Positions 1 through 64,000 of a DNA stretch of 64,000 bases are shown here, piece by piece. A program made the position numbers and the translations under genes. Origin of the DNA: an uncultured Acidobacteriota bacterium. GTDB lineage: Bacteria; Acidobacteriota; Thermoanaerobaculia; UBA5066. The notes beneath the pieces were generated by a model, which had not been told where the DNA came from, made no database searches, and worked only from the letters and a program-made list of their open reading frames with translations. How positions within the stretch are numbered: the stretch's first letter is position 1; every line of letters starts with the position of its first letter. The stretch covers positions 1,888,001-1,952,000 of the forward strand of contig CAVZYA010000001.1 in NCBI GenBank assembly GCA_963779415.1, written 5' to 3'.

Positions 1-10
1 GGGGGGCCCG

Positions 11-1345
11 GTGACGGCCTGCGCCATCCGAGTGAACGGTCTCGGAAAGGAGTATCCGCTCCGGCATGGACGCACGCCCTACAAGACGGCGAGAGAGGCG
101 ATCGTCAAGGCGCTCTCTGCCCCCTTTCGGCGTCTCCACAGCAGCTCGCCCGGCGGCGGCAACGCCCGGGCCGAGCGGTTCTGGGCTCTCAGGGACGTCT
201 CCTTCGACGTGTCGCCCGGCGAAGTCGTCGGCATCATCGGGCGGAACGGCGCCGGGAAGAGCACCCTTCTCAAGGTGCTCTCTCGCATTACCGACCCGTC
301 CGAGGGCTCCGCGGAAATTCACGGCCGGGTCGGCTCCCTGCTCGAGGTCGGGACCGGCTTCCACCCCGAACTCACCGGGCGCGAGAACATCTTCATGAAC
401 GGCGCCATTCTCGGCATGAGGCGAGCGGAGATCATCAGGCGATTCGACGAGATCGTCGCTTTCGCCGAGACCGAGAAGTTCCTCGACACCGCAGTGAAGC
501 ATTACTCGAGCGGTATGTACCTTCGGCTGGCTTTTGCAGTCGCCGCTCACCTCGAACCAGAGATCCTCATCGTGGACGAAGTCCTGGCCGTCGGCGATGC
601 GGCCTTTCAACGGAAGTGCCTCGGAAAGATGGGCCAGGTCGCGAACGAGGGCCGCACGGTTCTCCTCGTCAGTCACAACATGCAGGCGATCACGACGCTC
701 TGTCGGAACGCCATCCTTCTCGACGGCGGTCGCATCGCGCTGTTCGGATCTTCCGGTCAGGTCGTCTCCACCTATCTACAGCCCGACGCCGCCCAACTGA
801 AGGAACAGCAAAAGACCTTCCAGGATCCGTCCCAGGCGCCGGGCAATGACAAGATTCGCGTTCGTGCCGTCCGCGTCGTTCCCGAGGGCGCGTCAGACAA
901 CTCCGAAATCGGAATCGAGACGCCGGTGCGCGTCGAGATCGACTACTGGAGCCTGCAGGCCGGCGCCATCGTGCTTCTCGTTCTCGATCTCTACACGCTG
1001 GACGGGACCGTCGTGTTCCAGTCCCTCTCCGTTGACGATCCGAGTTGGCAGGGTCGACCCCTGCCGCCAGGCCTTTATCGCAGCGTCTGTCTAATCCCCG
1101 GGAATTTTCTGAACCAGGGCTCCTACCGGCTTCGCGTCGTCTTCATTGACGAGCCCGGCACGGCGATTGTCTTCGATTACCCGTCTGCCGCCCTTTTCAC
1201 CGTCCATGACGTCTCCGAACGGCGCATTTCATGGTACGGACGCTTCCTCGGGGTCGTGCGCCCGCGCTTGTGCTGGAGCACGGCCGCCTTGCCCTCCGAT
1301 GGGAAAACGCCTCCCGAAATACCGCCGCCGAAACCGGACAGATAA
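11..1345 (+). CDS. wzt: Polysaccharide ABC exporter ATP-binding subunit with C-terminal Wzt_C domain
   Basis: Walker A GRNGAGKST, YSSGM signature, ILIVDEVLAVGD, GTGFHPELTGREN; C-terminal beta-rich extension. Confidence 0.92.
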   Translation: MTACAIRVNGLGKEYPLRHGRTPYKTAREAIVKALSAPFRRLHSSSPGGGNARAERFWALRDVSFDVSPGEVVGIIGRNGAGKSTLLKVLSRITDPSEGSAEIHGRVGSLLEVGTGFHPELTGRENIFMNGAILGMRRAEIIRRFDEIVAFAETEKFLDTAVKHYSSGMYLRLAFAVAAHLEPEILIVDEVLAVGDAAFQRKCLGKMGQVANEGRTVLLVSHNMQAITTLCRNAILLDGGRIALFGSSGQVVSTYLQPDAAQLKEQQKTFQDPSQAPGNDKIRVRAVRVVPEGASDNSEIGIETPVRVEIDYWSLQAGAIVLLVLDLYTLDGTVVFQSLSVDDPSWQGRPLPPGLYRSVCLIPGNFLNQGSYRLRVVFIDEPGTAIVFDYPSAALFTVHDVSERRISWYGRFLGVVRPRLCWSTAALPSDGKTPPEIPPPKPDR

Positions 1346-1374
1346 ACACCCCCGGCGATCCGTCTCGGCCACGC

Positions 1375-2760
1375 CTAAAGATACCGCTCGGGCATTCCGA
1401 CGATAACGCACTGTTCGATCAGAGGCTCCATCTCTTCGGACCACGCTCCGGCCGCCAACGCCCGGGACACTCTCGCGTTGACAGACGCCCTCCTCGGCAT
1501 GTATTCGACGCATGCAGCGTTCTCGAACTCATACCACTCCGAAGGAAACCTCAACTCCAACGTCAGATTGCCGTCGCTGTCTCTGCTGACCTCTTCGTAC
1601 AGTGGATTCAGACGTAGTCGTCCCGTAGCGTGCGGCCACGTCCCGAACGTCGGGTAATTCATGAACACGCCCTCATTCTCGGACGCCACGAGAGAGAGCC
1701 ATTTACGGGTCTTGAGGTGCGCTATGTCTGATGGTTGTTTCAGCTGCGGGCCCATCTTCTTTACGTATCCCCTCAGCAGCTCTTCCTCGGAGACCACTCG
1801 CCCATGGAGGCCGTCGAAGAGCCTCGAATAGCCGTCCACGGTCAATTCGTAGCCCTCTCGAGGTTCGATTTCCCTGTTACCGAATCGTGACAGAATGATC
1901 ACGCCTCGCCGCTCCGTGACGCGCTTCATCTCCGAAGCGCATTGCCACCGTCCGAGAAAATAGTGGAAGGCATCCGAGCAGAAGACACCGCAAAACGTCT
2001 CGGAACGAAACGGAAGCCGTCTATCAGCCTCGGAACAGATGAAATCCGCGTCCGGCGCGACCAGAGCTTTCGCCACATAAACCTGGAAGAAATTGCGATC
2101 AATACCTATTACCGGCCGACCGGGACGCCTCGTAAGCCAATAATGCATATAATGGCCAAAGCCGCACGCCAGGTCCAGAATGGGCTTGGCCGAATCCGGA
2201 AAAAGGCTTGCCAGAGAGAGGCCCGCGAGGTGGCGGGGCTGAGCGAACATATAGGCGAAATGGTTGAAAAGCTCGCTGTGCAGTGAGTGTCCATAGTAAT
2301 AGTCGATGAGAGCGAGAGCCGTGGTCCTCCCCCTTGCACCGATCAGAAGCTCCCGGTCGCGGCGCTGCTGAGCCGACCACAGCCGATTGGCCAGACGCAT
2401 CATCGGTCTGCGCACACGTTCAGGCGCGCACGCCGCCACGGCCAGTAGTCGGCCCGCAAGATTTTCTGGAATGACCAGGAGAGATAACAGGGCCTTCTCG
2501 TTTTCGCCGGACCTGAGAAGCGCGACCAGGTCCCTGGTGTCCGGTCCGATCTGCCAGACGGAATCCTTCGTCTGCTGCATGAGGTTTACTCGACCTTCAG
2601 CTCTGAAGATCGGTATTCCTCCGACGACGGGATATTCGCTGCATTCACACGTCAGGATTCCGTATTCGATTTCGCTCTTTGGCGAAGCAGACGTCGCGCT
2701 CGCGACGAGAGGACCGCCGCAATTGGGACACAGGAGCTGTTCCAACAGGCTCGCCTTCAT
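1375..2760 (-). CDS. Class I SAM-dependent methyltransferase with N-terminal Trm112-like Cys motif
   Basis: LLCPNCGGPL...GILTCECSEYPVVGGIP; motif I ILDLACGFG; LPFRSETF. Confidence 0.8.
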   Translation of the reverse strand: MKASLLEQLLCPNCGGPLVASATSASPKSEIEYGILTCECSEYPVVGGIPIFRAEGRVNLMQQTKDSVWQIGPDTRDLVALLRSGENEKALLSLLVIPENLAGRLLAVAACAPERVRRPMMRLANRLWSAQQRRDRELLIGARGRTTALALIDYYYGHSLHSELFNHFAYMFAQPRHLAGLSLASLFPDSAKPILDLACGFGHYMHYWLTRRPGRPVIGIDRNFFQVYVAKALVAPDADFICSEADRRLPFRSETFCGVFCSDAFHYFLGRWQCASEMKRVTERRGVIILSRFGNREIEPREGYELTVDGYSRLFDGLHGRVVSEEELLRGYVKKMGPQLKQPSDIAHLKTRKWLSLVASENEGVFMNYPTFGTWPHATGRLRLNPLYEEVSRDSDGNLTLELRFPSEWYEFENAACVEYMPRRASVNARVSRALAAGAWSEEMEPLIEQCVIVGMPERYL

Positions 2761-2984
2761 ACGCGCCTCGCGGCATGTTATTACATTCGCTTTCAGCGGT
2801 GAACGAGTCGAGATCCTGTCGCTGCGTCAATGAAGAGGGCCGGGCTCGACATGAAACCGAACCCGCGGATGCACGGGCTTTCTTCAAGGCGCTCTTCGTC
2901 CGGGGTCTCGAGGAGCACGTCTCGCCCGGCAGAGGCGTAGACTTCCGACGCGATGAGTCCGGCTTCGGCGATCGGGAGGAAACG

Positions 2985-4556
2985 ATGCGCGCACCAATCG
3001 ACGAAAAGCTTGACGGAAGGCATCGCTTTAGCGCGGTTCTGGGGCTATTTGTCCCGGCTCTTTTCGCATACGGCTTCCTCTTCACACTCGTAACGGCAGT
3101 CGATTCCGGCCAACTCGTCCCTTTTCAGCAACAGCGACGTCGAGCGGCTGTTCCAACCAAAGTTCCTACGGTCTTACACGCAGCCGGCTTCGTTACTTAC
3201 CCTCTCGTGGCTTCCGGGGATCATCGCTATCTTCAGGATCAGAGCGGGCAGCCGTTTCCCATTCTGGGGCGAGTCGCGTGGGACATACCCTCGCTGAGTC
3301 TCTCGGACTATCAGCTTTTCGTCGACGATACGGTGGCGAAGGGCTTTAACGCCATCCTGCTCAACTTTCTGGACCGGGATGGATATAACGCTCCGTTCGA
3401 CGGAAACAACCAGCTTCCGTTCATCAAGAAACTCGACGGCACGGTATGGGACGGCTCGATGGCGGCGGGCGTGAATCCCGATTACACGACGCCCAACGAG
3501 ACCTACTGGCAGCACATCGACGGGATGCTCGATTACGCGTCTCAGAAGGGATTGCTTTGTCTTGTATTCCCGAGTTACGTCGGCCAGAACGGCAATCTCA
3601 CCGCCGGCTGGATGCAGCCGATGACCTCCAACGGGCCTACAAGGATGAGCGCCTACGGAGCCTTTCTCGCCAACAGGTACAAGACCTACGGAAATCTCGT
3701 CTGGATGCTGGGGGGGGATTACGGCTCGCCACCGGCCTCGTTCTCCGCGCCGGAGCTGGCCGTCGAGCAGGCTCTGCTTTCGGGTTTGAAGAGCGTCGCC
3801 GGCCAGCAGAGCGTCAACTTTTCCGCCGATTGGGCTGGCGATTCGATCTATACGTCGCAGACCGATGCCACGCTGAAGGCGGCCGGAACGCTTCAGGGGG
3901 CTTACACATGGAACTCCGTTTCGGAGTGGTGCCGGAGCGGCTACGCGGCGACCCCGGCGATGCCCGCGTATCTCGTCGAAGGACCTTATGACGAGGAAGG
4001 GCCGGATGGAACGGACGACAATCCAGGCGCCACCCAGCCCGTGCGCCGCTTCCAGTGGTGGAGCGTTCTTTCCAGCATAGGCGGCTACGTCACGGGCAAC
4101 GGCTACGTCTGGAAGTTCATGCCCGGCATCTGGAACAATCACCTGAACACTCAGGGCGCGCAGGACATGGCGCGACTCAATGCGTTCGTTCGATCCATCG
4201 CCTGGTACCACCTGGTCCCGTCCGGTCTGAATGGCATGAAGACGATCATCACGGCGGGCGGCTCGAGCGTGACGGCGTCGGACTACGTGGCCGCGGCGGC
4301 CGACCCGGCCGGAACGCTTCTCGTCGCCTACGTCCCGCCCGACCACACGGGGACGATCACCGTGGACATGACCGTCATGGGCGGAGCGGCGCGAGCACGC
4401 TGGTTCAACCCGGCGACGGCAGCCTATACGCTGATCAGTTCGAGTCTCGCCAATACCGGCACCTACACCTTCACACCGCCCGGCGACAATGGCTCGTGGT
4501 ATACCGACTGGGTCCTCGTTCTGGATCCGGCGACTTCGACACATGCATTGAGGTAG
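2985..4556 (+). CDS. Secreted DUF4038/GH140 (apiosidase-like) hydrolase with C-terminal collagen-binding-like domain, no SLH tail
   Basis: GGAGG before ATG 2985; hydrophobic N-terminus; [32 protein letters not shown]. Confidence 0.72.
   Translation: MRAPIDEKLDGRHRFSAVLGLFVPALFAYGFLFTLVTAVDSGQLVPFQQQRRRAAVPTKVPTVLHAAGFVTYPLVASGDHRYLQDQSGQPFPILGRVAWDIPSLSLSDYQLFVDDTVAKGFNAILLNFLDRDGYNAPFDGNNQLPFIKKLDGTVWDGSMAAGVNPDYTTPNETYWQHIDGMLDYASQKGLLCLVFPSYVGQNGNLTAGWMQPMTSNGPTRMSAYGAFLANRYKTYGNLVWMLGGDYGSPPASFSAPELAVEQALLSGLKSVAGQQSVNFSADWAGDSIYTSQTDATLKAAGTLQGAYTWNSVSEWCRSGYAATPAMPAYLVEGPYDEEGPDGTDDNPGATQPVRRFQWWSVLSSIGGYVTGNGYVWKFMPGIWNNHLNTQGAQDMARLNAFVRSIAWYHLVPSGLNGMKTIITAGGSSVTASDYVAAAADPAGTLLVAYVPPDHTGTITVDMTVMGGAARARWFNPATAAYTLISSSLANTGTYTFTPPGDNGSWYTDWVLVLDPATSTHALR
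3197..4532 (+). repeat. 1.34-kb inverted repeat, copy 1 (partner 18494-19829)
   Basis: Read against the reverse complement of 18494-19829: I found three synonymous differences in the body and a few more in the last ~36 bp. Confidence 0.93.
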
Positions 4557-4860
4557 ACGTGCCGCTGCCGGTACCCGGCATGGGTCCGAGCAGCCGCCAG
4601 CTTCCCCAGGCGCCGCCGAAGCAGCCGAACTTCTTCTTCTACCGGAAGTAAGTCGGTTCGGCCACCCCCATCTTCCGCCAGATCTCCTCCACCCGCGTTC
4701 CCGCCTTCCCCCGCCGCTGGGCCACCGCGATCTGCTCCTCCGAGTACCGGCGCTTCCTCATCGATCCGTCCTCCCGGACCCTTCCCGAGCCTCAGAACGT
4801 ACCGAACGCCACGCCATTTACGAGAGCCGCCCCGGACCAGGAATCGGGGAGAAGACCCGG
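4550..4860 (-). mobile_element. Degenerate IS3-family remnant (OrfA start joined to an OrfB scrap)
   Basis: From ATG 4761: MRKRRYSEEQIAVAQRRGKAGTRVEEIWRKMGVAEPTYFR*KKKFG (OrfA HTH, W->TAG); then LAAARTHAGYRQRHVYL resembling OrfB GYRR motif. Confidence 0.8.
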
Positions 4861-4941
4861 CAGATGATCTTCCTGCCGCAGTCAAGAGCGGGTGCGGCTG
4901 CGACTCAGGCTTGATATCCTTCTTCCGAGCCAAAGGAGCAA

Positions 4942-7788
4942 GTGATGCGTACACTCTGGGGCCGGATCTTCCCGCTGTTGTTCCTCACCGCTGGCACCGC
5001 CGCTGGCAGCGTTACTCTCGTCGGTTCCCCGAGCCACGGTCACGCCACGGCCACCTCGCTCACGATCTCACACACGAACTCGGGCGACTACCTCGTTGTC
5101 GCGGTCTTCAACCACAGCTACCCGGAGGCGACCGCCGTCACTTACAACGGCGTGTCGCATGACACGGCTGAATGTCGCCGGCCCCATCGGGCAGACCGAG
5201 ATGGTCATTCTATTCGGGCTCGCCGCGCCCGCCTCCGGTACTCACGATATCGTGGTTACGGACGGCGGGAACTCTCGGTATTTCTATGTGGTCGCGCAGT
5301 CCGTTCGAGCGGCGTGCATCAGACACGCCCGTTCCGTCCGGGTGGCGGTGACTATCGAGCCTTTCTCACGGCACCGTTCACCTATACCGTGCCGTCCGAA
5401 ACCGGGTGGATGGTGCTCGACGCGCTGTGGACCGACGCGAACCACGGTGGCAGCATCGCTCCGAGCGGTGACAATACCCTCGTTGTATTTCGAGCACAAC
5501 GGCTTCGGCATGGGCATGTCCTTCGCCCCCGGAGCTGCGACCGTCACGATGGGGTGGACGTGGCCCGATACCCCTCTCGTTTGTCCATTCCATCGTTCAG
5601 TTGCGCCCGGCCACGGACGACGCGCCGGACGTAACGCTGGACAACGCGGGCGCGCCTGCCTACGCTGCCAGTACCACGACGGCGGACGCCACCGTTACGG
5701 TCGGCGCCGGGACGAATCGCGCTCTGACCGCCGCGCTCGTCTTCGACAACAAGTCAGTCTCCGGCGTCTCCGTCGTCTACGATCCGGCGGGCGCGAACCA
5801 GTCGCTCTCTCTCATCAAGAGCGAGGTCACGTCGGGCAGCTGGGGACGCGCGGAGCTGTGGGGCCTCCTTGCTCCGGCCACCGGCACGAGCAAGACCCTG
5901 CGTGTCAGCTGGACCGGCTCGTCGGACATCGAGGTTGCCGGGGCGTCGTGGACGAACGTGGACAGACGGCGGACGCAGCTTCGCCCACGCGCATCAAACA
6001 CAGGCACTACCGACGACCTACAACCCTCCAGATCACGAGCGGAGTCCACAACGTCACGTCGACTGCGCCGTCGCCATCGGCGGGTATCACCGACACGAAC
6101 TGGGCAGCGCAGATGATGCTGTTCGGTCCCTCATATCTATCAACATCGGGACCGGCGCCATCTCCAATTACCAGCCCGGTTCTACGACCGGCTATCATTG
6201 GCTGAACGGCCAGCTGGGCGCGAGCATCTGGGCGATCGTGGGCTGCGACATCGTGGTGGCGGGCTGCACGCCGCCCGCCACGCCGACCATCACCCCCGGC
6301 GGCCCGACGACGTTCTGCGCGGGCGGGAGCGTCACGCTCACGTCGTCGAGCGCGACGGGCAACCAGTGGTACCTCAACGGCAACCCGATCGGCGGCGCCA
6401 CCTCCCCGCAGTACAACGCCACCGCCTCGGGCGACTACACCGTCACCGTCACGGCCGGCGGCTGCACCAGCGCCCCTTCCGCCGCGACCACGGTCGTCGT
6501 CAACCCGGTGCCGGCCATCCCTGTCATCACGGCGCCGGCCCGGCGTTCGCGGGGGCAACGGGACTCATCGCGAGCGTCCCGCTCCATGCCGGGAGCAGCT
6601 ACAGCTGGGGCATCACGAACGGCACGATCACCGCCGGCGCCACGACGAACCAGATCACCTTCACGGCGGGAGCTTCGGGCACGATCGTCCCTCCGCCGTG
6701 ACCGAGACGAACGCCGCAGGCTGCGCCTCGCCGACCGGCCAACGCATACGTCCCGATCGTCATCGTCCAGCCCGCCGGCCTCGTCGAGGACGCCCACGCG
6801 ACACGGCGGGAACGAGTCTCGAACGTCAACGGCGTCCTCGAGCCGGGCGAGACGGTCCTCGTCAACGCCTCCTGGAAGAACACTGGGCGCCTCGCCGCTG
6901 GCCCTCACCGGAACGGCTTCCGCTTTCACCGGACCGGCCGGCGCCACTTACTCCCTCCTCGACTCCGTCGCCGACTACGGGACCATCGCCCCCGGAGCCA
7001 CGGCCGACAGCTGGTCGGTCGGGGTGGCCTCCTACCGCCTCTCCGTCTCCAATCCGGCGACCCGCCCCGCCGCCCACTGGGACGCCACCTTCCTCGAGAC
7101 GCTCAGCTCCCTCGAGCAGAAGACCTGGACCCTTCACATCGGACAGAGCTTCACGGACGTACCCGTCTCCGACGGCGCCTACCGCTTCGTCGAGACCCTT
7201 CTCCACAACCTGATCACCGCCGGCTGCGGCGGCGGCAACTACTGCCCCGCCAGCGACGTCACCCGCTGGCAGATGGCCGTCTTCCTCGCCACCGCCATGG
7301 TCGGCCCCACCGGCACCGTGCCGACGAGCGGGATCGTCCCGGGCGTGGGCACGTACAACTGCACCTCCGGCGGCAACTCCCTCTTCGCCGACATCCCGCC
7401 GACCGACGGGGGCTGCAAGTTCATCCACTACACCTATGCGGCAGGAATCACCGCCGGATGCGGCGGCGGGAACTACTGCCCGGCCTCGAACATCAGCCGC
7501 TGGCAGATGGCGGTCTTTCTCGCCACGGCCATGGTCGGCCCGACCGGCACCGTGCCGACGAGCGGGACCGTCCCGGGCGTGGGCACCTACAACTGCACTT
7601 CGGGCGGCAACTCCCTCTTCAGCGACGTCCCGCCGACGGACCCGGGCTGCAGGTTCATCCACTACATCTATGCGGGAGGGGTCACCGCCGGCTGTGGCGG
7701 CGGCAAGTACTGCCCCGCGAGCAACGTCACCCGCTGGCAGATGGCGCCCTTCCTCGTCACCGCTTTCCAGATCCCTCTTCTCTACTGA
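4942..7788 (+). pseudogene. Multiply frameshifted secreted surface protein: two uncharacterised beta-rich domains, two Ig-like domains, GLVED domain, 3x SLH-like
   Basis: Coherent protein pieced together from ORFs 4942, 5096, 5601, 6198, 5869; C-terminal [13 protein letters not shown]...[10 protein letters not shown] x3. Frameshifts may be sequencing errors. Confidence 0.72.
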
Positions 7789-7975
7789 CTCGCTGCAGAG
7801 GCCGCTCTGTCGCTCTTCTCGGCCTCTGGAGAAGCTCGCGACCGCGCCGTCTCCGGTCCTCGTTCCTGAAACTCCTGGCGGTACTTCCCGTTCGGCCCCC
7901 AAGAGTCTCAATCCTCTACGACACCTCTCGCTCGGCCGGACAGAAACTTTGAAGTCAGGGTCGTACTCCCGACTC

Positions 7976-10154
7976 TCATTGCGTCGTTGGTGACGGGCGC
8001 GGAGTCTCCGGGAGGTTCCCCGGCATCAAAGGGCCTCGCCACGGTTCATGCTCCTGCGCCCTCACGATGAAGGCGTTGAAGGGCCGACCCGTTGGCCCGC
8101 GCGCCGTGTAGCCGATCCCGGCGGCGGCCGTCAGGCCGTCCATCGGAAGGGAGACGGTCCCGCCGGCGTACGTGCCCGAGTAGACCGGCTCCGCGTAATA
8201 GTCCTGCGCGTTCATGATGTTGATGGCGGTGCCGACGGCGACGGCGGACGACAGATCGACGTCGACGCTTGTCAGGTTCTCCCAGTTGTAGACGTAGATG
8301 TTGGCGCGGTTCGCCTCGTAGGCGTTGGGCCGGACGACCACGAGGTTCGTGGTCGGCTTCGCGGGCGGGGTGTAGTAGGTATTGGTCGGGAAGTCGGCCT
8401 GCGTGAAGTTCCTCCAGGGTGCCGATGATCGTGTTCCCGTCGATCGTCATCGCATCCCATTTCGAGGAAGGGCTCGGCACCTTCGTCGCATGGTGAATGA
8501 CGTTGTCCGTCACCGCGAAGTTCGTCATGTCGGCCATGTCGTAGCCGATGTTCACGCCGTTGTCCCAGAGGTAGTTCTCCGTGAAGACGCTGTCGGTCAG
8601 GAGGAAGCCCGCGAGGCCGCCGAGCATGACGTCACTGTAGACATACAGGTTCCCCTCGAACCTCGTATTCATGCAGGAGGCGCCGCTGGAGCCGTAAGCC
8701 TGCATTCCGTAGGCGACCTGGTCGAGGAAGATGTTGTCCTTGACGAGCTTGCCGGTTCCGGCGGTCTTCTGCTGGATGTACATCCCGTGGCCGTGGCCGT
8801 AGAGGTTCGGCGTCCAGTTCCACGCCATGTTTACGCTCGGAGCCCCTGCGGCGTAGGACATCCTGACGACGGGATTGTTGCCGGTAACGGCGCCACCGAG
8901 TCCCGTGTTGTCCCCGGAGGCGTGGTAGTCCTGAAGGGAGCAGTAGGAGTTGTAGATCGCGACGCCGTCCACGACCATGTGGTTTGCCGCCGATGTCGTC
9001 GTCGCGCCGAAGGGCGGAAGATGCACAGTTGTCGTTCACCACTTACCGCCTGTGCTCGGGGCCATCGTCTGGTTGACGTTCAGAACGACTGCGCCCCCGC
9101 AATGATGGGTCCGCCACCAGCGCCCCGCGAGTCGGTCACGACGACGTCATGCGTTCCAGTATGGCCCGCGATCCGAACACGGCAACGGGCCTTGAGTAGC
9201 CGTCCTTTCCGTTGAGGAGCGTCATCGCAACGCCGTCGTAGGTCGCGGACAGGTCCGTGTAGGGATTCACGTTCGACCGGAGCGACGACGACCGTGTAAT
9301 CGCCCGTGTTGTTGTGCGAGATCGTGATCGGTGAATAGCGCCCGCCCTGCCGCCGCTGAATGTTCCCGCGAGGGCGACCGGCGTGGCGCCCGCCGGGATC
9401 AGGTCGATGGCCGCCGCTGCTTCCGGCTCCCCGACGGGCGCATAATCACCGTTGTAGTAGACGAGGTTCCCGTAGAACTCGAGTCGTGCAGCCGCAGTTG
9501 CTGCGGGAAGGCACCCTCGCCGCCGTCGTGCAGGATGCAGTTGATGACCTTGCTGTGCGGCGCCGTGATCCAGACGCAGTCGCCGCGTTCGGCATTGAGC
9601 TTGAAATCGTTGGCGGGAACGATGCGGTCCGGGTTACTGTTCGTGATCTCCACGTCGCGCAAGATCAGGTATTCCCGTGGACGGTGATGTTGTTGTATCG
9701 CAGCCAGACGGTCGGTTGGCCGTTCCCGGCCTTGGCGGGGTCATAGTTCCCGTCGATGACGGCCCGTTCGCCGGGGTAGCCCGAAAGGTGATGTAGTGTC
9801 CCGCCGCGCCGTCGAGACTACAGAGAGAACTGCCCCGTGTACGTCCCGCCCCGGAGCCAGACGGTATCGCCCGGCTGAACCGTGTTGGCCGGGTAGCCGC
9901 CCAGGAGGGCCTGCGTCAATGTCCACGGATCGCCCACGGTCCCCTTTCCCGTGGCCGAACCCGTTGTCGAGGCGAAATATCCAGCGGGCGCGCCCGGGCC
10001 GTAGTGGCGGGTCGCCGTCCGGCCAGTCCCGGCACGCAGCCCCGCGCCGGCCGAAGCGAGAGGTGGGCCGCGCCGCTTCAGGGACGGCCGTGGCGTGGCA
10101 TCCGAGAATGAAAGAGACGAAGGTGAGGGCGAGACGAAGCAGAGCGGGTTTCAT
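7976..10154 (-). pseudogene. Multiply frameshifted secreted right-handed beta-helix protein with inserted domain
   Basis: Signal peptide at 10154; EITNSNPDR, KVINCILHDGGEG, GNLVYYNG, GHGHGMY, RPNAYEANRANIYVYNW all match paralog 12440-13813. Confidence 0.68.
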
Positions 10155-10341
10155 TTGTAGTACCTGACGATACCGCGATTACGGGCGAGCGGAGCGAGGG
10201 ATCTTGACCCGATTTCGATGACACATCGACCTACTTCTCCCGGTATCTTCCGGCCCACATCAAGTCGGGCGTCGCTCGGCTCCCCCTTCGGTCCCTCCAC
10301 GGCCGTTGATGCCGCAGCTCGCGCCCTCACGCTGCGATTAC

Positions 10342-11396
10342 TCAAAGATTGCCGTCAGAATCGAAGATACTGTACCGCATCCGCGAACGACGCGGCAGGA
10401 ACCGCGACGGCGGTTCGCAAAGAATCTGACACCGCCGTCGGAAGAACAGAAAGCCCGCCATCCGAAGCCACTTTTCCTCTTCGGGGCTCTGAGCATAGGC
10501 TTGCACCGTCTTACCGTTCGCCTCTATCGCCATCGATCGTATCGTCGAAAACAGGCTGATAAAACTCTCCCACGACAGCGGCCCACCAGTCGAACACGTA
10601 GAAATACGGCCGCCGCGGAGCCCACGATGCCATAGCTTCCGTCTTCCGTCCGCAAAGCATCGAGCGGTTCGGCAAAGCCCGGCAAACCATTGCACCGCCA
10701 AGCCAGGAACTCCTCGTCGTGAACTATGAACGGCTCAGCCTGACGCGCTTGCTGCTTCGCCACGAGTCCCGCCACCTCTCGCCACGATCCCTTCTCGACC
10801 GCCCCCTTTCCGTCTGGTCGGTGCCTCAAGAGCCTGCGGCCACGCCACCAGAAGACTGGACGGACGGCCGCACTAACCGCCGGGATAACCACGCTCAAAC
10901 GAGACGGAATCTTCCAACTCAATATATGCGCAGGATCAAGCGGGAACACCGCCATGGCCGGGCCCTCTAACGACGCGAAGCCGATCCGCCGCATGGTAAC
11001 GTCGGCGGCAGCACTCGGGTTGCTACCGAGCGTCACGATACCCCGAGCCAGGGCTGCATCAAATAACAGTGATGCGATTCCTCGCCGGCGAAGCGACGAG
11101 TCGACCATCAGATCGCAAGCCCATTGGCATCCGAAGCGTTCTCCATCGATGCTCACCGAGGCTGGAATCAGCCCCAGCTGTCCGACGACTTCGCTGCCCG
11201 ATAGCGCCAACAACAAGCCATCTACTGCTCCGCGATTCGGACCGCGGAATTTCCATCGATTGTATCGGTCCTCTCGACGGCGCCGTTTCGATGGCCACAT
11301 CTTCGTCGCAAATCGCACATGCGCTTCGCATGACCGCTCGTCGTAGGGCGCGATCGTTATCTTTCCTGAATCACTCTCGCCCGGCGTCTGCGTCAC
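10342..11396 (-). CDS. GNAT-family N-acetyltransferase (one frameshift near 10610)
   Basis: WACDLMVDSSLRRRGIASLL acetyl-CoA motif; C-terminus continues in ORF ending 10342. Confidence 0.78.
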
Positions 11397-12247
11397 GATA
11401 TTCCGGTTTCCAGCGCCAGGTGCTCCGAAACGGATCGCGCCCGAATCCGTCCAGCCGCCTGCAATTCCGAAAGGTGTTCAAGGAACGGCACCAGGTGAAC
11501 GAGGCTCTCTTCCCTTTCCCGGGTGAGTCCTGACGGATGTCCATTGATGACGATCGACTGCCGCTCCGCTACGGCGCGATCCACCAGCCGGATCGCCTCG
11601 CTATCGAAACCGGTGTAGTTGAGTGGAATACATGCGATACCGCCGTTCCGCTCCAGGCGGCCGCTGATCAGCGGCCTTTCATCGGTGCCCCTGATCCTCT
11701 GAACAAGGGATCTATAGGACACCCGGCACCACGAGTAACCCGCGTTCCGCAGTTCCCGGCAAAGAGACCCGATGTTGCCCGCAGCTCTGAATGGGCTCAA
11801 GGAGCGATCACCAATGCTGATGGCTCCCTTTTTGTACCAGGTCATCGGCCGGCTGAATGGTGGAACAAATCCTTTCACGGAATCTGCTTCGCCGAGGCAC
11901 GTTTCGAGCGCCTGCTTGCTTCTCGTCAACGACCGCCGCACCTGCTCGCGCTCGAGGAACGGAAACCATTCGTGCCGCCATGAGTGTGATGCGATCTCGT
12001 GCGAGGCGGCTCGAATTCTTCGCAGCTGCTCCGGTACATGATACGGAAAATGCCCGGGTTCGGCTGCGAATCCGACGCAGGCGAAAGTCATTCGTAACCC
12101 CATGGTCGAGCCGAGCTCGAGAACGCGATCGACGTTTTCGATCTCCGTCTGCAGGAGTTCCTCGCGGTACTTGTAAGGGTACGATGCGTTTATCTGGCCA
12201 ATGGCCGTATCGTAGTCCCAGATGATCAGAACGGACGGAACGTGCAT
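11393..12247 (-). CDS. Polysaccharide deacetylase (CE4/NodB family)
   Basis: IIWDYD, TFACVG, HEIASHSWRH, GFVPP, INGHP; overlaps GNAT start. Confidence 0.85.
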   Translation of the reverse strand: MHVPSVLIIWDYDTAIGQINASYPYKYREELLQTEIENVDRVLELGSTMGLRMTFACVGFAAEPGHFPYHVPEQLRRIRAASHEIASHSWRHEWFPFLEREQVRRSLTRSKQALETCLGEADSVKGFVPPFSRPMTWYKKGAISIGDRSLSPFRAAGNIGSLCRELRNAGYSWCRVSYRSLVQRIRGTDERPLISGRLERNGGIACIPLNYTGFDSEAIRLVDRAVAERQSIVINGHPSGLTREREESLVHLVPFLEHLSELQAAGRIRARSVSEHLALETGIS

Positions 12248-12439
12248 TACGCGTCTTCCGCGACTAGCGGGACCTCGCAGGACACCGGAAAGTTGGAGAC
12301 GCCCCCGGAGCGCGTGGTGACGTGGGGTCCTCTCTCGACGGCTAAAGACATAGCTCTGTAGCCGACCAGATCATGACGGACGGCTCTTCTCCCGCCGGGC
12401 GTATTTGTTTGTTCTTCATCGATGGCTCTCGGGGCTCCG

Positions 12440-13813
12440 TCATCGCTTGATTCCCCTTGTACTAAGAACGACGAAGACGTTGAAAGTCGGTCCGGTGGGC
12501 GCAGGGGCCGCATAGCCGACGGGTGTGGCCGGAGTCAGCCCCGCCATCGGCAGCGTCACCGCCGCCCCCGAGTAGGTCCCCGAGACTACCGCAGGCCCGT
12601 AGAAGTTCTGTGCGTTCCGGATCTCGTAGGCATCCCCCGGACTCGCGATCCCTTTCAGGTCCACGGCCTGCGTCGCGCTCCTGTCCCAGTTGAAGATCAC
12701 GATCGTCGCCCGACCCGCCTCGTACGCATTCCGCAGGATCGTCACCTCGTCCTTTTTCGGCGGGTTCATCTTCGAATAGTACGTGTTGTCCGGGTAGTCG
12801 CCCGGCACAAACCCGCTCAGGTCCCCCACGAACGTGTTCCCCGTGACGGCTTCTCCCTGGCGGCAGCCGCTACGCCCGGGCGAAAACACGCCGCCTTCCA
12901 GGTTCGTCAGGTAGTTCCCGCTTACCGTCACGCCGGTGCACTTCGTCGTGGAATGACCGACATCCAGGGGCGCCGACCAGGAGAAGTTTCCCGTGACCGC
13001 GGTCCCTCTGATGTCGAACCCGTTCTCCCCTCCTACAAGCGACGTTCCCCGCCACCAGACGTTTCCTTCCACGCGCGAGTTCTCGAGGCCGGCGGTGGGA
13101 GAGCCGTAGGCGTGCAGGTTGTAGCTGAAGGGATCGAAGAGAATGTTGTGCTTGATCAGCTTCGAGCCGCCCTCGTAATTCTGAACATAGATCCCGTGCC
13201 CGTGCCCACGGTCGGGTGCCTTCCACCCGTTGTAGTAAATGATGTTTCCGTAGAGTTCGGCGTCCTTCGCCACCGACGCGCAGCTGATCCCCTCACCCGT
13301 GTCGTGGATGACGACGTTGATGACTTTCGTTCCCGGCGTCGTGATGGAGATGCCGTCTCCACGGTCGTCTGCCGGGCTCGAGCCCGGTACCGGATTCGAC
13401 CGGTCCGGGTTCGAGTTCATCACCTCGAAGCCCCAGAACCAGGTGAACGCCCCATCCTGGATCGCGAGGACGGGCTTCGCGTTCCCTCGGACCGCCGGAT
13501 TCACGTTTCCGTCCAGCGTCGCCCGCTCCCCCGGATACTGACGCACCACGATCGGTGCCTTGGCCGACCCCTTCAGGTGGCTCGTGAAGTTCCCCTTGTA
13601 CGTCCCTCCACGAAGCCAGATCGTGTCCCCGGGATGCGCCGCAGAAGGCTGCGACAGCGCCGACTGCAGTTCCCACGGATTTGAAATCGTCCCCGTCCCC
13701 GCCTTCGTGCTCGTCGTTCCCGTAGGTGAAACGTAGAAGTCGACGGCCTCGGCTTCGACCGCCACGAGCGTGAGGAGTCCAGCGAGGAGAGCGCGGCAGC
13801 GCGTCTTCCGCAC
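12440..13813 (-). CDS. Secreted right-handed parallel beta-helix (pectate-lyase-like) protein without SLH tail
   Basis: Signal peptide ..AEA; [25 protein letters not shown]; Asn-rich repeats. Confidence 0.8.
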   Translation of the reverse strand: MRKTRCRALLAGLLTLVAVEAEAVDFYVSPTGTTSTKAGTGTISNPWELQSALSQPSAAHPGDTIWLRGGTYKGNFTSHLKGSAKAPIVVRQYPGERATLDGNVNPAVRGNAKPVLAIQDGAFTWFWGFEVMNSNPDRSNPVPGSSPADDRGDGISITTPGTKVINVVIHDTGEGISCASVAKDAELYGNIIYYNGWKAPDRGHGHGIYVQNYEGGSKLIKHNILFDPFSYNLHAYGSPTAGLENSRVEGNVWWRGTSLVGGENGFDIRGTAVTGNFSWSAPLDVGHSTTKCTGVTVSGNYLTNLEGGVFSPGRSGCRQGEAVTGNTFVGDLSGFVPGDYPDNTYYSKMNPPKKDEVTILRNAYEAGRATIVIFNWDRSATQAVDLKGIASPGDAYEIRNAQNFYGPAVVSGTYSGAAVTLPMAGLTPATPVGYAAPAPTGPTFNVFVVLSTRGIKR

Positions 13814-13864
13814 GGGCCGGATTCTACCCGCAGCGCCGAGCCGCCTTCTGGTCCTGGCAGGAGG

Positions 13865-16804
13865 TCACTGGAGGAATGGGATGTTGAAGGCCCGCACGAG
13901 GAAGATCGCCATCTGCCAGCGGGTCAGGGGGGTGTTCGGGCAGTACTTGCCGCCGCCGCAGCCAGCCGTGACGCCCCCCGCGTAGATGTAATGAATGAAG
14001 CGGCAGGTGCCATCCGTCGGCTGGACGTCGCCGAAGAGGGAGTTCCCTCCCGCCGTGCAGTTGTAGGAGCCGACGGAGGGGACGGTACCGCTCGTGGGGA
14101 CGGTGCCACTCGGACCGACCATTCCCACAGCCAGAAAGACGGCCATCTGGCTGCGGGTGACGTTCGAGGAGGGGCAGTACTTGCCACCGCCGCAGCCGGC
14201 GGTGATTCCCTGGGCGTAGATGTAGTGGATCGAGGGGCAGGCAGCGTCGGCCGGTGCCACGTCTCCGAAGAGGGACGTGCCACCGGTGGTGCAGTTATAG
14301 GTTCCAACACCCGGCACGGTCCCGGACGTGGGAACCGGCACGCCGGGTCCGAGCAGGGAGCGTGCGAGGAGCACAGCCATCTGCCAGCGGGTGACGTCGC
14401 TGGCGGGACAGTAGTTGCCGCCACCGCAGCCGGCGGTGACGCCATTGTGGAAGATACTTTCGACAAAGGGGTAGGAGACGTCCGAGGTGGGCACGTCGGT
14501 GAAGCTCTTGCCAACGTGGAGAGTCCAGGTCCTGGCGACGCCGTTGCTGAGCGTCTCGAGGAAGGTGGCGTCCCAGTGGGCGGCGGGGCGGGTGGCCGGG
14601 TTGGAGACGGAGAGGCGATAGGAGGGCCCTCCGGCCGAGAAGCTGTCGGCGGTGGCGCCGGGAGCAATGGTGCCGTAGCCGGCAGCCGAATCGAGGAGGG
14701 AATAGGTCGCCCCGACAGGACCTGTGAAGGCAGAGGCGGTGCCCGTCAAGGAGACAGGAGAGCCGCCGACGTTCTTCCAGGAGGGGTTGGCAAGGACCGC
14801 CTCGCCCGGCTCCAGAATCTTGTTGACGTTCGAGACCGTTCCGCCCGTGGCGTGAGCGTCCTCGACGAGGCCGACGGGCTGGGTGTCGATGTAGACGTTC
14901 GCGCCTGCGCTCGGAGAAACGCAGCCCGTGGCGACGGTCGTCTCCACGACGGACAGAATGGTGACCCCGGAGGATCCTGCCGTGAAGGTGATCTGGTTCG
15001 TCGTACCTCCGGCGGTGATCGTGCCGTTGATGATGCCCCAGAGGTAGCTGCTCCCGGCGTGGGACGGGACGCTTGCGGCAAGTCCCGTGGCGCCCGGTAG
15101 TGCCGAGGCCGGTGCGGTGATGACGGGGATGGCCGGCACCGGGTTGACGACGACTGTCGTCGTCCCGGGTGCCGAGGTGAGCCCGCCAACCGTCACGGTC
15201 ACGCTGTACAGGCCGGCGTTGGCCACCGTCGCGTTGGGGATCGTCGGGTTCTGAAGCACCGAGGTGAAGCCGTCAGGACCGGTCCACGCATAGGTCGCGC
15301 CGGCAACCGTCGGCGTCGAGAGCGAGATGGTCGCGCCTGCGCAGTAGGGGCCGGTGTTGGTTGCCGTCGGCGTGGGAGGCGGAGTGGTCCCACCTCCCAC
15401 CGTCAGGACGACGAAGGTGGCGAAGGCGGGTCCGGTCGACGAAGGAGCCGCATAGCCGACGGGCGTGGCCGGCGTCAGCCCCGTCATCGGCACGGAGACC
15501 GTCCCCCCGCCATATGTCCCGCTGACCACCGGTGTCCCGTAGAAGTTCTGCGCGTTGCGGATCTCGTAGGCCGCGCCTGCGCTCACGGTCCCCGTCAGGT
15601 CCACCGCCTGCGTCCCGCTCCCGTCCCAGTTGTCGACGACGATCGTCGCCCGCCCCGCCTCGTACGCGTTCGGCAGAATCGTCACATGGTCCTGGGTCGG
15701 CGGGCTCGTCCTCGAATAGTACGTGTTGTTCGGGTAGTCGCCCGGCACAAACCCGCTCAGGTCCCCCACGAACGTGTTCCCCGTGATGGTCTCCCCGGCC
15801 CGGCAGCCGGTGCTCCCCGGCGAAAACACACCGCCGCTGACGTTCGTCAGGTAGTTCCCGGTCACCGTCACGCCCGCGCACTTCGTCGTGGAGTACCCCA
15901 TCGTCAGCGTCGACAACCACGAGAAGTTCCCCGTCACCGACGTCCCACCGATGTCGAACCCGCTCTCCCCTCCCACCAGCGACGTCCCACGCCACCACAC
16001 GTTCCCGTCCACCTGCGAGTCTATGAACCCCGCCGTCCCCGATCCGTAGGCATGCAGGTTGTAGCCGAACTGGTCGAAAAGAATGTTGTGCTTGATGACC
16101 TTCGTGCCGCCGTATCCCAGATTCTGCGCGTAGATGGCGTGCCCGTGCGGCCGGTCCGGTGCGTTCCACCCGTTGTAGTAGATGATGTTCCCGTAGTACT
16201 CCGAGTTCGTGGATATCGACGTCAGATCCAGCCCCTCGCCCGTGTCATGGATGACGACGTTGATGATCTTCGTCCCCGGTCCCCACACCCCAATACCCGA
16301 GTCACGCGCGTCCACCGGGTTCGACCCCGGCGTCGGGTTCCACCGGTTCGGGTTCGAGTCCATCACCTCGAACCCCCAGTACCACGTGTACGCCCCGCTT
16401 ACCTTGAGAATCCAGCCGTCGGTACCGAGAACCTCGGGGTTCACGTTCCCGTCCAGCGTCGCCCGCTCCCCCGGATACTGCCGCACCACGATCGGCTGGC
16501 TCGACGTCCCCGTCAGAGAGCTCGTGAACAGTCCCGTGTACGTCCCCCCACGCAGCCAGATCGTGTCCCCGGGATGCACCGCCGATGGCTGCGACAGCGC
16601 CGTCTGAAGTGCCCACGGATTCGATATCGTCCCCGTCCCCGGCCCCGTGCCCGTCGTCCCCGTCGGTGAAACGTAAAAGTCGGACGCCCAGACTGACGCA
16701 GTGAAAAGGAAAAGCGCGAGGACGAGGGCAGCGCGAGCCGCATCAATTCCTCTGCGAATCGCGAGACAGATCTTCACGTTCGCAAGCTTAACGTCTTCGT
16801 GCAT
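13865..16804 (-). CDS. Surface protein B: beta-helix + two Ig-like domains + GLVED domain + 3x SLH-like
   Basis: Intact ORF, start codon uncertain (16804 or 16867); modules homologous to neighbours. Confidence 0.85.
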   Translation of the reverse strand: MHEDVKLANVKICLAIRRGIDAARAALVLALFLFTASVWASDFYVSPTGTTGTGPGTGTISNPWALQTALSQPSAVHPGDTIWLRGGTYTGLFTSSLTGTSSQPIVVRQYPGERATLDGNVNPEVLGTDGWILKVSGAYTWYWGFEVMDSNPNRWNPTPGSNPVDARDSGIGVWGPGTKIINVVIHDTGEGLDLTSISTNSEYYGNIIYYNGWNAPDRPHGHAIYAQNLGYGGTKVIKHNILFDQFGYNLHAYGSGTAGFIDSQVDGNVWWRGTSLVGGESGFDIGGTSVTGNFSWLSTLTMGYSTTKCAGVTVTGNYLTNVSGGVFSPGSTGCRAGETITGNTFVGDLSGFVPGDYPNNTYYSRTSPPTQDHVTILPNAYEAGRATIVVDNWDGSGTQAVDLTGTVSAGAAYEIRNAQNFYGTPVVSGTYGGGTVSVPMTGLTPATPVGYAAPSSTGPAFATFVVLTVGGGTTPPPTPTATNTGPYCAGATISLSTPTVAGATYAWTGPDGFTSVLQNPTIPNATVANAGLYSVTVTVGGLTSAPGTTTVVVNPVPAIPVITAPASALPGATGLAASVPSHAGSSYLWGIINGTITAGGTTNQITFTAGSSGVTILSVVETTVATGCVSPSAGANVYIDTQPVGLVEDAHATGGTVSNVNKILEPGEAVLANPSWKNVGGSPVSLTGTASAFTGPVGATYSLLDSAAGYGTIAPGATADSFSAGGPSYRLSVSNPATRPAAHWDATFLETLSNGVARTWTLHVGKSFTDVPTSDVSYPFVESIFHNGVTAGCGGGNYCPASDVTRWQMAVLLARSLLGPGVPVPTSGTVPGVGTYNCTTGGTSLFGDVAPADAACPSIHYIYAQGITAGCGGGKYCPSSNVTRSQMAVFLAVGMVGPSGTVPTSGTVPSVGSYNCTAGGNSLFGDVQPTDGTCRFIHYIYAGGVTAGCGGGKYCPNTPLTRWQMAIFLVRAFNIPFLQ
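13870..14665. repeat. Direct repeat of SLH-tail DNA (partner 20889-21684)
   Basis: Near-identical sequence at offset 7019. Confidence 0.9.
15398..16681. repeat. Direct repeat of beta-helix DNA (partner 22415-23697)
   Basis: Near-identical sequence at offset 7017/7016. Confidence 0.92.
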
Positions 16805-16960
16805 GCACGGGTACTGGCCGAAGGACATGACGTCGAGACAGGAGACGCACCGTCGGCCCTGTACCAAAGGACAGGCTCGCGCCGTCGTGGCCCCATCTAT
16901 CGCCAGTTCAAGCGTCGCACTTCAGGCCCGTGTCTCCACCTTCCATCGGCCCGCTGTTTC

Positions 16961-19900
16961 TCAGTGGAGGAAGGGGATGTTGAAGGCCCGCACGAGGAAG
17001 ATCGCCATCTGCCAGCGGGTCAGGGGGGGGTTCGGGCAATACTTGCCGCCGCCGCAGCCAGCCGTGACACCGCCCGCATAGATGTAATGGATGAAGCGGC
17101 AGGTGCCGTCCGTCGGCTGGACGTCGCCGAACAGGGAGTTCCCTCCCGCGGTGCAGTTGTAGGAGCCGACGGAGGGGACGGTGCCGCTCGTGGGGACGGT
17201 GCCACTCGGACCGACCATTCCCACAGCCAGGAAGACGGCCATCTGGCTGCGGGTGACGTTCGAGGAGGGGCAGTATTTGCCGCCGCCGCAGCCGCAGGTG
17301 ATTCCCTGGGCGTAGATGTAGTGGATCGAGGGGCAGGCAGCGTCGGTCGGTGCCACGTCTCCGAAGAGAGACGTGCCACCGGTGGTGCAGTTATAGGTTC
17401 CAACACCCGGCACGGTCCCGGACGTGGGAACCGGCACGCCGGGTCCGAGTATGGAACGTGCGAGGAGTACAGCCATCTGCCAGCGGGTAACGTCGCTGGC
17501 GGGACAGTAGTTGCCGCCACCGCAGCCGGCGGTGATGCCATTGTGGAGGACACTCTCGACATAGGGGTAGGAGACGTCGGAGACCGGAACGTCCGAGAAA
17601 CTCCGGCCCATGTGGAGAGTCCAGGTCCGGGTGATGCCGTTGCTGAGCGTCTCGAGGAAGGTGGCGTCCCAGTGGGCGGCGGGGCGGGTGGCCGGGTTGG
17701 AGACGGAGAGGCGATAGGAGGGCCCCCCGGCCGAGAAGCTGTCGGCGGTGGCGCCGGGGGCGATGGTGCCGTAGCCGGCAGCCGAATCGAGGAGGGAATA
17801 GGTCGCCCCGACAGGACCTGTGAAGGCAGAAGCCGTACCTGTGAGGGCGGCCGGGGAAGCACCGATGTTCTTCCAGGAGGCGTTGACGAGGAGGGTTTCT
17901 CCCGGCTCCAGAATCTTGTTGACGTTCGAGACCGTTCCGCCCGTGGCGTGAGCGTCCTCGACCAGACCGGCGGCCTGGACGGCGACTGTCGGTGTCTGGG
18001 TCGGCGTCGGCGTCGGCGTGGGAGTCGATGTAGAGCTCGGCGGTGGCGTCGGCGTCCGCGTCGGCGTCGCCGTGGCTGTCGGAGCGACTGTCGGCGTCCA
18101 CGTCGGCGTGGACGTTGGGGTCCGCGTCGGCGTCACCGTCGGCGTAAAAGTCGGAGTCGCCGTCGCTGTCGCAGCGACTGTCGGCGTCCGGGTCGGAGTG
18201 GACGTTGGGGTCCGCGTCGGAGTCATCGTCGGCGTACGAGTCGGCGTCGCCGTGGCTGTCGGAGCGACTGTCGGCGTCCGAGTTGGCGTGGACGTCGGGG
18301 TCCGCGTCGGAGTCATCGTCGGCGTACGAGTCGGCGTCGCCGTGGCTGTCGGAGCGACTGTCGGCGTCCGAGTTGGCGTGGACGTCGGGGTCCGCGTCGG
18401 AGTCGCCGTTGGAGTTCGAGTCGGAGTCGACGTGGCTGTCGGAACGACTGTGGGTGTCCGGGTCGGGGTTGGCGTAGGCGTAGGCGTCAGGCCCGCCGGA
18501 TCCAGGACGAGGATCCAGTCGGTGTAGCCCGAGCCATTGTCGCCGGGCGGTGTGAAGGTGTAGGTGCCGGTATTGGCGAGACTCGAACTGATCAGCGTAT
18601 AGGCTGCCGTCGCCGGGTTGAACCAGCGTGCTCGCGCCGCTCCGCCCATGACGGTCATGTCCACGGTGATCGTCCCCGTGTGGTCGGGCGGGACGTAGGC
18701 GACGAGAAGCGTTCCGGCCGGGTCGGCCGCCGCGGCCACGTAGTCCGACGCCGTCACGCTCGAGCCGCCCGCCGTGATGATCGTCTTCATGCCATTCAGA
18801 CCGGACGGGACCAGGTGGTACCAGGCGATGGATCGAACGAACGCATTGAGTCGCGCCATGTCCTGCGCGCCCTGAGTGTTCAGGTGATTGTTCCAGATGC
18901 CGGGCATGAACTTCCAGACGTAGCCGTTGCCCGTGACGTAGCCGCCTATGCTGGAAAGAACGCTCCACCACTGGAAGCGGCGCACGGGCTGGGTGGCGCC
19001 TGGATTGTCGTCCGTTCCATCCGGCCCTTCCTCGTCATAAGGTCCTTCGACGAGATACGCGGGCATCGCCGGGGTCGCCGCGTAGCCGCTCCGGCACCAC
19101 TCCGAAACGGAGTTCCATGTGTAAGCCCCCTGAAGCGTTCCGGCCGCCTTCAGCGTGGCATCGGTCTGCGAGGTATAGATCGAATCGCCAGCCCAATCGG
19201 CGGAAAAGTTGACGCTCTGCTGGCCGGCGACGCTCTTCAAACCCGAAAGCAGAGCCTGCTCGACGGCCAGCTCCGGCGCGGAGAACGAGGCCGGTGGCGA
19301 GCCGTAATCCCCCCCCAGCATCCAGACGAGATTTCCGTAGGTCTTGTACCTGTTGGCGAGAAAGGCTCCGTAGGCGCTCATCCTTGTAGGCCCGTTGGAG
19401 GTCATCGGCTGCATCCAGCCGGCGGTGAGATTGCCGTTCTGGCCGACGTAACTCGGAAATACAAGACAAAGCAATCCCTTCTGAGACGCGTAATCGAGCA
19501 TCCCGTCGATGTGCTGCCAGTAGGTCTCATTGGGCGTCGTGTAATCGGGATTCACGCCCGCCGCCATCGAGCCGTCCCATACCGTGCCGTCGAGTTTCTT
19601 GATGAACGGAAGCTGGTTGTTTCCGTCGAACGGAGCGTTATATCCATCCCGGTCCAGAAAGTTGAGCAGGATGGCGTTAAAGCCCTTCGCCACCGTATCG
19701 TCGACGAAAAGCTGATAGTCCGAGAGACTCAGCGAGGGTATGTCCCACGCGACTCGCCCCAGAATGGGAAACGGCTGCCCGCTCTGATCCTGAAGATAGC
19801 GATGATCCCCGGAAGCCACGAGAGGGTAATTGACATTGCCCGATTCGATCAAGAAGGTACCGCCGCCCGGATTCACGTTCCGATCAAACGTCGCCCGCTC

Positions 19901-20199
19901 CCCCGGAAACTGCTTCAACATGATCGGCTGGCCCGGACTCCCGTTCAGGTAGCTGGTGAAGCTCCCTTTGTACGTCCCCCCCGCAGCCAGATCGTGTCCC
20001 CGGGATGCACCGCCGAAGGCTGCGAGAGACCCGTCTGCAGGCTCCACGGGTTCGTGATCGTCCCCGTCCCGGGCCCCGTGCTCGACGTCCCGGTCGGTGA
20101 GACGTAGAAGTCCACGCCGGCGGCGACGAAGACAGCGGCGAGCAGCACCGCTGCGACAGCCGCGAACATGCCTCCGCGACGAGTCAATCGGGCCTTCAC
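16961..20199 (-). CDS. Surface protein C: beta-helix N-cap + GH140-like hydrolase + Pro/Thr linker + GLVED domain + 3x SLH-like (frameshift at G7 tract 19976-19982)
   Basis: ORF 19945-20199 gives signal peptide to WLRGG; ORF 16961-20047 continues TYKGSF. Confidence 0.82.
18000..18487 (-). repeat. Coding tandem repeat, 90-bp (30 aa) Pro/Thr unit
   Basis: Perfect period 90 over ~18207-18404, degenerate flanking copies; unit [30 protein letters not shown]. Confidence 0.88.
18494..19829 (-). repeat. 1.34-kb inverted repeat, copy 2 (partner 3197-4532)
   Basis: Same length and near-identical to copy 1. Confidence 0.93.
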
Positions 20200-20639
20200 G
20201 GCCGAGAAGTTACCCTTTCGAACTGGTGACGGGCTACTGATCGGACGGCGTGTTCTCGGGACAGGGAACGGTCCCGTCCAACTCCTGTCCCGCAGGACAG
20301 GCTCACGCGATCGTGAAGGTGGCGATCCGGACTCCGGTCAGCCGGCCAATGCTCTGCGCTCAATGTCATCGGGAGTGTTCCGGCCGCGTGGTTTCCCACG
20401 CCGGTCCTCCCGACCTCTTTCACCAGTAGAACCACCGCCGCGTCACCCTTCCTCCCCTGTACTATCCGGAAGTTGATGGAATACCGCCCAGAGACTCGGC
20501 ATCCGGCTCTCTCCGCCGGCTGACCGGGCCGTTCAGTCACTTCCCTCAGGACTCCTGGCGCAAACGAACAGCGTCCTGGAGCCCGAACTCATGCGCACGG
20601 GAAATTCTAGCAGACACGCGTCGAGTGGGCTCTGCCTCG

Positions 20640-20832
20640 ACCTGCCGGAAGAAGCCGTTGGCGCCGAGAACCACGTCGATCGGGCTCGAAGCGTGATTCT
20701 GGATTGCGATCGTAGCTCTTCCGTCGGAGGGGGGCCACCACAATGTTCTTCACCTGAGAACAGTTCTCGCTGTAGTTGGTGCTGCTCACAAGAGGTGCAC
20801 TGATATTGGCCCATAGACCCGAAGATCTTCGA
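20640..20832 (-). pseudogene. Relic of a different C-terminal surface-protein domain
   Basis: Across frames: EDLRVYG/ANISAPLVSSTNYSENCSQVKNIVVA/PSDGRATIAIQNHASSPIDVVLGANGFF, resembling a ..STINY..QTRANNAIV..DVNGYF-type terminus (from memory). Confidence 0.45.
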
Positions 20833-20883
20833 GCTTTCTGGGATTCACGCCCGTGTCTCCACCTTCCCTCGGCCCGCTGTGTG

Positions 20884-23838
20884 TCAGTGGAGGAATGGGA
20901 TGTTGAAGGCCCGCACGAGGAAGATCGCCATCTGCCAGCGGGTCAGGGGGGTGTTCGGGCAGTACTTGCCGCCGCCGCAGCCAGCCGTGACGCCCCCCGC
21001 GTAGATGTAATGAATGAAGCGGCAGGTGCCATCCGTCGGCTGGACGTCGCCGAAGAGGGAGTTCCCTCCCGCCGTGCAGTTGTAGGAGCCGACGGAGGGG
21101 ACGGTACCGCTCGTGGGGACGGTGCCACTCGGACCGACCATTCCCACAGCCAGAAAGACGGCCATCTGGCTGCGGGTGACGTTCGAGGAGGGGCAGTACT
21201 TGCCACCGCCGCAGCCGGCGGTGATTCCCTGGGCGTAGACGTAGTGGATCGAGGGGCAGGCAGCGTCGGCCGGTGCCACGTCTCCGAAGAGGGACGTGCC
21301 ACCGGTGGTGCAGTTATAGGTTCCAACACCCGGCACGGTCCCGGACGTGGGAACCGGCACGCCGGGTCCGAGCAGGGAGCGTGCGAGGAGCACAGCCATC
21401 TGCCAGCGGGTGACGTCGCTGGCGGGACAGTAGTTGCCGCCACCGCAGCCGGCGGTGACGCCATTGTGGAAGATACTTTCGACAAAGGGGTAGGAGACGT
21501 CCGAGGTGGGCACGTCGGTGAAGCTCTTGCCAACGTGGAGAGTCCAGGTCCTGGCGACGCCGTTGCTGAGCGTCTCGAGGAAGGTGGCGTCCCAGTGGGC
21601 GGCGGGGCGGGTGGCCGGGTTGGAGACGGAGAGGCGATAGGAGGGCCCTCCGGCCGAGAAGCTGTCGGCGGTGGCGCCGGGAGCGATGGTGCCGTAGCCG
21701 GCAGCCGAATCGAGGAGGGAATAGGTCGCCCCGACAGGACCTGTGAAGGCAGAAGCCGTACCTGTGAGGGCGGCCGGGGAAGCACCGATGTTCTTCCAGG
21801 AGGCGTTGACGAGGAGGGTTTCTCCCGGCTCCAGAATCTTGTTGACGTTCGAGACCGTTCCGCCCGTGGCGTGAGCGTCCTCGACCAGACCGGCGGCCTG
21901 GACGGCGACTGTCGGTGTCTGGGTCGGCGTCGGCTCGGGTCGGCGTGGGAGTCGATGTAGAGCTCGGCGGTGGCGTCGGCGTCCGCGTCGGGGTCGGAGT
22001 CGCGGTCGGAGTGCTCGTTGGGGTCCCTGTCGGCGTGCGAGTCGGAGTTGCCGTCGCTGTCGGAGCGACTGTCGGCGTCCACGTCGGCGTGGACGTTGGG
22101 GTCCGCGTCGGCGTCGCCGTCGGCGTCCGAGTCGGCGTCGCCGTGGCTGTCGCAGCCACTGTCGGCGTCAGGGTCGGAGTGGGCGTGGGGGTCGGCGTCG
22201 CCGTCGGCGTACGAGTCGGCGTGGATGTGGGGGTCAACGTCGACGTCACCGTCGGTGTACGGGTTGGAGTCGGGGTCGCCGTGGCCGTGGGAGGGACTGT
22301 CGGCGTCCGAGTCGGAGTGGACGTCGGGGTTGGCGTCGGCGTCGGTGTATTGGTCGGAGCCGGAGTTAATGTGGGAGTAGGCGTTACGGTCGGGGTTGGC
22401 GTCGGGGAGCCTGACACCGTCAAAACGACGAAGGTGGCGAAGGCGGGTCCGGTCGACGAAGGAGCCGCATAGCCGACAGGCGTGGCCGGCGTCAGCCCCA
22501 TCATCGGCACGGAGACCGTCCCCCCGCCATATGTCCCGCTGACCACCGGTGTCCCGTAGAAGTTCTGCGCGTTGCGGATCTCGTAGGCCGCGCCTGCGCT
22601 CACGGTCCCCGTCAGGTCCACCGCCTGCGTCCCGCTCCCGTCCCAGTTGTCGACGACGATCGTCGCCCGCCCCGCCTCGTACGCGTTCGGCAGAATCGTC
22701 ACATGGTCCTGCGTCGGCGGGCTCGTCCTCGAATAGTACGTGTTGTTCGGGTAGTCGCCCGGCACAAACCCGCTCAGGTCCCCCACGAACGTGTTCCCCG
22801 TGATGGTCTCCCCGGCCCGGCAGCCGGTGCTCCCCGGCGAAAACACACCGCCGCTGACGTTCGTCAGGTAGTTCCCGGTCACCGTCACGCCCGCGCACTT
22901 CGTCGTGGAGTACCCCATCGTCAGCGTCGACAACCACGAGAAGTTCCCCGTCACCGACGTCCCACCGATGTCGAACCCGCTCTCCCCTCCCACCAGCGAC
23001 GTCCCACGCCACCACACGTTCCCGTCCACCTGCGAGTCTATGAACCCCGCCGTCCCCGATCCGTAGGCATGCAGGTTGTAGCCGAACTGGTCGAAAAGAA
23101 TGTTGTGCTTGATGACCTTCGTGCCGCCGTATCCCAGATTCTGCGCGTAGATGGCGTGCCCGTGCGGCCGGTCCGGTGCGTTCCACCCGTTGTAGTAGAT
23201 GATGTTCCCGTAGTACTCCGAGTTCGTGGATATCGACGTCAGATCCAGCCCCTCGCCCGTGTCATGGATGACGACGTTGATGATCTTCGTCCCCGGTCCC
23301 CACACCCCAATACCCGAGTCACGCGCGTCCACCGGGTTCGACCCCGGCGTCGGGTTCCACCGGTTCGGGTTCGAGTCCATCACCTCGAACCCCCAGTACC
23401 ATGTGTACGCCCCGTTACCTTGAGAATCCAGCCGTCGGTACCGAGAACCTCGGGGTTCACGTTCCCGTCCAGCGTCGCCCGCTCCCCCGGATACTGCCGC
23501 ACCACGATCGGCAGGTCCGACGTCCCCGTCAGAGAGCTCGTGAACAGTCCCGTATACGTCCCCCCACGCAGCCAGATCGTGTCCCCGGGATGCACCGCCG
23601 ATGGCTGCGACAGCGCCGTCTGAAGTGCCCACGGATTCGATATCGTCCCCGTCCCCGGCCCCGTGCCCGTCGTCCCCGTCGGTGAAACGTAGAAGTCACT
23701 GACGGAAGCTGGAGTCGTGAACGACGTCAGAAGAAGGAGGCACGCCAAAACCAACCAGGCGGTCGGATTGAATCTCGAGCTGCCCTGGCGGATCCGAAAC
23801 TCAGCGATAGGAAGAGTCCTCTCTTCAGAGGGTAGCAT
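20884..23838 (-). CDS. Surface protein D: beta-helix + Pro/Thr linker + GLVED domain + 3x SLH-like (frameshifts ~23414 and ~21935)
   Basis: ORFs 23380-23838, 21314-23632 and 20884-21513 join; 1-bp deletion vs paralog B; 2-nt-short repeat unit vs paralog C. Confidence 0.8.
21915..22408 (-). repeat. Coding Pro/Thr low-complexity repeat
   Basis: (TPTx)n linker, partly shared with 18000-18487. Confidence 0.85.
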
Positions 23839-23926
23839 CTGCCGCTAACCCTAGGAGCCGTGGAATCCTTCTGCTACTGGCCCGGCGTCGAAAAAAGGCT
23901 CAGGAAGGACAGTACGTCTTGGCCTG

Positions 23927-25489
23927 TTATGAAGGACAGGGCGGATGGTGACGAGCCAAGTGTCCTCGCCCCAACGGAAGTTCGTCGCGGCTGCCTACCG
24001 AGCCCCCGGTTCGACCGAACCGCCACCTCGAGAACGAGAGCCCCGCTGGACCCACACTCGGCGAGAAGGCCCCTCCGATCGCTTGTCTTATGAAAAACGG
24101 CAGGACAACCAGAATCAAGAGTGACGCCTGTGCCAGAAATCGGCTCCAAGTGTGCCTTGCCAGCCAACCGGGATTCGGGTGGATCCCATATGCGACGCAG
24201 CCCACTGCCAAAGGAGCCAGCGCCACTAGCAGCAGAATTCGGCAGAATTGATACCGAAGTGCCCGCCGTCCCGCAATGAAAGCAAGTGCTGCGACGGCCC
24301 AGAAGATGCTCCACTTCTGTGGATTGAAGGTTTCGCTGACCATTTCGGGCGCCGCACGAAATAGTCGGGGGAAGAACTCGATGTATGTCGACACTTTCGA
24401 CAACGGTGTCACAAAATCTTCCATCGTAGCGGGAATCCGCGCTGACCACGACATTCGCAGTGCGAGAGCCGAAAGGACTGCGAGACCTGCCAAGGCCAGC
24501 CTTGCCATCAGAACGGTGGCCCTTTGGGGGCGAACACGTCGAGTCACAAGTGGAAGGGCCATGACCGAGCCGGCTGCGACCGCTACGACCGCCAGCACAA
24601 GTCCTTCTTGTTTTGTCAAAACGCAGGCCGCAAGCAGCGCACCTGCAGCGATTGCTGATGAGAACAAATTCCGATCGTCGAATAGAAGGAGTATTCCGGC
24701 GCTGAAAAAACAAGCAAGCGGGAAATCGGAGTACGTTCCCGGCGCTCCGCCATTACTCCAAAATGCAAGAAAAGGGACGGTCGATGCCATCAGCACCGCC
24801 GTCGCCGCCAGACGGCGTCCCGCCAAGCGTGCAGCGCCCTCATAGACAATCAGAAGGGACACCGGAAAGAACGCCGCGTAAACAGGCCGAAAGACGCGTT
24901 CGTCTTCATTCGTCGTAACGACTTGCTGGATGGCGACCTGGGCGAGAGGGAGCAGGAGCGGGTATCCCCGGTTCCACACGTACCACTGCGGCTCCCGTAG
25001 GACCCTTGGGGTGACACTCTGCTCTGCTCGAACGTACTTCGCCTGAAGACACCACGTGATCCGGCCATCTGCATCCGTCACCGGGTTCGTCATCGCGTCA
25101 ATCAGGACTCCCAGCGACACGAGGATACCTACCGCTGTGACCACCCCGAGGAGCGGATCCCGTATCGCATGCCTCCACGACCGGTAGCCTGTTTTCAAAT
25201 CGCGAGCCACTCGATGTCGACCACAGAGCCAATGGATCAACCCCAGGGCGCCCGGAACGAAAACAATCGAGAGAATGACCCGCCTTCCGAAACCGAGGTG
25301 GAGGAAGTGGGAACTGACATACATCGCTCCGGCCACATAGGCCACACCAAGCAGATAGCTGTAGGCCAGGCGAGTTGGCAGTGGGCGTCTCCGAAGCGCT
25401 GTCAACAGCTCCGAAAGTCCGAGGCCGGCGGTCAGAAACAGCGCCACCCCGCCGATGCCGAAGGCGAACCGTAGCAGACCGCTCGTCAT
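23927..25489 (-). CDS. Polytopic membrane protein, probable GT-C fold glycosyltransferase
   Basis: Many TM segments; DADGRITW..AK, GYPLLLP, YSDFPL, LTKQEG; ATGA overlap with upstream gene. Confidence 0.7.
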   Translation of the reverse strand: MTSGLLRFAFGIGGVALFLTAGLGLSELLTALRRRPLPTRLAYSYLLGVAYVAGAMYVSSHFLHLGFGRRVILSIVFVPGALGLIHWLCGRHRVARDLKTGYRSWRHAIRDPLLGVVTAVGILVSLGVLIDAMTNPVTDADGRITWCLQAKYVRAEQSVTPRVLREPQWYVWNRGYPLLLPLAQVAIQQVVTTNEDERVFRPVYAAFFPVSLLIVYEGAARLAGRRLAATAVLMASTVPFLAFWSNGGAPGTYSDFPLACFFSAGILLLFDDRNLFSSAIAAGALLAACVLTKQEGLVLAVVAVAAGSVMALPLVTRRVRPQRATVLMARLALAGLAVLSALALRMSWSARIPATMEDFVTPLSKVSTYIEFFPRLFRAAPEMVSETFNPQKWSIFWAVAALAFIAGRRALRYQFCRILLLVALAPLAVGCVAYGIHPNPGWLARHTWSRFLAQASLLILVVLPFFIRQAIGGAFSPSVGPAGLSFSRWRFGRTGGSVGSRDELPLGRGHLARHHPPCPS

Positions 25490-26004
25490 CGGGTAGACGG
25501 CACGGCACTTTCGCCTTGTACAGGCCGTCTTCCCCGATTTGCCGGGAAGAGCAGCCTTGTGGTGGCGAGTCGCGGCACCATTCCCCGGCTGCGGGCGATT
25601 ACGGCAAATTCTGGCATTCCTTCGGCTGATCCCGTAGTTGGTCCATCTCCCTGCGCAAGCGCGACTGCGGATTGGTCCAGGAAGAGTGCACGTCTTGGCG
25701 CCAGGTCGTAGCGGATCCAAAGCTCCGAATCGTCGTCCGCGCCTTGGTCTTTTACTAACAAGTACTCGCCGTCTGGCGGGATCGATTTACGAATAGCCTC
25801 TATGCTATCCACATACTCGGCTCCGAAAAGACGCTTGCGCGATTCGATCAACCCCTCGTGCCGAAGCTCCCACCCCTGCTTGATTCTTCTGAGAGTCCTC
25901 ATCAAGGCGCCGGGAGCATTGAGGCTCAGGAAAAGTGCCAGCACCACAAAGAAACCGATTCGCGCGGCTTTCTGTGTGGCCGAGGGTCCGGCAAGCAGAG
26001 GCAT
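25486..26004 (-). CDS. Hypothetical membrane-anchored protein
   Basis: N-terminal TM helix; WIRYDLAPRR; coupled to downstream GT-C. Confidence 0.65.
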   Translation of the reverse strand: MPLLAGPSATQKAARIGFFVVLALFLSLNAPGALMRTLRRIKQGWELRHEGLIESRKRLFGAEYVDSIEAIRKSIPPDGEYLLVKDQGADDDSELWIRYDLAPRRALFLDQSAVALAQGDGPTTGSAEGMPEFAVIARSRGMVPRLATTRLLFPANRGRRPVQGESAVPSTR

Positions 26005-26210
26005 TTCTTGAAATCATATCCTCTCTGCCTCCGCAGTTGGGGTTCGTCAGAGTTCTCTCCAGAAGGTCTACGGGCGCGCCGTGCGGCTCACCTCTTCTTG
26101 CTTCTCGACGTCCTCGCGTTTCCGTTGACAGGCGATCAGCCGGGGCGTCCGTGGAGGACTATTTTGAACGGCAGAGCAACCGCCCGCCATGCTGTGGTGA
26201 CCGGTCCGCC

Positions 26211-27552
26211 CTACGCCACCTTCAGCCAGCGCCAGAGCTCCGGAATCGTGGGGCGCTTGCCGTAGGCGAGGAGGCCGACGCGGAAGATCTTCGCCGTGAC
26301 CCAGAAGAAGCCGAGGATCGTCCCGATCGCGAGGAGGATCGAGAGCCCCACCTGCCAGAGAGGGGGCTCGGAGACGAGCACCCGGATGAACATCGTGATC
26401 GGCGTGTAGATCGGGATCAGGGAGAGCGCCGTCGAGAAGGCCGAGTCGGGGTTCATGATGATCGGCATGACGAGGAACCAGGGGACCATCATGACGATCA
26501 TCACGGGCGTGAGGACCTGCTGGGCCTCCTTCTCCGACGTCACGATCGCGCCCCCGACGGCGTAGATGCAGACGTTGATCAGGTAGCCGAGGACGAAGAA
26601 GACGATGAACCAGAGGGCGAGCGCCGGCCGGAGGAACTGGCCGAGGTTGACCCCCGCCGCGAGCGCCGCCGCGGCGCCGTAAGCCGCGATCGCGCCTCCC
26701 ATCGCGACCCAGATCGTGATCTGCGTCAGGCCGACCGCCGCCATCCCGAGGATCTTTCCCGAGAGAAGCTCGAACGGCGTCATCGAGGAGACGAGGATCT
26801 CGACGATCCGGTCGGTCTTCTCCTGGATGATCCCGCGCATCACCTCCTGACCGTGGAGGAGGACCGGCAGGAAGATGAGGAGGACGAAGACGAAGCCGAC
26901 GAGGAAGTTCATCTCTCCCCCCGTCTTCTCCTCGCCCGCTTTCGTCAGCTGGACGGCCTCGACGCGGAGGTCCCTGAGAAGCGAGTCGATCTCCGAGGGG
27001 TTCACCCCGCGCCCGACGAGGCGCTCCCGCGAGAGGGCGCGATTGACGACGCGGCCGAGCCGCTCCTGGACGATGAGGTCGGTCGACGAGCGGCTGTAGT
27101 ACGTCATCGAGAGGGACGAGTCGGCGAAAGCGCCGGCCGGGACGATGAAGACGCCGTCCAGCCGGTCGGCGTCCCGTTCCGCGTGGAGGCGCTCGAGGAG
27201 CGGCGCGGCCACGTCCTTCGGGTTCTTCCCGGAGGCATCCACGTAATCGGCCCGGACGCTCCCCGGAAGCGGCGCCCGCCGGTGGTCCGGTTTCTCGAGG
27301 TTCTGCGTCGCCGTCTTGAGGGCGTCCACCGGCTCCGGTGCCCGGAGCGCCTCGGTCACCGAGGTGCCGAGCCGCCCGGTCCCGTCCACGACGACGACGT
27401 GCTTTCTCCCCGATCCCTCTCACGGCGAAGAGGCTCGGCACGATCATCAGCGCCCCGAAGAGGAACGGCGTCAGGACGGTCATGATGAGGAAAGACTTCT
27501 TCCGGACCGCCTGCACGTACTCGCGCTTGAAGACCGCCCGGATCTTCTTCAT
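26211..27552 (-). CDS. ABC-2/NatB-like permease (frameshift near 27403)
   Basis: MKKIRAVFKREY start; QEKTDRIVEILVSS..ELLSGKILG; KIFRVGLL. Confidence 0.85.
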
Positions 27553-28475
27553 GCCGCGGCCGTCCCTTCCGGCGCGAGCGTCGACTCCCCCACCTTCTCG
27601 ATGAAGATCTCCTCGAGGGAGGGGGAGACGACCTCGAACCGTCGGATCCGGAGGCGAGGCAACGCCGCTTCGAGGAGCGTCTGCGGATCGACCCCCGCCG
27701 CGAGGACCAGCTCGGCCCGGTTCGTGTCGACGCGCCCGCCGGCGACGCCCGCGAGTGACGTCAGGAACGCCCCGTCGCCGTCGAACTCGAGATGGACGGC
27801 GTTCTTCCCCGAAGAGGCACGGACGTCGGCGAGAGTCCCGTCGAGGACGACCCGCCCGCGGTGGATCAGGACGATCTCCTCGGCCAGCTTCTCGGCCTCG
27901 GCCATCTGGTGGGTGGAGAGAAGGATGGTCTTCCCTTCCGCCTTCAGCTCGAGGAGAAGCCTCCGGACGAGCACGACGTTCACCGGGTCGAGGCCCGCCA
28001 TCGGCTCGTCGAGGATGAGGATCTCCGGATCGTGGAGGAGCGCGCCGACGAGCTGGATCTTCTGCTGGTTTCCCTTCGACAGCTCCTCGACCCTCACCTC
28101 CCGGCGGTCCCACAGCTCGAAGCGCGTCAGCCACCTCTCGGCGCTCGCCCTCACGGCCGCGCCGGTCCGTCCCTTGATCTCCGCGAGGAAGAGGAGCAGC
28201 TCGAGGACCTTCATCTTCCGGTAGAGCCCCCTCTCCTCGGGGAGATACCCGACGCGGTCCCGCGCGGCCTCGACGCTCCCGCCGAAGAGCGAGATCGCCC
28301 CCCGGTCCGGAAGGAAGACCCCGTTGATCATCCGGAGCGTCGTCGTCTTCCCGGCGCCGTTCCGGCCGAGGAGACCGGCGATCGTCCCGCGGCGGATCCC
28401 GAACGAAACGCCGTCCACCGCCTTCACGTCGCCGAAGGTCTTGACGACATCGTTCACGGAGATGACGGTGTCCAC
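27549..28475 (-). CDS. ABC transporter ATP-binding protein (NatA-like)
   Basis: GRNGAGKTT, LSKGNQQ, LILDEP; GTG 28475 chosen as start. Confidence 0.9.
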   Translation of the reverse strand: MDTVISVNDVVKTFGDVKAVDGVSFGIRRGTIAGLLGRNGAGKTTTLRMINGVFLPDRGAISLFGGSVEAARDRVGYLPEERGLYRKMKVLELLLFLAEIKGRTGAAVRASAERWLTRFELWDRREVRVEELSKGNQQKIQLVGALLHDPEILILDEPMAGLDPVNVVLVRRLLLELKAEGKTILLSTHQMAEAEKLAEEIVLIHRGRVVLDGTLADVRASSGKNAVHLEFDGDGAFLTSLAGVAGGRVDTNRAELVLAAGVDPQTLLEAALPRLRIRRFEVVSPSLEEIFIEKVGESTLAPEGTAAA

Positions 28476-28557
28476 GGACCCCAATCGTACGGCACCGGAT
28501 TCGAAGGGCCCTTCCGGCTCTCTCGACCCTCTGCTACCGTCGTTTCCGGAGGTGCCC

Positions 28558-29526
28558 GTGCTCGTCTTCGTCCTTCTTTCGCTCCTCGCCGCGCCCCCCG
28601 CCGCTCCGGGAGAGGACGCCCGGATCCGGACGCTCAAGAGCGAGCTGGACCGGATCGCCGACGCCTCGGACGGGACGCTCGGCGTCTCGATCGTGGAGGT
28701 CGCCTCCGGGAAGAGCGTCTCTCACCAGGGCGGGGAGCCGTTTCCCATGGCGAGCGTCTTCAAGCTGCCGGTCGCCGTCGTCCTCCTTTCGCGCGTCGAC
28801 GCCGGCGCCCTGACGCTCGACGAGAAGCTTCCCGTGACCCGGGGCGATCTCCGGCCGCGGGGACCGGTCTTCGATCGATGGAAACCGGGGGTCTCGCTCA
28901 CCGTCGGCGAGCTTCTGGACGACATGATGGTGGCGAGCGACAACAGCGCGGCCGATCTCCTCGTCCGGCGGCTCGGCGGGACGAAGGCCGTGCGCGAGGG
29001 CCTTTCCGCCCTCGGCCTCTCCGGAATCGACGTCAAGGAGACCGAGCTTCAGATGTGGCTTCTTTCCGACGGCGTCACGGAGGTTCCGGCCGACCTCCGG
29101 ATGACCCCCGAGGCGCTGAAGGCACACGTCGCGAAGGTGCCTCTCGGCGACCGGAAGAAGGCCGAACAGGCGTACGAGAAGAGACCGGGCAACGTGGGGA
29201 CTCCGGAGGCACTCACGCGCCTCCTCGTCCGTCTCGAGAAGAGAGAGCTGCTGTCGCCGGCCTCGACGGACCGCCTTCTTTCGGCCATGAGTCGGTGCGC
29301 GACGGGGGATAAGCGGATTCGCTCCGGCGTCCCGAAGGGGAGCGAGGTCTTCGACAAAACGGGGACGATCGGGCGCTGCGCAAACGACGTCGCTCTCGTC
29401 CGGCTCCCGGGCGGACCGACGCTCGCCATCTCCGTCTTCCTCCGAAGCTCTTACCTCGGCGAGGCCGAGCGCGAGGCCGTACTCGCGCAAGTCGCCCGGG
29501 CGGCGGCGTCGGCGTTCGGCCGGTGA
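28558..29526 (+). CDS. Class A beta-lactamase-like serine hydrolase
   Basis: SVFK, SDN, ETEL, KTG motifs; signal peptide; GGAGG before GTG. Confidence 0.87.
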   Translation: MLVFVLLSLLAAPPAAPGEDARIRTLKSELDRIADASDGTLGVSIVEVASGKSVSHQGGEPFPMASVFKLPVAVVLLSRVDAGALTLDEKLPVTRGDLRPRGPVFDRWKPGVSLTVGELLDDMMVASDNSAADLLVRRLGGTKAVREGLSALGLSGIDVKETELQMWLLSDGVTEVPADLRMTPEALKAHVAKVPLGDRKKAEQAYEKRPGNVGTPEALTRLLVRLEKRELLSPASTDRLLSAMSRCATGDKRIRSGVPKGSEVFDKTGTIGRCANDVALVRLPGGPTLAISVFLRSSYLGEAEREAVLAQVARAAASAFGR

Positions 29527-29551
29527 GGCCCTTCCGGGGATAATCCCGTCC

Positions 29552-30112
29552 GTGCAGGTGGAATCCCTCGCGCCCCCCTATCTCCTTCTCGCTTCCCCGG
29601 CGATGCAGGACCCGAATTTCGCCAACTCCGTCGTCCTGATGGGGCATCACACGAAGGACGGCGCGCTCGGCTGGATCGTCAACCGGGTTCTCGGAGTCGC
29701 CCCGGCCGAGCTGCTCGCGCCCCCTCTCGGGACGGCCGTCCATCCGGAGACGCCGATCCGGGTTGGAGGGCCCGTCCTCTCGAACGGGCTCGTCGTCGTC
29801 TTCCGCCGCGAGGTGGAGGGGATCGAGCAGGTCGAGATGGCCCCCGGGATCCGCGTCTCCGCCTCGGCCGAGATCCTCCCCAGGCTCTTCTCCGAGTTCC
29901 GCGCCGCTCCCGACGGGCTCCTCCTTCTCGGTTACTCGGGATGGGGTCCGGAACAGCTCGAGCACGAGATGGAGGAGGGGGCGTGGCTCATCCTTCCCTA
30001 CGATGAGTCCTTCGCCTTCACGAACGACACGGAAGGGCTCTGGGAGCGCGCGCTCGCCCGGCTCGGCGCCAGCCCGGCGAACGTCTCGTCCTTCCCGGGC
30101 GGCGTGAGCTGA
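29552..30112 (+). CDS. algH: YqgE/AlgH family protein
   Basis: DPNFANSVV, GALGWIVNR, GGPV, GYSGWGPEQLEHE. Confidence 0.88.
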   Translation: MQVESLAPPYLLLASPAMQDPNFANSVVLMGHHTKDGALGWIVNRVLGVAPAELLAPPLGTAVHPETPIRVGGPVLSNGLVVVFRREVEGIEQVEMAPGIRVSASAEILPRLFSEFRAAPDGLLLLGYSGWGPEQLEHEMEEGAWLILPYDESFAFTNDTEGLWERALARLGASPANVSSFPGGVS

Positions 30113-30122
30113 CCCCCCTCCC

Positions 30123-30530
30123 TCAGCCCCGCTCGTAGCGCTCGTCGACGACGACGTCGGGGTGGAGCGAACGGCGGACGGGGCAGCTCTTCCCGGCGTT
30201 CTGGAGTTTCCAGAGCTCCTCGTCGCTGCAGGGCGAGTGGATGCGAAAGCGGGCGACCAGCTTCGCGATCCGTCGGGGTGGCTCCGACGTCATCACCTTC
30301 TCGACGGAGAAGTCGATCCCGTCGAGCGGAATCCCGCGTCGCTTCGCGTAGAGGCCGATCGTCGTCGCCACGCACGAGGCGAAAGACGCCGCGCAGAGGT
30401 CCGTCGGCGAGAAGGTGCTCCCGTCGCCGCCGTTGTCCTTCGGCGCCATCGTCGCGATCGAGGAGGAAGATTCGTGCGTGAGGGTGGTGGTCGTGGGCGA
30501 CGTGAGTCGGCCCGTGATGCGGACGCTCAT
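30123..30530 (-). CDS. OsmC/YhfA family protein
   Basis: APKDNGGDG..FSPTDL..SCV; CPVRRSL. Confidence 0.88.
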   Translation of the reverse strand: MSVRITGRLTSPTTTTLTHESSSSIATMAPKDNGGDGSTFSPTDLCAASFASCVATTIGLYAKRRGIPLDGIDFSVEKVMTSEPPRRIAKLVARFRIHSPCSDEELWKLQNAGKSCPVRRSLHPDVVVDERYERG

Positions 30531-30539
30531 GGCGGCATC

Positions 30540-31400
30540 CTACGGCCGACCCGGGAGGGCGAGAAGCGCCGCGGGGTCGATCCGGGCGCTCCCGAGCCGC
30601 GCCGCCCAGTGGAGGTGCGGCCCCGTGGCGCGCCCGGTCGCCCCGACCGCGCCGAGGAGCTGGCCGGCGGCCACCGTCTCTCCCTCCTTCACGTCGAGAC
30701 GCGAGAGATGGAAGTACATCGTGAAGAGCCCCTCGCCATGATCGAGAACGACGCTCCCGCCCGAGAAGTAGAAATTCCCGGCGAGGGCGACACGCCCTCC
30801 GGCGGCCGCGACGACGGGCGCCCCCGCGGGCGCGGCCACGTCGAGCCCCGCGTGGCGCGAGCGGGTCCTTCCGTTGAAGACGCGGCGCGCTCCGAAGTTC
30901 CGCATCTCCCCGACGGCCGGCCGCCGGAACCCTCCGGTCCAGAGCGGGCCCGGAGGCGACGAGGCGAAGGCGCGGGCGAACGCTTCCCGCTCCCGCCCGA
31001 TCCGTTCCATCTCCTCCAGTGGAGGCTCGACGTATTTCGGGTCGATCCTCAGCTTCTGAACGGCGAACTTCCGCGCCGCGACCGTGAGCGTCGCCGAGGC
31101 CGTCGTCTCCGCTCCCGACGCGTCACGCCCTTCGAAGCGGATCGACCGCTTCCCGGGCGTCGCCTCGAAGTCGACGCCGAAAAGCCCCGAAAAGCGCAGA
31201 CCGCTCGCGTCGGCGACGAGAGCGAGGCGGCGCTCCCCGTCGACGAGAACGACCCCCGAGAGCGGCGCGTCGCCCGCCGCCTCGACGCGGACGATCGCTC
31301 CCTGCGGGGCCGTCCTCGGCGTCAGCGTCACGCGTAGCGTCGATCCGGAGGCCGGACGGGCCGCAAGCGCCACGGCGAAGAGAAGCGCGGCACCTCTCAT
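30540..31400 (-). CDS. M23 family metallopeptidase
   Basis: HAGLD, YFHLS, GPHLHW; signal peptide. Confidence 0.9.
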   Translation of the reverse strand: MRGAALLFAVALAARPASGSTLRVTLTPRTAPQGAIVRVEAAGDAPLSGVVLVDGERRLALVADASGLRFSGLFGVDFEATPGKRSIRFEGRDASGAETTASATLTVAARKFAVQKLRIDPKYVEPPLEEMERIGREREAFARAFASSPPGPLWTGGFRRPAVGEMRNFGARRVFNGRTRSRHAGLDVAAPAGAPVVAAAGGRVALAGNFYFSGGSVVLDHGEGLFTMYFHLSRLDVKEGETVAAGQLLGAVGATGRATGPHLHWAARLGSARIDPAALLALPGRP

Positions 31401-33682
31401 GGTGAAAAGACGAGCGGACGGCCGACGGGAGGCCGGGCGAGGCGCGTGGCGGCTCCCGACGGATCGCCCTCCGCCCAGAACCCGAGCTGGTCCATCCGGT
31501 GGGGCGAGCCGACGTGCCCGGAGACGCCGAACGGGACGACGAGCGTCGCGGCATCCGGCTCCCCCCAGTCGACGACGAAGCGCATCGACTGCCCGAACGT
31601 GGAGGTCTGGACCCGCGGGACGGCGGCGGCGCCCGAGAGAGGAATCGACGGGGCGTCGAAGACGCGCGAGAGGCCGGGGATGAGGCCGAGCGGGTGCCGC
31701 GCACGGAGGCGGTTCGAGGCGCCCCATGTCCAGCGGGCGCGGTCGAGCCCCTGCGCGGTGGCGATCGCCCGGAGCGCCTTCTCGACGACGAGCTTCATCG
31801 CCGCCCCTTTCTCCCCGAGCCCGGCGCGGCGCCACGCGGACCGGTCCGCGAGCGCGACGTCGACCACTCGATCCTCCGGAAGGCGGAGCGAGACCTCGGG
31901 CCCGACTCCCCAGACCTGCAGTGTCCGGGCCGAGAGGGCGTCGCGGAGCGCGCGGGCAACGAGAAATTGAGCAGTCGTCGCATTGGCGCTCCCGTCCCAC
32001 CCGGCGAAGCGCTTCGCGAGATCCGACGGAAGATACGGGACGAACGCCTCGGTGAGGCGGCGCATCGGCTCGGAGACGGCGTCGAGCTGGATCCTCTCCA
32101 TCGCCGCCCGGTCCAGCTTCTCGCCGCGGCGCTTCGCCGCCTCGAGGAGGTCCCGGATCCGCCGCGCCCGGACGGCCGACGCGAAGTGCGTCGAGACGGG
32201 GACGGGGAAGCTCGTCCCGATCACCCGGTTGTTCGCCGTGACGAGATAGCCGGAGGACGGGTTCACGACGCGCGGGAGCCGCGCGGGGGAGAGGAAGCCG
32301 CGCCAGTCGTTCTCCGGGTCCGAGCCGTCATACGGCAGCCCCCCGTCCGTGCCGGGCCGCCGCAGGGGGACGAGGCCGGTCGCCCGCCAGCCGATGTCGC
32401 CCGCGGCCGAGGCCCAGACGACGTTCTGGGCGGGGCCGAGAAAGCCGTCGAGAGCCCGGTCGAACTCGGCCGTCGTGCCGGCCATCATCGTCTCGACGAT
32501 CGGGAGCCGGAGGTTCCCCGGGTCGAGAGCCGTCCAGGTGAGCGCGAGGTCCCTGGTCACGAGCGGCCCGTGCGACGTCGACCTCACCTCCAGACGCTCG
32601 GGGGAGCTTCCGCGGACGGCAAGCGTCTCCACGCGGACCTCGACCGGCTCGGCACCGCCCCGCCTCGCCGCCTTACCGTCGACGATCGTCTCGCGGTAGA
32701 GGTCCTGGACGTCCGAGTAGAGATTCGTGAAGCCCCACGCGAGGGCGTCGTTCCGGCCGAGTACGACGCCCGGGAAGCCGGGAAGGGTCACCCCTTCCAC
32801 GAGGCGTCCCGCGATCTCCAGGCGCATCGGGAGCCAGATCGACGGGACGGAGAGCGCGAGGTGCGGGTCGTTCGCGAGGAGCGGCTTCCCGCTCTTCGTC
32901 AGCGCGCCCGAGACGACCCACGCGTTGGAGCCGGCTCCCTCCTCGTCGAAGCCCGCGCCGAGCGCGGCGACCTTTCGCAGGGCGGCCGGCGCCACCTCGG
33001 GAAGGGGAGGAGGGAGCTGCGGCGACGCATCGGGCACGAGCGGCACGTCGTCGTCCGAGAGAGTCGAGAAGACGAACCGCGCGAGGGACGGGGGGAGGAG
33101 GCGCCCGGCGTCGCGGCCCGCCTCGTCCCTCCAGACCGTCGAGAGGTCCTCGTACATCAGGAGAAGGACGAGAAGCGAGTCGGCCGGCGTGAACTCCCGA
33201 GGCCGCTCGCGAAGGAGGGCGAATTCGAGGCCGAGGCGTCCCGGGTGAGAATCGAGGAAGGCGTTGATCCCGTCGGCGAGCGCTTCTAGGTGGGCGCGCT
33301 CCGGATCCGGCAGGAGAGCCACGGCCCGCGGGGCGACCCGCGCATAGCCGTAGGTCCGCCGCCGGCGGTCCAGGTCGAGCGCGGCCTTGCCGAACAGCTC
33401 CGCGAGCTGCCCCTCCGCCGCGCGCCGCTGAAGCTCGAGCTGGAAGAGCCGGTCGCGTGCGGTCAGATACCCCTGGACGCGGATGGCATCGTCGACAGAG
33501 CGCGCGGCGACGGTGGCGACGCCCCGGTCGTCGAAGGTGACACGGACCTTCTCCTTGAGGCCGCGTATCGACGGGACGGAGTCGTCGGGGAGGTTCCGCC
33601 GGACCAGCCAGAAGGCCCCGCCCGCCGCGAAGAGGAGGGCCGCGAGAAGGACGCTTCCGACGACGAGGAGCGCGCGCCGCAT
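31397..33682 (-). CDS. Penicillin acylase family (Ntn hydrolase)
   Basis: ARDRLFQLE, GSNAWVV, LANDPHL, SGHVGSPH. Confidence 0.9.
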   Translation of the reverse strand: MRRALLVVGSVLLAALLFAAGGAFWLVRRNLPDDSVPSIRGLKEKVRVTFDDRGVATVAARSVDDAIRVQGYLTARDRLFQLELQRRAAEGQLAELFGKAALDLDRRRRTYGYARVAPRAVALLPDPERAHLEALADGINAFLDSHPGRLGLEFALLRERPREFTPADSLLVLLLMYEDLSTVWRDEAGRDAGRLLPPSLARFVFSTLSDDDVPLVPDASPQLPPPLPEVAPAALRKVAALGAGFDEEGAGSNAWVVSGALTKSGKPLLANDPHLALSVPSIWLPMRLEIAGRLVEGVTLPGFPGVVLGRNDALAWGFTNLYSDVQDLYRETIVDGKAARRGGAEPVEVRVETLAVRGSSPERLEVRSTSHGPLVTRDLALTWTALDPGNLRLPIVETMMAGTTAEFDRALDGFLGPAQNVVWASAAGDIGWRATGLVPLRRPGTDGGLPYDGSDPENDWRGFLSPARLPRVVNPSSGYLVTANNRVIGTSFPVPVSTHFASAVRARRIRDLLEAAKRRGEKLDRAAMERIQLDAVSEPMRRLTEAFVPYLPSDLAKRFAGWDGSANATTAQFLVARALRDALSARTLQVWGVGPEVSLRLPEDRVVDVALADRSAWRRAGLGEKGAAMKLVVEKALRAIATAQGLDRARWTWGASNRLRARHPLGLIPGLSRVFDAPSIPLSGAAAVPRVQTSTFGQSMRFVVDWGEPDAATLVVPFGVSGHVGSPHRMDQLGFWAEGDPSGAATRLARPPVGRPLVFSP

Positions 33683-33738
33683 CGGGGCGGCCACTATCGC
33701 ATACGGTCGGTCGGTTCGCGCGCGCCCGTCCCTCGGGG

Positions 33739-34257
33739 TCAGCGGCCGGCCGGCGCCGGCGCCTTCGTCCCCTTCACCGGGAGCCGGTCGATCCAGAGCT
33801 CTTCGAGCAGAGGCGTCTTCCCCTCGGAAAGCTGGACACGGTACCGGATCCTCACGCCGCACGACGGGACGTCCCAGACATGCATCGCGGGATCCCCTCC
33901 CCCGGGGGACTCCGCCCCGTAGCGATCCCGGAGGCCCGGAAGGAGGCCGGGCGCCGGATCGAAGACGTAGTGAAGCGCAGAGACGCGGGAGTCCGGCGTC
34001 CCGCCGTCGAACGTCACCTTCACCTCGTACCGCCGGTCATGGGGGGTGTAGAGAAGGCTGAAGTCCGGACCGAGGGCCGACGCCGAGGCGCTGGAGCGCG
34101 TCATCGAGTCGAAGACGACGGCCCGTTTCTGGCCGATCTCGAAGCCCGAAAGGCCGGGGCAGAGGACCGGGCGCGGCGTCCGCGCCGGCACGGACCCCTG
34201 GGCGAGGAGCCCCGAAGCCGGTATGACGAGAAGAGCGGCGAAAAAGGTCGTTCGCAT
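33739..34257 (-). CDS. Hypothetical secreted protein
   Basis: Signal peptide; fills gap between same-strand genes. Confidence 0.65.
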   Translation of the reverse strand: MRTTFFAALLVIPASGLLAQGSVPARTPRPVLCPGLSGFEIGQKRAVVFDSMTRSSASASALGPDFSLLYTPHDRRYEVKVTFDGGTPDSRVSALHYVFDPAPGLLPGLRDRYGAESPGGGDPAMHVWDVPSCGVRIRYRVQLSEGKTPLLEELWIDRLPVKGTKAPAPAGR

Positions 34258-34309
34258 GAATACGGTCGGATCCCGCGTCAGCGTGGCGCGGCAGACCCCG
34301 GGAGCGCGC

Positions 34310-34651
34310 TCATCGCGAAGCGCGTGCCAGCTCGCCCCGAAGCGTCTCCTCGTGGAATCCGACGAGAAGCCGACGTCCGATCTTCACCATCGGAGCCCGG
34401 AAGTTCCCGGTCGGGCCGCGGAGGTCGTCGAGCCGGGCCTCCTTCGCGCCGATCGTCCGGACCGACTTCCCTTTCGCCACGACCACTTCCGAGACGGAAG
34501 CGAGCAGCGCCCGCGCTTCCGCCTCCGAGAGGGGCTCCTTTTTCGAGAGACGCTCCGCGGCAACGTGAGCCTTCGTCCTTTCGAGCACCGCACGGGTGCG
34601 CTGGCAGCTCGTTCAGCCGATCCGGTAGTAGGTGAGATCGACGTTCGCCAT
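34310..34651 (-). CDS. ArsC-family selenoprotein (UxxC; UGA at 34615-34613)
   Basis: MANVDLTYYRIG-TGA-TSCQRTRAVLERTK.. in frame with ORF 34310-34588; GPTGNFRAP..LLVGF; GGGAGG before ATG. Confidence 0.85.
34581..34612 (-). promoter_or_regulatory. Candidate bacterial SECIS hairpin
   Basis: Right after UGA: CGAGC..CGCA-CCCG-TGCG..GCTCG stem-loop. Confidence 0.55.
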
Positions 34652-34686
34652 CGGAGCCTCCCCACCGAGTGTAGCGGCTCGGGCGA

Positions 34687-36120
34687 CTAGGGCGCGAGGG
34701 CGTACTCGGAGACGAAGAGGCGGGTCCGCTCCACCCCTTCGAGAAAGCTCGGAAGGCTGATCCGCTCGTTCAGGTTGTGGATCTTCGCGGCATCGTAGAG
34801 ATTGACGTTGAACGGCGAGAACCCGAACGCACGGATTCCGCGGGCGCGGAGGATCGGCGAGGAGGTGTACTGGCCGTTCAGGACGTAGACGCCGACGACC
34901 GCCGGCTCGAAGGGGTCGAGACGAAGCACGTCGCCGAGCGTCTCCCACGCCCGTCCCCTCGCCTCGGCCGCCGCGGCGTCGGGGGTCCGGAAGAGGACGT
35001 GCATGGCGAGCCCGCGCTCGCGCCCCCACGCGGCGAGCTCCGCCTCGCTCGCGGCGACGGAGGAGCCAGGGAGAAGGAGCCGGGCCACCGCGAGAGAAAA
35101 GCCCCCGCCGGGCGCCGGACCGACCCGACCTACGACGATCGCATCGCGAAACAGCGACCGGTAGACCTCGGGCATCTCGGCCTGAAGCTCCGGCGAGAGG
35201 AGCGAGTCACCGGTCCCGAGCATCGCGCGTCCCCAGACATAGGAGCGGGTCGGCGCGACGAAGCGGAGAAACTCGCGGACCGCCGGGTCGAGCCGGAGCG
35301 GCGCGGAGCGGTCCTTCGCGACGAGAAACGCGCGGAATTCGTCCAGCGCCTCGCGCGACGGAGCGGAGAACGTCGCGGAGAGAATCGCCTTCTGGAGGAC
35401 CTCGATGCCGTACCGGAGGATGTCGGCGCCGAGGACTTCATTGACCCCCCCTTCGTTGATCGCGTCCGTCACGCCGTCGAGAAGGTCCGGCCGGCGATCG
35501 AGGATCCAGCCGATGCCGTAAGCCTCCTCGAACGTCTCCTCGGCCGACTCGGCGACGAAGACGACGTCGCGCAGGGGCACGACTCCGTGCCGCTTCAGAT
35601 CGGCCATCGCGAGCATCGACGCGACGACCTGCCCCTTCATGTCGAGCGTTCCGCGCCCGATCAGGTAATGGGAGGCCTGCCCCGTGCCGCGCTCCCCGGC
35701 GAAGGGGGGCCGGTCCCATTTCGAGAGATCCCCGGGCGGGACGACGTCGATGTGGCCGAGAAGAAGAAGGGCTCCGTCTTTCGTCGCCCCCCGGAGCCTC
35801 GCCACGAGGATGGGCCTCTCCGGCGAGTCGCCGACGATCTCGAACGGGATCTCCTCGCACTCGAAGAACCGCGCGAGGAAGAGGATCGCCTCGCGCGTCC
35901 TTCCGGGAGGATTCGACGAGTCGATCCGGACGAGGTCGATGAGCAGCCGCGCCGCTTCCTTCCCGATGGCCGCGTCGGCCTCGGCCCGGACGTTCCGGAC
36001 CCGGATCTTCGGCGCGAGAAGAACGGGAAGGCGCGCTACGAGGAGGAGCGCGAGCGCCAGAGCGGCCCCCCCGCCATAGAGGGCGAGGCGCCGCTTCGTG
36101 TTCCGCGAAAGCGGGCTCAT
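34687..36120 (-). CDS. Membrane-anchored M20 family metallopeptidase
   Basis: GHIDVVP, GRGTLDMKG, AEE, NEGG, IHNLNE. Confidence 0.87.
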   Translation of the reverse strand: MSPLSRNTKRRLALYGGGAALALALLLVARLPVLLAPKIRVRNVRAEADAAIGKEAARLLIDLVRIDSSNPPGRTREAILFLARFFECEEIPFEIVGDSPERPILVARLRGATKDGALLLLGHIDVVPPGDLSKWDRPPFAGERGTGQASHYLIGRGTLDMKGQVVASMLAMADLKRHGVVPLRDVVFVAESAEETFEEAYGIGWILDRRPDLLDGVTDAINEGGVNEVLGADILRYGIEVLQKAILSATFSAPSREALDEFRAFLVAKDRSAPLRLDPAVREFLRFVAPTRSYVWGRAMLGTGDSLLSPELQAEMPEVYRSLFRDAIVVGRVGPAPGGGFSLAVARLLLPGSSVAASEAELAAWGRERGLAMHVLFRTPDAAAAEARGRAWETLGDVLRLDPFEPAVVGVYVLNGQYTSSPILRARGIRAFGFSPFNVNLYDAAKIHNLNERISLPSFLEGVERTRLFVSEYALAP

Positions 36121-38237
36121 GGCGTCGCGGCGCGGCCGTTCCCGCGACGCCGGAGCGAGGTCAAGGCGACGGCCAGAACGACCGACAAACCCGCCACCGT
36201 TCCCACGAAACCGATCTTCACCCATCGGGTATCGGGCCGCAAACGGATGACGTGCCGGCCGGGGGGGACGCGGAGGCCCGCAAAGCCGAAGTCGACGGGG
36301 AGGACCGGCACCGGCCTTCCGTCGATCCGGGCCTCCTCGCACGCCGCGCGAAGGCGGAAGAGCATCAGGAAGGAGTCCCCCGGGCCGAGCGCGTCCACAT
36401 CGAGAGTGAGCGCGTCGCCTCGGTCGACGACGGAAAGAACGCGCCCCTCCGCGACGTCGCGCTCGCCCGCCGGCTCCTCGCGCACGTAGGCCGCCTCCGG
36501 GTCGATCCCTTCCTTCAGAAAGCGGCCGAAGAGGCGGCGGCCGTCCGCGTCCGAGACGACCCGCGACGCGAATCGCCACGGAGCGTGCCTCTCCCCGAGC
36601 GGCTCGAGGCGGGTCACGAATCCCGCTCCGGCCGAAGCCTCGCTCCGGACGACGGCCGAGGCGCCGGCGTTCGAGAGAAGACGCGTCGGCGCCGGCCCCG
36701 GCTCGGGGAGCGCGGTCGCGAGAAGCCGGAGCCATTCGTCCGCTTCCCCGGGGAGCGTCAGGTCGTAGTCGGGGGAAAAGAGCGAGCCCATCCCGAAGAG
36801 CGCAGGGTACTCCGGCGTGAGCGCTTCCGCTCCTTCGCGAGTCAGCGCGGCGACATCCCGACCCCGGAATTTCGGGACGGGAACGAGGCTGTCGCGCGAC
36901 ACGAGGCGCGGCGGCGAGGCGTCGCGCGGAACCGCTGAAATCGCCGAGAGGAGCGGGGGGCGTCGTGTGAGGATCTCCCCCGGCTCCGCCCCGATCAGAC
37001 GCCGCGCGACCCCGTCCCGGTCCACGAGGACGAGGGCGAGGACCAGGGCGGACGCCCCGGCTCTCCAGGAGACCGGGATCCTCCCTTCGAGCGCGCGAAT
37101 CCCCAGCGCCGCGAGCCAGGCGAAGGCGAAGCCGGAGAGAAGGACGTGTCGCTCGGGATAACGGAGCGTCCCCACGGCGGGGAGGAAGCGAGCCGCGGCC
37201 TCCCAGACCGGCGTGGCGGGGCCGAGGGCGAGAAGAATACTGATGGCGACGAGGGCCACGGCCCGGATGCGCCCCGCACCGCCGAGAGCGAGGCCGGCGA
37301 GAGCCAGTCCGAGCGCGACGCGCCCGGGCGTGATCGACGGCACGTAGGGGTGGTACGTCCCGAGGCCCGGCGCGAACGGAACCCGGGTCCAGTCGGCGAG
37401 GAGACCATCGGAGAGAAGCTCGACGAGGCGCGCCGGGGGAAGGGCCCCTTTCCCGGCGGCCGAGAGGCCGAACCCCCCTTCGGCCGTCCGCGAGCTGGCG
37501 GAGATCGTCGCGAGGCCGCCGAGAAGTGCCGGGGCCGCGAGGGCGGCGGCGAGCAGAGCACTCCCTCCGAGCGCGATGGCGGTGCGAGAGAAGGGTGCCG
37601 CGGATTCCCTCGAGCCATCGACAGGAGGCCCCACGACGAGAGCGGCCACGACGAGGCCGGCGTAGAGGACGTATTCCGGGGCGCCGGAAACGAGGATCAG
37701 TCCGGCGACGACTCCGAGCCGTGCCGCCGCGGCCGGCGAAGGAGAGCGTCGTGCCTCCAGCGCGAGAACGGCGACCCACGGAAGGAACGAGTGGGCCGCC
37801 GAGGCGCCGAGAAAGGGAGCGACGGAGACCGTCGGCCCCGAGAAGGAATAGAGCAGTGCTCCTGCCGCCGCACCCCACGCCGAAAGCCCGATGCGACGCC
37901 CGAAAAGGTAGAAGCCTGAAAGGCCCGTCAGAAGCCTGAGGAGGATCCACGCGCTCGCCGCGGCGCCGAGCGGAAGAGCGGCGAAGAGGAGATTGCCCGG
38001 GTCGAACGGCGCCGCACCGGGCGCGCCGAGGAGCGGGAGGCCGCCCCAGCGGTACCGGTCGATCCACGGGACGAGGCCGGCGCGAAGGCTCTCGGCGAGC
38101 GCCGCCTTCGCCGGATAGAAGTAGAAGAGAAGGTCACGGGCCGCCGGGACCCTCCCCGTCAAGAGATCCCGGTAAGGGACCAGCAGGAGGAGCGCCGCGG
38201 CCACGAGCGGGAGCGCTCCCCGAAGGCGCGCGTTCAT
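36117..38237 (-). CDS. YfhO-like GT-C membrane protein
   Basis: RDLLFYFYP, PWIDRYRWGGLP, LRYPERH, VPPGRHVIRL. Confidence 0.8.
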   Translation of the reverse strand: MNARLRGALPLVAAALLLLVPYRDLLTGRVPAARDLLFYFYPAKAALAESLRAGLVPWIDRYRWGGLPLLGAPGAAPFDPGNLLFAALPLGAAASAWILLRLLTGLSGFYLFGRRIGLSAWGAAAGALLYSFSGPTVSVAPFLGASAAHSFLPWVAVLALEARRSPSPAAAARLGVVAGLILVSGAPEYVLYAGLVVAALVVGPPVDGSRESAAPFSRTAIALGGSALLAAALAAPALLGGLATISASSRTAEGGFGLSAAGKGALPPARLVELLSDGLLADWTRVPFAPGLGTYHPYVPSITPGRVALGLALAGLALGGAGRIRAVALVAISILLALGPATPVWEAAARFLPAVGTLRYPERHVLLSGFAFAWLAALGIRALEGRIPVSWRAGASALVLALVLVDRDGVARRLIGAEPGEILTRRPPLLSAISAVPRDASPPRLVSRDSLVPVPKFRGRDVAALTREGAEALTPEYPALFGMGSLFSPDYDLTLPGEADEWLRLLATALPEPGPAPTRLLSNAGASAVVRSEASAGAGFVTRLEPLGERHAPWRFASRVVSDADGRRLFGRFLKEGIDPEAAYVREEPAGERDVAEGRVLSVVDRGDALTLDVDALGPGDSFLMLFRLRAACEEARIDGRPVPVLPVDFGFAGLRVPPGRHVIRLRPDTRWVKIGFVGTVAGLSVVLAVALTSLRRRGNGRAATP

Positions 38238-40568
38238 CGGGCCCTCCGGCGGAAGACGAGCGCGGCCACGGCGAGAGAGAGAGCCGAGACGAGCGCCCCC
38301 CGGAGAAACGGCCCCGTGTCGTACAAGAGATCGACGCGATGCTCCCCCGGCGGGATGAACGCCGCCGTCAGGAACCCGTCGGACCGGAAGAGCGGAAGAG
38401 GCTCTCCGTCCAGCGTCCCCCTCCACTCCGCGCCGAAGGTCCGCGTCGTCACGAGGGCGCCGACCGGAGGCGCCACTTTCACCCGAAGCGCCACATGGCG
38501 GTTCGAGCGCGACACGACCTCGGCCGTGCCGGCTCCTCCCGCGCGGAGTCCCTCTGGGGCACCGGGGACCTCGATCACGGAGGAGCGGAGTGGGTCCCGC
38601 ACCGGCGCCGCGAGGAGGCGCCGCGCGGCCGGGGCGTCCGGAGCCACGACGGGCTCGGGGACGAAGAGGAACTCGGGACGCGTCGGAGCGAGCCGGACGA
38701 TCCGGTCTCCTCCCGAGCGTCCGACCTCCTCGGCGCCGGGCGGATCGGGAGGAAGCGAGGCCGTACGGACGACGGAGACGCCCGCCTCGCGAAGACGCCG
38801 CGCTTTTTCCTCACCCCAGGGAAGACGCTCCGCCTCGAAAACCGCGCCGACGGACGCGGACGGAGTCATCCGGTCGACGTCATTCTCGAGGGCGTAGGGA
38901 ATCCCATGGAAGATGCCGGCCGCCGCGCGGAGCGGATCGAATCCGCCCGCCTCGAGCGTCCGGCGGACTCCGGTCGCGCGGTCGTCGGCGCCGTCGTCGA
39001 AGAAGCGGCCTCCCCGAAGGTTTTCCGTCACGAGATTCCGTGGCCGGGCTCTTCCGCGTGAAGAGATCCCGCGCTCCGGCCGGAAGCGTCCCGGAAACGC
39101 GCCGCGCGGCGTCGGCGAGAAAAAGAAGGGAGAGAACGAAAAGAAGAGCGAAGCGGGAGGCGCGGCCGCGGCGAACAAGCTCCGAGAAGAATGCGACGAC
39201 GAGCATGGCCGCGGCCCCTCCGAGGGCCAGCGGCCGGAGGACAGACGCGACGAGGCCGGCAGGAGCCGGACCTGTCCCCAGCGACGCCTTCCAGAGAACG
39301 GCGCGAAGCGCCGGCGGCGAAAGGAACGCGAGAAGTGCGACCCCTCCAAGGGGGGCGACGAGGGCGAGCGACGCGTTCCGGAACATTCGAAGAGGCCGGT
39401 CCCGCTCGTCCCGGTGCGTCGCGAGCAGCCGCCCGACGCCGACGGCCGCCGCCGCCGAAAGGGCGAGCGTCGCGACGACCCACCATTTCTCCGGGTATCG
39501 AAAGACCGGGAGGCTCCGGCCGAGGACCGAAGTGCCGGGGAGGAAGCGTCCGAACGAGAGGAGAGCCGCTCCTCCCGCAAGGGCGAGAGCGGCACGGCCA
39601 CGCCCGTCGCCGAGCGCGGCGGCGGCGAGCGCCAGCGGAACGAGGCCGAGCGCCAGATCGGAAAAGTACGGCTGGCCGCCGTCGAAGGTGCCCGAGCCCC
39701 AGTAGCCCGCCTCGTCCTCGGCTCCCGGGTCGCCGGTCAGGCGCGGCTCGAGGAGAGTCAGAAGCCGCGAGGGACGGACCGACCAGTACCGGGCTCCGTG
39801 CTCGGCCAGGAGTCCGGTCCCTCGTGCCGAGCGCCGGAGCAGCCCCCACGCCGGGACGAGCTGGACCGCCGCGAGACCGAGCGAGAGGAGGACCGCGGCG
39901 AGGATCACGCCGCCTCTCCGGATCGTCTCGCGCGGCGAAGCGCGAGGCGAGACGGCGAGCCGCCCGAGGGCGAGCGCGAGGCAGGCGGTGCCTCCCGCCG
40001 CCGTGACCGTCGGCTCGCCGCCGAGAAGCGAGAGCGCGAGAGCCCCTCCACCGAGAACGGCGAGACGCCCGGACGAGGGCGATCCGGCGCCGAGGGCCCA
40101 GAACGCCACCGCCGCCGGAGCGAGCGGAGCGGCGGAGGGGAGTCCGGCGAAAAGCGGAATCGTCTGGAGAATTCCGGAGAAGAGGAGCACCGCCGTTCCC
40201 ACCGCCGCCGGAATGGCGCCGAGCCGGATCGCTCGGAGGCTCGCGTAGAAGAGCCCGAGGAGAAGCGCGACGTTCGCGAGCGCGAGGAAGGTCGGCGAGA
40301 TCAGGGCGAGAAGCGGCGAAAGGGGCCAGAAGACAGCGGCATTCGGGTCGGCCGCGAAGGCGCGGCCGTTCGAGAGGGCTTCGTTCCAGTACGGAAACCC
40401 CGCAGGCCAGAGCTTCGGAAGGAGCGCCCGCCACGGCGCGAAGAAGAACCCGGCGTCCCGGGAGTAGAGCGTGCCGCCGGCGAAAAACGGTCCGAAGCGG
40501 ACGAAGAAGAGGACGGCGACGGCCGCCGGTGCGATCAGGGTCGCGGGATCGCGGGAAGGACGCTCCAC
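38234..40568 (-). CDS. YfhO-like GT-C membrane protein (frameshift ~39045)
   Basis: RDAGFFFAP, PYWNEALSNG, FRYPEKW; C-terminus IPPGEHRVDLLY in ORF ending 38234. Confidence 0.78.
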
Positions 40569-40582
40569 GTCCGCGTCGCCCC

Positions 40583-41987
40583 TCAGGCCCGATGGGCCAG
40601 GACGAGGAGCGACATGCCGAAAGAGGGCGGATTCTTCTCCTCGGCGCGGAGGAGCGGCAGGAGCCCCTTGAAGGCGCCGAGCTGTCTCTTCGGAAGGACC
40701 TTCCGCTTGAGAAGGCGCGAGTTCAGCCACCAGCCGATGACGCCGGGACGGTTCAGGAAGCGGATCTCGTCGATCGCGAAGCCGGCGGCCTTCACGAGCG
40801 ACGCGAGGGGCTCGCGTTCGTATCGCCGGAAATGGCGGAGGTGGACGTCGAGGGAGCCGTAGAGGGACTGGAGGGCCGGGACGAGCAGGACGAGCCGTCC
40901 CCCGGGGGACAGGACCGAGGCGAAATCGCGCAGTGTCCCCGCGTCCTCTTCGATGTGCTCGAGGACGTTCAGGCAGACGATCGTGTCGACGGCTTCGATG
41001 CGGAGGGCCTCGCTGTCCGCGCCCGAGAGCGGAAACCTGTAGCTCGCGACCCGCACGTTCGAACGGTCTCCGAACCGCGCCCGGAGCTCCCGGACGTAGT
41101 GCGCCTCGACGTCCGAGGCGACGACGCGCTCCCGGTCGACGAAGTACCGGGTCTGGTTCCCGACGCCCGAGCCGACCTCGAGGATCCGCTGCCCGAGGTG
41201 CCGCTCGAACCTTTCGTGGAGCCATCGGTTGTACGGGGCGAGCGCGGACATCCGGCGGAGCGTCTGCGTCCCGACGTCACCGCGCGGCGCTTCCCAGCGG
41301 AAATACTTCAGAATGACCCAGACGGCCTGCAGGGCGTCCGAAAGGCCGATCTTCTTCCCCTCTTCGTACGTCCGGCCGCTGTAGGAGATCGGGATCTCGA
41401 AGATCCGCGCCCGCATCCGGGCGACCTTGCAGGTGATCTCCGGCTCGATGCCGAACCGCTTCGACTCGAGATCGAGCCGGTCCACCACCTCGCGCGTCAT
41501 CATCTTGTAGCAGGTCTCCATGTCGGTCAGGTTCAGGTTCGAAAAGACGTTCGACATGAGCGTGAGAAACCGGTTTCCCACCGTGTGCCAGAAGTAGAGG
41601 ACGCGGTGCCCGTGCGGGTTGCCGAGGAAGCGCGAGCCGTAGACGACGTCGGCCTTCCCCGCGAGGATCGGCCCGAGGAGGAGCGGATATTCGTTCGGGT
41701 CGTATTCGAGGTCGGCGTCCTGAATGACGACGACGTCCCCCGTGGAAGCACGAAGACCCGTCCAGACCGCCGCACCCTTTCCGAGGTTCCGGGGCTGGAA
41801 AAGGACGCGGATCCCGTTCGTCCCGTCCAATCTCGCGCAGGAGGTCGCGCGTCCCGTCCGTGGAGCCGTCGTCCACGATGACGATCTCCCTCTCGAGGCC
41901 TCCGAGGTCGACGGCGAGGACGCGGCCCACGATCTCGCGGATCGTCCGCTTCTCGTTGTAGGCGGGCATCACGATGGAGAGCTTCAT
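40583..41987 (-). CDS. Bifunctional GT2 glycosyltransferase / class I methyltransferase (frameshift ~41830)
   Basis: MKLSIVMPAYNE, VDDGSTDGT, QDADLEYDP; ILEVGSGVG, NVLEHIE. Confidence 0.87.
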
Positions 41988-43726
41988 CGATCGGGCCGTG
42001 TCGCTCCGGGGATCCGGAACAGGTCGATCGAGTATCCCACGCGTCCGGCGGACGTCCCCCGCTCGCGGAGCTGGGAACGGAGCCGCGCGAGGCCGCGGGC
42101 ACCGACGACGTCGCCGTGGAAGGCGAGCGCCTCCGGCCCGCAGCAGAGGAGGAACGACGAGACGGCGTAGAGCCCGGGTGGAGCGTCCGGCCGCGCCGGA
42201 TCGAAGAGGCGGGCCCGGGGAAGCCGGTACGCCGGCTCGTCGCCGCCGAAGTACGCCACCGTGAGGCCGGCCTCCTCGCCGCGCCTCCGCATCTCGAGGC
42301 CGAGGCGCGTCAGGTCCTGTCCCCAGTCGAGATTCGAGTCGTTCAGCCACGCCTCGCCCCGTTCCGGCCCGCCGGCAAGAACGTTGAAGAACGACATCTC
42401 GTGCGGATGGACCCGCGCCACCTCGCCGAGCTCGAGACCGGCGCCGAGAAGGACGATCCCCGCCGCCGCGCGGGGTGCCGCGCGGAAGAGGGCGAGGACC
42501 GCCGCCGCGGCGAGAAGCGGAAAGACCGGCAGCATGTGCCGGATGCCGATGTTGTAGGAGGTCGCCATCCCGGAGACGAAGAGGTAGAGAGCCGGGAAGA
42601 GAAGGGCGGAGAGGACGAGGTCGAGGCGTACCCGCCCGAAGAGGATCAGCAGCCCGCCCGCGAGAAGAACGAGGAGAAACCCGACGGCCGACTTCACGCC
42701 GAAGGCAATGAAGAAGTAGTCCCAGAATCCCTCCGTCGAAAGCCGCCCGCGGAGGAAGTTCACCCCCCCGCCGGTCCGATTCTGGATCTCGACACCGGCG
42801 AGTCCCGCCGCGTAATGCCCGGCCGGCGGCACGAGCCGCGAGAGAGCCGCGAACCTCTCGACGGCGGGCGACGGGGCCTCGCGCGCGAGAAGAAACGCCC
42901 GGACCGCGCTCCCGGCGTCGCCGCGGCTCATGGAGCGCATGGCGACCGCATACGAGCCGAGGAGAACCGCCCCCGCGATGCCGAGGGCAAGGAGAAGGCC
43001 CCGGACCGGCCGGCCGTCGACCATCCGCCCCTCCCGCCGGGCCGAACGTCGACCGATGAGGGTTGCGACGAGCGCGAGAGCCGCGACGACGGGGACGAGG
43101 AGAATCGCGGAAAACTTCGCCGCGAGCGTGGCGCCGAGTGCGGTGCCCGCCGCCGCCCAGAGGAAAACCGACCGCCGCTCGATCGCGAGGAGCGCGAGAG
43201 CGATCGTCCCGAAGAACCCGAGCGAGGCGGCGAGGTCCGTGTGGACCACGGCGGCATGGGCGAGATGCGTCGGCTCGAAGGCAACGAGAGCCGCGGCGCC
43301 GAGGCCCGCGAGATCGCCCCCCCACCGCCGGACGGCGCCGGCCACGACGAGAATGAGCACGAGGAAGAGCCCGTAGAAGGGGCGGCGCGCGGCGTCGAGA
43401 AGCGCGTCCGGAGGGAGCGGATCGCCCGAGAAGAGCCAGGGGCGCGGCTGCTCGGACGTCGCGATGGAAAAAGGCCGCGGGATGCGAGGGGCCCGGGCCC
43501 CCGCGAGTCGGAGCGAGAGCCCCGCGAGGAGCTTGGCGAGCGGCGGGTGCTCGAGATTCGCGAAGTAGGTCCCGGAAATCGCGTACTCGGCCCCGGCCAT
43601 CGCGTGAAACGGCTCGTCCATCGTGGCGCTGTTTCCGCGCCCGGCGTCGTGGGCGAGAAGCGTCCCGGCCAGCGCGAGAGCGCCCGACACCGGCCAGAAG
43701 AGCGCCCGCCGCGGGCCGCTTTGCAC
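41984..43726 (-). CDS. GT39/ArnT-like lipid-carrier-dependent glycosyltransferase
   Basis: ATMDEPFH, EHPPLAK, DSNLDWGQD; many TM segments. Confidence 0.85.
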   Translation of the reverse strand: MQSGPRRALFWPVSGALALAGTLLAHDAGRGNSATMDEPFHAMAGAEYAISGTYFANLEHPPLAKLLAGLSLRLAGARAPRIPRPFSIATSEQPRPWLFSGDPLPPDALLDAARRPFYGLFLVLILVVAGAVRRWGGDLAGLGAAALVAFEPTHLAHAAVVHTDLAASLGFFGTIALALLAIERRSVFLWAAAGTALGATLAAKFSAILLVPVVAALALVATLIGRRSARREGRMVDGRPVRGLLLALGIAGAVLLGSYAVAMRSMSRGDAGSAVRAFLLAREAPSPAVERFAALSRLVPPAGHYAAGLAGVEIQNRTGGGVNFLRGRLSTEGFWDYFFIAFGVKSAVGFLLVLLAGGLLILFGRVRLDLVLSALLFPALYLFVSGMATSYNIGIRHMLPVFPLLAAAAVLALFRAAPRAAAGIVLLGAGLELGEVARVHPHEMSFFNVLAGGPERGEAWLNDSNLDWGQDLTRLGLEMRRRGEEAGLTVAYFGGDEPAYRLPRARLFDPARPDAPPGLYAVSSFLLCCGPEALAFHGDVVGARGLARLRSQLRERGTSAGRVGYSIDLFRIPGATRPDR

Positions 43727-43793
43727 CGCGCGATTCTAATCGGGCCCCGAGTTCCGGATCGACGGGCCCCGCGAGATCCGCCAGAATCGGGTA

Positions 43794-44537
43794 ATGCCGG
43801 TCGAGGGGAAGCGCGTCGCCGTCGTGATGCCCGCCTACAACGCCGAGAAGACGCTGCACAAGGCGTGGGACGAGATCCCGAAGGAATGGGTAGACGACAT
43901 CATCCTCGTGGACGACGGCTCCCGCGACCGGACCGTCGAGGTGGCGCGCGGAATCCCCGGCCTGACCGTCGTCGTCCACGAGAAGAACCGCGGCTACGGC
44001 GGAAACCAGAAGACCTGCTACCGGACGGCGCTCGAGCGAGGCGCCGACATCTGCGTGATGGTCCACCCCGATCACCAGTACGACGCTTCGGTCCTGCCGG
44101 AGCTGATCCAGCCGATCGCGAAGGGTTCCGTCGACGCCATGTTCGGGAGCCGGATGCTCGGCGGGCGCCCCCTCGAAGGGGGCATGCCGAAGTGGAAGTA
44201 CCTCGCGAACATCTTCCTGACCGCCATCGAGAACGCCACCTTCTACCTCTACCTGACGGAGTACCACTCGGGCCTCCGCGCCTACTCGCGCCGGTACCTC
44301 GAAAGCGTGAACCTCGCCGCCTTCTCGGACGACTTCGTCTTCGACACGGAGATCATCACGGCCGGAATCTGGAAGGGGATGCGGATCCGCGAGGTGCCGA
44401 TCGTGACGCGCTACTTCGAGGACGCCTCGCAGATCAACTTCTTCCGCTCCACGGTCTACGGCTTTTCGATCCTCGGCGTCATGCTGCGGTACAAGCTCCA
44501 GAAGTGGGGCACCCGGCAGGACGCCATCTTCCAATGA
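43794..44537 (+). CDS. GT2 (polyprenol-phosphate sugar synthase-like)
   Basis: VVMPAYN, VDDGSRD, NRGYGGNQK, HPDHQYD. Confidence 0.9.
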   Translation: MPVEGKRVAVVMPAYNAEKTLHKAWDEIPKEWVDDIILVDDGSRDRTVEVARGIPGLTVVVHEKNRGYGGNQKTCYRTALERGADICVMVHPDHQYDASVLPELIQPIAKGSVDAMFGSRMLGGRPLEGGMPKWKYLANIFLTAIENATFYLYLTEYHSGLRAYSRRYLESVNLAAFSDDFVFDTEIITAGIWKGMRIREVPIVTRYFEDASQINFFRSTVYGFSILGVMLRYKLQKWGTRQDAIFQ

Positions 44538-46825
44538 CGCCGGGCGCGGCGCTCCGGCGGCTTCTCTCCCCGGCGCCCCTCGCGGCCGCCCTCCTTCTGG
44601 TCGTCGCCGTTCTCCCGAACCTCGACCTCCTCTCCGGCCGCGCGTCGCCGTTCTACCGCGACCTCGGGACGACGCAACGCCCGGCCCGCGCTCTCTTCTC
44701 CACGCTCGGCGCGTCGGCCGTCGATCCGTACGCCTCGTTCGGCCAGCCCTACTGGGGCAACCCGAATCTCGTCCTCGCCTACCCTTTTCCCCGCTCCCCG
44801 CGCTTTCTCGGCCTCCACCTCCTGTTCCATCTCTTCCTCGCGACGGCGGGCGCCTTCCTCTTCCTCCGCCGCCTCGTCCGGGCAGAAGAGGCCGCCCTTC
44901 TCGGAGCCGCCGCCTTCGGCCTCTCGGGCTATGTCCTCTCGTCGACCGCCTTTCTGAACGCCGCGACGACGATCGCGTGGACGCCCTGGCTTCTCTTCTT
45001 CGTGGCGGCGGCGCGCGAATCGAGGGGACGGACCCTGGTCCGGTGCGGGTTCGGCGTGACCGCCACGACGGCCCTCCTCGTCCTCGGCGGCGAGCCGGCG
45101 CTCGCCGGGCTCTCCCTCCTCGTGGCGATCCTCTTCGCCGCCGCGTCGCCGCGCGCGGTCCGGCGGGGGACTCTCGCCGCCACGGCCGGTGGCGTGGTCG
45201 CGGCCGCTCTTCTACTCTCGCCGTGGCTCTATTCCGTCGCGAAAGCGAGCACCTTCTCCTCACGCCGGATGCGGGGGTTCTCGTTCAACGAATTCGCCGC
45301 CGTCGGGTTCCACCCGCTTCGGCTTCTCGAGACCCCGTTCCCGCTCTTTCTGGGCGACCCGTCGCGCCTCGTCTCGGGGGGGTTCTGGGGCTTCTCGGTC
45401 ACACAGGGGAACCCCCCCTATCTCGCGTCCCTCGGCTTCGGCGTCCTCCCTCTCTCGCTCGCGATTCTCTTCGTCGTCTCGGCCAAGCGGCACGAGGGAC
45501 GCTTCTGGATCGGCGCGGCCCTTCTCTCCCTTCTCGCGGCTCTCGTCCCGTGGCTTCCGGGCGCACCGGCGGTCTATGCCGCGCTCCCGGTCCTCCACGT
45601 CGTCCGCTATCCGGTGAAGGCGATCTTCGTCCTCACGCTCTCCGTCTCGGTCCTCGCGGCCCTCGCGACGGACCGCCTTCTGATCCTCGGCTCGCTCCCG
45701 CGCTTCCGGGCGAGAGCTGCCATCGCCCTCGGAGGGCTCGCGGCGCTCTCTGCCGCGGCCTCGCTCGCCCTCCGCCTCTCCCCCGATCTCGGACGCTCTC
45801 TCCTGATGCGGCTCTGGGACCCGTCGTGGGTCTCGAGCCCCGATGTCGTTCTCGGCCCCGTTCTCCGGCGGCTCCCGGTCCAGGCGGCCCTCACCGCCGC
45901 CGTTCTTCTCCTCCTCGCGATCCTCGTCCGCCGGACGGCGTCGGACTCACGCGCCCGCCTCTTTCTCCTCGTCGCCGTCGGCGCGGAACTCCTCCTTCCC
46001 GCCGGGAGCCTCCTGCCGCGCATTCCGTCCGCGTGGCTCGAAACGAGGTATCCGCTCGTCTCCCGCGCCGCCGCCATTCCGGGGCGCGTTTTCGAGCGCG
46101 CCCCGAAGGACCTCGACCCGGTCCGCCGCGGCCTTTTCGGCGTCGCCTTCGCCGACGACCTGACCGACATCGCCCGCGCCCAGCTCCGTCAGGGGTGGGC
46201 GCTCACGGGCGCGCCTCAGGGACTCCGGTACGCCTACGACCAGGACCCGGACGGAAGCTATTCGTACCTCGACCGGATGGCCCAGGCCGTCCTCTCGGTC
46301 CGGAGCTGGAGTGGCAAGCTGAAATGGCTCCGGTCGGCCGGCGTCGGAAGCGTCATCGCGGGAGACGTTCCTCCGGAGACGCCGGGCCTCGCCCCCGTCT
46401 TCACGGACGGCGAGGCGGGGATCCCGGCGACGCTCTTCCGGCTGACGGAGCCGCTTCCGGGGATCCGGCGCTGCCCGCGCGTCCTCGCGGCCGACTCCGT
46501 CACGCGGACGGTCGTCCTCTTCGAGGACCCTTCCTTCGACCCGAAGGTGGCGGTCGTCGTTGCGGGACGGAGCGCGGCCTCTCTCGCCGCCGAGCGCGAG
46601 GACCCGCTCGCGCGCGCCCGCGTCGTCGCCGAAACGCCGGAGGTCCTCGTCGTGGAGACGTCGGGCAGCCTGCCGGGCGTCCTGCACGTCGACCGGACCT
46701 ACACGCCGCTCGTCCGGGCGACGGTGAACCGGCGTCCGGTCGTCCCCGTCGTCGCGAACCTCCACCTCGTCGGCATTCCGGTCCCCGCCGGCCTCGCGCA
46801 GGTCGTCGTCGAGATCGCGCCCTGA
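44534..46825 (+). CDS. YfhO-like GT-C membrane protein
   Basis: FYRDLG, GQPYWGNPN, VRYPVKA, GIPVPAG; ATGA overlap. Confidence 0.8.
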   Translation: MTPGAALRRLLSPAPLAAALLLVVAVLPNLDLLSGRASPFYRDLGTTQRPARALFSTLGASAVDPYASFGQPYWGNPNLVLAYPFPRSPRFLGLHLLFHLFLATAGAFLFLRRLVRAEEAALLGAAAFGLSGYVLSSTAFLNAATTIAWTPWLLFFVAAARESRGRTLVRCGFGVTATTALLVLGGEPALAGLSLLVAILFAAASPRAVRRGTLAATAGGVVAAALLLSPWLYSVAKASTFSSRRMRGFSFNEFAAVGFHPLRLLETPFPLFLGDPSRLVSGGFWGFSVTQGNPPYLASLGFGVLPLSLAILFVVSAKRHEGRFWIGAALLSLLAALVPWLPGAPAVYAALPVLHVVRYPVKAIFVLTLSVSVLAALATDRLLILGSLPRFRARAAIALGGLAALSAAASLALRLSPDLGRSLLMRLWDPSWVSSPDVVLGPVLRRLPVQAALTAAVLLLLAILVRRTASDSRARLFLLVAVGAELLLPAGSLLPRIPSAWLETRYPLVSRAAAIPGRVFERAPKDLDPVRRGLFGVAFADDLTDIARAQLRQGWALTGAPQGLRYAYDQDPDGSYSYLDRMAQAVLSVRSWSGKLKWLRSAGVGSVIAGDVPPETPGLAPVFTDGEAGIPATLFRLTEPLPGIRRCPRVLAADSVTRTVVLFEDPSFDPKVAVVVAGRSAASLAAEREDPLARARVVAETPEVLVVETSGSLPGVLHVDRTYTPLVRATVNRRPVVPVVANLHLVGIPVPAGLAQVVVEIAP

Positions 46826-46840
46826 CCCCCCAAAGGTCCG

Positions 46841-47299
46841 CTACCAGCGGTGGAAGGCCGGGTGTCCCTCCTTCACGGAGACGAAGGTGCCGCGGCAGGT
46901 CGCCGTCACCTTTCCGTCCGCCTCGATCTCCGCCTCGACGACGGCGCGGTCCTCTCCCGACTCGACGACACGCGCGCGAATCCGGAGCGGAGCGCCGAGG
47001 GGCGTCGGCTTCTTGAGCCGGACGTGGAAGTCGGCGGTCACCGTGCAGGGAAGCGCGCTTTCTCCCGCCTTTTTCATCAGATGGACCGCCGCCGCCCAGT
47101 TGCTGTGGCAGTCGAGGAGGGTCCCGCAAATTCCGCCGTTCAAAATCCCGTCGAACGCGAGGTGGTGCGGCTCGGGCGTCCAATCGGCGACGAGCTCGTC
47201 CCCCCTCTCGAAGCTCCGGATGTGCAACCCCTTCTCGTTCGCCGGGCCGCAGCCGAAACAGCGGTTCTCCGGCGCGAGCGTCTCCTGAAGGCTCTTCAT
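46841..47299 (-). CDS. PaaI-family hot-dog thioesterase
   Basis: CFGCGPANEKGL, LNGGICGTLLDCH. Confidence 0.87.
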   Translation of the reverse strand: MKSLQETLAPENRCFGCGPANEKGLHIRSFERGDELVADWTPEPHHLAFDGILNGGICGTLLDCHSNWAAAVHLMKKAGESALPCTVTADFHVRLKKPTPLGAPLRIRARVVESGEDRAVVEAEIEADGKVTATCRGTFVSVKEGHPAFHRW

Positions 47300-48312
47300 C
47301 GATCGCTTCCCGTCTTCCGTGCCGGAATCGCCTGCGGCGTCACGGCGCGCCAGCTCTCGCCCTTGTTTCCCGACCGGAAGACGCCTCCCGCCTCCGTCGT
47401 GACGTAGAGGACGTCGACCCGCCCCGGCGCGAAGGCGGCCTCGAGGACGAGGGTCCCGTCGGGCGAAACGTTCGTGGACCAGCCCCTCGCGCCGTCGAGC
47501 GTCCGGTAGAAGCCCTTCGTCATCCCCGCGGCCGCCTGCTCGCCCCCCTCCGACTGCGCCTGAACGGAGACGAGAAGGTACTTCTCGCTCGACGGATCCG
47601 GCACCCAGAGGCTGCGAAGGAGCGTCGGAGATCCCGAGACCGGCTTCCACGACGTCCCTCCGTCCGTGCTCCGGAAGAGCCCTTTCCGGTTCGCCGCGAG
47701 CGCGACCGGCGGGTCGCCGATGCCCCATGCGACCGAGCCGTAGTCGAACTCGGGAGCGGCCGGGACGCGCCGCCAGGTCTCGCCGCCGTCGTCGCTCCGG
47801 TGGAGGAGCCCGGGCGAGACGAGGACGACCTGGTTCGGAACGCGCGGGCTCGTCCGGATACGGAAGAGGTGGAAGGCGCGGCCCGGGACGCCGGCGCTCC
47901 GAAAGCTCTTTCCGCCGTCGACGCTCCGGAAGACGCCCGCCTCCCCGACGGCGAAGAGCGCGGATCCCGCGGACGCGACGTCGATGACCGGACCGGCCGG
48001 GGAGCCCACGGGCCGGGTGAACGTCCGGCCTCCGTCGTCGCTCCGGAGAAGGCCGTCGTCGGTCCCGAGGAGGAAAACGCCCCCTTCGGAGAAGGCGATA
48101 CCGGCGACGGTGCGCGGGCTCGCCGGAAGGGCCCGCCATGTCTCTCCGGAATCCCGGGAGGCAAACAGCCCGGTCCCCTCGATCCAGACGACGACGTGTT
48201 GCGGCTCCTTCGGATCGACGCCGAGAGCGAGACGCGGCGGCGCGGCGGCAGCGCGTGCCGCGAGCACGCCTGCGAGAAACGCTCCTGCGAGCGCGAAGAC
48301 GGTTCTTCTCAT
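47296..48312 (-). CDS. Secreted BNR/Asp-box repeat beta-propeller protein
   Basis: Repeated S-x-D-G-G-x-T/S-W/F; signal peptide. Confidence 0.82.
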   Translation of the reverse strand: MRRTVFALAGAFLAGVLAARAAAAPPRLALGVDPKEPQHVVVWIEGTGLFASRDSGETWRALPASPRTVAGIAFSEGGVFLLGTDDGLLRSDDGGRTFTRPVGSPAGPVIDVASAGSALFAVGEAGVFRSVDGGKSFRSAGVPGRAFHLFRIRTSPRVPNQVVLVSPGLLHRSDDGGETWRRVPAAPEFDYGSVAWGIGDPPVALAANRKGLFRSTDGGTSWKPVSGSPTLLRSLWVPDPSSEKYLLVSVQAQSEGGEQAAAGMTKGFYRTLDGARGWSTNVSPDGTLVLEAAFAPGRVDVLYVTTEAGGVFRSGNKGESWRAVTPQAIPARKTGSDR

Positions 48313-49265
48313 GCTCCCTCTCCTCCGGTGGCGACGGCCGTCGCCCGCCCCGGTATGGACCTGAAGTTCAGACGCTTCGCCGGCAGCGTTCCCGCAGACG
48401 GAAGCGTCCTGCAAAGTTCTTCGAAGGTGAGAAATCGGACTCCCCCGCTCTTCCACGCGGCGAGCAGCCTGGCGAAGGGCGCGAGAAAAGCGGGTCCCCC
48501 TTCGATCTCCGTGTGAACGGAGTGGACGTCGAACGGCTCCACCGCCGCATCCGCCGCCGCGTGCGCTCTCTCTTCCATTCTCATTCGAAGAACTTCGCAG
48601 GCCCTCTCCGCCTGCGATCCTGCACCCGGCAAAGGGAGGGCCAGCAGCTCGTCGAGCGTCGGAAGCGTCGAAGGAATCTCGAGGATCTTCGAGGGGGTCC
48701 CGTCGGGCCGCAGCGGGTGAAACGGCCCGCCGCCGCGAGAATCCGACGAGATTTCGATCCCGTTCGCCTCGTACGCCTCGACGGAGAGAGGGGTCGCCGT
48801 CCAGCCGGGGGCGCCCGCCACGCGGGCCCGCTCCCCGAAGATCTCCTCGAAGCGAGATCCGGCGCGAGCGAACGTGGCAAAGACCTCCTCGCGAGCCATG
48901 GACGGCAGCCGGTCGTGCCAGTCGACGTGGTCCCAGGCGTGGATCCCGCACTCGTGGCCGGCCGACTTCACCTCGCGCATCCGGCGAACGGCTTCCGGCT
49001 TCGCCCCGATGTCCGGGGCCGGGAGGAGTGTCCCGTAGAGCATCGTCGCGAATCCGTACGACGAGGCCGGGCTCGCGGAGAAGACCTTCTTCACGAACCC
49101 CTTCCTAAAGACGCGCTTTGCGGCCTTCCCCGTGTTGTCCGGTCCCAGCGAAAAGAGGAACGTCGCCCGGATCCCCTCCTTTTCGAAGAGATCGAGGAGG
49201 CGCGGCACCCCTTCGAGCGTCCCGCGGTACGTGTCGACGTCGACCTTGAGGACGAGGGTGCTCAC
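48309..49265 (-). CDS. arnD: Undecaprenyl-P-L-Ara4FN deformylase
   Basis: LKVDVDTYRGT, FSLGPDNTG, HAWDH, PTLDEL; arn context. Confidence 0.88.
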   Translation of the reverse strand: MSTLVLKVDVDTYRGTLEGVPRLLDLFEKEGIRATFLFSLGPDNTGKAAKRVFRKGFVKKVFSASPASSYGFATMLYGTLLPAPDIGAKPEAVRRMREVKSAGHECGIHAWDHVDWHDRLPSMAREEVFATFARAGSRFEEIFGERARVAGAPGWTATPLSVEAYEANGIEISSDSRGGGPFHPLRPDGTPSKILEIPSTLPTLDELLALPLPGAGSQAERACEVLRMRMEERAHAAADAAVEPFDVHSVHTEIEGGPAFLAPFARLLAAWKSGGVRFLTFEELCRTLPSAGTLPAKRLNFRSIPGRATAVATGGEGA

Positions 49266-50434
49266 CGGTCCTCCCCTTGCTCGAACAAGGCGAGGTACGG
49301 CTGGTAGGCGAAGACGCGGTTCCGGCGCCGTCCAGTCGTCTCGACGAGCAGTCGGTGCTTCTCGAGCGCTTCGACGAGAGCGTTCGCATTCGGAAACGAG
49401 ATCCCGGTGATCTCGGCGACCTGCTTCACCGAGACGATTGGCCGGAAGTAGAGCGTCTCCAGGAGAGCGAGGGCGTTGCCGGCCCCGCGGCCCGTCTTCG
49501 ATGTCAGGAGAATTCTGTGACGTTCGCGAAGATCGACGATCTTTCTTGCCGTCTGAGTCGCTTCGATCGATACGCTGGCGACGCCCCGAAAAAAGAACTT
49601 CAGCCAGCTCTCCCAGTCGCCTCGGTCCCTGACGGCCTGAAGGCGGTCGTAGTACTCGGTTCGACGAGCCTTCAGGTAATGGGAGAGATACAGGAGCGGC
49701 CTCCGGAGTACCTTCTTCTCGCAGAGCAGAAAGGTGATGAGGAGACGTCCGACTCGGCCGTTCCCGTCGATGAACGGGTGAATCGTCTCGAATTGGGCGT
49801 GTGCCAGGCCGACCTTCAGGAGCGGAGGCATCGGAGATTCGTCGTGAAGGAACCTCTCCAGGCTTGCAAGAGCGTCGAGCATGACTCTCGGTGGTGGCGG
49901 AATGAAGCTGGCCCGTTCGATCGGCGAATTCTCGGGGCCAATCCAGTTCTGCCGCGTCCGGAACTCACCGGGTCGCCTGTCGCCACCGCGGACTCCTTTC
50001 AGGAGAGTCCCGTGGATCTCCCGAATCAGCCGAAGGCTGACAGGAAGTGTTACGAGGCGCTGAAGGCCCTGGTTCATCGCGGCGACGTAGTTCACGACCT
50101 CGGGAACGTCTCCTGGGTGATCGGCCTTCTGAGCCTTCGCTTCGAACTCAAGGAGATCCATCAATGAGGCCTGGGTCCCCTCGATCTGGCTCGAGAGAAC
50201 CGCCTCTTTTCGCACGTACATGAAGACGAAGAGATCGGGGTTCGGAAGGGTCTCGGTTGCTCCGTCGAGCCGGCCGAGAGCACGGTCGGCGTCGGAGAGG
50301 AGCATCTGCAGCTCGTCGTCCATCCGGACAGGAGAGATAGGGGGCAAATCAGCCGGAATGAATGCCTTATAGCCCTGGAGCTGGCGGGTGTAGCGGCCGG
50401 CTCGGCCGATTTCCTTGTCTTCGGTAGCAGTCAT
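49262..50434 (-). CDS. Fic family protein (N-terminal inhibitory motif, C-terminal HTH)
   Basis: SSQIEG; HPFIDGNGRVGR. Confidence 0.92.
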   Translation of the reverse strand: MTATEDKEIGRAGRYTRQLQGYKAFIPADLPPISPVRMDDELQMLLSDADRALGRLDGATETLPNPDLFVFMYVRKEAVLSSQIEGTQASLMDLLEFEAKAQKADHPGDVPEVVNYVAAMNQGLQRLVTLPVSLRLIREIHGTLLKGVRGGDRRPGEFRTRQNWIGPENSPIERASFIPPPPRVMLDALASLERFLHDESPMPPLLKVGLAHAQFETIHPFIDGNGRVGRLLITFLLCEKKVLRRPLLYLSHYLKARRTEYYDRLQAVRDRGDWESWLKFFFRGVASVSIEATQTARKIVDLRERHRILLTSKTGRGAGNALALLETLYFRPIVSVKQVAEITGISFPNANALVEALEKHRLLVETTGRRRNRVFAYQPYLALFEQGEDR

Positions 50435-50569
50435 GAGGCCTCCGCCGGGTCACCGTTATTTCTGTTCGGCGGCTCCTTACGATAACAAGTATTCCGGTGT
50501 TTTCGGAAGCGAAATGAACGGAATGGAGCCGCCCCGGCCAGGGACGGGTCCCATCGGCGCGTCGAGCGC

Positions 50570-51601
50570 TCACACCTCGGGGGGCTTGCGGCTCTTCAGG
50601 TAGAAGTCGAGCGTCTTCTTGAGCCCGGACGAAAAGTCGGTCGTCGGCTTCCAGCCGAGAAGCCGCTCGGCCTTCCTGATGGACGGGACGCGGGTTGTTA
50701 TGTCCTGGTAGTTCTCGCCGTAGTACTCCTTCGCCGAGACGGTGACGATCTTCACCTTTTTCGCGAGAGGCGCGAACTTCGGATAGCGCGCCACGGCGTC
50801 GACGAGAAGGTGGGCGAGCTCGTGGATCGACAGATCGCCGCCGGGGTTCCCGATGTTGAAGATCTCGCCGTCGGCCTTCCCCCCTTCGTTCACGAGGATT
50901 TTCATCAGGCCGTCGATCCCGTCTTCCACGAAGGTGAAGCAGCGGCGCTGCTGGCCGCCGTCCACGAGCTTGATCGGCTTGGCGTAGAGGATGTTGTGGA
51001 GGAACTGCGTCAGGACGCGGCTGGAGCCCTCCTTCGGCGCGTCGACGTCGTCGAGGTGCGGGCCGTACCAGTTGAACGGCCGGAAGAGGGTGAACTTCAG
51101 GCCCTGCGCGTGTCCCATCGCCCAGATGACCCGGTCGAGGAGCTGCTTCGACGAGGAATAGATCCAGCGCTCCTTCCGGATCGGCCCGTAGACGAGGGGC
51201 GAGGAGTCCTCGTCGAACTCCCCGTCGGGACACATCCCGTAGACCTCCGACGTGGAGGGGAAGACGACCCGCGTGGCGTACTTCGCGGCCATCCTGACGA
51301 TCCGGAGGTTTTCCTCGAAGTCCAGCTCGAAGACGGAGAGCGGGGCCTTCACGTAGGCCGAGGGGGTCGCGATGGCGACGAGCGGAAGGACGACGTCGGC
51401 TTTCTTGACGTGGTACTCGATCCACTCCCGGTTGATCGCGACGTCCCCTTCGAGAAAGCGGAAGCGCTTCTCGGTGAGGAACTCGGCGATCCGGTCGCTC
51501 CCGACGTCGAGGCCGAAGACCTCCCAGTCGGTGGTGGTGAGGATGCGCCGCGTGAGCGCATTGCCGATGAATCCGTTGACGCCGAGGATCAGGACGCGCA
51601 T
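50570..51601 (-). CDS. arnA: UDP-glucuronate oxidase/decarboxylase (stand-alone ArnA C-terminal domain)
   Basis: LILGVNGFIG, LVAIATP, FPSTSEVYG, RWIYSSSKQLLDRVI. Confidence 0.92.
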   Translation of the reverse strand: MRVLILGVNGFIGNALTRRILTTTDWEVFGLDVGSDRIAEFLTEKRFRFLEGDVAINREWIEYHVKKADVVLPLVAIATPSAYVKAPLSVFELDFEENLRIVRMAAKYATRVVFPSTSEVYGMCPDGEFDEDSSPLVYGPIRKERWIYSSSKQLLDRVIWAMGHAQGLKFTLFRPFNWYGPHLDDVDAPKEGSSRVLTQFLHNILYAKPIKLVDGGQQRRCFTFVEDGIDGLMKILVNEGGKADGEIFNIGNPGGDLSIHELAHLLVDAVARYPKFAPLAKKVKIVTVSAKEYYGENYQDITTRVPSIRKAERLLGWKPTTDFSSGLKKTLDFYLKSRKPPEV

Positions 51602-51602
51602 G

Positions 51603-52520
51603 TCAGCTCCGCCGAAGCAGCCAGTCGCAGAAGGCCGCCCCGTCGAGGTCTTTCTCCCCCTCGGGCCGCGCGAGGAGGATCTCGACGGGATGGTCGTCTC
51701 CGGCGAAGACGAGGACCGAGTTCTCGGTCGTCTCGATCTTCCCCGGGAAGGTGTCGTGACCGCCGTGGGGCGAGAGGCGCGTCTTCCAGACCGTCACTCT
51801 GGGGCCGAAGAGGTCGGTGAAGGCGCCGGGCCAGGGGCGCGCCACGGCACGGACGAGATCGTGGATCTCCCGCGCGGGGCGGTCCCAGTCGATCCGCCCG
51901 TCCTCCGGCTTCCGGCCGCCGAAGTAGCTTCCCTTCGAGAGATCGAGCGGAATGCCTGGAGCCGTCCCCGCTTTCAGCTTCGGCCAGGAGCGCGCGAGAA
52001 CCGTGACGGCGGCGTCCCCGACGCGGCGCGCCACCGTGAGCGCGTCGTCGTCGGGGCCGATCGGGACGCGTTCCTGGTCGACGAGGTTTCCCGCGTCGGG
52101 CTTCTCCACCATGTAGTGGAGCGAGGCGCCCGTGAGGGTCGCTCCCTTCAGGATCGCCCAGTTGATCGGCGCGCGCCCCCGGAAGTGCGGCAGGAGCGAG
52201 CCGTGCATGTTGAGGGCGCCCTTCGCGGGAATCGCGAGGACGGAGGCCGGAATCATCTTCCGGAAGTAGAAGGAGAAGAGGAAGTCGGGGGCGAGGGCCT
52301 TCAGGCGGACGACCTCGGTCGGGTCGTCGAGATCGGAGACGACGTGGACCGGCACGCCGCGAGAAGCTCCGAGGTCGGCGAGCGACTCCCACCAGCGCTC
52401 CTCCAGAGGGTTGTCAGGGTGCGTGTAGAGGAGCAGAACCTTCTCACCGGCGTCGAGGAGCCACTTCGTGCACCGGTATCCCACGTCGGAGTACCCGGCG
52501 ATGACGATGCCCGGCATCAC
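51603..52520 (-). CDS. arnA: UDP-L-Ara4N formyltransferase (stand-alone ArnA N-terminal domain)
   Basis: FSFYFR, NMHGSLLPHFRGRAPINWA, PWPGAF. Confidence 0.88.
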   Translation of the reverse strand: MMPGIVIAGYSDVGYRCTKWLLDAGEKVLLLYTHPDNPLEERWWESLADLGASRGVPVHVVSDLDDPTEVVRLKALAPDFLFSFYFRKMIPASVLAIPAKGALNMHGSLLPHFRGRAPINWAILKGATLTGASLHYMVEKPDAGNLVDQERVPIGPDDDALTVARRVGDAAVTVLARSWPKLKAGTAPGIPLDLSKGSYFGGRKPEDGRIDWDRPAREIHDLVRAVARPWPGAFTDLFGPRVTVWKTRLSPHGGHDTFPGKIETTENSVLVFAGDDHPVEILLARPEGEKDLDGAAFCDWLLRRS

Positions 52521-53488
52521 CCCCTCCAGACCGTCCGGATCAGGAAGCGGGGTCGGCCGCGGACCTGGTAGTAGATCCGTCCCACGTATTCGCCGACGAT
52601 CCCGATCCCCGCCATCAGGACCCCCATGACGACGAAGGCGAGAGCGAAGAGGGTGAAGACCCCGCCCACCTCGGCGCCGACGACGAACCGCCGGACGAGG
52701 AGGAAGACGCCGAAGGCGACCCCGAAGAAGGCCGTCGCGAAGCCGAGGACGCCGAAGATCTGGAGCGGCACGACGGAGAAGCCCGTCATCAGGTCGAAGT
52801 TGAGGCGGAGGAGCCGGTAGAGCGAGTACTTCGACTCCCCCGCCGTCCGCTCGGCGTGATTCACGGCGATCTCGACGGGACGGCGGGCGTACTGCTGCGC
52901 GAGGGCCGGGATGAACGTCGAGACCTCGTCCGAGGCGAGCATGACCTCCACCACGTCGCGGTGGTATCCGCGGAGCATGCAGCCGTAATCGTTGAGCTTC
53001 ATCCCGGTCATCAGCGCCGTCGTCCGGTTCACGAGACGCGAGGCGGCGCGCCGGAAAAACGGGTCCAGCCGTTTCTGCCGGACGGTGCCGACGACGTCGT
53101 GCCCCGCGTCCATCTCCTCGACGAGCTTCGGGATCTCCTCGGGAGGGTTCTGGAGGTCGGCGTCGATCGTGAGGACGTACTCGCCGTCGGTCGCCGTGAA
53201 GGCCGCCATGATCGCCATGTGCTGGCCGGCATTCCGAACCAGCTCGACGACCTTGACGACGCCGGGGTTTTCCGACGCGGCGGTCTTCAGCAGCTCGAGC
53301 GACCGGTCGCGGGAGCCGTCGTCGACGAAGACGATCTCCATCGGACGCCCGAGGCCGCGGAGAACGGCGAGGAGCCGCGGCAGGAGGGCCGGAAGGTTCG
53401 CCTCCTCGTTGTAAACGGGCACCACCACCGAGACCTTCCGCGGCACCGCGGCCGAAAGCGATCGCTCCAACGGCACGTCGGGAGGCAT
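52517..53488 (-). CDS. arnC: Undecaprenyl-P L-Ara4FN transferase
   Basis: VPVYNEE, RNAGQHMA, DADLQNPPEEIP, DYGCMLR; two C-terminal TMs. Confidence 0.88.
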   Translation of the reverse strand: MPPDVPLERSLSAAVPRKVSVVVPVYNEEANLPALLPRLLAVLRGLGRPMEIVFVDDGSRDRSLELLKTAASENPGVVKVVELVRNAGQHMAIMAAFTATDGEYVLTIDADLQNPPEEIPKLVEEMDAGHDVVGTVRQKRLDPFFRRAASRLVNRTTALMTGMKLNDYGCMLRGYHRDVVEVMLASDEVSTFIPALAQQYARRPVEIAVNHAERTAGESKYSLYRLLRLNFDLMTGFSVVPLQIFGVLGFATAFFGVAFGVFLLVRRFVVGAEVGGVFTLFALAFVVMGVLMAGIGIVGEYVGRIYYQVRGRPRFLIRTVWRG

Positions 53489-53505
53489 TCTAGCCTCGCG
53501 GAGCT

Positions 53506-55206
53506 TCAGTGGTTGACGAGGAGGGAGAACTTCCCGTTCTGCATCCGCGCGAGCAGGGGCCCCGGACGGAAGCCGACTTTCTGGTCCGTCAGCATCTGGA
53601 GGTCGTCCTCGTGGACGATCAGGAAGACCCGCCTGGGGCCGTTCCACATCCTGAGGAACTCCTCCTGCGTCGGGAAGCGCCCCTCCGAGCCCTCGCGGGT
53701 GCTGCCGAAGTTGAGCTCGTGCCATCCGAGGCCGGTGACCAGGACGAAGCGCTTCGTGTAGAAGGGCGTCGCCTGCAGGTAGTGGCCTCTCTGGATGAGC
53801 AGATCATCGGGCTTCATCTCGCGCAGGAGAGTCGAGATGATCGGCCAGGGCGTCATCGCCCGCGCGGCCGCCGGCAGCATCAGGAGGAGGCCGAAGACGA
53901 AGGCGAGCCAGGGCGCCGCGATCCCCGGGACCGGGTCGAGACGCGACGGCACGGCCGACCGCCTCGAGATACGGGCGACGAGCCGCGGAGCGAGGCAGGC
54001 CGCGACGGCGAGGAGGAGGACAGAGAGGGCGGCGACGCCGAGCTTTTCGACGCCCCAGGCCGAGAAGTATCCCAGCTCGATGCCGAGGAAGATCCCGGCC
54101 GCCCAGAGCGCCGCGAGGAGAAGGGCCGAGAGGAGACGCTCGGTCCGGAAATCGGTCCCCCTCTGCCGCGCCTTCTCGATGCCGACGGCGAGGAGGACGC
54201 CGAGAGACGCCCAGATCGGCTCGACGTAGGGGATCAGCTTGGACTTTGACGCCGTGAAGAAGAAAAAGACGAGCAGCGCCCAGATCCAGAGGAAGCTCTC
54301 CGTCGGCCGCTCGCGGAAGGCGGAACGCCTCGTCGGGAACGTCTCGCGAAATCGGCCGAAAAAGCCGGTCCACGGGAGAAAGCCCGCGAGGAGAACCCCC
54401 ACGAAGTAAAAGGAAGACCCCTGTCGCCGGTAGAACTTCGTGAAGAACCGCCGGAAGTGCTGTTCGACGAAGTAGAAGTCGAGGAAATCCGGGTTTCGCC
54501 GGGCCATCGCGACGTGCCAGGGAAGGGCGATCAGGAGGAAGACCATCAGCGGCCCCGGGGAGAAGAGCCTCGGAAGGAGCCTCCACCGGCCGGAGAGCAC
54601 GATGAAAAGGAAGATCGCCCCGCCGGGGAGGAGGAAGCCGATGAGCCCCTTCGCCAGCACCGCCAGAGCGCAGGCGGCATGGAGTCCGTAGAGCGCGCGA
54701 CGGGCCCGGCGGGCGTTCCCCTCCTGCTCCGCCTCCTGGAAAGCGACGAAGGCGAAAACGGCGCCTGTCAGAACGAAGGAGAGGATCGCGTCGGTGATGA
54801 CGATCCGGGCGAGCGCCAGGACGAGGACCGAGCTTCCCGTCACGAGCCCGGCCAGAAGGCCGGTCCGGCTCCCCCATCGACGCCCGGCGAAGGCGGCCGC
54901 CATCAGGACCATCCCGACCGTCGCGAGCATCCCCGGAAGGCGGGCCGCCCACTCGTTCTCCCCGAGGAGTGCCATCGAGCCGGCGACGAGCCAGTAGAGA
55001 AGCGGCGGCTTCTCGAAGTAGAGGACGCCGTTCAGGTGCGGCGTCAGGAAGTCTCCCGTGGCCAGCATCTCGCGCGGGATCTCCGAGTACCGCCCCTCGT
55101 CCGGCTCGAAGAAAGGGGTCTTCCCGAACTGGAGGATCGTCAGGAGGAGCGTCAGGGCGAGGAGAAGAAGGAGCCCGCGGTTCCCGCGGGCGAAAAGATC
55201 GCCCAT
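53506..55206 (-). CDS. arnT: ArnT-family L-Ara4N transferase, copy 2
   Basis: EPDEGRYSEIPREM, YFEKPPL, SKLIPY. Confidence 0.85.
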   Translation of the reverse strand: MGDLFARGNRGLLLLLALTLLLTILQFGKTPFFEPDEGRYSEIPREMLATGDFLTPHLNGVLYFEKPPLLYWLVAGSMALLGENEWAARLPGMLATVGMVLMAAAFAGRRWGSRTGLLAGLVTGSSVLVLALARIVITDAILSFVLTGAVFAFVAFQEAEQEGNARRARRALYGLHAACALAVLAKGLIGFLLPGGAIFLFIVLSGRWRLLPRLFSPGPLMVFLLIALPWHVAMARRNPDFLDFYFVEQHFRRFFTKFYRRQGSSFYFVGVLLAGFLPWTGFFGRFRETFPTRRSAFRERPTESFLWIWALLVFFFFTASKSKLIPYVEPIWASLGVLLAVGIEKARQRGTDFRTERLLSALLLAALWAAGIFLGIELGYFSAWGVEKLGVAALSVLLLAVAACLAPRLVARISRRSAVPSRLDPVPGIAAPWLAFVFGLLLMLPAAARAMTPWPIISTLLREMKPDDLLIQRGHYLQATPFYTKRFVLVTGLGWHELNFGSTREGSEGRFPTQEEFLRMWNGPRRVFLIVHEDDLQMLTDQKVGFRPGPLLARMQNGKFSLLVNH

Positions 55207-55543
55207 GCCCGGATTCTAGAGGGAGAAGGGAGGAGGATCAGCGGCGCGGAGTGGCGCCGTCCAGCCGGGAGAGCCCCTCGCCAAGCGCCGCAGGAAAGCG
55301 ACGCGGCGGTTCGGGGCCTTCGTCCGGTCGTACGGGACGGCCTCCTTCGGCTCTCCCCGCTCGCGAAGAAAGGTCCGTCGTGCCGGGGATCTTCCGGTAG
55401 CCCGTCACCGGGTCTTCGAGGTCCTTCCCGGCCGCCACGGCCGCGTCGAACTCGGTCCGCGTCACGGCGAGGACGCGGCTCACCGCGATCACTCCAGGCA
55501 GGAAGATCCCCTGGCGGCGGCGTCGGGTCGGGATCTCCCCGCC

Positions 55544-57244
55544 TCAGCGGTTGACGATCAGGACGTAGTTCCCGTTCTCCGTCCGGGCCAGCTCCCGGCC
55601 GCGCGGAAGGCCCGTGGCCGGGTTTCCGAAGTCGCCCACGTTTCTTCTCTGGACGATTGCGAAGACGCGCTCCGGCCCCGTCCAGAGCGGCCGGAACGCC
55701 GCTTCGGGCGGGAAGAGCGTCTCCGTCCCGGGATGCGAGCGCCCGAAATCCAGCTCGTGCCAGCCGAGGGCGAAGACGGGCGTCAACCGCTTCGCGTAGA
55801 AAGGTGCTCCCTGAAGGTAGAACCCGCGCTGGACGAGGACGTCTCCGGGCTTCAGCTCGGCGAGAAGCTCGGAGACGAGAGGCCACGGTGTGATCCGCCT
55901 CGCCGCCGAAGGAAGGATCAGAAGGAGGCCGAAGAGGAACGCGAGCCACGGGCCGGCGATCCCCGGGACGGGGTCGATGCCGGAGAGGCCGGTGGGCCGC
56001 CCCGACAGGCGTCCCCGGAGGCGCGGAAAAAGGGAGGCGGTCACCCCCAGAAAGAGCGTCGCGAGGGTCGCGATCCCGAGCCGTGTCGCGCCCCACGCCG
56101 CAAGGTATCCGCCGCCGATTCCGTAGAAGACGCCCGCGACGACGAGCGCAATGAGGAAGAGCGCCGTCAGGAGCCGCTCGGTCCCGAAGGCCCGGCCGCG
56201 CTGGCGGGCCCGTTCGATTCCGACCGCGAGGAGAAGGCCGAGCGCCGGCCAGACCGGCTCGACGTAGGGAACCAGCTTCGACCGGGAGACCGAGAAGAAG
56301 AGGAAGACGAGAAGCGACCAGATCCATAGGAAGCTCTCGCTCTCGCGCTCCCGGAGCGCCGCGAGCCGTGTCGGGAACGTCTCGCGCAGCCGGCCGAAGA
56401 AGCCGGTCCATGGCAGGAAACCGGCGAGGAGGACGGCGATGAAGTAGAACGGACCTCCTTCGCGCCGGTGGTCGTTCGTCAGGAAACGATCGAAGTGCTC
56501 GTGGACGAAGTAGAACCGGAGGAAGTCCGGGTTCCGGTGCGCCACGGCGACGTGCCACGGGACCGACAGGAGAAGGAAGACCACGATCGGCCCCGGAGAA
56601 AAAAGCTTCATCACGAGGTTCCGGCGCCCCGAGAGCGCAACATAGACCGCGATCGCTCCGCCCGGGAGAACGATCCCGATCAGTCCCTTCAGCATGACGG
56701 CGGCCGCGCACGCGACGGCCAGGCCGTAGAGGGCCGAGCGCGACGCACGGGTGTCTCCGCGCCGCTCGGCCTCGAGGAAGGAGCAGAACGCGAACGCCGA
56801 GGCGGAGAGGGCGAGCGAGAGGACCGGGTCGATGATGGCGACCCGCGCGAGGATGAAGAAGAGCCCGGAGGTCCCCGTCACGATCCCGGCGAGGAGGCCC
56901 GTCCGGAGCCCCCATCGCCGACGCGCGAACGCGGCGGTCAGAAGGACCATCCCGGCCGACGCGACCATTCCGGGGAGCCGCACCGCCCACTCGGAAGGAC
57001 CGAGGAGCGCCATGGATCCCGCCACGAGCCAGTAGTAGAGCGGCGGCTTCTCGAAGTAGAGGACCCCGTTCAGGCGGGGCGTGACGAAGTCGCCCGTCGC
57101 CAGCATCTCCCGGGGGATCTCGGCGTAGCGCCCCTCGTCCGGCTCGAAGAGGGGCGTCCTCCCGGTCTGGAGGACGAGCAGGAGGAGCGTCAGGCCGAGG
57201 AGAACGAAGAGACCGCGCACCCCTCGGTCGGACAGCTCTCTCAC
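55544..57244 (-). CDS. arnT: ArnT-family L-Ara4N transferase, copy 1
   Basis: EPDEGRYAEIPREM, YFEKPPL, SKLVPY; GTGA overlap with wzt stop. Confidence 0.85.
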   Translation of the reverse strand: MRELSDRGVRGLFVLLGLTLLLLVLQTGRTPLFEPDEGRYAEIPREMLATGDFVTPRLNGVLYFEKPPLYYWLVAGSMALLGPSEWAVRLPGMVASAGMVLLTAAFARRRWGLRTGLLAGIVTGTSGLFFILARVAIIDPVLSLALSASAFAFCSFLEAERRGDTRASRSALYGLAVACAAAVMLKGLIGIVLPGGAIAVYVALSGRRNLVMKLFSPGPIVVFLLLSVPWHVAVAHRNPDFLRFYFVHEHFDRFLTNDHRREGGPFYFIAVLLAGFLPWTGFFGRLRETFPTRLAALRERESESFLWIWSLLVFLFFSVSRSKLVPYVEPVWPALGLLLAVGIERARQRGRAFGTERLLTALFLIALVVAGVFYGIGGGYLAAWGATRLGIATLATLFLGVTASLFPRLRGRLSGRPTGLSGIDPVPGIAGPWLAFLFGLLLILPSAARRITPWPLVSELLAELKPGDVLVQRGFYLQGAPFYAKRLTPVFALGWHELDFGRSHPGTETLFPPEAAFRPLWTGPERVFAIVQRRNVGDFGNPATGLPRGRELARTENGNYVLIVNR

Positions 57245-58602
57245 GGGGGGATCCCAGGGAAGGAGCCGGGCCCCGGTCCTGTCAGGGAGACCCCTCCCGT
57301 GAAGTCCCACCGCCGCTCGGGACGCCAGATTCCGACGTCGGGGGCCGGAGACTCGACGTGGAAGCGGCAGGCCCCGCGCCAGTAGTCGTAGGGAGTCCCC
57401 CGGCGCGAATGGACGGCCACGTCGACGAGGTACGACCCTGCCCCGAGGTCGCAGCGCGGGATCGTGAGACGGACCGTCGCCGGCGCGTCGAACCGCTTCG
57501 GGACGAGGCCGTCCGCCTCGGTGTTCGAGCCGTGGATGCAGAGGTCCTCGGGCGTGAAGAGACCGATGCCGAAGACGAAGTCGGTGAGCGGGCGTGCCGG
57601 GGAGACCTCGATCTCGACGATCACGCACTCGCCGGAGACGAACGAGTGCCTCTCGGTCCCGTCCGCGCCGCGCAGGCGGACGGCGGTGATCTCGGCCGAG
57701 CGGTCTCCCCAGCGCCGCGGGCGGTCGGCTTCCGGCGAGGAAGGAACCGGCGCGCCCGCTTCGGTCGCTGGCGGAGGGGGCGCGGCCGGCGCTGCCTCGC
57801 GCAGCTCCTCCTGGACCTTCACCTCTTCGGCGGCGAGCCGCTCGCCTTCGCCCGCCGCCACGTCGAGACGGTAGGCGGCGAGCATCTCGCGCGCCTCGCC
57901 GAGCCCCTTCACGCGCCCCTGCTCGAGGTAGAGGACCCGGTCGCACAGCTCCTCCACGAGGCCGAGCGCATGGCTGACGAAGAAGATCGTCTTTCCGCGC
58001 GACCGGAACTCCCCGATCGTGTCGAGGCAGCGGCGGGAGAACGCCTCGTCCCCGACGGCGAGGACCTCGTCCACGACGAGAATGTCCGGGTCGACGTGGA
58101 TCGCGACGGCGAAGCCGAGCCGGACGTACATCCCCGACGAGTAGGTCTTGACGGGCTGGTCGATGAACTCCGCGAGGCCCGAGAAGGCGACGATCTCCGG
58201 GATCTTCCGCTCGATCTCCTTCCGCGAGAGGCCCAGCATCACTCCGTTGATGACGACGTTCTCGCGCCCCGAGATCTCGGGGTGGAATCCGGCTCCCAGC
58301 TCGATCAGGGCCGAGACCTTGCCGCTCACGGAGAGGGTCCCGGAGGTGGCCTTCAGGATTCCCGCGACGAGCTTCAGGAGCGTCGACTTGCCGCTCCCGT
58401 TCGCGCCGATGACGCCGAAGGTTTCGCCCCGACCGACCGAGAAGGAGACGTTCGTGAGAGCGTCCACCGTCTGCGAGGGCGAGAGCGACTCCGAGAGGCC
58501 CCGTCCGAGGAACGCCGACTTGAGGGTCCCGAACGCGCGCGTCTTTCCGTAACGCCGGTAGCGCTTCGAGACCCCCGCGGCCGAGACGACGTCGCCGCTC
58601 AG
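57241..58602 (-). CDS. wzt: Polysaccharide ABC exporter ATP-binding subunit with Wzt_C; probable CTG start
   Basis: GANGSGKST, YSSGM, DEVLAVGD; frame open upstream to CTG 58602 (SGDVVSAAGVSKRY). Confidence 0.88.
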   Translation of the reverse strand: MSGDVVSAAGVSKRYRRYGKTRAFGTLKSAFLGRGLSESLSPSQTVDALTNVSFSVGRGETFGVIGANGSGKSTLLKLVAGILKATSGTLSVSGKVSALIELGAGFHPEISGRENVVINGVMLGLSRKEIERKIPEIVAFSGLAEFIDQPVKTYSSGMYVRLGFAVAIHVDPDILVVDEVLAVGDEAFSRRCLDTIGEFRSRGKTIFFVSHALGLVEELCDRVLYLEQGRVKGLGEAREMLAAYRLDVAAGEGERLAAEEVKVQEELREAAPAAPPPPATEAGAPVPSSPEADRPRRWGDRSAEITAVRLRGADGTERHSFVSGECVIVEIEVSPARPLTDFVFGIGLFTPEDLCIHGSNTEADGLVPKRFDAPATVRLTIPRCDLGAGSYLVDVAVHSRRGTPYDYWRGACRFHVESPAPDVGIWRPERRWDFTGGVSLTGPGPGSFPGIPP

Positions 58603-59408
58603 ACGGCCTCCGGATAAGAGTCACGAAGCCTCGCGAAGAAGGCAAAGCCGATCAGAAACGTCACCGCCGCGATCCCGACGACGCCCGCCCACTCCGCAGG
58701 GCCGATCCACTTTCCGAAGAACAGCGCGTCCTGCCACGCCGAGAAGAACGGCGCGGCCGGGTTCCAGGCCAGGATCCTCCGAAGGCCCGGGATCGTGATT
58801 TCCGAGAGAGGGTAGAGAACCGGCGTCGCGAAGAACCAGAGGCTGAGCCCCGTGGCGAGGAGGTCCTTCACGTCGCGGAAGTGGATCGTCAGGGCCGCGA
58901 GGAGGAAGCCGAGGCCGAGGAGGAAGACCCCCTCGAGGACGATCAGGACGGGGACCTGGAGAAGCGCCGGTGTCAGGGGGACGACGCGCCCGAAGACGCC
59001 GAGGGCGCCGAGGGCGAGGCCGAGGCCGAGGACCGGAAGGGCGAGGAGGAAGTGGACCCCCTGCGAGAGGACGGCCACGGTCGGCAGGACCTCCGCGGGA
59101 AAGAGCACCTTCTTGAGAAGCGGCCCGTGGACGATGAGGGACGCCGACGCATCCGTGAGCGACGAGGCCAGCCAGTTCCACGGCAGGAGGCCGCAGAAGA
59201 GGAAGACGGCGTACGGGTTCGTCGCGGCGCTCCGTCCCGGGAAGATGAACTGGAAGACGATCGTATAGACGGAGAGCATCAGGAGCGGGTTCAGGAGCGA
59301 CCAGAAGAAGCCGAGAACGCTGCCGCGGTAACGGGCCTTCAGCTCGCGGGCCACGAGGACACCGACGAGGGCACGGTGGCGGAGGAGATCGCGGAGTCCG
59401 TCGAGCAT
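58599..59408 (-). CDS. wzm: Polysaccharide ABC exporter permease
   Basis: RELKARYRGSVLGFFWSLLNP, KKVLFP, FFATPVLYP. Confidence 0.92.
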   Translation of the reverse strand: MLDGLRDLLRHRALVGVLVARELKARYRGSVLGFFWSLLNPLLMLSVYTIVFQFIFPGRSAATNPYAVFLFCGLLPWNWLASSLTDASASLIVHGPLLKKVLFPAEVLPTVAVLSQGVHFLLALPVLGLGLALGALGVFGRVVPLTPALLQVPVLIVLEGVFLLGLGFLLAALTIHFRDVKDLLATGLSLWFFATPVLYPLSEITIPGLRRILAWNPAAPFFSAWQDALFFGKWIGPAEWAGVVGIAAVTFLIGFAFFARLRDSYPEAV

Positions 59409-59453
59409 CCCGTCGCGCGCATGATACGTAGGAGGGGGCGGAGCGCGAGGGAG

Positions 59454-60137
59454 ATGGGATCGGAGATCGTCGCGGAGTCGGTCGGGAAGACCTATGTCGG
59501 GGAGAAAGGGGGCGGTGGCGTCGCGGCGCTCGCGGAGGTCTCCTTCACCCTCTCTCCCGGTTCCATCACGGCGCTCGTCGGCCCTTCGGGGTGCGGAAAG
59601 TCGACCCTCCTGAACCTTCTCGGGGCGCTCGACGTCCCGACGGAAGGGCGGCTCCTCGTCGACGGCCGGGACCTCGCACGGCTCTCCGAGACGGAGCGCG
59701 ACACCTTCCGGAGGCGGACGGCCGCTACGGTCTTCCAGTTCTTCAATCTCCTCCCGACGATGACGGCCCTGGAGAACGTCGCTCTCCCTCTTCTCCTCGA
59801 CGGCGTTCCGGCAAAAGAAGCGGATGCCCGGGCCGCGCGCGGCCTCTCGGCGGTCGGCCTCGCGGCGAAGGAACGGGCTTTCCCCTACGAGCTTTCCGGC
59901 GGCCAGATGCAGCGAGTCGCCGTGGCGCGGGCGCTCGCGAACTCCCCCGCGCTCCTCCTCGCCGACGAGCCGACCGGAAACCTCGACTCGAAAAGCGGGG
60001 CCGCAGTGCTGGAGTTGATCGTGCGCCTCGTCGCGGAACAGAAGGTGACCTGTGTCCTCGCGACCCACTCGGCCGAGGCGGCCGCGATCGCAGGGCGGAC
60101 CCTCCGGCTGAGGGACGGCCGGGTCGTCCCGCCGTGA
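59454..60137 (+). CDS. ABC ATP-binding protein (LolD/MacB-like)
   Basis: GPSGCGKST, FQFFNLL, LSGGQMQRV, ADEPTGNLD. Confidence 0.92.
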   Translation: MGSEIVAESVGKTYVGEKGGGGVAALAEVSFTLSPGSITALVGPSGCGKSTLLNLLGALDVPTEGRLLVDGRDLARLSETERDTFRRRTAATVFQFFNLLPTMTALENVALPLLLDGVPAKEADARAARGLSAVGLAAKERAFPYELSGGQMQRVAVARALANSPALLLADEPTGNLDSKSGAAVLELIVRLVAEQKVTCVLATHSAEAAAIAGRTLRLRDGRVVPP

Positions 60138-62710
60138 CCGGCGCGCGCCATCTCTTCGCCCCGCTCGTCCTCCGCCCGGCGCGGAAGGACCGGCTCCGCT
60201 TCGCCCTGACGATCTCCGGAATCGCCGTCGGCGTCGCGACGATGACGGCGATCCGGCTCGCGAACGCGTCGGTCCTCTCCTCCTTCGCCGAGACGGTCGA
60301 CGTCGTGGCCGGACGGGCCTCGATCACGATCCTTCCCGACGGGCCCGGCATCCCCGAGTCGGTCCTCGGCCGCCTCACGTGGCTCGCTCGCGTGCCGGCG
60401 CGCGTCGTCCCCGCGGTCTTTGAGACGGCCGCGGCAGGCGCGGCAGACGGCGAGGCGGTGGAGGTGCTGGGGATCGATCCGGTCTCCGACCCGGAGGCGC
60501 GGGATTACGCCTTCGCGGGGCGGTCCGCCGGGGGGCTCTTCACGATCTTCGGGAAGGACTCCGTTCTCGTGACCGAGGAGTTCGCAAGGCGGAAGGGACT
60601 CTCGCCGGGGGACGTCCTTCCGCTCGTCGCGGGAGGAGTCGAGCGGCGGCTTCGGGTCGCCGCCGTCCTCGCGCGCCGCGGGCCGGCCCGGGCGGCGTCG
60701 GGCTCGATCGTCTTCATGGACATCGCCGCCGCCCAGGAGGCGTTCGGCAAGATCGGCCGCCTCGACCGGATCGACGTCGTCCTCCCCGAGGGGACGCCGG
60801 AGGAGAGGCGCGCGGCGATCGAGGAGGAGATCCGCGCGTCGCTCCCCCCCGGCGTCACGGCCGGGCGCCCGGAGCGCCGGACGGAGACGGTGGACCGGAT
60901 GGTCCGCGCCTTCCGGGTGAACCTCACGGCGCTCGGCCTCATCGCCCTCCTCGTCGGTGTCTACTTCGTCTACAACACCCTTTCCATCTCCGTCCTCCGC
61001 CGCCGGACGGACATCGGGACGGTCCGCGCGCTCGGCGCCTCGGCTCGCGCGGTCCTCGCCGTCTTCCTCGCCGAAGGCGCGGCGCTGGGGATCACGGGGA
61101 GCGCGCTCGGCCTCCTCCTCGGGGTTCTTCTTGCGCGCGTTGCCCTCCTCGCCGTGGGAGGGACGGCGACGGAGCTCTACCTCCCCTCCGCGCATCCACG
61201 CCTCGGCCTCGACGCGGGCGTCCTCGCGACGGCGTTCGGCCTCGGCGTCGCCTCCTCGATCCTCTCGGCCCTCGCCCCGGCGCTCGAAGCCGCGCGGGTC
61301 GCTCCGGCGGCCACGCTCCGCCACGGCTCGGTGGAAGCCGCAAGGCGCCGCGCGGCCCGGCCGCTCGCGCTCGTGGGCACGGGCCTTCTCGTCCTCGCCC
61401 TCCTGGCGACCCGCCCGGGCCCGGTCGGCGGCCTCCCCTTCTTCGGATTCGTCTCGGTCTTCCTCGTCGTGGCCGGCGTCTCCCTCCTCGCCCCGGCCGC
61501 CGTGACATTCACCGCCGCGCGGCTGGACGGCACCGCCGTCCGCCTCTTCGGCGTGACGGCGCGGATCGCCCGCGCGAACCTGACGGGGAGCCTCTCCCGG
61601 ACGGCGGTGGCAGTGGCGGCGCTGACTATGGGGATCGGAATGATGGTCTCGGTCGCCGTCATGGTCGGCTCGTTCCGGTCGACCGTCGCGCGCTGGGTGG
61701 AGCAGACCCTCAAGGCCGACCTCTTCGTCACCCCCGCGAGCGGACGGTCGGGGCCGTCGTTCGGGCGCCTCCCCGAAGAGGCGATCGCCCTCGTCGAGTC
61801 GGTCGGCGGCGTGGCCGACGTCGACCCCTTCCTCGCCTACGCGGCGACGCGCCGCGGCGTCCCGTTCACCGTCGGCTCCGGCCGGTTCGAGGTGCTCGCC
61901 GCGCACGGACGCCTTCCCCTTCTCGATGGACGCGACGTCGGGCGAGTCGCGCTCGAGGCGAAGAAGCGTGGAGAGGCGTTCGTCTCGGAGCCATACGCGG
62001 AAAAGTTCGGGGTCTCCCGGGGAGACGTCGTCGAGATCCCGTCCGACCGCGGCCCCGTCCGTCTCCGCGTCGCCGCGGTGTATGTCGACTACTCGAACGA
62101 CCGGGGGACGATCACGATCGACCGGGACCTCTTCCGGAAGATCTACGGCCTCTCCGGTGCCGTCAGCCTCGCCGTCACGCTCGATCCCCGGCTCGACCCC
62201 GAGGAGGGGCGAAGGCGGCTCCTCGCGGCGGCGGCGGGCCGTTTCGCCCTCCGCGTCCGGACGAACGCCGCGCTGAAACGCGAGGTCCTCCGGATCTTCG
62301 ACCGGACCTTCGCCGTGACCTACGCACTCGAGGGGGTGGCGATCGCGGTCGCCGTCCTCGGGGTCTTCAACACGCTCACGGCCCTCGTCCTCGAGCGGCG
62401 GCGGGAGATCGGCCTCCTCCGGGTCCTCGGGGCGTCGGCCGAAACCGTCCGCCGCGCCGTTCGCTTCGAGGCGCTCGCGATCGGCGCGCTCGGAAGCGTC
62501 CTCGGCCTCGGGTCGGGGGGAGCGATGTCGCTCGTTCTCGTCCACGTCATCAACCGGCAGTCGTTCGGCTGGACGATCTCCGTCCGCTGGCCCGTCGGCT
62601 TTCTCGCCGCGGCGATCGCCCTCGTCCTCGCGACGACCGTCCTTTCCGCTGCGCGCCCCGCCCGACTCGCGGCGGCGACGGATGCCGCGGCGGCGCTGAA
62701 GGAGGAATAG
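60134..62710 (+). CDS. Duplicated FtsX/MacB-type ABC permease
   Basis: Two permease halves: RRRTDIGTVRALG and ERRREIGLLRVLG; GTGA overlap. Confidence 0.9.
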   Translation: MTGARHLFAPLVLRPARKDRLRFALTISGIAVGVATMTAIRLANASVLSSFAETVDVVAGRASITILPDGPGIPESVLGRLTWLARVPARVVPAVFETAAAGAADGEAVEVLGIDPVSDPEARDYAFAGRSAGGLFTIFGKDSVLVTEEFARRKGLSPGDVLPLVAGGVERRLRVAAVLARRGPARAASGSIVFMDIAAAQEAFGKIGRLDRIDVVLPEGTPEERRAAIEEEIRASLPPGVTAGRPERRTETVDRMVRAFRVNLTALGLIALLVGVYFVYNTLSISVLRRRTDIGTVRALGASARAVLAVFLAEGAALGITGSALGLLLGVLLARVALLAVGGTATELYLPSAHPRLGLDAGVLATAFGLGVASSILSALAPALEAARVAPAATLRHGSVEAARRRAARPLALVGTGLLVLALLATRPGPVGGLPFFGFVSVFLVVAGVSLLAPAAVTFTAARLDGTAVRLFGVTARIARANLTGSLSRTAVAVAALTMGIGMMVSVAVMVGSFRSTVARWVEQTLKADLFVTPASGRSGPSFGRLPEEAIALVESVGGVADVDPFLAYAATRRGVPFTVGSGRFEVLAAHGRLPLLDGRDVGRVALEAKKRGEAFVSEPYAEKFGVSRGDVVEIPSDRGPVRLRVAAVYVDYSNDRGTITIDRDLFRKIYGLSGAVSLAVTLDPRLDPEEGRRRLLAAAAGRFALRVRTNAALKREVLRIFDRTFAVTYALEGVAIAVAVLGVFNTLTALVLERRREIGLLRVLGASAETVRRAVRFEALAIGALGSVLGLGSGGAMSLVLVHVINRQSFGWTISVRWPVGFLAAAIALVLATTVLSAARPARLAAATDAAAALKEE

Positions 62711-62713
62711 AGC

Positions 62714-63808
62714 ATGGTGAAGAAGGCCGGAGCTCTCCTGATTCTCATTTCCGCCGCGGCGCTCTCCGCGGGCTCGCGCTTCCGGACCCCCGACTCCGCG
62801 ACGCCGCTCTCATTCCCGCGCGACCACGGATCTCACGACGACGCCCGTGTCGAGTGGTGGTACGTGACGGGGCACCTCATGACGGACTCGGGTCGACGCC
62901 TCGGGTATCAGCTCACGTTCTTCCGGACCGGCCTCCTCGACGAGCCTCGCGCGGAACGAACCTCGCGACTCGCTGCCCGCGACCTCTTCCTCGCCCACTT
63001 CGCCCTGACGGACGTCTCCGCCGGGACGTTCCGCTTCGCCGAACGGATCCACAGGTCGGGCCTCGGCGCCGCGGAGGCGCGCGAGGACCGCCTCGCCGTC
63101 GTGAACGAAGAGTGGTCGCTCGAGGAGATCGCCGGCCGCTTTCTCCTTCATGCCCGGGACGGGGACGACGGGATCTCGCTTCTCCTCGAACCGGAAAAGC
63201 CCCTCGTCCGTCACGGGACGAACGGGCTCTCCCGAAAAGGGGCCGAGCCGGAGGCCGTCAGCCGCTACGTCAGCTTCACCCGCCTCCGGACCTCCGGCTG
63301 GCTCTCCCGCGGCGACCGGAGCGAGGCGGTCACGGGCTCGTCCTGGCTCGACCACGAATGGGGCTCCGGCTCGATCGGAAAGGGCGCTCCCGGATGGGAC
63401 TGGTTCGCGATCCAGCTCGCGGACGGGCGCGACCTGATGCTCTACCGGATCCGGGCGAAGGAGGGGGCCGGATCGCCTTTCTCCTCCGGGACGCTCATCG
63501 GAAAGAACGGCACGCCTCGCGCCCTCTCCCCGGACGACTTCTCGATCGAGGCCACCGCGACCTGGAAGAGCCCGAGAAGCGGAGGCGTCTATCCCGCGCG
63601 CTGGAGGATCCGGGTGCCCGGAGCCGCTCTCGACCTCGACGTCGTCCCGCTCGTCTCCGACCAGGAGCTGGTCACCGAGAAGTCGACGCGGGTCACTTAC
63701 TGGGAAGGGGCGTGCGCCGTCTCGTCACCGGAGGGACGGCTTTCGGGACGCGCCTACGTCGAGCTGACGGGCTATGCAGGCGAAGGAGCGCTCGGGCTCT
63801 TTCGCTAG
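62714..63808 (+). CDS. Secreted AttH/CrtC-like lipocalin-fold protein
   Basis: FPRDHG, EWWYVTG, WLDHEW, GWDWF, YWEG, ELTGY. Confidence 0.88.
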   Translation: MVKKAGALLILISAAALSAGSRFRTPDSATPLSFPRDHGSHDDARVEWWYVTGHLMTDSGRRLGYQLTFFRTGLLDEPRAERTSRLAARDLFLAHFALTDVSAGTFRFAERIHRSGLGAAEAREDRLAVVNEEWSLEEIAGRFLLHARDGDDGISLLLEPEKPLVRHGTNGLSRKGAEPEAVSRYVSFTRLRTSGWLSRGDRSEAVTGSSWLDHEWGSGSIGKGAPGWDWFAIQLADGRDLMLYRIRAKEGAGSPFSSGTLIGKNGTPRALSPDDFSIEATATWKSPRSGGVYPARWRIRVPGAALDLDVVPLVSDQELVTEKSTRVTYWEGACAVSSPEGRLSGRAYVELTGYAGEGALGLFR

Positions 63809-63818
63809 ACTGCGCGGC

Positions 63819-64000
63819 ATGCGCCGCCATGCCGTTGCAGCCCTCGCCCTACTCCTCCTCGCCGCTTCGCCCGCGCTCGCGGACGAGACCCCGAAGAAGC
63901 GCCCGAAGATCGGCATCGCTTTCGCCGGCGGCGGGGCTCGCGGCGGGGCGCACGTCGGGGTCCTGAAGGTCCTCGAGGAGCTGCGGATCCCGGTCGACTA
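63819..64000 (+). CDS. Patatin-like phospholipase, 5' part (runs off the window)
   Basis: Signal peptide then IAFAGGGARGGAHVGVLKVLEELRIPVD. Confidence 0.85.
   Translation, partial: MRRHAVAALALLLLAASPALADETPKKRPKIGIAFAGGGARGGAHVGVLKVLEELRIPVD

Follow-up and report, generated by a model that had tools for sequence, protein, structure and literature searches.

Concerted evolution of shared modules in an acidobacterial cluster of putative secreted polysaccharide-active enzymes

Seven genes at one locus of an uncultured bacterium – a soil-type, Thermoanaerobaculia-like member of the Acidobacteriota – encode secreted proteins assembled from the same few parts. The question raised by such an array is whether it serves to vary what the cell displays, or is the product of a more familiar evolutionary process. 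An earlier note on this DNA (a stretch of 64,000 nucleotides, here the window) took it for a candidate undescribed diversification system. Our analysis leads elsewhere: the array is a clear case of a known evolutionary process and not a new diversification machine. The best explanation, and one in which we place considerable confidence, is a lineage-typical cluster of paralogues encoding secreted polysaccharide-active enzymes, which evolves by duplication, module swapping and gene conversion. Observed directly were the modules, their near-identical blocks, one mosaic tract, tails that differ between species and, at the syntenic locus of another species, concerted evolution.

The seven module combinations listed in the earlier note are all present, and Pfam searches and a module-by-module tblastn survey give the same layout. 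On the forward strand, g1 (2985–4556, with an ATG at 2985) joins an N-terminal hydrophobic anchor or signal (2985–3197) to GH140 plus PF12904 (3198–4553) and is intact and tail-free; g2 (4942–7788), which has many frame breaks, comprises two unnamed beta domains (4945 to ~6250), an Ig-Ig spacer (6313–6752), a GLVED domain (6768–7140) and three SLH domains (7141–7776). The others are on the reverse strand. There g3 (7976–10154), also with many frame breaks, is a beta-helix with an inserted beta domain behind a lipoprotein-like signal peptide, and g4 (12440–13813) is a signal peptide and lone beta-helix head in an intact frame. The intact g5 (13865–16828) has a signal peptide, beta-helix (15398–16684), Ig-Ig (14882–15397), GLVED (14513–14881) and three SLH domains (13868–14512); its closest match in the protein collection is 79% identical. 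In g6 (16961–20169; one frame break) a signal peptide (20113–20169) and helix N-cap (19829–20112) precede GH140 (18494–19828), a Pro/Thr linker (17978–18493) with 4.7 copies of a 90-nt unit, GLVED (17609–17977) and three SLH domains (16964–17608), while g7 (20884–23838; two frame breaks) has a signal peptide, beta-helix (22415–23700), Pro/Thr linker (21901–22414), GLVED (21532–21900) and three SLH domains (20887–21531). Pfam recognised PF13204 and PF12904 in g1 and g6, Beta_helix in g4, PKD/Ig_7 in g2 and g5, and SLH in g2, g5 and g6. Between g3 and g4 (10524–12247, reverse strand) lie a GNAT-like acetyltransferase gene (10524–11396) and a polysaccharide deacetylase-like gene (11393–12247), which stand outside the module kit and yet are kept beside the array in a related record, L001, where their orthologues belong to the PF01522 and GNAT families. 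Glycan-synthesis and export genes surround the array, judging by Pfam matches of the window's open reading frames.

What the modules resemble bears on what the proteins might do. PF13204 scores 148.6 bits (4e-43) in g1 and 146.4 bits in g6 against a curated cut-off of 26.5, and the PDB matches include the apiosidase 8t9w (1.2e-20) and 3kzs/5msy (8.7e-13): the catalytic modules of both genes are putative GH140 apiosidase-like domains. For the beta-helix heads, an AF2 model of g4 (pLDDT 83.2, pTM 0.87) has as its top Foldseek match the pectate lyase Pel9A (1ru4; E 7.8e-9, TMq 0.50), followed by PL6 lyases and a rhamnogalacturonan lyase (E-values between 1e-5 and 1e-6), GH136 enzymes and phage tailspikes. 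The fold thus resembles solved lyases, with TM-scores to them of ~0.4–0.5 and with GH136 and tailspikes fitting equally well; by sequence the sole PDB match, BcAlyPL6, is weak (E 0.2), and relatives of the head bear the precomputed label PF22842. Head functions are accordingly proposed from fold and family likeness only. In the g5 tail PF00395 finds three SLH stretches (E 3.5e-15), and the tail has an internal 234-nt periodicity. Such tails would tether the enzymes to a polymer of the cell wall; a csaB-like Pfam match was absent among the scanned open reading frames of the 64-kb window, which is only part of the genome. Substrates could be pectin-like or the cell's own envelope glycans, and, given the setting among glycan-synthesis and export genes, the target may be a polymer made by the cell itself instead of plant pectin.

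Near-identical DNA recurs among the modules. The GH140 block of g1 (3197–4532) and that of g6 (19829–18494) are inverted relative to each other and agree at 99.4% over 1336 nt; as an inverted repeat the module has arms at 3167–4532 and 18494–19859, 98% identical over 1366 nt and spaced 13961 nt apart. The helix-head block of the reverse strand (g5, 15398–16681; g7, 22415–23697) is 99.07% identical over 1284 nt, with 11 substitutions and one indel. Mutual identity of the GLVED plus triple-SLH tails is 90–97%: g5 and g7 share 97.2% (13864–14882 against 20883–21901), g5 and g6 92.8% (13865–14882 against 16961–17978), and the longer g6/g7 alignment (16921–18433 against 20844–22324) 89.6%. The g2 tail is 77–78% identical to the other copies, and the g3 helix ~45% at the amino-acid level. 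The suggestion that blocks mostly end near domain boundaries is borne out, block ends being module ends: the GH140 block opens at the first GH140 codon, the tail block at the first GLVED codon, and the helix block extends from the first residue of the mature protein as far as the linker.

Evidence that recombination maintains this identity came from the g7 tail. Here a tract of ~795 nt (20888–21684, reverse strand) is g5-like, with two mismatches to its g5 counterpart (13869–14665), and both its flanks are identical to g6. Read in order, the variable sites of the g5, g6 and g7 tails comprise 31 at which g6 equals g7, then 45 at which g5 equals g7, broken by one site private to g7, and past the stop codon g6 equals g7 again. 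The alignment has nine switches against a mean of 53.6, and none of 100000 shuffles reached nine. The breakpoints between donors are sharp and in register; the 5′ one falls within the GLVED domain.

A second line of evidence is a syntenic locus in another species (L005), both flanks of which match the window (22–1266 and 26210–28457). The best related locus is 81–86% identical at the DNA level. L005 carries its own inverted GH140 pair, the two members of which agree at 97.9%, as well as helix pairs at 97.7–98.1%; within the window the corresponding figures are 99.4% and 98.8–99.1%, whereas between the two loci GH140 falls to ~72% and the helix to 83–84%. Paralogues within a genome are therefore closer than syntenic orthologues of different species, the mark of concerted evolution, for both modules. 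In a tree of 14 helix sequences paralogues of the same genome group together in pairs, and the four copies of L010 form a single clade. In a tree of 21 distinct tails (22 found, one exact duplicate left out) those of g5, g6 and g7 form one clade and the four from the genome of L004, L009 and L010 another; the g2 tail joins L007, apart from g5, g6 and g7, which indicates that homogenisation is not array-wide. The homologous recombination or gene conversion put forward in the earlier note is thus strongly supported, by the mosaic tract and by concerted evolution at this locus.

Could the blocks be nothing but young segmental duplications? Identities of 97–99.4% are what young copies would show, but in both species identity within the genome far exceeds that between genomes, and the three-part mosaic of the g7 tail is impossible from a single duplication. 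Moreover, the fusion of cap, GH140 and Pro/Thr linker is also found in L005 (cap 59% and GH140 56–70% amino-acid identity, ~72% DNA), which makes the fusion old and its 99.4% identity to g1 secondary; with the pair of helix+PT and helix+Ig genes also present there, the architectures pre-date the species split. Duplication without conversion is scarcely probable. L005 also keeps the pairing of a free with a tailed GH140 and is collinear with the window, and this conservation, with that of the fusion, points to a layout stable over species divergence. Module combinations do vary between species. In L005 and L001 the SLH domains are replaced by another C-terminal domain, a stretch of ~115 aa without Pfam match (PCRxxDTR...VDVNGYF) that sits on the same heads in L005, L001, P0129 and P0130. 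Conversely, the window-type tail occurs on other heads: on M12 peptidase plus TIG proteins (P0006, P0009, P0010 and P0013; 70–73% over 52% of g5) and on TIG-containing proteins in L002. Relatives do, then, have alternative module junctions.

A critical issue is whether recombination here varies the proteins on a physiological time scale, with interrupted copies as silent donors in the manner of sap or pilE/pilS. Near-identical modules in both orientations, a conversion tract that ends in a copy with an interrupted frame, the interruption of four copies and a run of seven G at the g6 frame break would all suit such a scheme. It is nonetheless very unlikely. In 126 of the 128 open reading frames of 150 aa or more that lie outside the array, Pfam detects neither a recombinase nor an invertase nor a reverse transcriptase, and to this extent the earlier note's remark that the window has no recombinase holds. 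Besides the paralogous repeats themselves there are no short inverted repeats at module borders, so the scanned frames show no recombinase family, and the window no dedicated repeats, of the shufflon or inverton kind. The upstream regions and signal peptides of g4–g7 do not align, homology starting at the mature N-terminus rather than in a sap-type shared 5′ region; every copy, even an interrupted one, has its own signal peptide; and no single expression site serves them. A search for sigma-70-like sites by which promoters might have been placed gave none. A diversity-generating retroelement fits no better: the scanned frames hold no reverse transcriptase family, and the changes that separate the repeats are of every kind and fall into clustered tracts. 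L005 has a collinear arrangement, consensus errors may account for the interruptions, and g2 and g3, not being close to any other copy, are not active donors. With separate 5′ ends, no recombinase among the scanned frames, a stable layout and a published precedent (PMC3082886), the idea of an undescribed diversification system finds no support, nor does that of recombination varying what is displayed versus released: its detectable effect is to make copies alike. A related proposal is that crossing-over between the 1.37-kb GH140 arms flips the intervening 14 kb and swaps C-termini: the PT+SLH anchor would pass to the GH140 that has the g1 N-terminus and be lost from the cap-GH140 copy. The arms are 98–99.4% identical and lie 13961 nt apart, the inverted pair is kept in L005, and P0129 and P0130 – a g1-like N-terminus followed by GH140, PT linker and tail – indicate that the recombinant form is viable. 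Yet L005 is in the same orientation state as the window, and conversion without crossing-over explains the identity of the arms; we consider the switch unlikely.

The earlier note was right about modules and near-identical blocks; it overlooked the frame breaks, since only g1, g4 and g5 have an unbroken frame. The other four of the seven are interrupted, g2 and g3 heavily, g6 and g7 lightly. In the G7 run of g6 (19976–19982, reverse strand) paralogues read CGTGGGGGG and g6 reads CGGGGGGG, one nucleotide short, which cuts the signal peptide and cap off from the rest; in g7 one nucleotide is missing at 23414 and four extra ones stand at ~21935–21938. Against an intact L001 orthologue, g2 has 10 indels of lengths other than multiples of three in 1.6 kb (4942–6540), with frame changes near 6540 and 6880, and its architecture is intact in the orthologue P0124 (939 aa). 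Likewise g3 has 12 such indels relative to L001, whose orthologue is an intact 794-aa frame, and the GNAT-like/deacetylase-like region has one extra nucleotide at 10580 and another at 10613 when compared with the same record. The damage consists of indels only, dN/dS is normal and there are no stop codons, which makes consensus error as likely as decay. A wider concern is that strain variants or collapsed repeats were set side by side in a metagenome-assembled contig. The window does resemble records of metagenome-assembled genomes, a contiguous stretch at 4.9–10.6 kb is dense in indels, and flank genes of relatives carry singleton indels. Against this, each block has unique, differing flanks and a different gene architecture, similar repeated modules occur in the independent records L005, L010, L001 and L002, and the breakpoints in the g7 tail are sharp and in register. 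An artefact is the least probable of the explanations weighed here.

We therefore return to the paralogue cluster evolving by duplication, swapping and conversion, for which the following course may be proposed. The heads – beta-helices of the Pel9A/PL6-like type, GH140 apiosidase-like domains and a beta domain without a name – would have multiplied by tandem duplication, with occasional swapping of modules at flexible spacers. Some copies have a GLVED+3xSLH tail, the putative wall anchor, separated from the head by an Ig-Ig or Pro/Thr spacer; others are tail-free. Gene conversion, as non-allelic homologous recombination between homologous modules, would be frequent and would probably use the general, RecA-type machinery. 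Conversion tracts reach only as far as homology, which is why near-identical blocks usually stop at module borders; and since single modules are converted in genes of differing architecture, the homogenised unit is the domain and not the gene. The net visible effect is homogenisation, with free and anchored catalytic copies near-identical within a genome and diverging between species.

How does the array compare with known systems? The sap locus of Campylobacter fetus, to which the earlier note likened it, is built on promoterless cassettes that have a common 5′ region, is driven by a single invertible promoter and exports its S-layer subunits by type I secretion. Both have several homologous surface-protein genes in both orientations at one locus, with homologous recombination among them; in the array, unlike sap, the 5′ ends differ, each copy has a Sec-type signal peptide and the proteins are enzymes, and the inverted-repeat search of the window found no invertible element. 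The GH140 pair also recalls enterobacterial tufA and tufB, an inverted pair kept nearly identical.

Concerted evolution, by one published definition, leaves paralogues more alike within a genome than orthologues between species (PMC6053082). The array fits this pattern for prokaryotic paralogues, and differs in that single modules rather than genes are converted. Multi-modular glycoside hydrolases anchored by SLH domains are known from Firmicutes – Cel5I of Ruminiclostridium cellulolyticum, the SLH enzymes of Paenibacillus sp. JDR-2, and ChiW (PMC4976890, PMC4765114, PMC5132251) – and share with the array the order of catalytic head, spacers and C-terminal triple SLH for surface hold; SLH trimers bind wall polymer (PMC6081394). 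Unlike those enzymes as described, the array adds the unnamed GLVED domain before the SLH triplet, belongs to a presumed diderm acidobacterium and has several paralogues sharing one tail, exchanged by gene conversion. None of the 120 matches listed for the GH140 part carries SLH.

The closest described analogue would appear to be the main CAZy cluster (glucan degradation locus) of Caldicellulosiruptor bescii and C. saccharolyticus. There too a small, linker-joined kit makes up secreted multi-modular enzymes with near-identical modules – in C. bescii identity exceeds 99% for every CBM3 but one and is 100% for three GH48 modules – and composition differs between species; modular enzyme clusters of this degree of identity are thus already published (PMC3082886). 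Compared with that cluster as described (Firmicutes; GH5/9/48/CBM3), the array is acidobacterial, is built of beta-helix, GH140 and SLH tail, and has as its common non-catalytic module a wall anchor where Caldicellulosiruptor has a cellulose-binding one; and in the array a mosaic tract and concerted evolution across species are seen directly.

Seven genes or remnants of genes – g1 to g7, with left ends at 2985, 4942, 7976, 12440, 13865, 16961 and 20884 – occupy 2985-23838 and have the module compositions that the earlier note had listed for them. In Pfam, g1 and g6 match an apiosidase-like GH140 domain (PF13204) together with PF12904, and g4 matches Beta_helix. Both g2 and g5 match PKD/Ig_7 and also SLH; SLH is present in g6 as well, and the tail of g5 has three SLH stretches. 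Apiosidases of solved structure match the GH140 sequence (8t9w, 1.2e-20), which backs the assignment. Modelled with AF2 (pLDDT 83.2, pTM 0.87), g4 is predicted to form a right-handed beta-helix with a beta-sandwich at its C-terminus. Structurally the model comes closest to pectate lyase Pel9A (E 7.8e-9, TMq 0.50), and then to PL6 lyases, a rhamnogalacturonan lyase, GH136 and phage tailspikes. On these matches, which do not narrow specificity, the helix head is a putative polysaccharide-cleaving fold. Neither the 123-aa GLVED domain that precedes the SLH stretches of g5 nor the beta-domain head matches a Pfam family. For the latter, the AF2 model of P0124, a related protein from a relative, was unusable (pLDDT 35.4, from a seven-row alignment), and the ESM Atlas gave a lead only, namely matches to 'hypothetical protein' clusters of ~231-236 aa, some of them viral. 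In the Pro/Thr (PT) linker of g6, 4.7 copies of a 90-nt (30-aa) unit follow one another at 90% identity (18047-18466), and the length of the linker could therefore vary by ordinary slippage; the linker of g7 is a more degenerate version of the same repeat.

Genes g7, g6, g5 and g4, a deacetylase-like gene, a GNAT-like gene and g3 occupy the minus strand; g1 and g2, on the plus strand, converge on g3. Genes for glycan synthesis and export surround the array: Wzt-type and ABC-2 transporters, GT2 enzymes, methyltransferases, ArnT/PMT-like enzymes and formyltransferase/epimerase genes. Amid the glycan-synthesis genes is a Fic/DOC-family protein with a Fic_N domain (49265-50449, minus strand), and between g7 and the ABC-2 transporter is a multi-pass membrane protein with no Pfam match (23927-25489, minus strand, G+C ~59%). 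An inverted stretch of 70.6% identity links two Wzt-type ABC ATPase genes, one towards each end of the window (336-606 and 58040-58310). G+C ranges from 59 to 74% in 2-kb steps, and is lower in the array than in the region to its right. The nearest relatives of the window are MAG records labelled Acidobacteriota or Thermoanaerobaculia: the best match to the g5 protein in the collection searched is 79% identical, and the best related loci show 81-86% DNA identity.

In the array, near-identical blocks end where modules end. The GH140 domains of g1 and g6 (3197-4532 and 19829-18494, inverted) are 99.4% identical over 1336 nt, and the helix heads of g5 and g7 (15398-16681 and 22415-23697) 99.07% identical over 1284 nt. 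By the same self-comparison the tails – GLVED plus SLH – match at 97.2% between g5 and g7 (13864-14882 and 20883-21901) and at 92.8% between g5 and g6 (13865-14882 and 16961-17978), while the tail and part of the PT linker match at 89.6% between g6 and g7 (16921-18433 and 20844-22324). The head of g4 is ~79% identical to those of g5 and g7, and the tail of g2 ~77-78% identical to the others. The helix block covers the mature protein from its first residue up to the spacer, Ig-Ig in g5 and Pro/Thr in g7; the signal peptides upstream of it do not align. Such blocks stop at module borders because a recombination tract cannot run past the homology between mosaic paralogues. Unlike the array modules, a tandem pair of ArnT/PMT-like membrane glycosyltransferase genes (53612-55200 and 55650-57238) is not homogenised, its members being only 72% (71.8%) identical.

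That recombination has been at work – as the earlier note had proposed – is now demonstrated by the tail of g7 and by concerted evolution in L005, the syntenic locus of another species. In an alignment of the g5, g6 and g7 tails, 31 sites at which g7 agrees with g6 and not g5 are followed by 45 at which it agrees with g5 and not g6, a run broken by one site private to g7; past the stop codon g7 agrees with g6 once more. The 104 informative sites show nine switches, against a shuffle mean of 53.6, and none of 100000 shuffles reached nine (the lowest was 34). From these runs it follows that g7 holds a g5-type tract of ~795 nt (20888-21684) between g6-type flanks. The 5′ breakpoint of the tract falls within the GLVED domain rather than at a module border.

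L005 is collinear with the window and matches it on both flanks (22-1266 at 78%, 26210-28457 at 82%). Its genes run helix+PT, cap+GH140+PT (the cap being the helix N-cap), helix+PKD, helix, helix and then, in opposite orientation and adjoining a Wzt gene, GH140. Identity within L005 is 97.9% for the GH140 pair and 97.8% and 98.1% for two helix pairs; against the window the same modules reach ~72% (GH140) and 83-84% (helix). The cap+GH140+PT fusion is common to both species, which argues that the architecture is old and the high identity within each genome secondary. Trees bear on the same issue: among 14 helix sequences the paralogues pair by genome, and the four copies of L010, another relative's locus, are monophyletic. 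Among 21 distinct tail sequences, g5, g6 and g7 form one clade, and a second unites four tails of the genome to which L004, L009 and L010 belong; the g2 tail is sister to that of L007, and thus represents an older lineage that has not been homogenised.

The same parts recur in other combinations among relatives. L010 carries helix+PT+Ig-Ig+tail and helix+Ig-Ig+tail, plus two more helix copies. At these genes L005 and L001 have no SLH tails; in their place, after a PT, PKD or Ig spacer, stands a C-terminal domain of ~115 aa, 'PCRxxDTR...VDVNGYF', that has no Pfam family (L005 6845-7219, 9450-9830 and 11630-11990; L001 7090-7473). Intact ORFs of 789 and 733 aa in L001 join the beta-domain head to this tail, and in P0124 (939 aa), a g2 orthologue that is intact, the head is joined to an SLH tail 91% identical in amino acids to that of g2; the head family is rare, with seven proteins found in the length range searched. 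P0129 and P0130, encoded on one contig and 66% identical to one another, combine a g1-like N-terminus with GH140, PT and the 'PCRxxDTR' tail, and SLH occurs on none of 120 homologues of the GH140 part among the matches listed. Elsewhere the Ig-GLVED-SLH tail is borne by M12 peptidase+TIG heads. At 109-15730 of L002, four tandem intact genes (1038-1373 aa; repeat period 4.1 kb, 81-87% identity) all end in this type of tail, three of them having a TIG domain and long internal repeats in a 150-nt register. Given that module combinations differ among genomes, shuffling of the parts kit over evolution is real and lineage-wide.

Only g1, g4 and g5 have uninterrupted reading frames. The g6 frame is one base short where its paralogues read CGTGGGGGG, leaving a run of seven G at 19976-19982; this fits slipped-strand variation or a real lesion just as well as a homopolymer miscall of synonymous CGG-GGG-GGG. 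Relative to g5, g7 has a 1-nt deletion at 23414 and, relative to g6, a 4-nt insertion in the PT repeat (~21935-21938), which place helix and linker out of frame with signal peptide and tail. Indels that are not multiples of three number 10 in 1.6 kb of g2 (sizes 1, 2 and 5, mostly outside homopolymers), where the tail has two further frame changes, and 12 in g3, the L001 orthologue of which is intact; two 1-nt insertions also lie close to the 3′ terminus of the neighbouring GNAT gene. The contiguous stretch 4942-10613 (g2, g3 and the 3′ end of GNAT) thus contains ~24 frame-breaking indels, and may be a segment that varies among strains or is poorly resolved in the assembly. Window-specific indels were found neither in the coding part of 26.2-30.1 kb, compared with three relatives (a shared indel, at 27399, precedes the GTG start codon at 27389), nor in 22-1266; relatives have singleton indels in flank genes too. 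The only frame break noticed outside the array splits a GT2 + methyltransferase gene across two frames at ~41815-41975 (break near 41830), with GT2 profile positions 1-52 in one frame and 53-166 in another.

Substitutions in g2 and g3 show no signature of decay: in-frame stops are absent from 520 and 699 aligned codons respectively, dN/dS is a normal 0.43 and 0.41 (0.15-0.60 in seven control comparisons), and AT-ward asymmetry is 1.04 and 1.11 (0.59-1.50 in eight). A flat description of these genes as old pseudogenes is therefore not warranted. A real, very recent inactivation and a local drop in consensus quality, such as from strain mixture across 4.9-10.6 kb, are about equally likely.

Does the array amount to an undescribed diversification system, loosely akin to the sap cassettes of Campylobacter fetus? 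This part of the earlier note is unsupported, while its observation of the modules and its appeal to recombination stand. Its remark that the window lacks a recombinase holds for 126 of the 128 ORFs that lie outside the array and encode 150 aa or more, the other two having been left out of the family scan for size: recombinase, invertase, transposase and reverse transcriptase families are all absent from the 126. A diversity-generating retroelement is rejected on the want of a reverse transcriptase family in these ORFs and on repeat differences that are of every kind and fall in tracts, and a shufflon on the want of a recombinase and on the inverted repeats of 2500-24200, which are paralogous modules only. 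A sap-like system is at odds with upstream regions and signal peptides that are unrelated from copy to copy. Scans of the window detected no Rfam families or tRNAs. A promoter and terminator scan of 4400-24200 is uninformative, giving no promoter-like sites and seven terminator-like sites against 9.5 expected.

The boldest reading left by the data is a flip between the GH140 arms that dispenses with a recombinase, and we consider it improbable. Crossing-over between the 1.37-kb arms would invert the 14-kb segment between them and so transfer the anchor between the two N-terminal contexts, giving a RecA-driven, recombinase-free switch between enzyme displayed and enzyme released. The tailed copy would bear SLH in the window and a different C-terminal domain in L005, and the spread of one tail type by conversion could change the anchoring mode of the whole array (SLH in the window; 'PCRxxDTR' in L005 and L001). 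It is doubtful that free and tailed catalytic copies are deliberately kept near-identical and inverted in at least two species, with anchors swapped by flipping and tail types spread by conversion. Our data indicate that the array comprises modular surface-enzyme paralogues under domain-level gene conversion, a process already known.

No new class of diversification mechanism is thereby opened. The array is an unusually clean natural case of domain-level gene conversion, with a sharp 795-nt tract and with modules homogenised independently in two species while the surrounding genes keep different architectures. It shows uncultured Thermoanaerobaculia-like Acidobacteriota deploying the same putative polysaccharide-degrading modules both SLH-anchored and free, and brings to light three parts that lack a Pfam family: the GLVED domain, the 'PCRxxDTR' C-terminal domain and the rare beta-domain head. 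A lesson for genome scans is that ordinary homologous recombination in mosaic paralogues yields near-identical blocks that end at domain borders. Our literature search returned no paper on Thermoanaerobaculia with S-layer homology, nor on GH140 with S-layer homology, and found no account of the array itself in the literature covered. Its ingredients have precedents: modular glycoside hydrolases with an SLH anchor are familiar from Firmicutes (PMC4976890, PMC4765114, PMC5132251), and concerted evolution is a recognised category for prokaryotic paralogues (PMC6053082). The nearest described case is the main CAZy cluster of Caldicellulosiruptor, in which multi-modular secreted enzymes are assembled from a small kit, all CBM3 modules but one are >99% identical, identity reaches 100% among three GH48 modules, and a sister species has a truncated cluster (PMC3082886).
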